From: Octopus vulgaris
Taxonomy: Eukaryota
Direction: 5' to 3'
Assembly (NCBI GenBank): GCA_951406725.2
Contig: OX597827.1
Span: 30,008,001-30,072,000, forward strand
DNA: 64,000 bases
A program made the position numbers and the translations under genes. This document shows, piece by piece, positions 1 to 64,000 of the stretch (positions are counted from its first letter, which is position 1; each line of letters opens with the position of its first letter). The notes beneath the pieces were generated by a model. That model worked only from the letters and a program-made list of their open reading frames with translations. It searched no databases and had not been told where the DNA came from.

Positions 1-790
1 GTCAGCAATGCCCGGACACTGAACGAGTGCGTACAGAACAGCTTCGTCACTCTGCGCACACCTCGGACAAGTCCGTCTGACAGCACATCCATGCGTAAGA
101 AATGGAATGCGTCCCTTCGACAGTACGCGCCCAGTTTGGTAAACAGGGGTAAGGCACGACGATCAGGCGATAATATATGACGGAAGTGATGTAAGCATTC
201 GCAACCTTTGCCCGACCTTTCAGGGATAGCTTTCTCTCAGCCCATTTCTGGGTGTGATTGGCCACCTTCCCCGTCACTTCGTCCCAGTTCGTCGCCACCT
301 GGAGATCTGGACCGAACCAAGCTACAAGCAATTTGATCCAACGTCCCACGAGGTTATTGAATGGCGTGGATCTGCCTCTCCAGGTGCCGATCTACAGGTT
401 AGCAGAATTTTCATAGTTAATTTTTGCCCCTGTCATCGCCTCGCATTCTTTTAGAGCAGTTCCAACCAGGTCTATATGCTTGTTGTTTGACATGGTTTTC
501 CCTCGTCCTAGTTTGCGCGGGATGCTTCTTAATCCTCCAATTTCTGCAGTATTGGCTCAAGAGCCAGTACAAGCAAAAGAGAGGAGAGGCGACACACTTG
601 ACAGACCGAACGCATGATGTTGAATGGTTCCGATTGGCAACCATTCGCCCGAACTACCGAGAGAATGTAGCTGTATGTTGCAGCGATCCAATCACGAAAA
701 ACGGGACCGAAACCGTCCGCCGTGAGAACGGCCACCAAGTATTGATGATCGACACATTCGAAAGCTTAGATAAATTTTGCTTCTATTTAT
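1..790 (-). pseudogene. Degenerate Tx1/L1-clade LINE ORF2 fragment (RT and downstream region)
   Basis: Broken minus-strand peptides (KLLVAWFGPDLQVATNWDEVTGKV..QKWAERKLSLKGRAKVANAYI; GFGPVFRDWIAA; LVLALEPILQKL) align by eye with the intact ORF2 at 19271-22711. Multiple frameshifts. Confidence 0.85.
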
Positions 791-1612
791 AAAGAAACCA
801 CTGGTGTCGCAAATAGCCAGGGAGTTTCTACTGATGTCTTGCAAAGAGACCAGACACCGATACCAAACCAAAAAAAAAAAATCGAGAGCGAGAAAAAGCC
901 GAGACGAAACCAGACAGTGACTAAAAGAGAGAGAAAAGATCAGGATCAGACCAAGAATGAACTGGACTTATTCTATCGACCAGGAGAGAGATGAAAGGCA
1001 AAGTCGACCTCGGCAGAATTTGAACTCAGAACCTAAAGACGGACAAAATGCCGCTAAGCATTTTATCCGGCATGTCAACGATTCTGCTAGGTCACCATCT
1101 TCCAAACTATTACAATATTACCATGCAAATATTGAAAGCTAAATTTGATACTATTTGGTGAGCCCCTAATCACTTTTTTCTTTGGAAAGTAAGTTCTCAC
1201 TGCGGAGAATTGAGTATCCTGGTTTGAAAGAGAGAAATATAGATATATGCCCTGCATAATTACCTTTCAAATGAGAGCGCATGACAGTAAATTTTGTTTT
1301 AATTATTTATACTTTCATATTATTACAGAAAAAAAAAGGTTGGGTGGTTGTTCTCGTCTTTATAACATTTTTCTAATGAGTAATAATGGGTAAGCGGTGT
1401 GACATTGAGGTTTATTTGCGAAGTTAATAATAAAGCGTCGGCAGCTTTCTTGCAATTTTTCCTACATTATCATTGTTACACACCTTTTGTTAATCCTGCA
1501 TAACGTATAATCTGGTACGTATCAGGAACCAAATGTATCGGATAATTGATTGTGTACCTGTAGCTATGTGTGTATGTGTGTGTATGCATTTGCCCTCCAC
1601 AACAAGCACACA
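641..1612. repeat. Left arm of ~1-kb inverted duplication (partner 11008-12204)
   Basis: ccattcgcccgaactaccgaga... through ...gccctccacaacaagcacac is the reverse complement of 11008-12204, apart from indels. Confidence 0.9.
975..1097 (-). mobile_element. tRNA-derived SINE, family A (Meta-domain-like core)
   Basis: atgaaaggcaaagtcgacctcggcagaatttgaactcagaac motif recurs more than 10 times in the window. B-box-like gagttcaaat on minus. Confidence 0.8.
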
Positions 1613-1757
1613 CACACACACACATACACACATAGCTATTGTATTCTTAATTACAATAGCGACAACTCGGATTTCTTCCATGTTTTTGCTCTACTAGAGT
1701 ATTTGAGTAAAATTGTATTAACGTGTCCGACTGATTAAAATTCTATTTATTTATTTG

Positions 1758-1843
1758 TGCAGCTGAGGATAGCCCTGTATTTAAATTGATGTAATGATTG
1801 GATTGTTCAATTAAATGGAGCCGCTTGAAACGGTCGTACTGCA
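1758..1843 (+). ncRNA. Minimal type I hammerhead ribozyme motif
   Basis: tgcag-CTGAGGA-(t)agc..long loop..gct(t)-GAAA-c-ggtc-GTA-ctgca. Stem I is a perfect 5 bp (tgcag/ctgca). Confidence 0.7.
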
Positions 1844-1898
1844 TCCCTTTTTGATATCTTGTTGCCTATTTTGATTATTTATCTATATATATATATAT

Positions 1899-2775
1899 AT
1901 ACTAAGCAATAAAGGGTTTAGCAACGAATTGCCTTACCACAGACCGAATTTAGAAATAGCAGTCAAAGACTTATAGCTATTTCTTCTACTAAAAAGGGAG
2001 ATCTCAGTAAAAAACACAGCAATTGGAAGGCAGACACAAACAGGTAAGAGAGAATGAATTGACGGCAATCTATCATACAATTTTAAGTTATCTACGGACG
2101 CACGTTTCGAAATCAAGTTTTTAGGAAAGCATAAGAATTAAATATTAAATAATTCTACGTTACCCAAACTTCTTTTCTCTTCAGCGTAGAATACTATAAT
2201 CATAAATGATTATATATTGAATTTTGAGATACTAGAAGGCACCAACTCAACTCAGTATCAGAGCGAGCTAGAATCCGCAACTAGTATCACCAAATTCAAA
2301 GTGTGAATGAAAGGATTGTGTCACCAGCCCCTTCCCACCCGCGTGTAGCCAAAACAAGATGCTATGGTCATCTACTGAGATAAAATATGGTTATCCGTAA
2401 TAATGAAGGGTGAAATTAATTAATTTGGAATAATTATCAATTACACCAAGTAGTCTTCGGCATGTAAAAGCCTCATTCGAGGAAAATTTAAGTAATACTA
2501 AGCAATAAAGGGTTTAGCAACGAATTGCCTTACCACAGACCGAATTTAGAAATAGCAGTCAAAGAGTTATAGCTATTTCTTCTACTAAAAAGGGAGATCT
2601 CAGTAAAAAACACAGCAATTGGAAGGCAGACACAAACAGGTAAGAGAGAATGAATTGACGGCAATCTATCATACAATTTTAAGTTATCTACGGACGCACG
2701 TTTCGAAATCAAGTTTTTAGGAAAGCATAAGAATTAAATATTAAATAATTCTACGTTACCCAAACTTCTTTTCTC

Positions 2776-2777
<2 letters not shown>
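1899..2777 (-). mobile_element. Non-autonomous Penelope-like element with partial tandem pLTR (direct repeats 1899-2181 and 2495-2777)
   Basis: ~283-bp near-identical direct repeats, offset 596 bp, flanked by (TA)n. Contains a hammerhead motif. Confidence 0.7.
2091..2190 (-). ncRNA. Minimal type I hammerhead ribozyme motif
   Basis: Minus strand reads tctacg-CTGAAGA-gaaa..tttc-GAAA-c-gtgc-GTC-cgtaga. Stem I is a perfect 6 bp; stem II base is 4 bp. Confidence 0.8.
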
Positions 2778-2814
<37 letters not shown>

Positions 2815-2816
<2 letters not shown>

Positions 2817-2910
2817 GATGGACTTGTTTCAGTTTCCGTCTACCAATTCCACTAACAAGACTTTGTTAGTCAGCCCGAGACTATAGTAGAAGACACTTGC
2901 CCAAGGAGCC
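2815..2910 (-). mobile_element. SINE family B fragment (CORE-like region)
   Basis: tttcagtttccgtctaccaa..ctatagtagaagacacttgcccaagg is shared with 14548-14688, 56665-56790 and 63822-63960. Confidence 0.7.
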
Positions 2911-3204
2911 ACTGCAGCACTATTTTCTGCTTGAGCAGTAGAACCATAATTCTGAGAAACTTTCAAGGCTATTTCCAAGGCCTGCGTTTATTCCACGATT
3001 CAAACCTAAGCTAGAATTTTGCTTCCTTGTTATCTGGTTCATATAGGAGTAGAAGAAATTCCAGATGCGCAAGAGAGGCTAAAATAATCAAGGCGGTGCT
3101 CCAGTATGGCCGCAGTCAAAATGACTGAAAAAATTTAAAGAATAAAAGAAAATTTAGAAAATTACTGTTTTATAATCTCACAGCGAAAGATATTCAGCAA
3201 CAGT

Positions 3205-3568
3205 ACTTTGGAGTAAAGATTGCTTGCCAACATAACATGGCTGTCCTGATTTAGGACGAATGTTGCTGTTATTTTAGCCCCAGGAGACATCGTCTCCAGC
3301 TGGCTTACATTTTCGAACAAGGGAATCTAGCACTCCAACTCAGCTCAAAACAATATCGCGATTTCCGGGTTATTTCCCTTCATCGGCATAATAATTGTTC
3401 GGTCAGAGGTGGCGCTGCCAAATTCCCGTTCGAAATATATAGTTTTCAAAGTGACAACTAGTCACTAATCTATAAATTAGAAATTAGAAAGTCACTATAT
3501 ATATAAATTACATTCGTCCTAAATCAGGACTACCATGCTATGTTGGCAAACAACCTTTACTCTAAAAG
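3205..3568. repeat. Imperfect ~58-bp inverted repeat (3205-3262 / 3511-3568) enclosing a degenerate hammerhead (3351-3390, minus)
   Basis: gtcctgatttaggacgaatg pairs with cattcgtcctaaatcaggac. Minus strand reads CCGATGA-aggg-aaataa-cccg-GAAA-tcgcga-TA (U4C variant, weak stem I). Confidence 0.55.
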
Positions 3569-4269
3569 AACATTTGTCACTGTATATGTCAGCCTAATAC
3601 TTCTAAATTTACCGTTAAGCTGACATGCTCAAGAGATCTTTGGTGTTTATTCAGCAAGAAACTCCATAGTCGATTGTTTAGAAAACGACTTCAATGGTTA
3701 GTTGAAGGAAAGTTTTAAAATAATTAAAGTGTCATCATAGGTAGTGCATACACGTGAGGAATCGCTGTCTTCTTTGAATGTATTTATTCAGTCAACTGTT
3801 AAAATCCAACAAGACAAGCGGCCAGTGTTTAAAGAGATCCGGGAGATATAAATATATTGCTATGAATATGCTGTAAAGTAACCAGCTTTCTTTCTTTTGA
3901 GATAGATCGTCATTTCACCAAAAACTTTCGATAACAAAACAAAGAAAAACAAATACAAAAAAAGATCAAAACGGGGAGCGGACCCCATGAACAATATTTA
4001 AAAGATTACACAATGCAGTATGATTATTATCACTCCCAACTTACTATGGAAGCTGTTTTGATCGTCAAACTAGTCATGACATTGTCACGTGATCAAGCTT
4101 TTTTGTTACATTTGTTTATGAGCTACGTGTTCGGTCAACAGTTACACTTCAGTGAATTCACATAACTAAAATTATATCACGGAACCGGATCAGGATATGC
4201 CACCTCATTTGCTTCGAAATACATACATACATACATACATACATACATACATACATACATACATACAAA

Positions 4270-4555
4270 GGTTAATATCCCTTCGGTCATGAATGACTAT
4301 GGGATTGCACCTAGAAAGTTTCCCTCCGAGGCACAAGTCGGGCAAGGTTATTTATAGAAAACCAGCGGTCGCCCATGCATAGCAACCTCTCCATACCACC
4401 GATGTTATCCAAGAGATAAGAGCACAAGGACATAACCCCCGGTGACGTCACAACTCATTCCTACATTTCAGTGAATTGGAACAACGTGAAATAAAATGTC
4501 ATGCTCAAGAACACAACACAAAACCTGGTCCAGGGACCGAACTCACTACCTCATG
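4270..4555 (-). mobile_element. SINE-like fragment
   Basis: CORE-like gaacaacgtgaaataaaatgtcatgctcaagaacacaac and B-box-like accgaactc next to a (CATA)n tail. Confidence 0.5.
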
Positions 4556-4594
4556 ATATATCTATATGTGTGTGTGTGTGTGTGTGTGTAACCA

Positions 4595-4790
4595 CGTGTG
4601 TATCGTTGGCGATTTTCTTCCTCCGTCTTTCCTTCTGTTGGACTTTCTTCTATTTCTGAAGAAGAGCTTTGCTCGAAACTTAGATTCCCCTTTTTTTCCG
4701 TTCCTGAGCGTCTGATAATTCAGTACTTGTACAACGTCTTCACGTTGTTGTTTTTTCTTGTTTGTCCTCCTTTGTTTGGATTCACTATAC
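4595..4790 (+). mobile_element. ~190-bp hammerhead-bearing repeat; second copy at 13570-13750 (minus)
   Basis: CTGAAGA-a-gagc-ttt-gctc-GAAAC-TTA at 4656-4682. Flanks align by eye with the reverse complement of 13570-13750. Confidence 0.65.
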
Positions 4791-4803
4791 ACACACACAC
4801 ACA

Positions 4804-4941
4804 CTGGTACTTAATTTATCGACCCCGAAAGGATGAAAGGCAAAGTCGACCCCGGCGGAATTTGAACTCAGAACGTAACGGCAGACGAAATACGGTTACG
4901 CATTTCGCCCGGCGTGCTAACGTTTTTGCCAGCTCGCCGCC
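4804..4941 (-). mobile_element. SINE family A
   Basis: Meta-like core (tcgaccccgaaaggatgaaaggcaaagtcgac) plus tRNA-like head ending gccagctcgccgcc. Confidence 0.8.
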
Positions 4942-4943
4942 TG

Positions 4944-4975
<32 letters not shown>

Positions 4976-5061
4976 TGTATGTATGTATGTATGTATGTAT
5001 GTATGTATGTATGCATGTACGCATGTACGTATGTACGTATGTATGTATGTATGTATGTATG

Positions 5062-5095
<34 letters not shown>

Positions 5096-5697
5096 AGATT
5101 CAGTTGAATTAGGTACTTAAATTGCGGCTCCTCGTTAGGTCGGAATAACATACACAACAATATTATGTAAATATCAAATTTGGTACGTAAGTCCCGGCCG
5201 AATCACAAACTACCTTGATAATTTAGTAGGTTGGCGTGACCACAAATAAGTTTCTTACCACTGGCCAGTACACATCAAGCAACTCCTTAATAAATAAACC
5301 TAATGGAGCCGCACACCCCTCTCTTGTTAGAAGTAAAGACAAGTGGGTCACTGGGGTCAATAATTCCTTCCCCCTCCTAAAAACTCTACTTACCTCTAAA
5401 TTTCTGTTATGATCAAATATACACTTTTCTGGTAAATCCATTCTGTCAACTGAAATAATAGCTGAATCACTGTAAATGTTTTCGCTCCGTGGATTTTAAA
5501 CTATGTTAAATCATTTCGAATGTCCTTTCATATATTTTATAAATGAATAAATGAATATGTGTATGTATTTGATCTTTGTGTGTGTATCTTAGTAATGTTC
5601 CTTTAGTTCCTGCTCGCATTGCCTCCGCTCAAATTAAGAAGTGGAATATAGCTCATTTGGAGCACTACAACTCCAGTCTGTATTATATTTTGAAAAT

Positions 5698-5737
5698 TGT
5701 TATTATTAGCTATCTCAAGATATAACTGTGTATTTTG

Positions 5738-5801
<64 letters not shown>

Positions 5802-5842
5802 CAAAATACACAGTTATATCTTGAGATAGCTAATAATAACAA
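5698..5842. repeat. Palindrome of ~46-bp unique arms centred on (TA)n
   Basis: tgttattattagctatctcaagatataactgtgtattttgcatttt, then (TA)n, then its exact reverse complement. Confidence 0.9.
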
Positions 5843-6425
5843 TATATATATATATATATATATATAATGAGGGTAGAAATTGATAATAATCAATTAACAT
5901 TAATTTAAACCAGTCTAGCATATCAAAAAAAAAAATCCAAAGATTTAAAAATTATATTGCATTTAATAAGAGGAATGATCACTAAAGTGGATTCCTATAC
6001 GCTAGAGATAGACGTCAAATCGCCTTACCACAAATGTCTAAAACGTATATTACTATATTCAAAATATAGAATTATAGAAATATAAAAAATATATATGAAT
6101 GTTAAAAATAGGCAAGGACAAATAAATATATACATACATAAATATAATGGAGTATAGATAAAAATATAGATGAGGATAATGAAATATAGAAAGAAATTTC
6201 GTTTAAAAATTAAGGAATTCAGGGAGTAATAAATGCTTAAAAAGAGTTTTTGGTACCATACTTAAATGAAAAGAAGTATTCCAACGATCGTTTCCAGTTT
6301 TCATTCTTTTTATTAAATCCGTATATGAAGAAACCAATCGTAGTCTGCCTTAGTTGAACTTCTTTGTATCTCCTGAATTTATCCAGCGTCTCTGGTTTGA
6401 CTCGAACACTTCCATGCTTTCTATG

Positions 6426-6462
<37 letters not shown>

Positions 6463-6464
6463 AC

Positions 6465-7305
6465 CAATCTCAAGATTAATCAGCCGAAATTGCGAGGATG
6501 ATCCGGTTCTTGACTGAAGATTGAAGGCTTCCGTGTTTTTTGTATCGTCTTCTAAATGTTTTGCGTTCTTGTCCCAGTTTGTATTCTTTTACATATACAT
6601 ATATATATATATAGCGGCGCCCGTACCCTTTTGGTCTTATATGTAAGTACTTATTTCTTTAAACTTGGTACGACTCTATAACACTGTCTCTCTCCCCCTC
6701 TCCTACATTTCTCTGCCTTTCACACTTTGCACTCCACTTTGATCTGTCTCTTTCTCGTGCTCTCTCTCTCTCTCTTCTCCTCCTCCTTTGTTCCTTGTTC
6801 CCCCTTTTCTCTCTTCATCTGTCCCTCTTTTCCTCTCTCTTCTCCTCACACGTGACTGACTGACCGATTGCCGGCCTTTCGTGTTTAGCAGTCGTCGCGG
6901 CAAGACACATTTTTTCTCTCTCTGCCCTAAGGCATTTTTCTAACACGCCAGCTCAAAGTTTACTCGTCCTGTCGAAAGACGCCTGTCTGTGACGTCCTGT
7001 CTTTGTTATAATTATTATCATTATTGTTTTTACGTATTTTTGTATTCTTATTCGTGTAACATCGTCCGTTTTTCCGGCCTTGTTTTGTATACATTCGAGG
7101 CTTTCTTCCAAGGAATCTAATGCGCTTCGCTTAGATTTTCCTTTGGGGCTGGCCAGATCGGAGCAATCTCAAGATTAATCAGCCGAAATTGCGAGGATGA
7201 TCCGGTTCTTGACTGAAGATTGAAGGCTTCGAATGTCCCGTCCGTGTTTTTTGTATCGTCTTCTAAATGTTTTGCGTTCTTGTCCCAGTTTGTATTTTTT
7301 TACAT
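6465..7305. repeat. Element with ~140-bp direct terminal repeats (6465-6595, 7164-7305), possibly Penelope-like
   Basis: caatctcaagattaatcagccgaaattgcgaggatgatccgg... occurs twice; the first copy has a ~10-bp deletion. Flanked by (TA)n. Confidence 0.6.
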
Positions 7306-7318
7306 ATATATATATATA

Positions 7319-9140
7319 TTAGCTGACTTACCCGGCGTTGCTTGGGTTACTGCTGTTATTATTCACATTAGTAAACAATAAATATAACGACATATTCTCA
7401 TAATCATTGCAAAATATCTATATTTTATTAGAAAATATCCAAATCGTAATGATAATAGAATTTCGAAGTGAAAATCTGTCAATATTGAACCAGCTCAGGG
7501 TAAACAATCTTCTTCGTGTAATTTTTTTGCTGGTATCGAAATGAATAAATTGCTACTGCTTCCAACTCGCGAGTAAGCAACATAGAGTTGGACGTGGAAG
7601 AAGCTTGTAGTAGAGAGATCAAGTGCAACTACTTTGAGGAATTGAACCTGAGATTTGTTAATTAAAATAGTAAACTTTAGTTTCACTGGAAACTGAAGCG
7701 TCTTAAATTCAAATGGAACATCTGTAGGTATGAGAGGAATTTTGGGAATAAAGACATTTCCCCTTTGTTTCTACTTGTTATGATTGTTACCTGTAGGACA
7801 TGGGGCTTCATGGAAGTAACAATTAAGCGAGTTCTATTACATAGGTGAGATGAGTCAAGATTCCTAAGTAACATAATGGGAGCACCCAGTTTTAGTGACG
7901 AGTTATGTGGTGGCATCCCAGTGGGTTTAAATGTGTTCAGAAATTCAACAAGGTATTGAACAATCTGATCTTGATTGACTGTTGTCAACTGATGGAAAAG
8001 TCATTTCTGATGTGTCTATTAACTTTTCAACAAGTTCATGATTGCGTTTATGAACCATTTCATTGCTTGGAGCAATATAGCTCTTTCACAAAGCTGGTTT
8101 ACATCAGTGTAATTGACAGACAAATTAGGAAATACTCAATCCATAAGGTCCCCATGAGAAAGTATCCTTTGACCGCACGTACTTTCATGTAGCCGAAATC
8201 TTGAGTTGAATGTTAATATCCTATTACCAATCTTAAGAAACTCGTATGATCACCATGTAGAAGTACTCTGAGGTTGCTTGTAGGATGGAGATTTTTCACG
8301 TCTCCAAAGGTACGATTCTGTTTAAGTATGCATTGAACCCATCAGCTTTTGATCCTTTGGGAATAACTAGCAACGTTTGACGAAAATCTCCTACAAGATG
8401 AATTGTTACTCCTTGCATGAGCATGCTATTGTTTTTTATGCCTTGGAGGGTACGGTCAAGTACCTCTGGAGCTCCACAATGTGACAGTGCGCTCATCCCA
8501 AACAATGAGGCAAGTTTGTTGGAGAACTGTTGCCATTGTAGAGATTTTGGAAATGTTGCACATATTCTTTATTATTGCTCTTGTTTCTAAAGACCCCGTA
8601 AACTATTTAGAAAAAATATTATTTGTAACTTTTTACGGGGTCAAACGAGATCATGGACTCTTTCCCTTCCCTGTTCTCACTTCAGCCTTTCTCTCACCTT
8701 ACTTTCTTATACTTCTTCATCCACTCCCCACTTCGATCTAGGCTTTTCAACGAGTTCCTCATTATAAACACTGACTGAATTTGGGTCAGTAGGAATCATC
8801 TGGCACTATATGCTTCTTGATAAGTTCTAATTGTTAATTCTTACCTGTATTCGCTGAAAATGTTTTTTTGCGTGATATAACACCTCTGTTCATCAATAAA
8901 AAGACTCGTCTGAAACAGCTGTAGTGATCCACAATTCGTCTGTTGTTAGGGTTTATCCTTAATCTAACTCAGAATCTGCAATTCGTTTTGACGCATTCGC
9001 CGTTTGTGAATGTATGCATAACTGGAGAACAAATCCGTATTTGCTTTAGTGAATACGAATTTGTCATTATACATTGTTGGGACATGATTGCGCTATCACC
9101 AACTTGTCCTTGGTTCTTCCCCTATTTAACTGCCTGATTC
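7319..9140 (-). mobile_element. Helitron remnant: PIF1-family helicase pseudogene and 3' terminal hairpin-CTRR
   Basis: Frameshifted motifs GDFRQTLLVIPKG, FLNTFKPTGMPPH..LKLGAPIMLLRNL..LCNRTRL and INKSQ..FHVQLYVAYSRV. Minus-strand end cccaagcaacgccggg-taagtcag-CTAA at 7319-7346. The 5' boundary is uncertain. Confidence 0.8.
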
Positions 9141-9621
9141 TCTTGAATCCTGGAAATTATTTATACATATATACATATATATAAAGTTAAATTTTCTTAT
9201 AAAGTATGTTTTTAAGTATACTTCACAATAAATTAACTGTATTACGAAGTGCCCATTGCGAGCTAAATCGAAGGATAAGGGAAATTATAGAAGGAACACA
9301 TTCAGGCAATCAAACAGAAATTCAAACGCATAATTTAAAACACAACGAAATAAATATACATATGAATTTATAAATCAGTGAATAAAATTACATATAAAAG
9401 TCATATATGAAAACTATGCATCATGTACATTGGGTTCAGGTACCGAATGGAGGAATGGCAAATAAAGAGATGAAAATTCTAGGTAAGGGCTTCTAAAAGC
9501 AATTGTTCGAAACGATTAAGAAGTTGATGTTTATAGGAAATGTCGGATTAGATTTTAAAATTCAGTGGTAAATAGGTAGATAAACATATACAGATTCTGG
9601 AGAATTTCGGGTAAAGGATAT

Positions 9622-9790
9622 CATCTACGGCCGTTTCAGGGATACAATAAATATAAAAGTGTCATTTTAAGTATTCCATATACAGAAACATAATGCCCCT
9701 CTCATCAGGATAGTTTCTATCAAACTATTACCAGATAGGATTTCATTACGAAGGAAACCATCCTGATGAGGGGGTATTATGTTTCTGTAT
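9622..9790 (-). ncRNA. Hammerhead motif (9622-9712, minus) overlapping an inverted repeat (9681-9717 / 9754-9790)
   Basis: Minus strand reads atc-CTGATGA-(g)aggg..ccct-GAAA-c-ggcc-GTA-gat with a palindromic stem III. The inverted arm repeats ctgatgagggggtattatgtttctgta. Confidence 0.65.
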
Positions 9791-11007
9791 AGGCTAAGGT
9801 GAATTTTCTAGGCCAAGATCGTTGGTTTTTAATATTACAGACACACGGGCTGAGGGCATTATACAGCAATAATCGATCAGTATCAAAATAATTTCGGTTT
9901 AAGAAATATGAACGAACTTCGCAGAATCTTCGCAAATCATCAATTTACAGTGAATGGATGTGTTTGATTTCGAAAGAACGGGAGAAACCCAGAGAATTTT
10001 GATGACTTGATATGATGAACTTGGCATGTAAAAGTCATATGTGGGTTGACCTACTGTTTTATAGAAGCAATATGAAGATTCTAAATTGAATAAATAAAAA
10101 TATACCTGATTAATTTCTTAATTTTAAACCGAGGCAACTTTTGTTAGTATTTCAACTAATTACAAATAAATCATTCTTTTTCTAAGTCGTTTATTATAAT
10201 AACAATGGAAACGACCATGAAAGGAGATGAAAGGATGGGAAAGATTCTTTAAAAACAGGCATCCGATGTTTGTAGTTATGGATCTCTTTTGTTCTGTACA
10301 TCTGTCCCTCGAATTACAAATGGCTTCCAAGGAAACAAATAATGGTCCCACTTATTACCACTATCCTATCAGAAAACCTTTCACTCGTCTTCAGACACTG
10401 AAATGAGCCAATAAGAACAGACAGCTGTCCGTAGATTTTAAAGTAACAAATGATGAGCGTTCAAGATTTATGAAGCGAGAAAATTTGGTATTGAGACAGA
10501 AAATCAAAAATAACAAAAAAATTAATCGAAATGATCTCGAGGTAAAAATAAACAAGTTCCAGAGTTTCAGAAAACTCGTGAAAATGTCGTGAATGCAATA
10601 AAAAAAAGAGGCTAAATTACGAACATTGATGAAACATCATTCTTTTTCGACTTCGTCAACAACGGAACGGTCTATGTAAAGACAAAAAAAAAAGCAATAT
10701 GAAAAGCATTTTGCGGTAGCAATTGGCGTGCACAGCAGACGACTGGAAATTGATTCCGTTGGTTATTTTTTAACGTTAAACAACAATAAAAAGAAGAGAC
10801 TTTTTTTTAAAAAAACTGTATTTGACTTCAAAACATTAAGAAAACGTGTTGCTGGTTTCTACGATTAGCTGATTGTTGATTTATTTATATAAAATGGCGA
10901 ATCTAATCATTTTTTTTTTATTAAAAATCCGTCTTAAAAAATTTTTAAGGACAATTCATACATGACTGGAAAAACAGCCAAGATAACTTTCAAAAGGCTA
11001 AAATCTA

Positions 11008-12204
11008 GTGTGTATGTGTGTGCTTGTGTGGAGGGCAAATGCATACACACACATACACACATAGCTACAGGTACACAAGCAATTATCCGGTACATTTGGT
11101 TCCTGATACGTACCAGATTATACGTTATGCAGGATTAACAAAAGGTGTGTAACAATGATAATGTAGGAAAAATTGCAAGAAAGCTGCCGACGCTTTATTA
11201 TTAACTTCGCAAATAAACCTCAATGTCACACCGTTTACTCATTATTATTCATTAGAAAAATGTTATAAAGACGAGAATAACCGCCCAACCTTTTTTTTTC
11301 TGTAATAATATGAAAGTATAAATAATTAAAACAAAATTTACTGTCATGCGCTAACCTCCTGAACACTTCCATTCGTTCATCAGACTCTCATTTGAAAGAT
11401 AATTATGCAGGTCTTATATTTATATTTCTCTCTTTCAAGCCAGGATAATCAATTCTCCGTAGTGAGAACTTATTTTCCAAAGAAAGAAATGATTAGGAGC
11501 TCAGCAAATAGTATCAAATTTAGCTTTCAATACTTGCATGGTAATATTGTAATAGTTTGGAAGATGGCGACCTGGCAGAATCGTTGACATGCCGGATAAA
11601 ATGCTTAGCGGCATTTTGTCCGTCTTTAGGTTCTGAGTTCAAATTCTGCCGAGGTCGACTTTGCCTTTCATCTCTCTCCTGGTCGATAGAATAAGTACCA
11701 GTGGAGCACTGGGGTCAATGTAATCTATTCATCCCCTCCCCTAAATTTCTGGCCTTGTGCCAAAATTTAAAACCAATGTTATTATAGTTAGGATATATCC
11801 TAACTATAATAACATAACACATACACACACATACATATACACACATACACACACACATGTATATATCCGACTTTGATCTCAGCCATTTTTTAGTTCCAGC
11901 TCAATCTTGGTCTGATCCTGATCTTTTCTCTCTCTTTCGTCTCGTCTTGGCTTTTTCTCGCTCTCGATTTTATTATTTTTTTTTTGTTTGGTATCGGTGT
12001 CTGGTCTCTTTGCATGACATCAGTAGAAACTCCCTGGCTATTTGCGACACCAGTGTTTTCTTTATAAATAGAAGCAAAAGCTTTCGATAGTGTCGACCAT
12101 CAATACTTGGTGGCCGTTCACACGGCGGACGGTTTCGGTCCCGTTTTTCGTGATTGGATCGCTGCAACATACAGCTACATTTTCTCGGTAGTTCGGGTGA
12201 ATGG
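11008..12204. repeat. Right arm of inverted duplication of 641-1612 (contains SINE A at ~11565-11775)
   Basis: Reverse-complement match. Carries ~200 bp (about 11700-11890) and ~35 bp (about 11352-11386) that are absent from the left arm. Confidence 0.9.
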
Positions 12205-12552
12205 CTCTTCTTTCACCACTTAAACATCTTTCGAAATTTGATCAACAACTTCCACAAGTGACCTAAGGCTTATCCCGGTCACCCAAATTCATTCTGTAGA
12301 AGCGTCTGTAACTGATCCAGTATTTAGCACCTTCCACGATTTTATGTGATACATTCTTTGTTCCAGCATAGTATCCGCACACATAATAGAAATATTCTGG
12401 TGAATTGTTGCATCTTCTTGTAGCCATGTGTTTACGTTGAATATTTGAATAATATGAATAAAAAATGAAGTTAACGCAGGTTTAAACAAGTATTTTTACT
12501 TTCTACATATGTTTCAAAAATTCCACTGATACTTATTCAAAAATATATATAT

Positions 12553-13533
12553 TGTTACGAAACCTGCCGTCGCTCAAACTTCGAACCCGGGACCCTACCA
12601 AGTCGAGCGACGACGATTGACCGGCTCACAGAGAGAAAACTGGGGGGGGGGGGGCTACGGCAGCGAACTCGAACCGGCGACCGGAAATAACAACAACAAC
12701 AACAGCAGGAAGAGATACACGGCGGAAGGCGATTACTTGCATTTAAGAACAATTTATAACAATTATTACAACATCAAATACAATGTGAAACATAACAGAT
12801 ACATTAAAGAAAATAACATACAACAGGATTAACAAGAAAACAACAAAATCAAAGCATTTAAACATAACACGTCGTTCGGAAACAATCAAACATTTCACGA
12901 TACACTAAGTCCGGAGACAAACAGTTCAATGTTCTACATTAAAGTCTTTCTCTTTCTTTCCTTTTCAACAACTCTTTTCACAATGTTCTTTACAATCTCA
13001 TTTCTTTTCTTCCTCTTTTCCTTCTTTCTTTTTTTTTTGACACATCCATTCTTTTTTTAGTTCAACAATTCTTTTTCTTTCTTTAACACATCAAAAGTCA
13101 ACAACAAAAACAAACATAAACATTACCGTTACATTTTCTAGTTATAAACTCCTACTATAATAGCCGTGCCTTTCCGCCGTAATCTCTCTCTTTCGCTCTA
13201 CATGTTCCCAATGCTATCTGTCTGTCTTTCTCAACGTTGTCGCTGCCTCTCCCATCACCATCCTCGCATCGACTACTGCCCTGTTGCCATCTCACTCTCT
13301 CAGACAGAACTCCCAGACTGCACTGTCTCCGGCCGAACTGCCCAAACAAACCCAGCGCGTCGCATTTTAAAGGGTGGTTTCTTAACCTTTCCCTGACCGG
13401 AAAAGGGTCAAAGGTCTCTTCTAATGCCATCAATTTCTCTAGAAACCGACAGGACAAAGGCTTTGTCCGTCTGCTTGGCGCCAAATTACAAAACCAGGCC
13501 ACAAGCACTCTGTTTCTCAACTGACCTCCATAT

Positions 13534-13535
<2 letters not shown>
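12553..13535. mobile_element. Probable solo LTR (Gypsy-like)
   Basis: Starts TGTTAC and ends ATATCA (TG..CA with short imperfect inverted ends). ATAT on both sides as a 4-bp TSD within (TA)n. No convincing ORF. Confidence 0.5.
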
Positions 13536-13569
<34 letters not shown>

Positions 13570-13573
<4 letters not shown>

Positions 13574-13746
13574 AATCCAAACATGAAAACACAACAACGC
13601 GAGGACGTAGAACAAGTATAGTGTTATTGGACGCACAGGAAAGGAAAGAAAGAAGGAGGATTTAACGTTTCGAGCGGAGCTCTTCGTCAGAGACATAGAA
13701 AAAGGAAAGATTCAAGGAAGGGAAGACGGAGAAAGAAAATTGCCAA

Positions 13747-13750
<4 letters not shown>
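13570..13750 (-). mobile_element. Hammerhead-bearing short repeat (family of 4595-4790)
   Basis: Minus strand 13663-13690 reads CTGACGA-a-gagc-tcc-gctc-GAAA-CG-TTA, with palindromic AACGTT stem III. Bounded by (TA)n. Confidence 0.7.
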
Positions 13751-13787
<37 letters not shown>

Positions 13788-14044
13788 GAGAGAGAGAGAG
13801 AGATACATACATACATACATACACACATACAAAACACACTGTGAAATTGGGAAATTGGGCTTCTCAGAACCAGAAGGGAGAAAGCTGATTCGAAGACTAC
13901 AGATCCAATCCATCACTGGAATTGTAAAAATCTGTAAAACCTTCCAAAAGTTTATCATTTAAGAATAATTAAGCATTCTAGACATGCAACTGTATGCACA
14001 AGAATACATACATAAAACATATAAATCTATACATACATGCATAC

Positions 14045-14190
14045 ATAAATACAGACCTGATATAATGATTTAGGATAGAGAAGAGAAACTGTGCACAGTT
14101 GTGGAAATTAGCTGCCCAACGGATGTTAACACAAAGCTGAAGATCAGTGAAAAAAAAAGAACACCTATGCTGAACTATTCAGAAATCTGT
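14045..14190 (+). pseudogene. Fragment of restriction-like endonuclease (RLE) from a non-LTR retrotransposon
   Basis: Translates as YRPDIMI*DREEKLCTVVEISCPTDVNTKLK, a PD..E motif similar to the R4-like copies. Confidence 0.55.
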
Positions 14191-14214
14191 ATCACTGGAA
14201 CTCTCTTTACTCTT

Positions 14215-14467
14215 ACTCTTTAATCTTTTACTCGTTTCAGTCATTTGACTGCGGCCATGCTGGGGCGCCGCCATTAGTCGAGCAAATCGACCCCAGGACT
14301 TATTCTTTGTAAGCCTAGTACTTATTCTATCGGTCTCTTTTGCCCGCTAAGTTACGGGGGACGTAAACACACCAGCATCGGTTGTCAAGCGATGTTGGGG
14401 GAACAAACACAGACACACAAACACACACAGACAGACACACACATACACACAGACACACACATACACA

Positions 14468-14548
<81 letters not shown>

Positions 14549-14688
14549 GACGGGCTTCTTTCAGTTTCGGTCTGTCAAATTCACTCACAAGGCTTTGGTC
14601 GGCCCGAGGCTATAGTAGAAGACACTTGCCCAAGATGCCACGCAGTGAGACCGAACCTGGAACCATGTGGTTGGTAAGCAAGCTACTT
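14215..14688 (-). mobile_element. SINE family B (tail, microsatellite, CORE-like region, B-box half of tRNA head); head completed at 16982-17020
   Basis: Matches 63600-63960 and 59855-60060. The tRNA head is split by the 14689-16981 insertion. Confidence 0.85.
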
Positions 14689-14944
14689 TATTTCATTTTA
14701 TTTGCCATAAAAGCAGTATACAGAGAAGCCGCGGGCTGGACAAGACATTAATGATGCGAATGATAATAATACAAGATGATAAAAATGGGAGAAGACAGTA
14801 AGCGCCCGCCGACACCCTGCTTTTCTAAAACATTGTTCATTAAAAACAACATATTTAGAGGTATTAAACCTCTTACAAATATATACAAAATTTGGACTAG
14901 AAGTCCATCACAATGGAAACAAAATTTACACATATGGAGGCGAT

Positions 14945-15032
14945 AACCCTCTTACATTACTCCCTCAATTAACTTTTCTGCGGCCTGCAGGTATTCCTGC
15001 AACCACCAATCGGAGCCAAAAAAAGTCATCTG

Positions 15033-15113
<81 letters not shown>

Positions 15114-15116
15114 CTA

Positions 15117-15153
<37 letters not shown>

Positions 15154-15154
15154 G

Positions 15155-15194
<40 letters not shown>

Positions 15195-16427
15195 ATTCCA
15201 TCAACAGATCTATAAATAAATGGATACATACATGCTTAAATACAAACTTCATGCGCACATGACCTGTGGAAAAAATCTTTTCTTTCCACCTGCGAAGGCC
15301 ACTCTGGACTATCAATAAAAATCGGATCCATCAGAACCCGACTATCAAGATTATTTGCCACATACTCCTCAATCGCCCCTCCCTTGCGATAGAGGAATAC
15401 AAATTCTTCATCACTTTCATTGAGAGAGACCTCAATTACCTCGCTCGGTGGCACACATCCAACCGGCAAGGCTTCCTTCTTCTCCCCATCCGGTGGCACA
15501 CATCCCACCGAAGGGATTTCGGGACATGCCGTTGCCGGCAATGCCTCGTTTTTCTTTTTCTTCTTTCTTTTCCCCTTTGCGACGGGAGGATGGAGTTCCT
15601 CCGACATGTCCGGAGGTCCCTCCTTCCCTCCCGCCACCTCCGGGACCACGGCGGGCAACCATTGTTGCCCACCTTCTTTTTCTTAGTACCTTTTCTCGAG
15701 AAGGTTACCTCCTCCTCGACTTTCTCCCTCTCTCCCTCCAATAAAGGAGTAGGAGTCTCCGTTGGGGGAACAGTGGGTTTACAGTCATCAATCAACTGTT
15801 CCACGATCTTCGCCTGGTCCCTGCAACAGTTCTTCTTCATGTGCCCTGATTCTAGGCACAGGTGACACTTGGTAGGGCGTCCCTCGATGATTTCCGGGTG
15901 TCTGGATCCGGCCATTGTTAAGAAATCTGGTAAAACCAGATCTTCGGCCGATTGGGCCCATAGGGTCAAAATTGCTTTTGACCCGACCCAATCGACCGCA
16001 GGCAGTATTTTTACAGTCAAGAGCCTGGCAGGGCTACCACCCAGGCCTAGACGGATAGAATCTTCTATCCATACAGCCTCTATACTGGGCGGTAGCCCAC
16101 ATACCCAGGCTCTTGTCAATTTACGCCCACCATAAGTGGGGAGAAACAAGATTTTCCTCCATCTGTAGGTTGGCTCACAAATTTCTGAGCCTCCGTAGGG
16201 GTGTCGAAAAGCACGCACTCCGTTGCGTACTTTGCACCCCCTACAGATGAACCTATAAGTTGACTCAAATCCCGCCAACTCTTCTTCAATTTCTGAGGGA
16301 ATACACAGATGGTGTCGCGGTCCTTGCAATAGGTCCGCAACAACACCGTTCTCTCATCATAGTTTTTTAACCACTCCTTGGGGGCCACAATTCGCCATTC
16401 TGAGGCTTTCTTACATTTGGTTGCCAT
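14945..16427 (-). pseudogene. Gag-like ORF1 (CCHC zinc knuckle), frameshifted and interrupted by an inverted flank copy
   Basis: Pieces 16116-16427, 15436-16329 and 15236-15658, plus tail [24 protein letters not shown] at ~14955-15028. FLPTYGGRKLTRAWVCGLPPSIEAVWI resembles MVPYYKNQRVSRITIRNVPPDMPNKWI of the intact ORF1. Confidence 0.75.
15030..15261. repeat. Inverted copy of 18157-~18390 inserted in ORF1
   Basis: ctaattccatcaacagatctataaataaatggatacatacatgcttaaatacaaacttcatgcgcacatg is the exact reverse complement of 18157-18228, followed by the mirrored compound microsatellite. Confidence 0.85.
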
Positions 16428-17434
16428 TAATAAAATAAACTAAAATATAAAAGTCCACAACAAAATCAAAAATGTTCAAATAAAAGTCTCTAATGCAAAC
16501 ACAAAAAAGAACAGAAAGACAGACAAGAGAAAAGGAACGAAGGAAGACAGTTCAAATGACAACAAAATTCAACTCTGGTAATCCTTTGTAACACAGTTAA
16601 AAATCTCTTGCAGCACTAAAATAGCAGCAAAAAATTCCTGCTTGTACTCCAAATGGTAAATTTCTGGTTGTACTCCAATTGGTAAAATCCCCGAAGTGCA
16701 CACAGTCACATAAAATCATAAATTTTCGGAGGGAATACACCCCCTCAAAACAAAACACAATTCTCACTACACAGTGAGTCTTTTTGCACGACCACAGACA
16801 GGCAAATAACCCAGTGGAGACCCTTGCTCGTCAAAAATTATTAATTACCAACCAACGGACTCCACTGAGCTCCCCAAAAAAACAAGCGCCTTACCTGTAG
16901 TTGTTCTTCAGGTTTTCAATATTTCTACATAGAACGACGTGACTTCGGAGCGTATAAAAACGCGAACTCTTCTGTTGTGAAGTAAGTAAGCTACTTACCA
17001 CTCAGCCACTCATACGCCTGTAAAAATCTGTAAAACTTTCCAGAAGTTTATCATTTAAGTATACATGAGCATATCTAGATATGAGAATACGTGCATAAAG
17101 CAAAACATGCAAATCTGCACACATTGATACATACATACATACAAACATGCATGCATGCATCCATGCATCCATGCATACATACATACATACATACATACAA
17201 GCATGCATACATACATACATGCATATATACATACATGCGTACGTACGTACATACATGCATACGTACATACGTACGTACATACATACATACATACATACAT
17301 ACATACATACATACATACATACATACATACATACATACATACATACATACATACATACATACATACATACATACATACATACATACATACATACATACAT
17401 ACATACATACATACATACATACATTCATTCATTG

Positions 17435-17763
17435 TAAAAGAGCACTCCGTCGATTGCGACGATGAGGGTCCCAGCTGATACGATCATCGGACCAGCTTGC
17501 TCGTGAAATTAACGTGCAAGTGGCTGAGCACTCCACAGACACGTGTACCCTTACCGTAGTTCTCAAGGAGATTCAGCCTGACACAAAGCGTGACAAGGCT
17601 GGCTCCTTTGAAATACAGGTACTACTCATTTTTTTACCAGCTGAGTGCAGTGGAGCAATGTGAACTAAAGTGTCTTGCTCAAAGACAGAACGAGTCACCG
17701 GTAATTGAACTCACAACCTTAGGATCGTAAGCCGAATACCCTAACCACTAAGCCACGCGCCTT
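17435..17763 (-). mobile_element. tRNA-derived SINE family C
   Basis: Minus head aggcgcgtggcttagtggttaggg..gagttcaatt (A and B boxes). Partial second copy at 63085-63190. Confidence 0.75.
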
Positions 17764-18223
17764 CATACATACATACATATTACACGCAACATTTAAATGA
17801 AAAAGCATGACATGTCAATACTGTTCGTTCTGGTTCTTCATTTTTAACGTGATCTCAAGCACACATGATACAATCTCCCTTGTCGCGGGTTCGCGTCGAA
17901 CTTCGTTACTGTGTCAGGTATCTGAAGGATACGCATGCACAAAAAAAAGTAAATAAGGAAACTCTTTGGCCAATCCAGGAACATCATTACACATAAACAG
18001 ATAGAATTGGTTCAGTTTTCAAATAAATTAATATTAGAGAGATGCTGTCATCTCGATATAGCTTGAAATAGAATGAGGACTCTAAAAGATAGTCAAGTGA
18101 AGTGTTAGAATGTTTGAACAGCTCAATACTCAACTGCATCGTTGAGTCTACGTTTACATGTGCGCATGAAGTTTGTATTTAAGCATGTATGTATCCATTT
18201 ATTTATAGATCTGTTGATGGAAT

Positions 18224-18224
<1 letters not shown>

Positions 18225-18260
<36 letters not shown>

Positions 18261-18300
18261 GTATACAGACAGACAGACAGACAAACAGACAGATAGATAA

Positions 18301-18357
<57 letters not shown>

Positions 18358-18392
18358 TATATATACACAGACAGACAGACAGACAGACAGAC

Positions 18393-18439
<47 letters not shown>

Positions 18440-18488
18440 CACAGACAGACAGATAGGTAGAGAGACATATAGATAGAGACAGACAGAC

Positions 18489-18555
<67 letters not shown>

Positions 18556-18568
18556 CAGATAGATAGAC

Positions 18569-18663
<95 letters not shown>

Positions 18664-18688
18664 CAGACAGATAGACAGACAGACAGAC

Positions 18689-18762
<74 letters not shown>

Positions 18763-18897
18763 ATTTCTTTATTTAGCCACACAGGGCCGAACACAGAGGG
18801 GACAAAATACAATGTAGAGCTTTTCTTTTCGAAAAAAAAAGATAGATAAATAGATACATACATACATACATACATACATACATACATACATACATAC

Positions 18898-18968
<71 letters not shown>
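18225..18968. repeat. Compound (GATA)/(GACA)/(GA)/(CATA) microsatellite containing an ~80-bp LINE 3' tail (18761-18840)
   Basis: Direct reading. The embedded atttctttatttagccacacagggccgaacacagag resembles the LINE end at 18969-19040. Confidence 0.9.
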
Positions 18969-18969
<1 letters not shown>

Positions 18970-19270
18970 CTTTTTATTGTAGCCACACAGGGCTAAACAC
19001 AGAATAAAAATGGACGAAATACAATGTAGAATTTTTCTTTTCGAGGTGGGATGGGTGGGGCAAGAAAAAAAAAAAAAAAAAAAAAACGTTTGATCAATAG
19101 GGATCTGTGGGTTGTGTGGTGTATAAAAAAGCAATATATATATATATATAAGGTTCACAGTTTAGGTGTAGTCTTGGAAAGAAAAACCTACAAAAAAGAC
19201 CAAGGTCACCTCAGGCAATTCGAAAAAGAACACATGAGTAAGTCGCCTTACTTCTCGTTGTCTCTTTTGG

Positions 19271-22200
19271 TTACAGATTTATGCTTAAAATAGTGTCGTC
19301 TTTCATACTGACCATTTTTGCCACTTTTACCCACTTTTTATTAAAACATTCGTTCGACAAAGCCTTCCTCTCTATTCTCATCCTCCTTTTCAAGTGGTAC
19401 TTGAAAAAGTTGACGAGAGACTGACCAGAGAGGAAGGTGTTTGTTTGCAGTCCTTTCAAACGCGTCCACCACACACATTCTTTCGCCATAGCCATCAGCG
19501 TAACGAAAACCGTTTTCTCTTCCCGTTTAAAGGAAGGTGGTGGAACAATATTCACAATAGACTCGGCCGATAGGCGAGCCTGACCTACACGTGACAACAG
19601 CTGTTCGACGAAGGACCACAGCTCTGAAATATCTGGACACTGCACGAGTGCGTGCAGAACGGTTTCGTCGCTCTGACCGCATCTCGGGCAGGTCGGTCCG
19701 GTGATGGTTTTCGAACCGTGTCTGTAGCTCTTCTCTCGAACAGGTAGTGCGTCTCGATAGCACTGCCAAGCCAGGGATTTCTGGAAGTTATCCATAGGCC
19801 CCGGCCCGAACGTCGTCCTGAACAGGCGGGTTAGGAATTCCTCGTCGACGCCCAGGTTTGCCCCGAGTGTGTCGTCGGACCTCCCCTCCACTAGTCCTCT
19901 ATAGAACGCTTTAGTCGTTTGGAAGTTGCACAAGTTTGACCCCGGTCGGCAGAGCTGCTGTAGAGCTTGGCGACACTCTCGGTGCCAATCGCCCAGTTTC
20001 GGTCTCTTTTTGATCCACGTTTGCAGTTCGGTCAGTGAGACGAGCTGCGGGAAGTCGCGCCTCACAAACGGCGCCCACACCTGTTCACCATCGTCGATGA
20101 ATTTCCAGAGATGTCGCAGTCTCAGCGCATGCCTGCGCATCATCAACCACGGCATGCCCAGTCCTCCATTCAACGGATGTTGACAGCAAATGGACTTCCT
20201 CACCATCGGAACGCCACCCTTCCACAGGAAGCGGAAGAGTATGCGTTCCAGTTTGGTGATGGTGGCGTCGGGACAAGGTACGACGGTCAGGCGGTAATCG
20301 ATGACGGATGCGATGTACGCGTTCGCCACCTCCGCCCGGCCTTTTAGAGACAGCTTTCTCTCGGCCCATTTTTGGCTGAGAGCGACCACTCTACTCGTGA
20401 TCTCGTCCCAGTTCTTATCCATTTGGAGGTCCGGACTGAACCAGACCCCGAGCAATTTAACCGGTCCGTCCGTCCAGCGTCCCACTACTGAGCCGCAGTC
20501 GGACGGCATGGGCTTGCTTCTCCAGGTGCCGAGTAGCAAACCCACTGACTTTTCCGGGTTAATCTTTGCTCCCGTCACCGTTTCGTATTTTCTTAGTGTC
20601 TCGCCGACCAGCTCGATGTGCTGGTAGCTCGACACTATGACGGTGACATCGTCCGCATATGCCGACACGCTCGTCCCGCAACCCAGTTCCCGTGGGATGC
20701 CCCTCAGTGTCGCCAGCTTCCGCAGTAGCGGCTCGAGAGTCAATACATACAGAAGCGCCGACAGGGGACACCCCTGACGGACCGAACGCGTGATGTCAAA
20801 CGGTTTCGACAGGTGACCGTTCACCCGAATCACCGATCGGATGCCGCTATACAAGGCAGCGATCCAACCGCGGAACACGGGACCGAAGCCAGCCGCCCTG
20901 AGAACGGCCGCCAAGTACCGATGGTCGACCCTATCGAAGGCTTTAGACTGATCCAAATTTATCAGCGCCCCACCCATGCCAGGATCCTTAACTACCCTGT
21001 CCACAATGTAGCGCATCAGATGGAGGTTGTCATGTATGGTTCTGCCCGGCACGGCGCATGTTTGCGCCCTGTCGACCAGTTTACCAATGACAAGCGCCAA
21101 CCTCTCGGCTATTACTTTGGCCAAAATTTTCAAATCTGCGTTGAGCAGAGTGATGGGCCTGAAATTATCTATAAAATTCCCCTTGTTTGAGTCTTTCTTC
21201 AGCAACGTCACTGCACCTCGGCTCACGAAACCGGGGATTCTCCCGTTTTGTTGCCAGTTGCAGTAGACTGATGCCAAGAGGTCGCCAAACAAGTCTGGCA
21301 TTCGACAATACAGCTCGTAGGGTAAACCATCCAATCCAGGCGACTTATCCCTCGCGCAGCCCGCCATCGCATCCCACACGTCAGCGGCTGTGATGGGACT
21401 TTCACAACACTCCGCCTCTCTTGCCGAGAGCCGCGGCAGGTCGGTCAGATAGGCACTGAAATCCATCCCTCGTTCCGACCCACCACTCGCACCAAACAGT
21501 CGAGCAAAGTGCTGTTGAAAGGCCTCACACATCCTTTCGGGTTCGAGTAAACTGCATCCCTGTTGATCTATTAGAGACCGAATGGTTGATCTGTTGCCAC
21601 GCTGCGCCTCCGCTACCCGGGCCTCTCGCGCAGCTTCAATCCCTTCGTTCCTTAAGGCACGCATTTTAGCTCTGACGACGCAACCTTCGTGCTTGGCGTT
21701 GAGGTGTTGGTCGAGGGCCATCCTCGCAGCTAGCACGTTGGTTGCGCTGCCAGTGGTAAGTGCCTCTTCTAGTTTCTTAACTAAGTCTCCCTCTACTCTA
21801 TTTCGTTCTATCGCTAATTCCTTGCTAAACCTAATTGATTCCGATTTTATTGCCATTTTCAGGGCGTACCACCAGCGGTTGTTAACGACCGCTCCCGTCA
21901 GCGCCCTCTTAATTAACTCGCTAATCCGGTTCCTGTAAACCTGTTGCGCTAACAGCGACGTGTTCAGTTTCCAGTAACCGGGACCCTGCCTATGTGTTTT
22001 ATCTAAGTCGAGCGTACACGTAACAAATTTGTGATCTGTGTAGCTGACTATTTTAAATTGTGGACATCCTACACTATCCCTATCCGCTGTCCTGCATAGA
22101 ATTCTATCTAGATAAGATCTCGACGATCCGACGCGGTTTGTCCAAGTCCACGTTGGCACGTTCGGATGGTCGAGTCGGAACCTGTCAGACAAATGGAAAC

Positions 22201-22711
22201 GTCTGAGCAGGTCTTTGAGGCTCTTACACCCCCTTCTATTCCTATCCCTTCCCACATAATCTAGATGCGTGTCCAAGGTAGCGTTCCAATCCCCTACTAA
22301 CAGTAAAGGTCTAGACGTACCCAGGAAAACCTCTAGACGTCTGAAGAAATCCGCCCGACCCGTTAAGGACGGTGCATAAACTGCCATCAGACGGAATGCA
22401 CACCCATTTCTGCCATCCACGTCCAAGACAACCAGCCTACCCTCCGGGTCTAGGAATATTGCTCTTACTTTTACCTTTAGACTCTTTCGAAAAAGCACCG
22501 CAGTACCTCCACCACCCATGTTCGGCAGACAGGGAGAAAAATAAATGTCAAATTGATTGCCAAACATGGACTCGAGGGCCCGCGGCTTACTGAGTCTGGT
22601 TTCGCTGATAGCTACTATATCCACGTCCAGTGACTTGATGTCGTTTAGAAGGTAACCTTGCTTCCAAGCCGACGCCAAGCCACGCGCATTCACACAACCT
22701 AATTTAAGCAT
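19271..22711 (-). CDS. ORF2: APE endonuclease, reverse transcriptase and C-terminal CCHC
   Basis: NARGL, AISET, VYAP, GDWN, YLDRI, TDHK (APE); KSPGLDG, FRPITLLN, DQSKAFDRV, VRQGCPLS, YADD (RT); CPRC..ETVLHALVQC. Uninterrupted; first ATG at 22711. Confidence 0.95.
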   Translation of the reverse strand: MLKLGCVNARGLASAWKQGYLLNDIKSLDVDIVAISETRLSKPRALESMFGNQFDIYFSPCLPNMGGGGTAVLFRKSLKVKVRAIFLDPEGRLVVLDVDGRNGCAFRLMAVYAPSLTGRADFFRRLEVFLGTSRPLLLVGDWNATLDTHLDYVGRDRNRRGCKSLKDLLRRFHLSDRFRLDHPNVPTWTWTNRVGSSRSYLDRILCRTADRDSVGCPQFKIVSYTDHKFVTCTLDLDKTHRQGPGYWKLNTSLLAQQVYRNRISELIKRALTGAVVNNRWWYALKMAIKSESIRFSKELAIERNRVEGDLVKKLEEALTTGSATNVLAARMALDQHLNAKHEGCVVRAKMRALRNEGIEAAREARVAEAQRGNRSTIRSLIDQQGCSLLEPERMCEAFQQHFARLFGASGGSERGMDFSAYLTDLPRLSAREAECCESPITAADVWDAMAGCARDKSPGLDGLPYELYCRMPDLFGDLLASVYCNWQQNGRIPGFVSRGAVTLLKKDSNKGNFIDNFRPITLLNADLKILAKVIAERLALVIGKLVDRAQTCAVPGRTIHDNLHLMRYIVDRVVKDPGMGGALINLDQSKAFDRVDHRYLAAVLRAAGFGPVFRGWIAALYSGIRSVIRVNGHLSKPFDITRSVRQGCPLSALLYVLTLEPLLRKLATLRGIPRELGCGTSVSAYADDVTVIVSSYQHIELVGETLRKYETVTGAKINPEKSVGLLLGTWRSKPMPSDCGSVVGRWTDGPVKLLGVWFSPDLQMDKNWDEITSRVVALSQKWAERKLSLKGRAEVANAYIASVIDYRLTVVPCPDATITKLERILFRFLWKGGVPMVRKSICCQHPLNGGLGMPWLMMRRHALRLRHLWKFIDDGEQVWAPFVRRDFPQLVSLTELQTWIKKRPKLGDWHRECRQALQQLCRPGSNLCNFQTTKAFYRGLVEGRSDDTLGANLGVDEEFLTRLFRTTFGPGPMDNFQKSLAWQCYRDALPVREKSYRHGSKTITGPTCPRCGQSDETVLHALVQCPDISELWSFVEQLLSRVGQARLSAESIVNIVPPPSFKREEKTVFVTLMAMAKECVWWTRLKGLQTNTFLSGQSLVNFFKYHLKRRMRIERKALSNECFNKKWVKVAKMVSMKDDTILSINL

Positions 22712-22777
22712 ACTTGACAATTACGAAAATTGTGTTTTACACACTATATTAGAAGAGACAAGAGGCAAGAAGTGAGG

Positions 22778-24607
22778 TCACTTACTCATTTTAAAAGTTT
22801 CATTTTTTTCTTCTTCTTTTGTATCGTTTTTGATGAGGTGTTTATATAGTTTTTTCGACAGGTATCGTTGATACCCGCCTACCGCATTCGGAAATAATGT
22901 TTTCAGTATGTGGTGTTGTGCTTGTGTTATGTGTAAAATTCTGATGTGTTTCGGTGGTGTGGTGTGCGGATGGTTGTTTGTCTTAAAATCATCTTCACAG
23001 ACGACCATGTTAGATTTGATGTAGTCCATTAATTCTTTATTGTCTGTGTCTATTGCAGTTAGTTGTGTGTGTGGTTTTACGGGTTCATTACTTTTTTGAT
23101 TGTCTAGGGGAATGTTGTCCTGAGTGAGATATCTCCCTGCTTTAATTCCTTGTTTGGTGGATTTTTTGGATCTTTTTCTTTTACCCCCTGTGGCTATTTG
23201 CCATTCCGTCGAACTTTCGTCGTCCGAGGTATCAGTATGGGGTAGAGGAAAAAGAACAGGATCACTATGTATGCTTGTATAAATTGTTGATGTTTTGTGC
23301 GGTGTTTGTGTTGTTGTGGTGTTAGGGGTAGCATTTGTCTTCTCGTCAGTGTTTTCTGTCTTTTTAATTGTCGTCCTGGGTGTGGGTGTGGGTCGATTTT
23401 TTGAAGATTCAACAAGTTTAATTGGTTGTGACGTCAACGGTGATTGTGTTGGTACTGTTTTTCTTGGTGATGTTGTTGGGGTTTGTTGTTTTTCTTGGCG
23501 TTGTTCCATAATTGAGTGTGTTGGTGTTGGTGTTGGCAACAAAGGGATTTTATTTGTTTTCTGAATTGTTCTTTCTTGTTTTTTCTGTACCAGATCGCAC
23601 TTGGCAATCAAATGTTCGGGGCTGCCACATTTGTAGCATCTAGGCTTTTTGCCTTCTGCCATAACATATAGGCATTGCCCATTCTCCAAGTATATCTTGT
23701 CGGGTAGGCTCTCGATAGAGGCCCCCTCAATCTGGATGGTCACAACTACTGTTTTTCCACCCCAATTGTCGTTTAGGTACACGGCTGTTTCTAGAATATT
23801 GATCTTTTTCAAGTGGTAACAGATTGCCCCTGTTATCCATTTGTTCGGCATATCGGGGGGTACATTTCTGATAGTAATTCTACTCACCCTCTGGTTTTTA
23901 TAATAAGGGACCATGATGATTTCATCATTTCCCAGAGACTCAGTAGAGTGAGCTTTTGCCACTTCCTGGTTAGGGAAGCGGACCACTACTGTGTTAAACT
24001 GTGGACCCCAGTTTATATACTCTTTTTCTTTCATTATATTTTTTAAACATTTCTCCACATCAGTTTTTGTAATCTGTTCATTTGGTTTTTTGTTTTTTCT
24101 AATAATTTTATATACAATTGTCTTATTTTCAATTTCTTGTTTTATATGTTGAGGTGTATGCAGGACTAAATCTTGTCCACGGGTTGTAAAGAGAGCTCTT
24201 GTTTCTATGAGCTCTTCATTTGTGAATGTAACAATCTCCTTTTTCTGGCGAAGAATATCTGCGAAATTTACTGTTGTTGACTTTTTTGTATTAGCATCTT
24301 CACTATTAGATAGTTCATTTTTATTGTTGTTCTTGTTGTTGCTGTTGTTTTTGTCAATAGTTTTCGTTTCAGTTTTATTTTTATCATTTATGTTGGTCGT
24401 GGTAGTGGTGGTGGTGGTGGTGGAGGTGGTGGTGGTAGCAGTTGTTGTCTCGTGGTTGCTGTTGTTAGTGGTGGTGGTGGCGTTGGTGACAGGGCTGTTA
24501 ACGCACGTGGTTGCAGCGTTCCTTTCACCGAATTTCACGTTGGCATTTTCCGTGCGAACGTTCTTTTTTTTCTCTGTCGTTTCCAGACTAGGAAAATGTT
24601 GTTCCAA
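22778..24607 (-). CDS. ORF1: gag-like nucleic-acid chaperone with CCHC knuckle
   Basis: CYKCGSPEHLIAKC knuckle; lies directly upstream of ORF2. The ORF begins at TTG with no early in-frame ATG, so the start is uncertain. Confidence 0.85.
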   Translation of the reverse strand: MEQHFPSLETTEKKKNVRTENANVKFGERNAATTCVNSPVTNATTTTNNSNHETTTATTTTSTTTTTTTTTNINDKNKTETKTIDKNNSNNKNNNKNELSNSEDANTKKSTTVNFADILRQKKEIVTFTNEELIETRALFTTRGQDLVLHTPQHIKQEIENKTIVYKIIRKNKKPNEQITKTDVEKCLKNIMKEKEYINWGPQFNTVVVRFPNQEVAKAHSTESLGNDEIIMVPYYKNQRVSRITIRNVPPDMPNKWITGAICYHLKKINILETAVYLNDNWGGKTVVVTIQIEGASIESLPDKIYLENGQCLYVMAEGKKPRCYKCGSPEHLIAKCDLVQKKQERTIQKTNKIPLLPTPTPTHSIMEQRQEKQQTPTTSPRKTVPTQSPLTSQPIKLVESSKNRPTPTPRTTIKKTENTDEKTNATPNTTTTQTPHKTSTIYTSIHSDPVLFPLPHTDTSDDESSTEWQIATGGKRKRSKKSTKQGIKAGRYLTQDNIPLDNQKSNEPVKPHTQLTAIDTDNKELMDYIKSNMVVCEDDFKTNNHPHTTPPKHIRILHITQAQHHILKTLFPNAVGGYQRYLSKKLYKHLIKNDTKEEEKNETFKMSK

Positions 24608-24852
24608 AAAGAACGCGACCAGCGTTCAACAATAAAATTTCTAGACATTTTCTAATGTCGAGAAGAAAATAACAGAAATGAAATGGGGTCGAAACTGCCC
24701 CTAGGGGCGAATTCCTCCCTTGGCAAAGCACTCAAATGAAAGTTGGTTGCCTTACACACCTTATTTGCAAAAATCTACACAAAAATTGGCCTATAAATAG
24801 TCAAAATAAATGATTACCTTCGGAGCTGAAACGACATCACATCCGTCAATAG

Positions 24853-24946
<94 letters not shown>

Positions 24947-24951
24947 GTAGG

Positions 24952-25037
<86 letters not shown>

Positions 25038-25744
25038 TACATATATAGACATACATATATAGACACACCCACCTGCAGGTACGCCCGCCCGCGCGCACAA
25101 ACTTTAGCGTGGATCCAACCATAACCATTTTACAAATGATTCTTCTGTTTCCGAAATGACATCAAATACATTGACTCATCTTGTCCTCTCTGAATGATCA
25201 CAATACCTGTAGGCGGCTTCTTTTTGATTAATTCTTTCGAGAACACAATATTACAAGTATGGTGCCGTTAGATGTTCTCACATAATTCGGTCTTTAAGAA
25301 ACAAAACAAAGAGAATGTTCTACAGAGCCAATCAGGTGTGGTCTTCTTGAGCCGAAACCTACGTAAAACAGCAAAAGGAAGAAAAAAAGTACAACCGTAA
25401 TATCGACAAGGTTTTTTTTTATTTTATATCATTCTTTTCTTTCTGCAAACAATTAACATAAATTTATTGTTTAATCCAGTTACGGAGGAAGTCAGATTTC
25501 AAAAATTAAATAATTGTTGTAGTTGTTATTGTTTGTTTTTAATTAAAACAAAACATTAAATGTTGTGCATTATTTTTATAATTTAGCATGGCATATTGTT
25601 GAAAGCAAATGTGGGACTCTAGTTCAAATTTCGAGTGAAAATGATTATCATTGTGAGAAGGACTCAACAATGAACAGAACAGAGAAACGTTCTCAGTGTG
25701 CAGCTTCGGTGAGATTTCGAAAACTTTAAAGAATAATACCAAAG

Positions 25745-25864
25745 ATGTTGAGGCACAAACATTTAACATTGCAGTTAGCAACCTTTCTTCTAATGGCGGG
25801 GTTTGCAACGTCAAACATAGAATATGGAGACAGTTTGCAAACAAAAACAAAAAGCATTTGTGAA
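25745..25864 (+). CDS. Exon 1 (signal peptide) of giant secreted LPMO-like mucin gene
   Basis: MLRHKHLTLQLATFLLMAGFATSNIEYGDSLQTKTKSICE then GTAAGT. The phase-0 donor matches the phase-0 acceptor at 26676. Confidence 0.75.
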
Positions 25865-25900
25865 GTAAGTACATTTTAGTGATTTGATTGATATTATTAC

Positions 25901-25949
<49 letters not shown>

Positions 25950-26220
25950 TTGGTTTGGCTCAGGTTTAGTCTTATTCGTGGTAGGATTTATGTGGGTAGC
26001 GGGTTACTGCCTGTAACCTAAGGTATCAACAAGTGCTTAGAACTTTGCTGATAATCTACGCTATCCTTAAGAGGCAAACTTTCTGTGGGAGCTCTACAGG
26101 GCTTTCTATTCCAGCCTACTTCAGCCATTTGTCTATATCTTGGCTTACTATTCCCAACACACCAATTATTATAGGCACAACCTTTACTGTCCTCATGCTC
26201 CAAATTCTCCCTATTTCAAA
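25950..26220 (-). pseudogene. 3' fragment of an R4/Dong-like RLE LINE next to (TTA)n
   Basis: Minus frame LKFEIGRIWSMRTVKVVPIIIGVLG..QKVCLL resembles the C-terminus of the 30186-31394 ORF. Confidence 0.65.
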
Positions 26221-26351
26221 TTTTGAGGGATTGCATTCTTTTATTTTGTTTTTGTTTTTCTTTCTATTTCTTTACGATCCTGGAATCAAACGAGCAAGAT
26301 GGGTTGATAAGTAAGCAACTTCGCTTTTCCTTTATTATTATCATTATTATT

Positions 26352-26478
26352 ATTCAGTAGTCTTGTTTTTATCACGTGCTTTCACGGCACTACCGAGCGC
26401 AGCTCTGTGTGCCTTGGGTATGTGCCGTGGTTTGTTGAGATGCTCTTATTTTTACTGTATTGAAAGTGTTTTGCGTAG
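26352..26478 (-). mobile_element. 3' tail of the R4/Dong-like family at 27843 and 30188
   Basis: ttcagtag..cactaccgagcgcagctctgtgtgccttgggtatgtg matches 27843-27920; abuts (TTA)n. Confidence 0.75.
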
Positions 26479-26675
26479 GGCTTCTTTCAGTTTCTATCTT
26501 CCAAATCTACTCACAAGGTTTTCGTCGGCCCGAGGCTATAATAGAAGCTTGCCCAAGCAACCATGTAGACACTCACGCTGGATTGTCCATGAAATTGTTA
26601 AACAACAGGACGTAAATTTTTTTTAAATATTTGCATTTTCGTAATTTTTTCTTTTTTCTTTCCCCCTTTTCTCAG

Positions 26676-26964
26676 ATATTCTCCAACCAAACTTTGTTAC
26701 AAAGGAACGTCTCTATAATATACTCAAATAAAATGAATAACTTGACAGTATATTTTCAAATGAAAAACCCAGCAAGGTTCAGTGTAGATTTATACATCTG
26801 TCCTCGATCCGACAACCATAGAGCGGCAACACATGAGTGTCTGTCAAAAAGGAAACTGGAACAAATATTAGTGAGCTCCAACTCTTCAACAGTGATGGTC
26901 CTTGCGAAAATTCCGAAGGATCTCAGCTGTTCATATTGTGTGTTACAGTGGATCCTGACACAAT
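26676..26964 (+). CDS. Exon 2: degenerate chitin-binding type-4 / AA15 LPMO-like domain
   Basis: Polypyrimidine-CAG acceptor and T|GTAAGT phase-1 donor. VDLYICP..AATHECL..KIPKDLSCSYCVLQW resembles the AA15 consensus FxLCP..TQEC..LPxxLTCxxCVLQW (recalled, not searched). Confidence 0.75.
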
Positions 26965-27034
26965 GTAAGTTCCTGTTGTATTTTCACTATTTGTCTTGTC
27001 TTCGGCTCCTGTAGTCGATAAAGAAATTATTATA

Positions 27035-27096
<62 letters not shown>

Positions 27097-27165
27097 TAAT
27101 ATTATTATTACTATTATTATTATTAGTACTATTAATATTATTATTACTATTATTATTATTAGTAC

Positions 27166-27201
<36 letters not shown>

Positions 27202-27244
27202 TATTATTATTATTATTATTACTATTGTTGTTGTTGTTGTTGTT

Positions 27245-27710
27245 GAGCAAGAGAGCAGCGCATGCCATCAAAGTGACACGAGTACAAATATACAAAACCC
27301 AGTATATCAATTATGACTACCCGTCTGATAAGGATACACTAGGCACATGCATCACAACCATATGTGCGTAACATGGTGATCTCATATCAAGATAAACAGC
27401 ACAGGACCTTGCAGGTGGGGCCCAGTTAGAATTTTCTTCTGGTCGAGTGACCCATCCCGCTCAAAAGGTCCCTTGTTTAAGGATGTTGAACGAAACACCC
27501 ATATTTCCGGGGGTGAACTATTCAAACCCCAAAGAATCCCTCTCAACACATGGCTACTTCTGTTCGTGATCGGAGATGCACATATCGTCAGCCACTAAGG
27601 AACATGCTCGACTGGTTAAGGTCAAACAACTGACAAGCAAATCTGTGGTATTGAGCAGAATATTTGCTGTCGCCCATCTTTTATACCAAGACAAAATGTA
27701 CTGCCAATCA
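27245..27710. mobile_element. Interspersed repeat between (TTA)/(TTG) microsatellites, unclassified
   Basis: GC-richer island bounded by trinucleotide repeats; no ORF. Confidence 0.35.
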
Positions 27711-27778
<68 letters not shown>

Positions 27779-27842
27779 CATTATTATTATTATTATCAAT
27801 ATTGTTATTATTATTATTATTATTAATATCATTATTATTATT

Positions 27843-30035
27843 ATTCAGTAGTTTTATTTTTTATAGCGTGCTTTTACTTCACTACCGAGCCTAGCTCTGT
27901 GTGCCTTGGGTATGTGCTGTGATTTGTTGTGATGCTCTGATGGTTATTGTGTGGAAAGTGTTCTGCGTAGGATGTGTGCAGTGCCTAGTAGTGCAATTTT
28001 CTGTATGTTATATGTGTTTGTAAGTCCTGGTGTTTTTGTTATGTATTTGTCTGAATATATTTTTTTTATCATGCCTAATGCAACTACTATGATAGGAATT
28101 GTTTCTGTTTTTAGATTCCACATACTGGTTACCTCTATTTCCAGGTCTTTGTATTTTGAAAGTTTCTCCATTTCTTTTATAGACACGTTGTCATCTGCCG
28201 GTATTAATACATCAATTAGAAAGCATTTTTTTTCTTCATGATGTCTGACAACTATATCTGGTCTGTTGGCCTTAATTTCTCCATCTGTGTGTATCGGCAT
28301 ATCCCAGAGTATGGTTGCTTTCTCGTTTTCTGTGACCTTTTCTGGTGTGTGCCTATACCATCTTTTTTCTGTTATTCCATAATGTTGGCATAGCTTCCAG
28401 TGTATGTAGGTTCCAACTCTGTCATGTCTGTGAATATATTCCTTCTTAGCCAGGACTGGGCAGCCAGAGATAATATGATTTATTGTTTCTTGTCCATCTC
28501 CACATATTCTGCAGTTACTTGTTATATTTCTTTTCATTACATGTTTTTGGTAATTTCTGGTGGGGAGGCTTTGGTCTTGTGCTGCAATTAAAAATCCCTC
28601 TGTCTCTGCTTTGAGTCCTGAGCTTCTCAACCATTGCTGGGATTTTTCTTTGTCTATTTCTTTTGCATTTAGTTTAGTCCAGTATTTACCATGAAGGGGT
28701 TTTTCTTGCCATCTTTTTATCATGGTTCTTTGCTGTTCTAGTTTTAGTTTGGATTTCATTTGTTTTATAGCTTTTGTTGTTTCTTCATCTTCTTCTTCTT
28801 CTTCTTCTTTATATTTGTTAGATGGTATGATTTCTTGTTTGTATTTGTCAGCTTCCTTAAATACTGAGAACAGTTTTTTTGTTTTGCTCGTGTTTTGCCG
28901 CTATTTGGATCAGTTTTCCTTCCTTCTGAAGTAGATATTTTTGCAGTCCTATGGTGGTTATTTTATAGTAGTTTTCCAGCTGTATAAGGCCTCTACCACC
29001 TTCTATACGTTGTATATATAGTCTTTCTATGTCAGATTTTGGGTGATGCATCCTAGATCCTGTCAGTATTTTTCTTGTTTTCCTATCTATTTTGGTCAGT
29101 TCATTTAGTGTCCAGTTAAGGATATTGTAGCTGTAACTTATAACTGGGACTGCTAAATTGTTAATACCTATTATCTTGTTTTTAGCATTGAGCTCTGTTT
29201 TTAGTATTGATTTAACTCGTCTATAATATTCTTTTTTTATTTTCTCTTTCATTTGTGTGTGTTGTGTCTTATCTAGTTCATGGATTCCTAAGTATTTGTA
29301 AGTTTGGCTTTGGTCTAATTCTTTTATTTCATTGGTTTTATCTAGTGTGATGTTGCTACTCTTAACTAGTTTTCCTCTTTTCATGGTTACTTTGGCGCAT
29401 TTTTCTAATCCAGTTTTCATATCTATTTCTTTGGTAAACCCATGAACTGTCTTTAATAGTGTTTCCAGCTGTTTGTCATTTGCAGCGTATAGTTTTAGGT
29501 CATCCATATATAAAAGGTGGCTGATCGTTTTGCCGTAACATTTATATCCGCATCCAGTTCTATTTAGCATATCAGATAGAGGTGACAGTGCCAAGCAGAA
29601 AAGGAGTGGAGAGAGCGTGTCTCCCTGGAATATTCCTCTTCTAATGGGGATGGCTTTGGTTTTCATGAGTCCCTCTTTTGTTTGGAGCTGTAGCACTGTT
29701 TGACATTTATTCATAGAGTGCCCTATAAATTTTATAATTGTTGGTGCTACTTTGTTAATGGCTAGTGTTTCGAGGATCCATGTGTGGGGGATGCTATCAA
29801 ACGCCTTTTTGTAGTCGGTCCAGGCCATACTGAGGCCTTTCTTCTTTCTGTGGCTGTCTTCAGCTATGGCTTTATTGATCATTAGTTGATCTTTACAGCC
29901 GTATGAACTTTTGCGGCATCCTTTCTGTTCTTCTGGAAACAGGTTGTTTTCGTCTAGGTGCTTGTTCAACATTTGCGATATCACTGCAGTAAATGCCTTG
30001 TACATCGTAGGGAGACAGGTTATTGGTCTATAGTT
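27843..30035 (-). mobile_element. 5'-truncated R4/Dong-like LINE (RT, CCHC, RLE), copy A, in (TAA)n
   Basis: EQKGC, DYKKAFDS, GIFQGDTLSP, YMDD; CRICG..ETINHIISGC, RHD, RPDIV..D, KxxKY. One frameshift in a homopolymer near 28875. Confidence 0.9.
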
Positions 30036-30116
30036 TTTTATTATTATTGGTCTGTAGTTTTCTTATTATTATTATTATTATTATTAGTTTTCTTCTTCTT
30101 CTTCTTCTTCTTCTTC

Positions 30117-30187
<71 letters not shown>

Positions 30188-30193
<6 letters not shown>

Positions 30194-32380
30194 TAGTTTT
30201 ATTTTTATAGCGTGCTTTCACTTCACTACCGAGCACAGCTCTGTGTGCCTTGGGTATGTGCTGTGATTTGTTGTGATGCTCTGATGGAAATTGTATGGAA
30301 AGTGTTCTGCGTAGGATGTGTGCAGTGCCTAGTAGTGCAATTTTCTGTATGTTATATGTGTTTGTAAGTCCTGGTGTTTTTGTTATGTATTTGTCTGAAT
30401 ATTTTTTTATCATGCCTAATGCACCTACTATGATAGGAATTGTTTCTGTTTTCAGATTCCACATTCTAGTTACCTCTATTTCCAGGTCTTTGTATTTTGA
30501 GAGTTTCTCCATTTCTTTTAGAGACACGTTGTCATCAGCCGGTATTGATACATCAATTACAAAGCAATTTTTTTCTTCATGATCTCTGACAACTATATCT
30601 GGTCTGTTGGCCTTAATTTCTCTATCTGTGTGTATCGGCATGTCCCAGAGTATGGTTGCTTTCTCGTTTTCTGTGACCTTTTCTGGTGTGTGCCTATACC
30701 ATCTTTTTTCTGTTGTTATTCCATAATGTTGGCATAGCTTCCAATGTATGTAGGTTCCAACTCTGTCATGTCTGTGAATATATTCCTTCTTAGCCAAGAC
30801 TGGGCAGCCAGAGATAATATGATTTATTGTTTCTTGTCCATCTCCACATATTCTGCAGTTACTTGTTATATTTCTTTTCATTACATGTTTTTGGTAATTT
30901 CTGGTGGGGAGGCTTTGGTCTTGTGCTGCAATTAAAAATCCCTCTGTCTCTGCTTTGAGTCCTGAGCTTCTCAACCATTGCTGGGATTTTTCTTTGTCTA
31001 TTTCTTTTGCATTTAGTTTAGTCCAGTATTTACCATGAAGGGGTTTTTCTTGCCATCTTTTTATCATGGTTCTTTGCTGTTCTAGTTTTAGTTTGGATTT
31101 CATTTGTTTTATAGCTTTTGTTGTTTCTTCATCTTCTTCTTCTTCTTCTTCTTTATATTTGTTAGATGGTATGATTTCTTGTTTGTATTTGTCAGCTTCC
31201 TTAAATACTGAGAACAGTTTTTTGTTTTGCTCGTGTTTTGCCGCTATCTGGATCAGTTTTCCTTCCTTCTGAAGTAGATATTTTTGCAGTCCTATGGTGG
31301 TTATTTTATAGTAGTTTTCCAGCTGTATAAGGCCTCTACCACCTTCTATACGTTGTATATATAGTCTTTCTATGTCAGATTTTGGGTGATGCATCCTAGA
31401 TCCTGTCAGTATTTTTCTTGTTTTCCTATCTATTTTGGTCAGTTCATTTAGTGTCCAGTTAAGGATATTGTAGCTGTAACTTATAACTGGGACTGCTAAA
31501 TTGTTAATACCTATTATCTTGTTTTTAGCATTGAGCTCTGTTTTTAGTATTGATTTAACTCGTCTATAATATTCTTTTTTTTATTTTCTCTTTCATTTGT
31601 GTGTGTTGTGTCTTATCTAGTTCATGGATTCCTAAGTATTTGTAAGTTTGGCTTTGGTCTAATTCTTTTATTTCATTGGTTTTATCTAGTGTGATGCTGC
31701 TACTCTTAACTAGTTTTCCTCTTTTCATGGTTACTTTGGCGCATTTTTCTAATCCAGTTTTCATATCTATTTCTTTGGTAAACCCATGAACTGTCTTTAA
31801 TAGTGTTTCCAGCTGTTTGTCATTTGCAGCGTATAGTTTTAGGTCATCCATATATAAAAGGTGGCTGATCGTTTTGCCGTAACATTTATATCCGCATCCA
31901 GTTCTATTTAGCATATCAGATAGAGGTGACAGTGCCAAGCAGAAAAGGAGTGGAGAGAGCGTGTCTCCCTGGAATATTCCTCTTCTAATGGGGATGGCTT
32001 TGGTTTTCATGAGTCCCTCTTTTGTTTGGAGCTGTAGCACTGTTTGACATTTATTCATAGAGTGCCCTATAAATTTTATAATTGTTGGTGCTACTTTGTT
32101 AATGGCTAGTGTTTCGAGGATCCATGTGTGGGGGATGCTATCAAACGCCTTTTTGTAGTCGGTCCAGGCCATACTGAGGCCTTTCTTCTTTCTGTGGCTG
32201 TCTTCAGCTATGGCTTTATTGATCATTAGTTGATCTTTACAGCCGTATGAACTTTTGCGGCATCCTTTCTGTTCTTCTGGAAACAGGTTGTTTTCGTCTA
32301 GGTGCTTGTTCAACATTTGCGATATCACTGCAGTAAATGCCTTGTACATCGTAGGGAGACAGGTTATTGGTCTATAGTTT
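30188..32380 (-). mobile_element. 5'-truncated R4/Dong-like LINE, copy B (tandem near-duplicate of copy A)
   Basis: Same domains and identical truncation point and flank. Frameshift in a T-run near 31575. Confidence 0.9.
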
Positions 32381-32438
32381 TTTATTATTATTGGTCTGTA
32401 GTTTTCTTCTTCTTATTATTATTATTATTAGTTTTCTT

Positions 32439-32522
<84 letters not shown>

Positions 32523-32523
<1 letters not shown>

Positions 32524-35100
32524 GAAAGCTCAGCTTATTTTGCTGGGTATGATGGAAAGTGTCGGCTGTCCACAGCCACCAGGCTAAGGTGACACTTGTT
32601 TACTGATCATGCTTCAAGAACCCCGCGAAGGATTCTTGCAGTTCCAAGCAATTCTGATTTTTGTAGGTGTTTTACCTTCAGAACACTTGCACCAATCTTT
32701 TTCAGCCATGTTGGTAGTTGAGTGCTGATACTTCCAAGTGCACCAGTTACTATTGGTATCACGTCTACTCTCTTCATTGATTATAATCTTCGTATTTCCA
32801 ACTTCAAATAGTCATAGTTGTTTATTTTTCTTCTTTCACATTGATCCTGTCGTCACCGGGGCATACTATGTCGATTATATTTCTCTTTTATTCACCGCAA
32901 CAATATCCGGTTTCTGGTTGGATGATTGCACTGGATCATTACATCACACAGGATTTTGCAGTTTTCATTTTCGGTGACTCATTTTGGGCTTTGTTCATAC
33001 CACGTCTTTGCTATTTGTAGGCCGTGATTTCCACAGAGCTCCCAATTTTCAGTTTTAATGACGCCTCCCTTCTTCGTGTATTTCAACAGTGGATCCACGG
33101 CACTTTTTATATACCACCCTAAGCTGTTTTCCCACCCTTTCTTCTGGACAAGCACAGCCTATTGGTATCACTCTTAAAGTAGAAGGTTCCGTGTACTGTC
33201 AACATTTTTCTGGTCTTGGTATCCATTTTCTTCATTTCTTTTTTTTTTTTGCCATTTTATAATTCCCCCTCCATACCGAAGTGATGCTATCGCCCATGTA
33301 TTAAGTGCTTGGCTTTTATTCCATCCAGTCAATTTTGAGCGCAACACTAACCTCAGTCTTCGGAAATACTCCATCCTCAGTTACTCTTTCATTTCCTTTT
33401 CCATTTTCTCGTTGAACTCTAGTGCACCGAGGTATTTGTATGCTTCCGTTTCAATTTGTTTAATGAGGTCTCTGTTCGATAATTCCATCCCTGGTAAGGA
33501 CTGTACCTTGTCTCTTTTTAGGTAGATTATTCGGCACTTCTTGAGTCCAAATTCCATTCTAATATCAGTACTAAAAACGAAGTGAACCGTGTTCACCAAG
33601 GAACTCACTTGAGTCTCATCTTTGTCATACAGTTTCAAATCATTCATGAAGAGGAGGCGGTAGATTGTTTGGGGTTTTCCCTTTAGTTGGTACCCCATGT
33701 TCATTTTCCTAAGTACCAAGTACTAAGTATCAAGCAGAGAACAAAAAGCAACGGAAATAGGCTATCACCCAAGAAAATCTCTCTTCTGATACCCACGGTG
33801 CCCAAGCTTTTTCCGTAAGATATCAGTTCAGTTTTCCATCCCACCATACTTCTCTTGGGGAAATCCGTCACATTCCTCGAAGTTCCAAACCGATCTAAGC
33901 ACTCAATGATCCACGAATGTGGAATCATACAAGCTTTACGTTAGTCAATCCAGGCCACTCCCGGATTTGTTCTTTGTTTACAATCTTGCATCAATTTTGT
34001 CTATCAATTGTTGATCTTCGGTACCTCTGCATCTCCCTCTACAGCCTTTTCGTTCGGGCGGTAATATATCGTTCTCATTGAGAAATTTATGCAGTTCTTC
34101 TGCAATTCCTTCTGACAGAAAATCCACATTGGTCTATAATTGTCAGCAGCATTTCCCTTCGATGCATCCTTCAGGCACAACACCACTCGACACTTTGTCA
34201 ACCAGCCCGGGATTTCTTCTTCTCCTTTGATCAATGCATTAAATTGTTCAGCGATCAATTTATGGCAACTATTGAACTTTTTTATTCGAAATCCCTGTAC
34301 ACCATCAGGTTCTTCTGCTTTCCAGTTGCTTATCTTTTTACTCATATTTCTCATACTCTCTTCTGTGAAGTGGGTAGCCTCTTGCTGGGGATAAGAAGCT
34401 GTTTGTTTCAGGATGTAGAGTCATTCAGCTGTAGTATTATGTTGTTCTTGCTTACTCCATATCTTACCCCAAAAAAGTCGACTTTCATTAGCGTCAGGGA
34501 CTAGTTTTTCACGTTTTTATCATCATTGATCTGTTGGTAAAATCTTTTTTGGTCGGTTCTAAACAATCTGTTTTGCTGGTATCGTTAAATCTGTTGTTAA
34601 GACCTAGTTAGCTTCGCTTTTTGTTTTCTTTTTGCATGTATGCGCTGCTTCAGTTCTTCAGTTATAGCATTTAGGCCTTTTGTATCTACACCATACTTCT
34701 TCCTCACTTTTTCGAATTTCCATTTCTTTTTCCTGACAAATACTGTTCAAGGAGTTCATATCTTCAGAAATTCTCCTTTTCCACCACAGTTGTTTATTTC
34801 CTCTTCTATCCGTCGTTGTTCTATTCTCAGTAGTTCACAGGCCCATCCTTTCCACCAAAATATTACAAGCAGCCCTGATAAGATTATTTGTGTGATGTTC
34901 TTTGTTTCAATGTGTCTCAATACATTATTGACTTTATTCATCTCTTGATTTAGTCTCCATTGGTTAGCTGTCTTCAAGTCGCACATAAATTCTGTCCCTT
35001 CTGTATTTAATAGATCTAAAATTTTATCTATCATTAATCAACCTTCATTGTTTGAATAGTCACTGATCTCAATTCTTTCCCAATTCACGATATTATAATC
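32523..35100 (-). pseudogene. Older degenerate R4-like LINE (different family)
   Basis: NWKAEEPDGVQGF, NYRP, IPHSWIIECL, IFLGDSLFPLLF, LLFMNDLKLY, YKYLG. Many stops and frameshifts; bounded by (TTA)n and (TTG)n. Confidence 0.8.
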
Positions 35101-35135
35101 TTGCGAACAATTGTCTATCTATTATTATTATTATT

Positions 35136-35174
<39 letters not shown>

Positions 35175-35196
35175 GCTGCTGCTGCTGTTGTTGTTG

Positions 35197-35235
<39 letters not shown>

Positions 35236-35265
35236 TTGTTGTTGTTGTTGTTGTTATTATTATTA

Positions 35266-35301
<36 letters not shown>

Positions 35302-35419
35302 TATTACTTACTATTATTATTATTATTATTTATTATTATTTTTATTTTTTTATTTTTTTTATTATTATTTTTTATTATTATTATTATTATTATTATCATA
35401 GTTATTATTTTCATATGCA

Positions 35420-36813
35420 TTCAACAGATTAGACTTAGAAAAGAAAAAACCCTAACATCGGGCTACAAGTAACCTTAGATGCCAAAAACCCTCCTAAGTA
35501 TCCTAGCTGTCCCTAATAACACTGTTTTCTGGAGCTGTGTTCTAAACTGTTTTTTATGCCTATTTCCTCTAATCATCTGTTCAGGTCTTTAAGGATAGTT
35601 CCCAATGCACCTGTAATTAGTGGGATACATTTTATCCGCCCTTTCCATAGTCTCTGTAACTAAATAGCTAGGTCCAGGTACTTTACTATTTTTTCTATAC
35701 TTCTATTACTCTGTCAGTCTGAATGTTGAAGTCCCACAACATCTTGTATTTCTTACTTTTTAGTACTTTACTAGGTTCATGTTCATACCATTTATCAGTA
35801 TGTTCAAATCCTAGCTTTCTACATAGCTCCCAATGGATTACGCGGCAAGCTGGTAGAATTGTTAGCACGCCGGACAAAATGGTTAGCGGCATTGCATCCG
35901 TCTTTACGTTCTGAGTTCAAATTCCGCCGAGGTCGACTTTGCCATTCACAGTTTCAAGGTCGATAGATTAAGTACCAGTTGAGTACTGGGATTGATGTAA
36001 TCGACTATCCTTCTCCACAAAATTTTTAGGCCTTGTGCCTATAGTAGAATGGATTATTATTATTATTGTTATTATTATTATTTTTTTTTTAAACTCTCAG
36101 CTTATTTTGTTGGATATTCTGATAAGTGTCAGCTGTCCACAGCCAGCAAACTAAGGCGACACTTGTTTCCAATACTAATTTTTAGTCTCTGTCAAGTCGC
36201 GGTAAGGACCTCAGACAGGTTGTTTTTTAAGCAGTATGCATACAGTTTCAAGTAAAGGCCATTTTTGCAATACACCAAGATTGTAGAGTATTTCTAAAGT
36301 GTCCAGATGTTTCTTCAGGTAGAGTGGTATTGAACCCAATGCTCCGATGACAACAGGAACACCCTTTATGTTTGACTCTCGCAGCTTCCATATCTTGGCG
36401 ATCTCACTTTTCAGGTTTCCATATTCTTTCTTTCATCATAATATGTTGATTTCCTGACGCTGCTACAACGATTATCAAGAACCCTTGCTTATCCCTCCTA
36501 AAGGCTATATATCCGCCCTTCGGTGTTCTAACATCTTGTCTTTCAGGAAGCCAAAGTCCCAAATCTTTGCCTTCCTGTTATCGTCTGTTACTTTTTCCGG
36601 TGTACGCTGGTACCAAGCAGCAATTTCCTCATATCCATACTTCTGGTATAGTAGCCAGTGAAGGCTTTGAGCTACCCTTTCGTGTCTGCGTTTGTACCCT
36701 TTTTGCGCAAGTTTTTCACAAGCACTAGCAATATGAGTCACGCTTTCGACTTTCTTCCTGTACATTCTGCAGAGGTTCGTTGCACTTGTGGACTTCGAGA
36801 TATATGAAGTCAA
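35420..36813 (-). pseudogene. Two further RLE-LINE 3' fragments (35420-35840, 36090-36813) with a family A SINE (~35860-36045, +) between them
   Basis: IHWELCRKLG..WYEHEP..LWDFNIQTD; CRM..ESVTHIASAC..RRHE..LHW..IWDF..RADI. Confidence 0.75.
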
Positions 36814-36899
36814 TTATATTTTTAGGGTGGAATTCGAAGTAGATAAAACCACAAATAACAGCAGCTCTGTCATGTTTCCAATCCCGCAATCAGCCTTCT

Positions 36900-38330
36900 A
36901 CTAGTGTTTATAGTATATATCTGTGGTAAAGGTGGTGTCCTTTTTAATAACCATTATCTCTAGGAATGGTAATTTGGTACTACTCATCTCCTTTGTAAAT
37001 TGGAGAGACGGGCGTTCAGGAGGATATTAAACTCTTTCAAAGTATTTAGAGATTCTGTCCAGATTATGAAACAATTGTCAAAGTATTTCTTCCATGCCTT
37101 TTCAATATACTTTCTAAGTTCAGGGCTATAGTTTTCCTCTACTTCTTGGTAGACTTGTTGCTCTAAATATCCCATTACAGAGTTCGCGTAAACGGGGGAA
37201 AACCTCGTTCCCATCACTGTGTCGTTAATTTGGATGTAATTTTTTTCCATTGATGAAGAATGTATAGTACTCCATAAGCCTGACTGTGTCTAATATAACT
37301 GGCACTGTGAATCTGTTGGGGATCACTTCTCTATGTTTTTCTACCCAGTATTTAATCACCTTTATTCCTAAATCATGTAGAATATTGGTGTAACTAAGTA
37401 GAAGTGAATTTGTTTCAGTTCTTTTGAGAAGATGGGACAGGAAGTCGATGTCATCCCGAATGCAAGTGGTATATAAGTAGATAGTGGTTTCAAAACAATG
37501 TCAATAAGATTGCTTAGACGTTGGGTAGGGCATGCTGGACCAGTTGTAATAGGTCTAAGTTTTAAGTCTTTTGGATGCAATAATTTTATGTACTCATTTT
37601 TTAGTTCTTTTACTGCATGCTGAATATCTTTTGATTTATGTATTTTCGGTAAGCTATAGAATTTGCTGGGTTTTGGCTCGAAATTAGTGAGGTAGTCTCT
37701 TTCATTATCGGTAAGTGAGTTGTGGTGTTTTGAAACCAGGTTGTTGATCTTCTTCATGACGTGGTGGTCTATATTAGAAGGTATTTCACAATATAAGGTT
37801 GTGTCCCTCAGTTGGCCCTCAGCCAAATCCTTGTAGCATTCTACATCCATAATAACAATTGCATCCTCTTTATCTGTTTGTTTAATTATTATTGTTTGAT
37901 CGTTTTGTATACGTTTAAGTGCAGACATTTCGGATTTGTTAATATTTGGCCTAACATTAGTATTGTCTCTAAGGAGAAATTTAGACAAGATATCAATGTA
38001 TTGGTCAAGATAGTTATTTCTTCCTTTTGGTGGGGCAAATTTTGATTTATTCTTTACTAGGGATTCATCAATCTGATTAGTTTTATTTGTGAATAATTCT
38101 ACAAGTCGTAACTTACAACAGAATTTTTTAATATCCTCCTTTAGTTCTTGGTGGTTGACTGTTGATGTAAATTTCAGTTCTTTTGACATAAGTTGGATTT
38201 CATCATTGTCAAGATCTCTTTTGGATAAATTAACTATTTTAGGATCTATATGTTGAGTAGTTTGGGGTATGTTACCTCTTGGATTTTATCTTTCTCCATG
38301 TCTGTTTTCGTTCGGTTTCCTTGTATGTCT
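36900..38330 (-). pseudogene. Penelope-like element reverse transcriptase remnant
   Basis: IIIKQTDKEDAIVIMD, KFYSLPKIHK, LRPIT, MGTRFSPVYAN, WKKYFDNCFIIW (degenerate RYxDD). These are PLE-type RT motifs; frameshifted. Confidence 0.8.
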
Positions 38331-38615
38331 CCACTATCATGTTTTTGCTACCAACTTTGACCCTCTCAAATCCTAATTTTTATTTTGGTTTGCGGGAGCA
38401 ACTGCCTTCGAAGACTCATATTGTCGTTCAGTGCTCGAAATGAGGAGCAGATGGACAGCCGACATCTGATTAAGGGTCGTTATATTACTTGTCCTGTTTT
38501 CCATTTGTTTCTCTCGTTGCTCATATATTCAACTCTTTTGTTTTCGCATTTCATGTTGTTTATGGTTTGTGACGTCCTGTACCCACATATACATATATAT
38601 ATATGTGTGTGTATG

Positions 38616-38665
<50 letters not shown>

Positions 38666-38734
38666 CATACAAACAAGCAGTCGCATATATATGTATGTAC
38701 ATATATATGCATGTATATTATATATGTACATGTG

Positions 38735-38783
<49 letters not shown>

Positions 38784-38890
38784 TATGTATATTATATATA
38801 TATACATACAAATATATATATATATATATATTTTCATACATACATACCTACGTATATACATATATGTATGTATGTATTATGTGTATTAGC

Positions 38891-38932
38891 ACTAACGTTG
38901 TGTTTCTTTCTCATACGCTTCATCCAATGTAG
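38891..38932 (+). promoter_or_regulatory. Branch point and 3' splice site of intron 2
   Basis: ACTAAC, pyrimidine tract, then TAG. The phase-1 junction gives ..TQ-S-NGEKVGC.. in frame with ORF 39007. Confidence 0.7.
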
Positions 38933-41900
38933 CAAATGGAGAAAAGGTTGGCTGTTCAAAAGTCCCTGCAATCAAGATTTCAGATAGACCGGACAAAACT
39001 AATCTAATGAACGTAACGGTGACGGTGCCAAGAAGGGATTCTGCAGCCATGGAATGCTATGCCAATGAAGCCTTTGTAAACATTAGTGGTGTTGGCGACT
39101 TCTGTGATAGTCACTGTCGACTTGGAAAATGTCCTCGTAAATGGTGTGTATGTAACAGAACAGAAGACAAGGGACAAGATTTCAAATGTGTGGTCAATAA
39201 GTATTATGAGAATATCGATGATCTCTTGACCTGGTGCTATGCACTTTGCGCTACAACACAGTATTGTCCGACACAGTATTGCATTTGCAGTGGCACACCA
39301 CGTGAAATAGCAAATACAGATTTCATGGGACCTGAAGAATTAAAAGAAATTACTTGCAGATTAACTAAGGGTTACGAAGGGATTCCAGGATTGTTAAAAT
39401 GGTGCTATCGTTTGTGCAAAGGGCGATATTGTCCACGGACACATTGTATATGCAGTGTCGTTTCAGATACAACACCGGTACCAAAGCCCATACTAAGATG
39501 TTCAGTGACGAATCGTTACAAACGGCTCCCAGGTGTTTTGAGTTGGTGCTATGTAATATGTGAAAGAGGATACTGCCCAAAATCTTTTTGCATTTGCACA
39601 AAATCTATCACTCCTCCTCCGACCACACCCAAAATGGAATTGAGTTGTAAAGTGAATAGAAAATTTGGTGCAATACGAGGAATGATGTACTGGTGTTTAA
39701 ACAATTGTCCATTGGGTAACTGTCCGAAATCACACTGCGAATGCGCAATGGTCAGAGTCACATCACCAACAACAACTCCAACAACCACACAAACAACAAG
39801 ATTAAGGAGGAGACGAACGATAATAATAAGGAGAAGAATAACGCGCATAATAAGAATAACATTCATAAGAACCCAGCCAGCAAGAGTAGGGACAACAATA
39901 CAACCAAGAACAACGCGAATTATTCGAAGAACAAGGATAATCATACGAATAATAACAATCATTATCAGAAGAACAATACTGCTAAAACGAACAACACCTG
40001 CATTTACAAGAAATACGACAAAAACAGCAAATGCAACAGCAAGAAGCACGTTGAACAACGGGACAACGACAACGGCAAACACAACAGTGTCGCTAACTGT
40101 AACAACACAGAATATAACAGCAACAACAGGAGTAACAATACAAAATCAAACTACTACAACACAAACAGCAAACAGAACCATAGAAATAACAACAAAACCA
40201 ACAACCATACCAACAACTAAACCCTCGACAGTACCAACAACAACACCAACAACCACACCAACAACCACACCAACAACAACACCAACAACAACACCAACAA
40301 ACACACCAAAAGGACCAACAACCACACCCACTACAACATCAACAAGAACACCTAAAACAACACCAACAACCACACACAGAACAACACCAACAACAACACC
40401 GACAACAGCACAAACAACAACACCAACAACCACACCTACAACCACACCAACAACCACACAAACAACCACACCTACAAACACACCAACAACAACACATACA
40501 ACCACGCCTACAACAACAACAACAACAGCACCAACATCAACACCTACAACCACGCCAACAACCACTCCAAAATCCACACCCACAACAACACCTACAACAA
40601 CACCTTCGACCACACCAACAACAAAACCAACAACCTCACAAACAACGACACCTACAACAACAACTACAACATCACCAACAAGCACACTTACAATCTCAGC
40701 CACAACCACACCTACAACCACACCAACAACCACGCCCACAACCACACCAACAACAACACCTGCAACCACACCAACAACAACACCTACAACCAGACCTACA
40801 ACCACCCCAACAACCACACCTACAACAACACCAACATCCACACGAACAACCACACCAACAACAACACCTACAACTACAGCAACAACCACACCAACAACCA
40901 GATCTTCAACCTCACCAACAAACACACCACCAACCACACCTACAACCACACCAACAACAACACCAACAACTACACCATCAACAACACCAACTATCACACC
41001 TACAACCACACCTACAACCACACCAACAACAACACCAACAACAACACCAACAACAACACCAACAACAACACCTACAACCACACCTACAAACTCCCTAACA
41101 AACACACCAACAACAATACCTACAACAACTCCAACCACCACACCAACTACTACACCAACAACCACACCAACAACTACACCAACAACAACACCTACATCAA
41201 CACAAACAACCACCACTTCAACTACACCTACAACCACACCTACAACCACACCAACAACCACACCTACAACCAGACCAACATCCACACCAACAACAAGACC
41301 TACAAGCACGCCTACAACCTCACCAACAACAACACCTACAACCTCTCCAACTACCACACCAACAACCACGCCAACAACAACAATCACAACCACACCTACA
41401 ACAACACCTACAACCACACCTACAACCACACCAACAACCACACCTACAACCAGACCAACATCCACACCAACAACAACACCTACAACCACACCTACAACCT
41501 CACCAACAACAACACCTACAACCACGCCAACAACCACTCCAACATCCACGCCCACAACAACACCTACAAACACACCTTCGACCACACCAACAACAAAACC
41601 AACAACTTCACCAACAACGACACCAACAACAACACCAACAACTACACCTACAACCACACCTACAACCTCACCAACAACCACACCTACAACCTCTCCAACC
41701 ACCACACCAACAACAACACCAACAACAACACCTACAACCACGCCAACAACCACTCCAACATCCACACCCACAACAACACCAACAACAACACCTTCCACCA
41801 CACCAACAACAACACCAACAACTACACCAACAACCACACCAACGACAACACCAACAACAATACCTACAACCACTCCAACCACCACACCAACAACAACAAC

Positions 41901-44900
41901 TACAGCAACACCTGCAACCTCACCAACAACTACACCTACAAACTCTCCAACCACCACACCAACAACAACACCAACAACAACACCTACAACCACACCAACA
42001 ACTACTCAAACATCCACACCCACAACAACACCTACAACAACACCTTCGACCACACCAACAACAAAACCAACAACCTCACCAACAACTACACCAACAGCCA
42101 CACCTACATCCACACCAACAACACCTACAACCTCTCCAACCACCACACCAACAACAACACCAACAACAATACCAACAACCACTCCAACCACCACACTAAC
42201 AACAACACCTACATCCACGCCAACAACCACACCAACATCCTCACCAACAGCAACACCAACAACTACACCAACAACCACACCAACGACAACACCAACAACA
42301 ATACCAACAACCACTCCAACCACCACACTAACAACAACACCTACAACCACGCCAGCAACCACACCAACATCCTCACCAACAACAACACCTACAACAACAC
42401 CTAGAACTTCACCAACAACCACACCTACAACCTCTCCAACCACCACACCAACAACTACACCAACAACCACAGCAACAACCTCCCTAACAACCACACCAAC
42501 AACAACAGCAACCACTCCAACCACCACACCAACTACTACACCAACAACCACACCTACATCCACACCAACAACACCTACAACCACACCAACAACCACACCT
42601 TCAACTACACCTACAACCACACCTACATCCACACCAACAACCACACCAACAACCACACCAACATCCTCACCGACAACAACACCTACAACCACACCTACAA
42701 ACTCACCAACAACACCTACAACCTCTCCAACCACCACACCAACAACCACGCCAACAGCAACACCTACAACCACACCTACAACATCACCAACAACCACCTA
42801 CAACAACCTCCCAACCACCACACCAACAACAACACCTACAACCACGCCAACAGCCACTCCAACATCCACACCCACAACAACACCTACAACAACACCTTCG
42901 ACCACACCAACAACCTCACCAACAACGACACCAACAACAACACCAACAACCACACCTACATCCACACCAACAACACCTACAACCACTCCAACCACCACAC
43001 CAACAACAACACCAACAACACCACCAACCACGCCAACAACCACTCCAACATCCACACCAACAACAACACCTACAACAACCCCTTCGACCACACCAACCCC
43101 TTCGACCACAAAAACAACAACCTCACCAACAACGACACCAACAACAACACCAACAACTACACCAACAACAACACCAACGACAACACCAACAACAATACCT
43201 ACAACCACTCCAACCACCACACCAACAACAACACCTACAACCACGCCAACAACCACACCAACATCCACACCAACAACAACACCTACAACCACACCTACAA
43301 CCTCACCAACAACCACACCTACAACCTCTCCAACCACCACACCAACAACTACACCAACAACCACACCAACAACCTCCCTAACAACCACTCCAACAACAAC
43401 AACTACAACCACTACAACCACGGCACCAACTACTACACCAACAACCACACCAACAACACCTACAACCACACCAACAACCACACCTACAACCACACCAACA
43501 TCCACACCAACAACAAAACCAACAACAACAACCCAACACCCACAACCACACCAACAACAACGCCAACTACGACACCAACAACCACACCTACAACCACACC
43601 AACAACAACACCCACAACCACACCTACAATCACACCAACAACAACACCTACAACCACACCAACAACCACACCTACAACTACACGTACAACCACACCTACA
43701 ATCACACCAACAACGACACCTACAACCACACCAACAACCACACCAACAACCACACCAACAACAACACCAACAACCACACCTACAACCACACCAACAACAA
43801 CACCTACAACCTCTCCGACCACCACACCAACAACCACGCCAACAGCAACACCTACAACCACACCTACAACATCACCAACAACCACACCTACAACAACACC
43901 AACAACCACACCTACAACATCACCAACAACCACACCTACAACTTCTCCAACCACCACACCAACAACAACACCAACAACAACACCTACAACCACGCCAACA
44001 GCCACTCCAACATCCACACCCACAACAACACCTACAACAACACCTTCGACCACACCAACAACCTCACCAACAACGACACCAACAACAACACCAACAACTA
44101 CACCAACAACCACACCTACATCCACACCAACAACACCTACAACCACTCCAACCACCACACCAACAACAACACCAACAACAACACCTACAACCACGCCAAC
44201 AACCACTCCAACATCCACACCAACAACAACACCTACAACAACCCCTTCGACCACACCAACCCCTTCGACCACAAAAACAACAACCTCACCAACAACGACA
44301 CCAACATCAACACCAACAACTACACCAACAACCACACCAACGACAACACCAACAACAATACCTACAACCACTCCAACCACCACACCAACAACAACACCTA
44401 CAACCACGCCAACAACCACACCAAACAACAACACCTACAACCACACCTACAACCTCACCAACAACCACACCTACAACCTCTCCAACCACCACACCAACAA
44501 CTACACCAACAACCACACCAACAACCTCCCTAACAACCACTCCAACAACAACAACTACAACCACTACAACCACGGCACCAACTACTACACCAAAAACCAA
44601 ACCTACATCCACACCAACAACACCTACAACCACACCAACAACCACACCTACAACCACACCAACATCCACACCAACAACAAAACCAACAACAACACCCACA
44701 ACCACACCAACAACAACGCCAACTACGACACCAACAACCACACCTACAACCACACCAACAACAACACCCACAAACACACCTACAATCACACCAACAATAA
44801 CACCTACAACCACACCAACAACCACACCTACAACTACACGTACAACCACACCTACAATCACACCAACAACGACACCTACAACCACACCAACAACCACACC

Positions 44901-47900
44901 AACAACCACACCAACAACAACACCTACAACCACACCTACAACCACACCAACAACAACACCTACAACCTCTCCGACCACCACACCAACAACCACGCCAACA
45001 GCAACACCTACAACCACACCAACAACATCACCAACAACCACACCTACAACAACACCAACAACCACACCTACAACATCACCAACAACCACACCTACAACTT
45101 CTCCAACCACCACACCAACAACAACACCAACAACAACACCTACAACCACGCCAACAGCCACTCCAACATCCACACCCACACAACAACACCAACAACCACA
45201 CCAACAACCTCACCAACAACGACACCAACAACAACACCAACAACTACACCAACAACCACACCTACATCCACACCAACAACACCTACAACCTCTCCAACCA
45301 CCACACCAACAACAACACCAACAACCTTCGACCACACCAACAACCTTCGACCACACCAACAACAAAACCAACAACCTCACCAACAACGACACCAACAACA
45401 ACACCAAAAACTACACCAACAACAACACCAACGACAACACCAACAACAATACCTACAACCACTCCAACCACCACACCAACAACAACACCTACAACCACGC
45501 CAACAACCACACCTACAACCTCTCCAACCACCACACCAACAACTACACCAACAACCACACCAACAACAACCACACCAACAACCACACCAACAACCACACC
45601 AACAACCACTCCAACCACCACACCAACTACTACACCAACAACCACACCTACATCCACACCAACAACCACACCTACATCCACACCAACATCACCTACAACC
45701 ACACCAACAACCACACCTTCAACTACACCTACAACCACACCTACAACCACACAAACAATCACACCAACAACCACACCAACATCCACACCAACAGCATCAC
45801 CTACAACCACACCTACAACATCACCAACAACCACACCTACAACCTCTCCAACCACCACACCAACAACAACACCAACAACAACACCTACAACCACGCCAAC
45901 AGCCACTCCAACATCCACACCCACAACAACACCTACAAGAACACCTTCGACCACACCAACAACCTCACCAACAACGACACCAACAACAACACCAACAACT
46001 ACACCAACAACCACACCTACATCCACACCAACAACACCTACAACCACTCCAACCACCACACCAACAACAACACCAACAACAACACCTACAACCACTCCAA
46101 CAACCACTCCAACATCAACACCAACAACAACACCTACAACAACCCCTTCGACCACACCAACCCCTTCGACCACAAAAACAACAACCTCACCAACAACGAC
46201 ACCAACAACAAAACCAACAACTACACCAACAACCACACCAACGACAACACCAACAACAATACCTACAACCACTCCAACCACCACACCAACAACAACACCT
46301 ACAACCACGCCAACAACCACACCAACATCCTCACCAACAACAACACCTACAACCACACCTACAACCTCACCAACAACCACACCTACAACCTCTCCAACCA
46401 CCACACCAACAACTTCACCAACAACCACACCAACAACCTCCCTAACAACCACTCCAACAACAACAACTACAACCACTACAGCCACCACACCAACAACCAC
46501 ACCAACAACCACACCAACAACCACACCAACAACCACACCTACAACCACACCAACATCCACACCAACAACAAAACCAACAACAACACCACCACAACCACAC
46601 CAACAACAACACCAACAACAACACCAACACACTACACCAACAACCACACCTACATCCACACCAACAACACCTACAACCACACCAACAACCACACCTACAA
46701 CCACACCAACATCCACACCAACAACAAAACCAACAACAACACCCACAACCACACCAACAACAACACCAACAACGACACCAACAACCACACCTACAACCAC
46801 ACCAACAACAACACCCACAACCACACCTACAATCACACCAACAACCACACCTACAACCACACCAACAACCACACCTACAACTACACGTACAACCACACCT
46901 ACAATCACACCAACAACGACACCTACAACCACACCAACATCCACACCAACAACAACACCTACAACCACACCTACAACCTCACCAACAACAACACCTACAA
47001 CCTCTCCGACCACCACACCAACAACCACGCCAACAGCAACACCAACAACCACACCTACAACATCACCAACAACCACACCTACAACATCACCAACAACCAC
47101 ACCTACAACATCACCAACAACCACACCTACAACCTCTCCAACCACCACACCAACAACAACACCAACAACACACCTACAACCACGCCAACAACCACTCCAA
47201 CATCCACACCCACAACAACACCTACAACAACANNNNNNNNNNNNNNNNNNNNNNNNNNNNNNNNNNNNNNNNNNNNNNNNNNNNNNNNNNNNNNNNNNNN
47301 NNNNNNNNNNNNNNNNNNNNNNNNNNNNNNNNTACACGTACAATCACACCTACAATCACACCAACAACGACATCTACAACCACACCAACAACAACACCAA
47401 CAACTACACCAACAACAACACCCACAACCACACCTACAACCACACCAACAACCACACCAACAACCACACCAACAACAACATCTACAACCATACCAACTAC
47501 TACACCAACAACCACACCTACATCCACACCAACAACACCAACCACACCAACAACCACACCTACCACTACACCTACAACCACACCTACAACCACACCAACA
47601 ACCACACCTACAAGCACACCAACACCAGCACCAACATCAACACCTACAACCAAGCCAACAACCACTCCAACATCCACACCCACAACAACACCTACAACAA
47701 CACCTACAACAAAACCTTCGACCACACCAACAACAAAACCAACAACCTCACCAACAACGACACCAACAACCTCACCAACAACTACACCAACAACCACACC
47801 AACGACAAAACCAACAACAATACCTACAACCACTCCAAACACCACACCAACAACAACACCTACAACCACGCCAACAACCACACCCACAACCACACCAACA

Positions 47901-50900
47901 ACAACGCCAACTACGACACCAACAACCACACCTACAACCACACCAACAACAACACCCAGAACCACAACAACAACAACACCCACAAACACACCTACAATCA
48001 CACCAACAATAACACCTACAACCACACCAACAACAACACCTACAACCACACTAACAACCACACGTACAACCACACCTACAATCACACCAACAGCGACACC
48101 TACAACAACACCAACAACAACACCAACAACAACACCAACAACAACACCCACAACCACACCTACAATCACACCAACAACCACACCTACAACCTCCCTAACA
48201 ACCACACCAACAACAACACCTACAACCACTCCAACCACCACACCAACTACTACACCAACAACTACACCTACATCCACACCAACAACACCTACAACCACAC
48301 CAACAACCACACCTACAACCACACCAACATCCACACCAACAACAACACCTACAACCACACCTACAACCTCACCAACGACCACACCTACAACCTCTCCAAC
48401 CACCACATCAACAACCACACCAACAACAACATCTACAACCACACAAACTACTACGCCAACAACCACACCTACATCTACACCAACAACACCAACAACCACA
48501 CCAACAACCACACCAAAAACCACACCTACCACTACACCTACAACCACACCTACAACCACACCAACAACCACACCTACAACCACACCAACAACAGCAACAA
48601 CAACACCTACAACCACACGCCAACAACCACTCCAACATCCACACCCACAACAACACCTACAACAACACCTACAACAACACCTTCGACCACACCAACAACA
48701 AAACCAACAACCTCACCAACAACGACACCTACAACAACACCTACAACCTCACCAACAAGCACACTTACAACCTCAGCCACAACCACACCTACAACCACAC
48801 CAACAACCACGCCCACCACCACACCAACAACAACACCAACAACAAAACCTACAACCACTCCAACAACAACACCTGCAACCACACCAACAACTACCCCAAC
48901 AACCACACCTACAACCACAACAACATCACACCAACAATCACACCAACAACAACACCTACAACTACAGCAACAATTGCACCAACAACCACAACAACACCAA
49001 CAACACCAACAACCAACCACACTTACAACCTCACCCACAACCACACCTACACCCACACCAACAACCACACCAACAACAACACCAACAACTATACCAACAA
49101 CAACACCAACTATCACACCTACATCCACACCTACAACCATACCAACAACAACACCAACAACAACACCAACAACAACACCAACAACAACACCTACAACAAC
49201 ACCCACAACATCACCAACAACCACACCTACAACCTCCGCCACAACCACACCTACAACCACACCAACAACCACGCCCACAACCACACCAACAACAACACCA
49301 AAAACAACACCTACAACCACTCCAGCAACACCTGCAACCACACCAACAACAACACCTACAACCAGACCTACAACAACACCAACAACCACACCTACAACCA
49401 CACCAACAACCACACCAACAAAAACACCTACAACCACTCCAACAACCACACCTACAACTACACCTACAACCACACCTACAACCACACCAACAACGACACC
49501 AACAACAATACCAAAAACAACACCAACAACTACACCAACAACAAAACTTTCAACCACATCAACAACCACACCAACAACAACACCAACAACCACACCAACA
49601 ACCATACCAACAACCACACCTACAACCACTCCAACAACAACACCTCCAACCACACCTACAACCACACCAACAACAACACCTACAACCACAACCTCTACAA
49701 CCTCACTAACATCCACACCTACAACCTCCCTAACAACCACACCAACAACAACACCTACAACCACACCAACAACCACATCTACAACTACACCTACGACCAC
49801 ACCTACAACCACACCAACAACCACACCTACAACAACACCAACATCCACACCAACAACAACACCTAGAACCACACCTACAACCACACCTACAACTTCTCCA
49901 ACCACCACACCATCAACCACACCAACAACAACACCTACAACCACACCTACAACCTCTCCAACAACCACACCTACAACCTCTCCAACCACCACACCAACAA
50001 CAACACCAACAACAACACCTACAACCACACCCACAACCTCTCCAACCACCACACCATCAATCACACCAACAACCACACCAATAACAACACCTACAACCAC
50101 GCCAACAACCACTCCAACATCCACGCCGACAACAACACCTACAACAACACCTTCGACCACACCAACAACAAAACCAACAACCTCACCAACAACGACACCA
50201 ACAACAACACCAACAACTACACCAACAACCACACCAACGACAGCACCAACAACAATACCTACAACCACTCCAACCACCACACCAACAACAACACCTACAA
50301 CCACGGCAACAACCACACCAACATCCTCACCAACAACAACACCTACAACCACATCTACAACCTCACCAACAACCACACCTACAACCTCTCCAACCACCAC
50401 ACCAACAACAAAACCAACAACCTCACCAACAACGACACCAACAACAACACCAACAACTACACCAACAACCACACCTACATCCACACCAACAACACCTACA
50501 ACCTCTCCAACCACCACACCAACAACAACACCAACAACAACACCTACAACCACGCCAACAACCACTCCAACATCCACACCCACAACAACGCCTACAACAA
50601 CAACTTCGACCACACCAACCACAAAACCAACAACCTCACCAACAAGGACACCAACAACAACACCAACAACTACACCAACAACCACACCAACGACAACACC
50701 AACAACAATACCTACAACCTCTCCAACCACCACACCAACAACAACACCTACAACCACACCAACAACCACACCAACATCCTCACCAACAACAACACCTACA
50801 ACCACACCTACAACCTCACGAACAACCACATCTACAACCTCTCCAACAACCACACCATCAACAACACCAACAACAATACCTACAACCACTCCAACAACAA

Positions 50901-53900
50901 CACCAACAACAAAACCAACAACCTCACCAACCACCACACCATCAACAACACCAACAACTACACCAACAACCACACCTACATCCACACCAACAACACCTAC
51001 AACCTCTCCAACCACCACACCAACAACAACGCCAACAACGACACCTACAACCACGCCAACAACCACTCCAACATCCACACACACAACAACGCCTACAACA
51101 ACACCTTCGACCACACCAACCACAAAACCAACAACCTCACCAACAACGACACCAACAACAACACCAACAACTACACCAACTACCACACCAACGACAACAC
51201 CAACAACAATACCTACAACCTCTCCAACCACCACACCAACAACAGCACCTACAACAACACCCACAACCACACCTACAACCTCACCAACAACCACACCTAC
51301 AACGTCTCCAACAACCACACCAACGACAACACCAACAACAATACCTACAACCACTCCAACCACCACACCAACAACAACACCTACAACCACGCCGACAACC
51401 ACACCAACATCCTCACCAACAACAACACCTACAACCTCACCAACAACCACACCTACAACCTCTCCAACCACCACACCAACAACAACACTAACAACGACAC
51501 CTACAACCACGCCACCAACCACTCCAACATCCACACCCACAACAACACCTACAACAACACCTTCGACCACACCAACAACAAAACCAACAACCTCACCAAC
51601 AACGACACCAACAACAACTCCAACAACTACACCAACAACCACACCTACATCCACACCAACAACACCTACAACCTCTCCAACCACCACACCAACAACACAC
51701 CAACAACAACACCTACAACCACGCCAACAACCACTCCAACATCCACACCCACAACAACGCCTACAACAACACCTTCGACCACACCAACCACAAAACCAAC
51801 AACCTCACCAACAAGGACACCAACAACAACACCAACAACTACACCAACAACCACACCAACGACAACACCAACAACAATACCTACAACCTCTCCAACCACC
51901 ACACCAACAACAACACCTACAACCACACCAACAACCACACCAACATCCTCACCAACAACAACACCTACAACCACACCTACAACCAACACCAACAACCACA
52001 CCTACAACCTCTCCAACCACCACACCAACAACTACACCAACAACCACACCAACAACAACACCTACAACTACAGCAACAACTTCACCAACAACCACATCTA
52101 CAACCACACCAACTACAACACCAACAACAACACCTACAACCACGCCAACAACCACTCCAACAACCACACCTACAACCATGCCTCCAAGCACACCAACAAC
52201 AATACCGGCAACCACGCCAACAACAATACCAACAACACCCACAACCACACCAACAACAACACCAACAACAACACCCACAACCACACCAACAACAACACCC
52301 ACAACCACACCTACAATCACACCAACAATGACACCTACAACCACACCAACAACAACACCTACAACCACTCCTACAACCTCACCAACAACCACACCTACAA
52401 CGTCCCTAACAACCACACCAACAACAACACCTACAACCACTCTAACCACCACACCAACTTCTACACCAACAACCACACCTACATCCACACCAACAACACC
52501 TACATCCACACCAACAACCACACCTACAACTACACCTACAACCACATCTATAACCACACCAACAACCACACCTACAACCACACCAACAACCACACCAATA
52601 ACAATACCAACAACTACACCTACAACAACACCAACTACTATACCAACAAACACACCAACAACAACACCCACAACCACACCTACAACAACACCAACAAACA
52701 CACCAACTACTACACCAACAACCACACCTACAACCACACCAACAACAACACCCTCAACCACACCTACATCCACACCAACAACCACGCCAACAACCACACC
52801 AACAACAACACCTACAACCACACCTACAACCTCACCAACAACCACACCCACAACCTCACCAACAACCACACCAACAACTACACCTACAACCACTTCAACC
52901 ACCACACCAACAACAACACCTGCAACCACACCAAGTCCTACACCATCAACCACACCTACATCCACACCAACAACCCCTACAACCACACCAACAACAACAC
53001 CTACAACCACACCAACAACCACCCCTACAACCACCGCCTCATCAACGTTATCTACTCTTTATTGCACTACATATTCTCTGACCTCTCTTGTTCCTACATC
53101 TGCTACTTCATCCGTTTTCTCAATTCCAACCTCTCTGCTACCCTCGAGTGGAACTACCTATTTGTCTACTTCCGTTTTCGCTTCCACTATTTCTTCTCTC
53201 ATTAGTACAACCACACCAACCACCCCAGAATCTACAACTCCAATCACTACCCCCACAGCGCCAACAACATCACCAACAACAACGCCATCATCACCAGCAA
53301 CAACGCCAATCTCAACTCCAACAACATCTCCAACATCCTCACCAACAACCACAGCAACAACCACACTATCACTAGCTCCAACTACAACACCTTCAACGGC
53401 ACCTACTACCACTCCAACAACGGCACCCACATCAACAAACAGTTCCTTTGCAACCAACAGTACCTCTGCAGCAAACAGTACCTCTGCAGCAAACAGTACC
53501 TCTGCAGCAAACAGTACCTCTGCAGCAAACAGTACCTCTGCAGCAAACAGTTCCCCAGCAGCAATACCATCTGAAGCCCCCACAAATATTTTTTTGGCCC
53601 CCAGTCCTCCTCCTTTCAAAGCCTTTACTCAATTACCTTATTTCACTATATTGAATCTGTCGGATGGTTTTGCTATATACTGCTACACAAATGTACCTAG
53701 TTCGGCTACAGAGCCTTCAAAACCGTCTCAAAGTGAACCCGTATCCTCTGATTTCACGTCCGATGTCACTACTCCTCTGACGACATCAAAAGCGCCTTTG
53801 ACCACAGTTTCGTCTGAGTTATCCACCCCTAGTTATGAAACAACGCTTTTGGAAACTTCTTCGCCGTTGTTAACAACTCCAACAACAGCTACGCCTACCA

Positions 53901-54814
53901 CGCCATCTACAGAACAAACTACATCCACTCCAACACCGATAACTACACCAACAACCATACGACCAACAACACTAATAACAACAGCAACCACCATGCCAGT
54001 AACAACAACACCAACAGCATCGCCAACAACAACACCAATATCTACGCCAACAGCAGCGACAACTATGCCAACAATCACGTCAACAACAACTACGCCTACC
54101 ACGCCATCTACAGTACAAACTACATCCACTCCAACACCGATAACTACACCAACAACATTAATAACAACAGCAACCGCCATGCCAGCAACAACGCCTGCAA
54201 CAACAACACCAACACAATCGCCAACAACAACACCAACTACCATGCCAACTACCACACCAACAACAACACAAACTACCACACCAACCACCCCTTTTGCAAC
54301 ATTTTCTAGTGCAACAACTACAACGTTTGACCAAAGTACAGCTGCAGTTCCTTTATATTCCAGAGTTAAGCTGTGGAAGGTGAATTCGAAATACGTCAGA
54401 CGTTGCCGTTGTAAATTTCGTAAATGTCGCCGTTTACATAGTCAGAGTCGACCCCCTTGTCTTTGCATATCGCGACCTCTTAGACGTTGTCAATGTCTCA
54501 GTAGGGTGAGAAAATTTCGTCGTTCTCCTGCTTTGCGAAAACATCCTCACCGTCGTAGTCACAGACGAATTCACTTCAACCGTCGTTTCCCTCCGCGTCG
54601 CAATGCCTCTCGTCACAACACTCGACGAGGCTACCTATCACCCCGTCGCCGTTCACGAAACCGCATCTCACAAAGGCGAACTTCGCCTCGTTACCCTCTA
54701 CGTACGCGTTGTCATCACGGTGGCTCTCGTAGTGTTGACTCTTCAAGAATAAGCCACACCTCAAGACATCATTTCCAAGTGTTGTCTCAACATTATACGC
54801 CACCACAAAGTTAA
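38933..54814 (+). CDS. Exon 3 (~15.9 kb): end of LPMO-like domain, five 6-Cys modules, Arg/Ile block, PTT mucin stalk, ANSTSA repeats, Arg-rich tail
   Basis: ORFs 39007-48012 and 48974-54814 joined through a continuous Pro/Thr repeat with several apparent frameshifts and a 100-N gap. Stop TAA at 54812-54814. Confidence 0.75.
39055..39745 (+). repeat. Five tandem Cys-rich modules C-x14/15-(W/F)C-x3-C-x4/5-CP-x3-C-x-C
   Basis: For example WCYRLCKGRYCPRTHCIC, WCYVICERGYCPKSFCIC and WCLNNCPLGNCPKSHCEC. Confidence 0.9.
40190..53035 (+). repeat. ~13-kb coding minisatellite (12-bp unit CCW ACA ACM ACA = PTTT) with higher-order duplications
   Basis: Direct reading; the plus strand is almost G-free. 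Assembly gap at 47233-47332. Confidence 0.95.
53456..53551 (+). repeat. Perfect 18-bp coding repeat x5 (NSTSAA; N-glycosylation sequons)
   Basis: aacagtacctctgcagca repeated five times. Confidence 0.95.
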
Positions 54815-55315
54815 ATTCGCTTTGACCGGGTTTACTCTGACGAATTGGGTGATAAACATGCCCACATCTTACACTTTTTACCGTGGAATATCTAATACTT
54901 TATATATATATAAATGAACTAGTTACAAAATGGCCATTTAAAAAATTCAATTGTACGGTATTTTCAACGAAAGTTGTAAAGAATGTTAGCGGAATTGCTG
55001 CGCATACCTTTTGTTTGTATGTTACAATTAACTTTCAACATATTTGGTATGGATTTTCTTTATGTTAATTAACTTTTTCCTCTTCGGTTACTTATGAAAT
55101 TTTATCATTCATTATCGCTGGTTGCACTCATTAGACAGCGGCCACGCTGTGGCACTGCTATAAAGGGTTATAGTCAATCATACCGATGCCAGTACTTATT
55201 AAGATGTTATACGTAACCTATATTAGCAATCTAAGTATATATATATATATATATAATAGAAATATTAAAATTACTAAATCTCTCTAAAGGAGATTACGGC
55301 AGCGTTACTGGATAT

Positions 55316-55775
55316 TAATAGTTATCGCCAAACTAATATGGCAGTCCATAAATATAAGACTAAAGCTGTCGCTGATTAGCTCCAAGAGGCCATCGCCTCT
55401 AGCTAGCTATATGACACACGAACCTGCGTCCATTACAACCTTCGAACAGGGGAGGTCAGCCGCTTCACCTTGCTGGTCAGACATCTGCAGACATGCTTCA
55501 GGGTTGTTGCCCTTTATCAATAAAATCTTCGAACAGACGGTCGGTAGCGACACCTGCTGGGTTTGACTATGCTGCATTGATAAAGGGCAACAACCCTGAA
55601 ACATGTCTGCAGATGTCTGACCAGCAAGGTGAAGCGGCTGACCTCCCCTGTTCGAAGGTTGTAATGGACGCAGGTTCGTGTGTCATATAGCTAGCTAGAG
55701 GCGATGGCCTCTTGGAGCTAATCAGCGACAGCTTTAGTCTTATATTTATGGACTGCCATATTAGTTTGGCGATAA

Positions 55776-55780
<5 letters not shown>
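55316..55780. mobile_element. ~205-bp near-perfect inverted repeat (55316-55521 / 55576-55780); Penelope-type inverted pLTR
   Basis: The arms are reverse complements with one mismatch and a ~54-bp spacer. A hammerhead lies at the spacer/arm junction; flanked by (TA)n. Confidence 0.8.
55572..55612 (+). ncRNA. Minimal type I hammerhead with U3-A8 core variant
   Basis: ctgca-TTGATAA-aggg-caacaa-ccct-GAAA-c-at-GTC-tgcag. Confidence 0.75.
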
Positions 55781-55846
<66 letters not shown>

Positions 55847-55902
55847 TGTGTGTGTGTGTGTGTAATAGAATAAGAATAAGAATAAGAATCCTTTATATTA
55901 TG

Positions 55903-56072
55903 AGCACAAGGCCTGAAATTTTTGTGGGGAGGTGACAAGTCGATTACACCGATCCCAGTGTTTCACTGGTACTTAATTCATCGACCTCGAAAGGGTGAAA
56001 AGCAAAGTCGAGCCCCGGCGGAATTTGAACCCAGAACGTGAAGGCAGACGAAATACCGCTAAGCTCGCCGCT
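55903..56072 (-). mobile_element. SINE family A
   Basis: Meta-like core and B-box; internally deleted head. Confidence 0.75.
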
Positions 56073-56074
56073 CT

Positions 56075-56129
<55 letters not shown>

Positions 56130-56609
56130 TAATAATCTATGGGATTTATAAATATTTTAATGCATTGCTCTGAGCCTGAGGATATGAACGCGGAAAGATG
56201 ATCAACACGGTGTCCATGCATACTATGGATTGTATTATAAACATCCCAGGATTAGGGACTATTATTGTAAGAAACATGTGATTTGTGGAAACGCGCGTAG
56301 CGATGCATTAAAATATTGATAATTTCCACTCATGGTTTATTATCATTATTATTGTTGTTGTTGTTGTTGTTGTTATTATTATTATTATTATTATAACGGC
56401 ACAGCTCTGTACAACTCCCAAAACCTGATATTGCCAGTTGGTGCCACTAAGCTGTAGCCTGCATAATAAAATAGGAGCTTTTATTTGCATATTAAAATAC
56501 ATTTGCTGTAAACGAAGAAGGATATAAATAATATGTGTGTGCGTGCGCGCGTGCGTAGTGCGTGTGAGTGCGTGTGTTTGTGTGTGTGTGCGTGCGCGTG
56601 AGCGTTTGA

Positions 56610-56659
<50 letters not shown>

Positions 56660-56664
56660 TTATA

Positions 56665-56885
56665 TACATGGTTCCGGGTTCATCCCCACTGCGTAGTACC
56701 TTGGGCAAGTGTCTTCTACTTTAGCCTCGGGCCGACCAAAGCCTTGTGAGTGGATTTGGTGGACGGAAACCGAAAGAAGCTCGTCGTATGTGTGTGTGTG
56801 TGTGCATGTATTTGTTATTTATGTCTGTGTGTCACCCCACAATCGCTTAACAACCGATGTTGGTATGTTTACGTCCCCGGTGATT
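56665..56885 (+). mobile_element. SINE family B (5'-truncated)
   Basis: catggttccgggttcatccccactgcg..ttgggcaagtgtcttctact..gaaagaagctcgtcg. Confidence 0.75.
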
Positions 56886-57143
56886 CAGGTAATACGCTTC
56901 CTTCTTTCTCTAACTCACACTGAGTGTTGTGGACAAAAGATCTTGCAACTTTCAAACAACGAGAAATTTCTAAATCCCCATGCTTAGTCTTCACAGATAC
57001 CATCACAGCATGCCTTTTCATGTCGTTAGTAATCATAGGGCCTGTCATTATTATTTTCTGAAAGAGAAGTTCAATAGAAATTAGTCAAGCAAAATAATAA
57101 CTAAAAATATAAGTCCTCAAATATCGTCCGCACCCTGTATATA

Positions 57144-58391
57144 CAGGAGTTGGACAAAATAATGGAAATACCTTAAAATTTCAAACAAATTTATTTTGAT
57201 ATGCGGTAGGACTATCTTTGGCAGTAATTACATCTTGGATTCTACGAGGTATGGACTAGTGCAAAGTTTGAATTTTTTCCAAAGGAATTTTTCTCTATTC
57301 TTCAGCTAAAACAGTCTCCAGTTCTTGTAGTGATGATGGTGGAGGATATCGACTCCTTACTTGTTTTTCTAAAACGCACCATAAATGTTCAGTAATATTG
57401 AGATCTGGGGACTGTGGTGGCCAGATAAGATGTTCAACTTCACCAGAATGTTCCTCGTGCCATTCAGTAACAACTTTAGCTGTGTGAATTGGTGCATTAT
57501 CATCCTGAAAGATTGCGATTCCCTCTAAAAACAATTCTGCAACCATAGGATGAATTTGAACAGATAAAATGCTTAAATAGTGTTGACTATTAATTCTGCC
57601 ATGAAAGGAAACCATTAGGCCGGCGGATTTCCGAGATATAGCCCCCCCACCAATCATCACAGATCCTCCTCCATGTTTAACAGTTGGAAGAAGGCAGTCT
57701 GGGTCAAATGCTTCTTTTGGCTGTCTCCACACGTATACTCGGCCAGTGGTCGGAAATAAGGTAAAGAATGACTCGTCTGAGAAAATAACATTCTTCCATT
57801 ACTCTAGGGACCAATTCTGCAGGTTTTTACTCCACTCTAAACGCTTTGAAACGTTTGTTTTTAAAAGTAGTAGTTTTTCTGATTGCAGCCCTTCCGTGAA
57901 ATCCGGCTTTGTGCAGCTCCTGGCGCACAGTTTTTGTGGGAACTGGGTTCTCAAGGTGGTGATTAAGTTCTGCAGTAATTTTGGGAGCTGTTCTTTTGTG
58001 ATCCTTTATAACAGCTCACGTAAGATCCCAACGGTCCCTATCTGAAGGTTTTGGTTTTCTTCCGGAGTTTTGTTTCGACGAGAAGGTTTTTCCCTCTTTC
58101 TGTAATTACTTTCGAGACAGTACTTCTTGATACACCAAGTATGGCGCCTGCCATATGAGCACCATCAATTTGACCTCTTTGAAAGTCCGATAGGTCTGCT
58201 ATTTTAAAGAATTTTAATTACCTTTTTCTGATGATATCTGAAATGAAACAACAATTTTAGCAAAACATATAAAGCAACACTAATAATAACTCAAAAAACA
58301 TTAAAATAAACAAGCTTTTGACGGGTTTATAGATATTTCAAAATTATGATGCTATGATGCTAGGTGCTTCCATTATTTTGTCCAACCCTTG
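57144..58391 (-). mobile_element. Tc1-family DNA transposon with degenerate DDE transposase
   Basis: ~30-bp TIRs caggagttggacaaaataatggaaatacct / aggtgcttccattattttgtccaacccttg, TA on both sides. Motifs PTVKHGGGSVM, FQDDNAPIH, WPPQSPDLNITEHLW. Confidence 0.9.
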
Positions 58392-58698
58392 TATATATAC
58401 ATGCAAAACAAGAGAAAGCAAAGGGTGGGAACATCCAGATGATGAATTTTTATTTATATATTCGATGTCTAATTTGTTTATCCGCATAAATGCCTCAATA
58501 TCCGCTCAACCTGATCCCTCATTATAGCCATTCGTTCCTTTGTAGATGATCTCCTTTAAAGACATCGGAGTCTAAGGTTGAATCTTTTGAGCACTACGAA
58601 GTGTTTTCTTTACAGAGAATATCTGGTTCTCATCTGTGAACTATTTATATACATATATATTTTTAAAATATATATATATATATATGTATGTATGTATG

Positions 58699-58763
<65 letters not shown>

Positions 58764-58801
58764 CCATCCTTTCTATCTTCAACTTCGCTCAGAGATTTAT
58801 T

Positions 58802-58939
<138 letters not shown>

Positions 58940-58955
58940 ATATATATATATATAT

Positions 58956-59503
58956 ATACAAAGAGTAAATATATGGCACAACGAAGTACCGATATTTACT
59001 GGAAATAGCGAACGTAACAATACGACGCTAATGTATAGCTTCACCGCGTATGTACTAGCAAAAATGCGTGTGTGCAACAAACTAGAAAAAATTGTCTTAC
59101 CTCCAGGGAGAACATCTGAAAGATGAAATACCTGGAAAAGGATAATGTGGGACCTGCGCAGGTTTCAGATTTTTCAAGATATGTCTGCACCCATAAATTG
59201 ATCTATCTTCATCAGCCAAACATATACCACGACAAAATTTCAGATGTTACCACATTAATGCCATTCCACTCGACTGAAACGCCGAAACGCTAACAGCACG
59301 AGAACAGTGAAGAAGTTTCAATAAATTAGTAATGCAATACTAGAGTATTGCTTTCCGGTGAAGCTATACATTAGCGTCGTATTGTTACGTTCGCTATTTC
59401 CAGTAAATATCGGTACTTCGTTGTGCCATATATTTACTCTTTGTATATTTTTCCCTCACGGGCTATTCTTTACTGGAAAGCAATACTCTAGTATTGCATT
59501 ACT

Positions 59504-59510
<7 letters not shown>
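58956..59510 (-). mobile_element. Hammerhead-bearing element with interleaved inverted repeats (58956-59047/59356-59447; 59321-59356/59475-59510)
   Basis: Direct reverse-complement matches; bounded by (TA)n. Confidence 0.75.
59148..59218 (-). ncRNA. Type I hammerhead ribozyme motif
   Basis: Minus strand reads tgg-CTGATGA-agat..atct-GAAA-cctgcgcagGTC-cca. Stem III is the 12-nt palindrome ACCTGCGCAGGT. Confidence 0.75.
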
Positions 59511-59574
<64 letters not shown>

Positions 59575-59575
59575 G

Positions 59576-59637
<62 letters not shown>

Positions 59638-59854
59638 TGTATGTATAATAAATCTCTGAGCGAAGTTGAAGATGAAAAGGATGGCTTCCCTTTGCAAATA
59701 CTGATAGGGCAAAGAAAGTGTGTCAATAGCCAGCTGGAGGAGGTGTGTTCCAGGGGCTACAAGCTACTGTTGCATCCATCCTTAAGTGTTAGCCACATTT
59801 AAGTGGCAAATATTCTTCACGATATATATATATATATATATATATATTCTTCTA

Positions 59855-60060
59855 TTCTTTTACTTGTTTCAATCATTTGACTGCGGCTATGCTGGAGCAC
59901 CGTTTTAGTCGAACAAATCGACCCCAGGACTTATTCTTTGTAAGCTTAGTACTTATTGCATCGGTCTCTTTTTGCCGAACCACTAAGTTACGGAGACGTA
60001 AACACACCAACATCAGTTGTCAAGCGATTTTGGGGGGACAAACACAGACACACAAACATA
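59855..60060 (-). mobile_element. SINE family B tail
   Basis: Matches 14215-14420 and 63600-63815. Confidence 0.8.
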
Positions 60061-60068
60061 TAGATGTA

Positions 60069-60124
<56 letters not shown>

Positions 60125-60228
60125 GATTTTGCTTAGCAACAATGATACTAATGCTTAGTTGTCAGAACTCAATAAACACATTCTTTAGAATATAGCCTCA
60201 AAGACTGCTGTAAGCTAAGATTGATTGA

Positions 60229-60311
<83 letters not shown>

Positions 60312-60499
60312 GATAAGATACACTAATATATTTGTGTGCGTGTGTGTGTATGAGCGCGTGTGTGTATGTATATAGGTGTATGTTTGTCTATGTATATATT
60401 AGTACATGTATATATGTATATATATATCCGTGAAAGAGCATGACGGGCTACAATATCTGCGTGTGTACACACATACATATGTGGATAGGTGGATAGATG

Positions 60500-60574
<75 letters not shown>

Positions 60575-61200
60575 TTTGATTTATAGGTAAAAAATATACA
60601 TATATACATAAGTATGTGTATATGTATATGCATACAAACACGCACACACACAGACACACATACGCACACACGTACACACATACACACACACACACATACA
60701 CACACAGCACACACCGTACAGTGAAATGTAGTTTCCATTACATGACGGATCGCAAGAACAGCTGAACGCTGGTTTCACACTTGAATGCTTGAAAAGGCAC
60801 TCACAACCGTTTTTGAAGGAGAAATGCTCTCGCTTCTATTTTAAAATACTCGGTTTGTGTTTTAATTACTTTATATCAATAAAAGTTATAAAATAAACAT
60901 AAAGATAATTTATCAGAAGAACATTAAACGTAAATACTTTACTAAACTCCATTATTTTTTTTTATTTTATTCAATTATACTCTTAAACAGTATTTTTTAT
61001 ATTGTTCTTTTTTTTTATTCTTCTGCTATTCTTTTTGTCTTTTGTTTTACCATCTTTTGACGGTCTGGTGCTATTTCCTTTTTGGATAGTTTAATAATTT
61101 TGTTTTTATTCGGGAGAGGGGGTTGCTTTTTTGCTTGTATGTTTGTTGTTGCTGTTGTTGTTTGTTTTTGTCTTCTTTTTTTTCTCAAACTCAAAAGTTG

Positions 61201-61206
61201 TATAAA
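61201..61206 (+). promoter_or_regulatory. Candidate TATA box of downstream gene
   Basis: TATAAA ~175 bp upstream of a signal-peptide exon. Weak evidence in AT-rich DNA. Confidence 0.35.
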
Positions 61207-61377
61207 TTCCAGCTAGAGAGAGACACCTGCCGTCAAAGAGAAGCTGACGCTCACCAAAGTTGTCGTCTTGAAAAGCTTTGGGTGTCTTCCTCTTCCTAAT
61301 TTACAAAACAAAAAAAGAAAACAAATAATAGTAATCGTAATAATAATAACCGAAAGCTTTACTAAAATCTCAAAGCT

Positions 61378-61509
61378 ATGATTAAACCAACGTCTACTTC
61401 GCTTCTGATCTTGAATCAGTTTCTACATGTCGCATTCTTCATGCTATGTGCAGCATCATTTTCCAATGCGTTAATCACTTTCCAATCACCAGACAAGGAT
61501 CTTTGCAAT
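61378..61509 (+). CDS. First coding exon (signal peptide) of a second secreted-protein gene continuing beyond the window
   Basis: MIKPTSTSLLILNQFLHVAFFMLCAASFSNALITFQSPDKDLCN then GTAAGT, phase 0. Same layout as exon 25745-25864. Confidence 0.6.
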
Positions 61510-61635
61510 GTAAGTGTCACAAATTCTTACCTTTTATTTGTTTATTCTTATACTGATTTTTGTTTTTTATTCACTAAGATATTTGAGCACAGATATGGTC
61601 TGTTGTTTAGTCTTCTGGAGAAAAGAATATTCTTT

Positions 61636-63083
61636 TCTACTCTAGGCACAAGGCTCGAAATTTTGGGGGAGAGAGGGCCAGTCGATTAGATCGAACCCAG
61701 TACGCAATTGATACTTAATTCATCGACCCCGAAAGGATGAAAGGCAAAGTCGACCTCGGCAGAATTTGAATTCAGAACGTAAAGACAGACGAAATACCGC
61801 TCAGCATTTCACCTGGCGTGCTAACGTTTCTGTCAGCTCGCCGCTTTACTGGGGGAAAATATCCTTTTCTGCTCTAGGCACAAAGCCTGAAATTTGGGGG
61901 GAGGGGGCCAGTCGATTAGATTGACCCCAGTACGCATCTGGTATTTAATTTATCGGCCCCGAAAGAATGAAAGACAGAGTCAAAAATACTTGCTGTTTGA
62001 TAATTTAAAACTGCTGTACAGACAAGAACCTCCTTACACCATGTAAATTGTACTTTTTTTTACATGAATGCATTCCTTCCACTTGTAATTATTTGTCTTC
62101 CATTTTTCTGTTATATATTACATTATTGTCCACAGGGGGCTAAATATAGACGGGACAAACAAAGGGATTAAGTTGATTATATCGACCCCAGTGCGTAACT
62201 GGTACTTATTTAATTGACCACTACAGGATGAAAGGCAAAGTCGACCTCGGCGGAATTTTGAACTCAGAACGTAGCAATAGACGAAATACTGCTAAGCATT
62301 ACGCCCGGCGCGATAACGATTCTGCCAGCTTGCTGCCTTAATAAGTATTATAATATTTATCTCTTTAATGCCCATGGGATGGGGGCTAAATATAGAGGGA
62401 ACACACAAGGACAGACAACGAGATTAAGTCGATTATATCGACACCAGTGTATAACTGGTACTTATTTAATTGACCACGAAAGAATGAAAGGCAAAGTCGA
62501 CCTCGGCAGAATTTGAACTCAGAACGTAACGGCAGACGAAATCCCGTTAAGCATTTCGCCCGGCGTGCTAATGTTTCTTATTTCTTTACTGCCCACAAGG
62601 GGCTAAACGCAGGGGGGACAAAGAAGGACAGACAAACGGATTAAGTCGATTATATCGACACCAGTGCGTAACAGGTACTTATTTAATCGACCCCAAAAGG
62701 ATGAAAGAGGCAAAGTCGACCTCGGCGGAATTTGAACTCAGAACGTAGCGACAGACGAAATACCTATTTCTTTACTACCCACAAGGGGCTAAACACAGAG
62801 AGGACAAACAAGGATAGAAAAACAGATTAAGTCGATTACATCGACCCCAGTGTGTAACTGGTACTTATTTAATCGACCCCGAAAGGATGAAAGGCAAAGT
62901 CGACCTCGGCGAAATTTGAACTCAGAACGTAGCAGCAGACGAAATACCTATTTCTTTACTGCCCACAAGGGGCTAAACATAGAGTGGACAAACAAGGACA
63001 GACAAACGGATTAAGTCGATTTGAACTCACAACGTAACGGCATTTCGTCCAGCGTGCTAACGATTCTGTCAGCTCGCCGCCTT
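61636..63083 (-). mobile_element. Head-to-tail array of ~7 family A SINE units
   Basis: Repeated atgaaaggcaaagtcgacctcggc..gaactcagaacgt cores. Units start near 61636, 61866, 62118, 62360, 62579, 62765 and 62949. Confidence 0.85.
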
Positions 63084-63599
63084 AGCCTGCTCATGAAATT
63101 AACATGCAAATGGCTGAACACTCTACAGACACACGTACTCTTAATCTAGTTCTCGGGAGGATTCAGCGTGACATGATGTGGCAAGTTTGGCTCTAGCTGA
63201 CAGAATCGTTACCGCGATTAATGCGTAGCAGCATTCCGTCCGTCTTTACGTTCTGAAAGTTCAAATGCCTCCGAGATTGACTTTACCTTTCATCCTCTCG
63301 AGGTCGATAAAATAAGTACCAGTAGTACCCTGCCCCGAAACAGATGGCTTTGTGCCACAATTTGAAGCCGATATTCCGCAGAACTATCATTGCTTACGAT
63401 ACTGTGTAGTAGCTTCAAAGCAGAATAGGCTTCCCTCCACAAACCCATTGGTGCCGAAATTTTTCTCGTGAATGAAATTGCCTGAAAATTCACAGATTCT
63501 ATTGTTTTGACCTAAATAACAACTGCAAAAATTTCATTTAAATCCGTTTGATAGAGACTGCATACGCGTTAAGAACATGCTTCATTCTTTGATACAGAT

Positions 63600-63960
63600 C
63601 TTTTACTCTTTTACTTGCTTCAGTCATTTGACTGCGGCCATGCTGGAGCACCGCCTTTAGTCGAGCAAATCGACCCCAGGACTTATTCTTTGTAAGCCTA
63701 GTACTTATTCTATCGGTCTCTTTGGCCGAACCGCTATGTTATGGGGACGTAAACACACCAGCATCGGTTGTCAAGCGATGTTGGGGGGGGGACAAAAAAG
63801 ACACAAACATATACATATACTATGGGCTTCTTTCTGTTTCCCTCTACCAAATCCACTCACAAGACTTTGGTCGGCCCGAGGCTATAGAAGAAAACACTTG
63901 CCCAAGGTGCCACGCAGTGGGACTGAACCCGGAACCATGTGGTTGGTTAGCATGCTACTT
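63600..63960 (-). mobile_element. SINE family B, interrupted in its tRNA head at 63960
   Basis: Near-identical to 14215-14688 and broken at the same base (..gctactt|). Confidence 0.85.
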
Positions 63961-64000
63961 TATTTCATATAATTTGCCATTTAGGCATTTACAAAGAGGG
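63961..64000 (-). mobile_element. 3' end of a retroelement related to 14689-16981
   Basis: tatttcatataatttgccat versus tatttcattttatttgccat at 14689. Confidence 0.65.

Follow-up and report, generated by a model that had tools for sequence, protein, structure and literature searches.

The window, a 64,000-nucleotide stretch of Octopus vulgaris contig OX597827.1, contains a gene that we interpret, with a probability of about 0.5, as one of five tandem octopod derivatives of AA15 LPMOs that lack the histidine brace, likely encoding a non-catalytic secreted mucin attached to chitin through five six-cysteine (6-Cys) modules. From its sequence, the gene's predicted secreted product appears to be largely real, running from a signal peptide through a head of ~130 aa and five 6-Cys modules to a Pro/Thr stalk followed by a basic tail (Table 1). 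The three exons proposed in an earlier note on this DNA do join in frame through GT-AG ends, and their product carries the signal peptide, the head and all five modules. The end of exon 1 lies two codons past the first base of Cys39, the exon 2 donor lies 16 nt past the start of the Trp132 codon, and the signal peptide (~aa 1-22) and its cleavage site were judged by eye. Among 24 sequencing-run records listed, 10 contained part of exon 3, seven of these being presumed RNA and none recorded as such. Comparison of exons 1 and 2 with contigs from four of these runs was uninformative either way: exon 1 was uncovered, no joint linked the exons, and a single run reached two terminal bins of exon 2 at low depth.

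Table 1. Features of the gene and its neighbor, numbered from the first nucleotide of the window
Feature	Position	Strand	Details
Exon 1: signal peptide and short His-free mature N-terminus	25745..25864	+	120 nt, phase-0 donor
Exon 2: core of AA15-derived beta-sandwich	26676..26964	+	289 nt, phase-1 donor
Intron 2	26965..38932	+	11,968 nt; contains LINE fragments and microsatellites
Start of exon 3: last head strand (Lys141, Cys144)	38933..38990	+	
Five 6-Cys modules	39055..39744	+	Module spacing
Basic Arg/Ile segment, first motif polybasic RRRR	39802..39993	+	Composition
Pro/Thr mucin array, unit ~TTTP, ~4,270 codons	40188..53034	+	
100-N assembly gap within the Pro/Thr array	47233..47332	.	
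Ser/Thr-rich stalk end, mostly non-tandem	53035..54349	+	Open frame
Polycationic tail (CxC motifs), then stop codon	54350..54814	+	
Exon 1 of paralog C, next gene in the cluster	61378..61509	+	Matches N-terminus of O. sinensis XP_036364626.1 (P0002)

Several lines of evidence support descent of the head from AA15 LPMOs, namely its sequence profile, the introns and C-terminal modules that it has in common with them, and a predicted fold that is compatible. A profile built from six head sequences matched TdAA15A (PDB 5MSZ) at E 3e-7, with the second of 13 matches reaching only E 0.26, and hhalign of the head alignment against eight canonical AA15 rows returned a probability of 98.3% (E 1.9e-14). 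When two canonical AA15s were used as tblastn queries within the region, exon 2 was matched at E 2e-5 and 3e-8. Intron 2, in phase 1, falls 16 nt past the first base of the Trp codon of the CVxQW motif in all six canonical AA15 loci found in the O. vulgaris genome as well as in 5/5 pseudo paralogs, and intron 1 of the one canonical gene checked is in phase 0, a few codons past the first Cys. Profile match, hhalign, intron position and modules agree with the AA15-like origin first suggested from the sequence. On the other hand, the LPMO_10 profile that had been proposed as a check missed the Pfam cut-off (best family member E 0.095); a significant Pfam family was not found for the head, modules or tail, and Pfam also overlooks the canonical AA15 P0018 from Dreissena. 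In the ESM Atlas, the head matched LPMO-like clusters at 0.81-0.87 and the 6-Cys modules scored 0.78, the head values being leads only as they fall under the 0.9 mark, and a weak search among proteins of 479-2000 aa recovered no homolog.

Judging by its alignment to canonical AA15s, the head is likely non-catalytic, with neither copper histidine in place. As the earlier note had stated, the predicted mature N-terminus has no His, residues 7-87 being free of it, and the segment equivalent to the second-His motif reads YFQMKNPARFSVDLYICP, as quoted there. Ahead of the modules, His occurs only at residues 4 and 6, in the signal peptide, and at 88 and 93, which lie off the brace positions. Ala73 occupies the His91 column and Asn71 the Ala89 column; in the paralogs and the Argonauta orthologue the His91 column holds F, D, Y, S or T, and in the canonical rows it holds His in 8/8. 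Neither His1 nor His91 occurs in any of the five paralogs, in the Argonauta orthologue or in the cuttlefish-type P0017. Paralogs A, C and E have no His in the mature portion of exon 1, and paralog D has a His37 that belongs to the mature segment but is not N-terminal. A hidden His-bearing exon, which the earlier note had named as grounds for rejecting its reading, was ruled out in the 264 kb around the gene, where neither an HGxLxxPPxR motif nor a tblastn match to the AA15 N-terminus was found.

The substrate face has been altered along with the copper site. Tyr24 and Tyr166, which frame the AA15 substrate-binding face according to excerpts of one study (PMC5823890), correspond to columns (first Cys minus 7 and Trp plus 8) that are deleted or replaced in the head, and the axial Tyr184/Phe column, where P0017 and paralogs A, C, D and E still have Tyr, holds Lys141 here. 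The loop from Trp to the last Cys spans 11 residues compared with 27-30 in P0008 and P0018, the exon 3 part of the head lacks the AA15 loop GNxWG..GCG.Q, and four N-glycosylation sequons lie between aa 44 and 109. Compared with TdAA15A from Thermobia domestica, the octopus protein shares a signal peptide, the predicted beta-sandwich core and the C..ATxEC and CxxCVLQW motifs, but it lacks His1, His91, Ala89, Tyr184, Tyr24 and Tyr166, has six Cys (39, 82, 95, 125, 128 and 144) rather than the ten of AA15, measures ~130 aa rather than ~190, and is fused to a mucin stalk.

The fold was predicted on the head of the Argonauta orthologue, which is 54% identical in exon 2 to the window's own protein. 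AlphaFold returned a beta-sandwich (pLDDT 76.8) for which Foldseek placed 5MSZ first at E 1e-3, by a thin margin over the second match at E 1.3e-3. By VIA, 5MSZ scored Z 6.5 (rmsd 3.2, 106 aligned), below NPC2 and generic Ig-like folds; the best among the Foldseek top 1000 was NPC2 (Z 8.4, rmsd 3.0, 107 aligned, 6% identity), and the copper protein CrdA scored 7.9. The structural check suggested earlier therefore yielded the sandwich and the first rank of 5MSZ, but the match is not specific to LPMOs. A prediction of head self-association scored 0.00 and was uninformative.

Each of the five modules fits the pattern C-X15-C-X3-C-X4/5-C-X4-C-X-C, with a Trp preceding the second Cys in all except module 1, where it is Phe. 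They are 42% identical over 67 aa to those of the Dreissena AA15 P0018 (pairwise E 3e-10), and 6-Cys modules also adjoin canonical AA15 exons in the O. vulgaris genome. By sequence the modules had no PDB match, and a single-sequence AlphaFold model of them was unusable (pLDDT 43). The 6-Cys repeats of LPMO15s are described as unrelated to CBM14 in the available sections of a study of insect LPMO15s (PMC9156745). Since the head has lost the Tyr24 and Tyr166 positions, the Trp-bearing modules are more likely than the head to be the chitin anchor, which weakens the earlier proposal that the enzyme fold itself serves this role.

Downstream of the modules, the mucin stalk described in the earlier note is present as a Pro/Thr array that is under codon-position constraint. 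The second codon position is C in 95% of codons, T or G makes up 15% of third positions and 2.5% of second positions, and 0/24 stop triplets of the array lie in the Thr/Pro phase. Among mismatches between repeat copies, 318/564 fall at third positions, a count taken over overlapping blocks and hence not of independent events. The fraction of Thr, Pro and Ser is 0.86-1.00 in 12/12 segments of the Thr/Pro path, so that the predicted secreted protein has the long tandem Pro/Thr/Ser domain by which mucins are recognized; Pfam VWD/C8/TIL/CK and SEA/NIDO/AMOP domains were absent from exon 2, the exon 3 head part, the modules, the post-array part and the tail. The array is flanked by two strongly cationic stretches, an Arg/Ile segment of 64 aa (21 Arg or Lys, 20 Ile, zero acidic residues), near which a polybasic site lies at aa 427-431, and a hydrophilic tail whose coding part (54350-54811) specifies 154 aa with 47 Arg or Lys, one Asp or Glu and eight Cys.

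As assembled, the spliced frame quits Thr/Pro at ~43531 and reaches a stop at 48012, giving 3,162 aa, and ten one- or two-base frame switches (43531, 44424, 45178, 45327, 47168, 48615, 48926, 49012, 51695 and 51982) plus the 100-N gap precede the stop at 54812-54814. Because the stalk is broken in this way, the earlier length of about 5,400 aa must be regarded as a reconstruction: the best path has ~5,420 codons including the gap, but it is not a continuous open reading frame. We consider it a fair reconstruction of a gapped, predicted product.

The switches could be real, leaving a recently broken copy or a shorter product with only the paralogs functional, and the switch-free stalk of paralog D (~3.4 kb, same assembly) argues in that direction together with the stop at 48012. 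We nevertheless find assembly error the likelier cause and a broken copy unlikely, since no lesion affects exons 1 and 2, their splice sites, or the opening 4.6 kb and closing 2.8 kb of exon 3, the post-array frame runs for 592 codons to its end with 0 stops (the two alternative frames have 19 and 16), the gap shows that the assembly itself broke inside the array, and higher-order repeats of ~1.15 kb make the array hard to assemble. Seven of the ten shifts are comparable with other copies of their unit, each being a 1-2 nt indel in an A/C run set against 2-47 in-frame copies. Clustering of the shifts towards the gap gave P 0.018 over exon 3 and a non-significant P 0.094 in the array alone. The product might instead be a mucosal defense or barrier molecule that binds non-chitin microbial or host glycans, with a convertase cutting at the polybasic site to free head and modules from the stalk. 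The cationic segments, the fast divergence of the paralogs (exon 2 identities of 23-41% for the rows compared) and the three small, secreted paralogs without a long stalk would suit this role, which we judge quite improbable in view of modules that derive from a chitin-active enzyme family and of an Arg/Ile segment that was not seen behind the modules of paralogs A, C, D and E in the parts examined.

Two further alternatives concern the head. LPMO domains bind crystalline chitin, and the brace-less head might itself be the chitin or carbohydrate anchor, as the earlier note supposed. Its persistence in five paralogs, across octopods and cuttlefish, and the axial Tyr kept in paralogs A, C, D and E and in P0017 favor such a role, but the altered Tyr24 and Tyr166 columns, the missing axial aromatic in this gene and the sequons on the head make it doubtful. 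The NPC2 and CrdA matches, on the other hand, could indicate that the head has become a sandwich for small ligands, ML/NPC2-like or otherwise, or has gained a new metal site. Since a Z of 7-8 is usual in VIA for any beta-sandwich, sequence and introns indicate AA15, and ML/NPC2 has no sequence support, we regard this as very unlikely; His88 and His93 are ruled out as a replacement metal site by their lack of conservation, neither being retained in the Argonauta orthologue.

The wider family places the preferred reading, a brace-less AA15 derivative, in context. The other four tandem His-less paralogs, A, C, D and E, repeat the exon 1 layout of our gene. Relatives occur in cuttlefish, in Argonauta and in two Octopus species, and the cuttlefish-type P0017 preserves remnants of the PPxR and CGxCGD motifs at its N-terminus. 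The whole plan recurs in paralog D as an unbroken frame of 1,577 aa, and the tail of this paralog resembles that of our gene (paralog B) in composition, although their alignment is not significant. A long stalk is found in only 2/5 paralogs, the other three having short Thr linkers or none and the short paralogs measuring 270-354 aa; the finding is therefore a pseudo-enzyme family rather than giant size. Two of nine matches from a search of 1.84 billion proteins (P0005 and P0006) were repetitive and motif-free and were set aside. Public annotations call the members uncharacterized or hypothetical, and two models are broken, P0002 reading into intron 2 and P0001 ending in a tail that resembles Thr stalk read out of frame; CAZyme and mucin surveys therefore cannot see the family. 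In open-licence PMC and bioRxiv texts we found no description of this pseudo-LPMO family or of any brace-less animal LPMO, and the part of the supplement available for an octopus skin-mucus proteome (PMC10138644) gave 0 matches to family accessions and two short peptides.

Insect peritrophins and invertebrate intestinal mucins are secreted proteins that combine Cys modules (CBM14) with a Pro/Thr O-glycosylated stalk. Our protein resembles them in its small Cys modules, its stalk and its proposed way of working, but their modules are CBM14 and they lack an LPMO-derived head, whereas the octopus modules have no Pfam match. The order of a head followed by 6-Cys modules with Thr-rich linkers is shared with Dreissena polymorpha XP_052216258.1 (P0018) and with insect group I LPMO15-1, as set out in the sections available of PMC9156745 and PMC12955341; those proteins keep the brace and have two modules, whereas ours has no brace, five modules and a stalk of >4,000 residues. 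Four of the five octopus modules match the Dreissena spacing (15,3,4,4,1) and one has a third gap of 5, compared with 6-9 residues in insect LPMO15 modules (PMC9156745, in part). A precedent for the head is LsAA9B, which excerpts of PMC10354095 present as an LPMO-fold protein maintained by selection without a histidine brace or copper site; it is a fungal AA9, however, whereas the octopus head derives from an animal AA15 with large deletions, tandem expansion and mucin fusion.

We propose that a duplicate of a molluscan-type AA15, with a catalytic domain, Thr linker and 6-Cys modules, would have been disarmed before octopods and cuttlefish split, and that in octopods the head may have been trimmed further as the genes expanded in tandem. 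The head would persist as a disulfide-bonded, N-glycosylated structural cap, and the ligand of the modules would be chitin or a surface polysaccharide akin to it. Growth of the linker may have produced an O-glycosylated stalk, so that a hydrated coat would be held on chitinous surfaces much as in insect intestinal mucins, with the polycationic tail gripping acidic glycans; on this account the frame switches in the array would be assembly errors.

More broadly, and only tentatively, these genes may represent an undescribed coleoid pseudo-LPMO lineage, disarmed once, kept in octopods and cuttlefish, and turned from degrading chitin to coating it, with our gene as its extreme, a mucin of >5,000 residues that would shield or lubricate chitin. 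A family of chitin-cutting enzymes would then have been recycled into predicted secreted non-enzymes in cephalopods, in a visible series that begins with canonical AA15, passes through cuttlefish-type forms in which N-terminal motifs linger, and ends with the trimmed forms of octopods. If this is true, the brace-less AA9s of fungi would have an equivalent in animals, and a mucin carried on 6-Cys modules would anchor a coat to chitin in a new way. The same module is present on essential insect group I LPMO15s, and the family, whose short paralogs are easy to express and suit functional tests, would offer a direct test of what this uncharacterized module of animal LPMOs binds.

We found that the three exons of paralog B fuse in frame when the window is translated, with GT-AG ends present and the reading frame continuous across the predicted joins, as the earlier note had proposed. 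The translation has an N-terminal signal peptide of ~22 aa (judged by eye), a six-Cys, AA15-like head of ~130 aa, five 6-Cys modules (aa 178-407), a Pro/Thr mucin stalk, and a tail in which 47 of 154 aa are R or K. The basic Arg/Ile segment before the stalk consists largely of AGA/ATA codons, a single step from the stalk codon ACA, and starts with a putative convertase-like RRRR site. This splicing is backed indirectly by relatives: exon phases are identical in all five tandem paralogs; the gene model of the Argonauta hians orthologue (GAB1603675.1, 52% identical) links the three parts, as do the paralog E models in O. sinensis and O. bimaculoides; and in P0017, a cuttlefish-type 619-aa member on a 3,680-nt Logan contig, all three parts are contiguous. 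Since exon 2 in the cluster-mates of P0017 is bordered by intron-like ends, that contig probably derives from cDNA. Retroelements also lie around and inside the gene; the tandem LINE copies in intron 2 either arose by a recent duplication or were duplicated in the assembly, and the 305-aa frame looks like part of another retroelement.

Features of paralog B and its surroundings (window coordinates) and composition of the five paralogs
Feature	Position	Strand	Description
Two-ORF LINE	19271-24625	-	apparently intact; ORF1 frame 615 aa with zinc knuckle; ORF2 1,149 aa with endonuclease, RT, zf-RVT
ATG, paralog B	25745	+	
Exon 1	25745-25864	+	phase 0, GT-AG end
Exon 2	26676-26964	+	phase 1, GT-AG end
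LINE copies, intron 2	27846-30062, 30191-32412	-	tandem, 5'-truncated; 2,189/2,227 columns identical; (TTA)n between
Open frame, intron 2	37368-38285	-	305 aa; no significant Pfam match
Exon 3	from 38933	+	GT-AG end
Basic Arg/Ile segment	39802-39993 (aa 427-490)	+	64 aa: 21 R+K, 20 Ile, zero acidic
Pro/Thr array	40188-53034	+	then Ser/Thr end, then tail
Paralog C exon 1	61378-61509	+	
Paralog A			353 aa; 3 modules; short
Paralog B			5 modules; longest stalk of the five
Paralog C			342 aa; 2 modules; short
Paralog D			1,576 aa; 3 modules, unbroken Pro/Thr stalk, short basic tail
Paralog E			270 aa in O. sinensis; 2 modules; short

On sequence grounds, the head of paralog B is derived from AA15, a family of LPMOs. 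A six-sequence head profile matched TdAA15A of Thermobia domestica (PDB 5MSZ) at E 3e-7; of the 13 matches, the second-best had E 0.26. A profile-profile comparison with eight canonical, brace-bearing AA15 rows gave a probability of 98.3% (E 1.9e-14). Against 1.84 billion proteins, the head profile returned nine matches: four family members, three canonical AA15s and two repetitive proteins, which were set aside. Independently of sequence profiles, descent is supported by intron 2, which falls at the identical base (phase 1, 16 nt past the start of the CVxQW Trp codon) in all six canonical AA15 loci found in the genome and all five pseudo genes, in which the brace is lost. The one canonical gene examined has His1 and shares with paralog B a phase-0 intron just past the first Cys. 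The modules match the C-terminal ones of a Dreissena AA15 and of canonical AA15 genes of the same genome, and are similar to the 6-Cys repeats found in insect group I LPMO15 (PMC9156745 and PMC12955341). Modeling of the Argonauta head by AlphaFold, with 11 family rows and zero canonical AA15s as input, predicted a beta-sandwich (pLDDT 76.8), for which Foldseek ranked 5MSZ first (E 1e-3; runner-up E 1.3e-3), while VIA gave 5MSZ a Z of 6.5, not above generic Ig-like folds (Z 7.9-8.4). The predicted fold is compatible with AA15 but not diagnostic of it.

In TdAA15A, the site comprises His1, His91, Ala89 and Tyr184, and the substrate face is flanked by Tyr24 and Tyr166 (PMC5823890). Paralog B has zero His in aa 7-87, and in the AA15 columns His91, Ala89 and Tyr184 are replaced by Ala73, Asn71 and Lys141, respectively. 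The Tyr166-bearing loop is reduced from 27-30 residues to 11, and the N-terminal subdomain has largely been deleted, bearing out the shortening and the missing His brace noted before. An additional His-bearing exon could have restored the brace, but no AA15 N-terminal exon occurs within 264 kb around the gene. Paralog B thus belongs to AA15 by descent and lacks every catalytic feature examined; judging from these residues, the catalytic site is gone. Since loss of the copper site took the binding face with it and the head carries four N-glycosylation sequons, we expect the 6-Cys modules to be the anchor and not the head, our main departure from the earlier note.

The array is under coding constraint. 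Codon position 2 is 95% C; T/G make up 15% of third positions vs 2.5% of second positions; none of the 24 stop triplets is in the T/P phase; 318 of 564 mismatches between repeat copies (overlapping blocks) are at third positions; and the frame 3' of the array is open for 592 codons, the other two having 19 and 16 stops. As assembled, the spliced frame leaves Thr/Pro at ~43531 and stops at 48012, giving 3,162 aa, and following Thr/Pro as far as the stop at 54814 takes 10 switches and the crossing of a 100-N gap (47233-47332). The ~5,400-aa length claimed before survives as this reconstructed path of about 5,420 codons, not as one ORF. The coding constraint indicates that the switches are most probably assembly errors, as does a comparison with other unit copies, possible for seven of the 10: each is a 1-2 nt indel in an A/C run relative to 2-47 in-frame copies. 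On the other hand, the stalk of paralog D is unbroken in the same assembly, and within the array alone the shifts do not cluster significantly (P 0.094). The stalk also shows a higher-order repeat structure (43534-44690 and other blocks), with offsets of roughly 1,150-1,170 nt, and array blocks reach 99% identity over 491 nt.

The five paralogs follow one another head to tail on C14 (29.99-30.19 Mb), where the window covers 30008001-30072000. Paralog C exon 2 and the paralog E N-terminus are identical to Octopus sinensis proteins at 94/96 and 37/37 residues, which marks the genome as Octopus. The O. sinensis RefSeq model XP_036364626.1 for paralog C includes exons 1 and 2, then reads into intron 2 and misses the module-bearing exon 3. 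In this genome, exon 3 of paralog C (C14:30089363-30089983) has linkers and modules rich in His/Tyr/Met (HYAHYPMHH..); paralog D has a Tyr/His patch ahead of its first module. These His/Tyr-rich parts may form a new site for metal or cross-linking away from the head. The Argonauta gene probably bears a stalk too, since its model tail has the N/T/H/Y composition that a Thr stalk gives when translated in the wrong frame. An alignment search of 1,586 candidates gave eight matches (seven family members and one Dreissena AA15), and across all searches the members with a species name belong to Argonauta hians, O. sinensis, O. bimaculoides and Sepia pharaonis. Both His are missing from the cuttlefish-type form, which keeps SPKQR and CCVCPD (vs PPQR and CGVCGD in AA15) and has paralog B as its top match in this genome. 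In a tree of 18 exon-2 rows, all nine pseudo rows fell on one side of a 100/100 branch; a single origin is likely, though this branch is long and the pseudo rows have common deletions. Two canonical AA15 genes that also carry these modules, at C18:6.38 Mb (-) and C18:54.90-54.94 Mb, are candidates for the parent lineage; the former has its last strand, linker and modules in a single exon, as in the pseudo genes. This conserved pseudo-enzyme family is real and not a single case.

Octopod AA15 genes were already known (PMC10952591), as was a brace-less LPMO-fold protein in fungi, LsAA9B (cited in PMC10354095). In openly accessible literature with readable supplements, we found neither these accessions nor an animal AA15 lineage without the brace described, and the accessible part of a review of LPMO modules (PMC10154629) does not mention the 6-Cys module. 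We regard paralog B as a new mucin architecture.

We propose that a molluscan-type AA15 (enzyme, Thr linker and 6-Cys modules) was duplicated, and that one duplicate would have lost copper and the binding face before the octopod/decapodiform split while retaining the modules. In two octopod copies, the linker would then have been extended to a mucin stalk whose end is cationic. Such a protein would be secreted and O-glycosylated, with several modules holding chitin through putative binding and the cationic tail cross-holding it into a hydrated coat. Insect intestinal mucins are thought to form a chitin-held coat via CBM14; the octopus protein may work in the same way, using a 6-Cys module instead.
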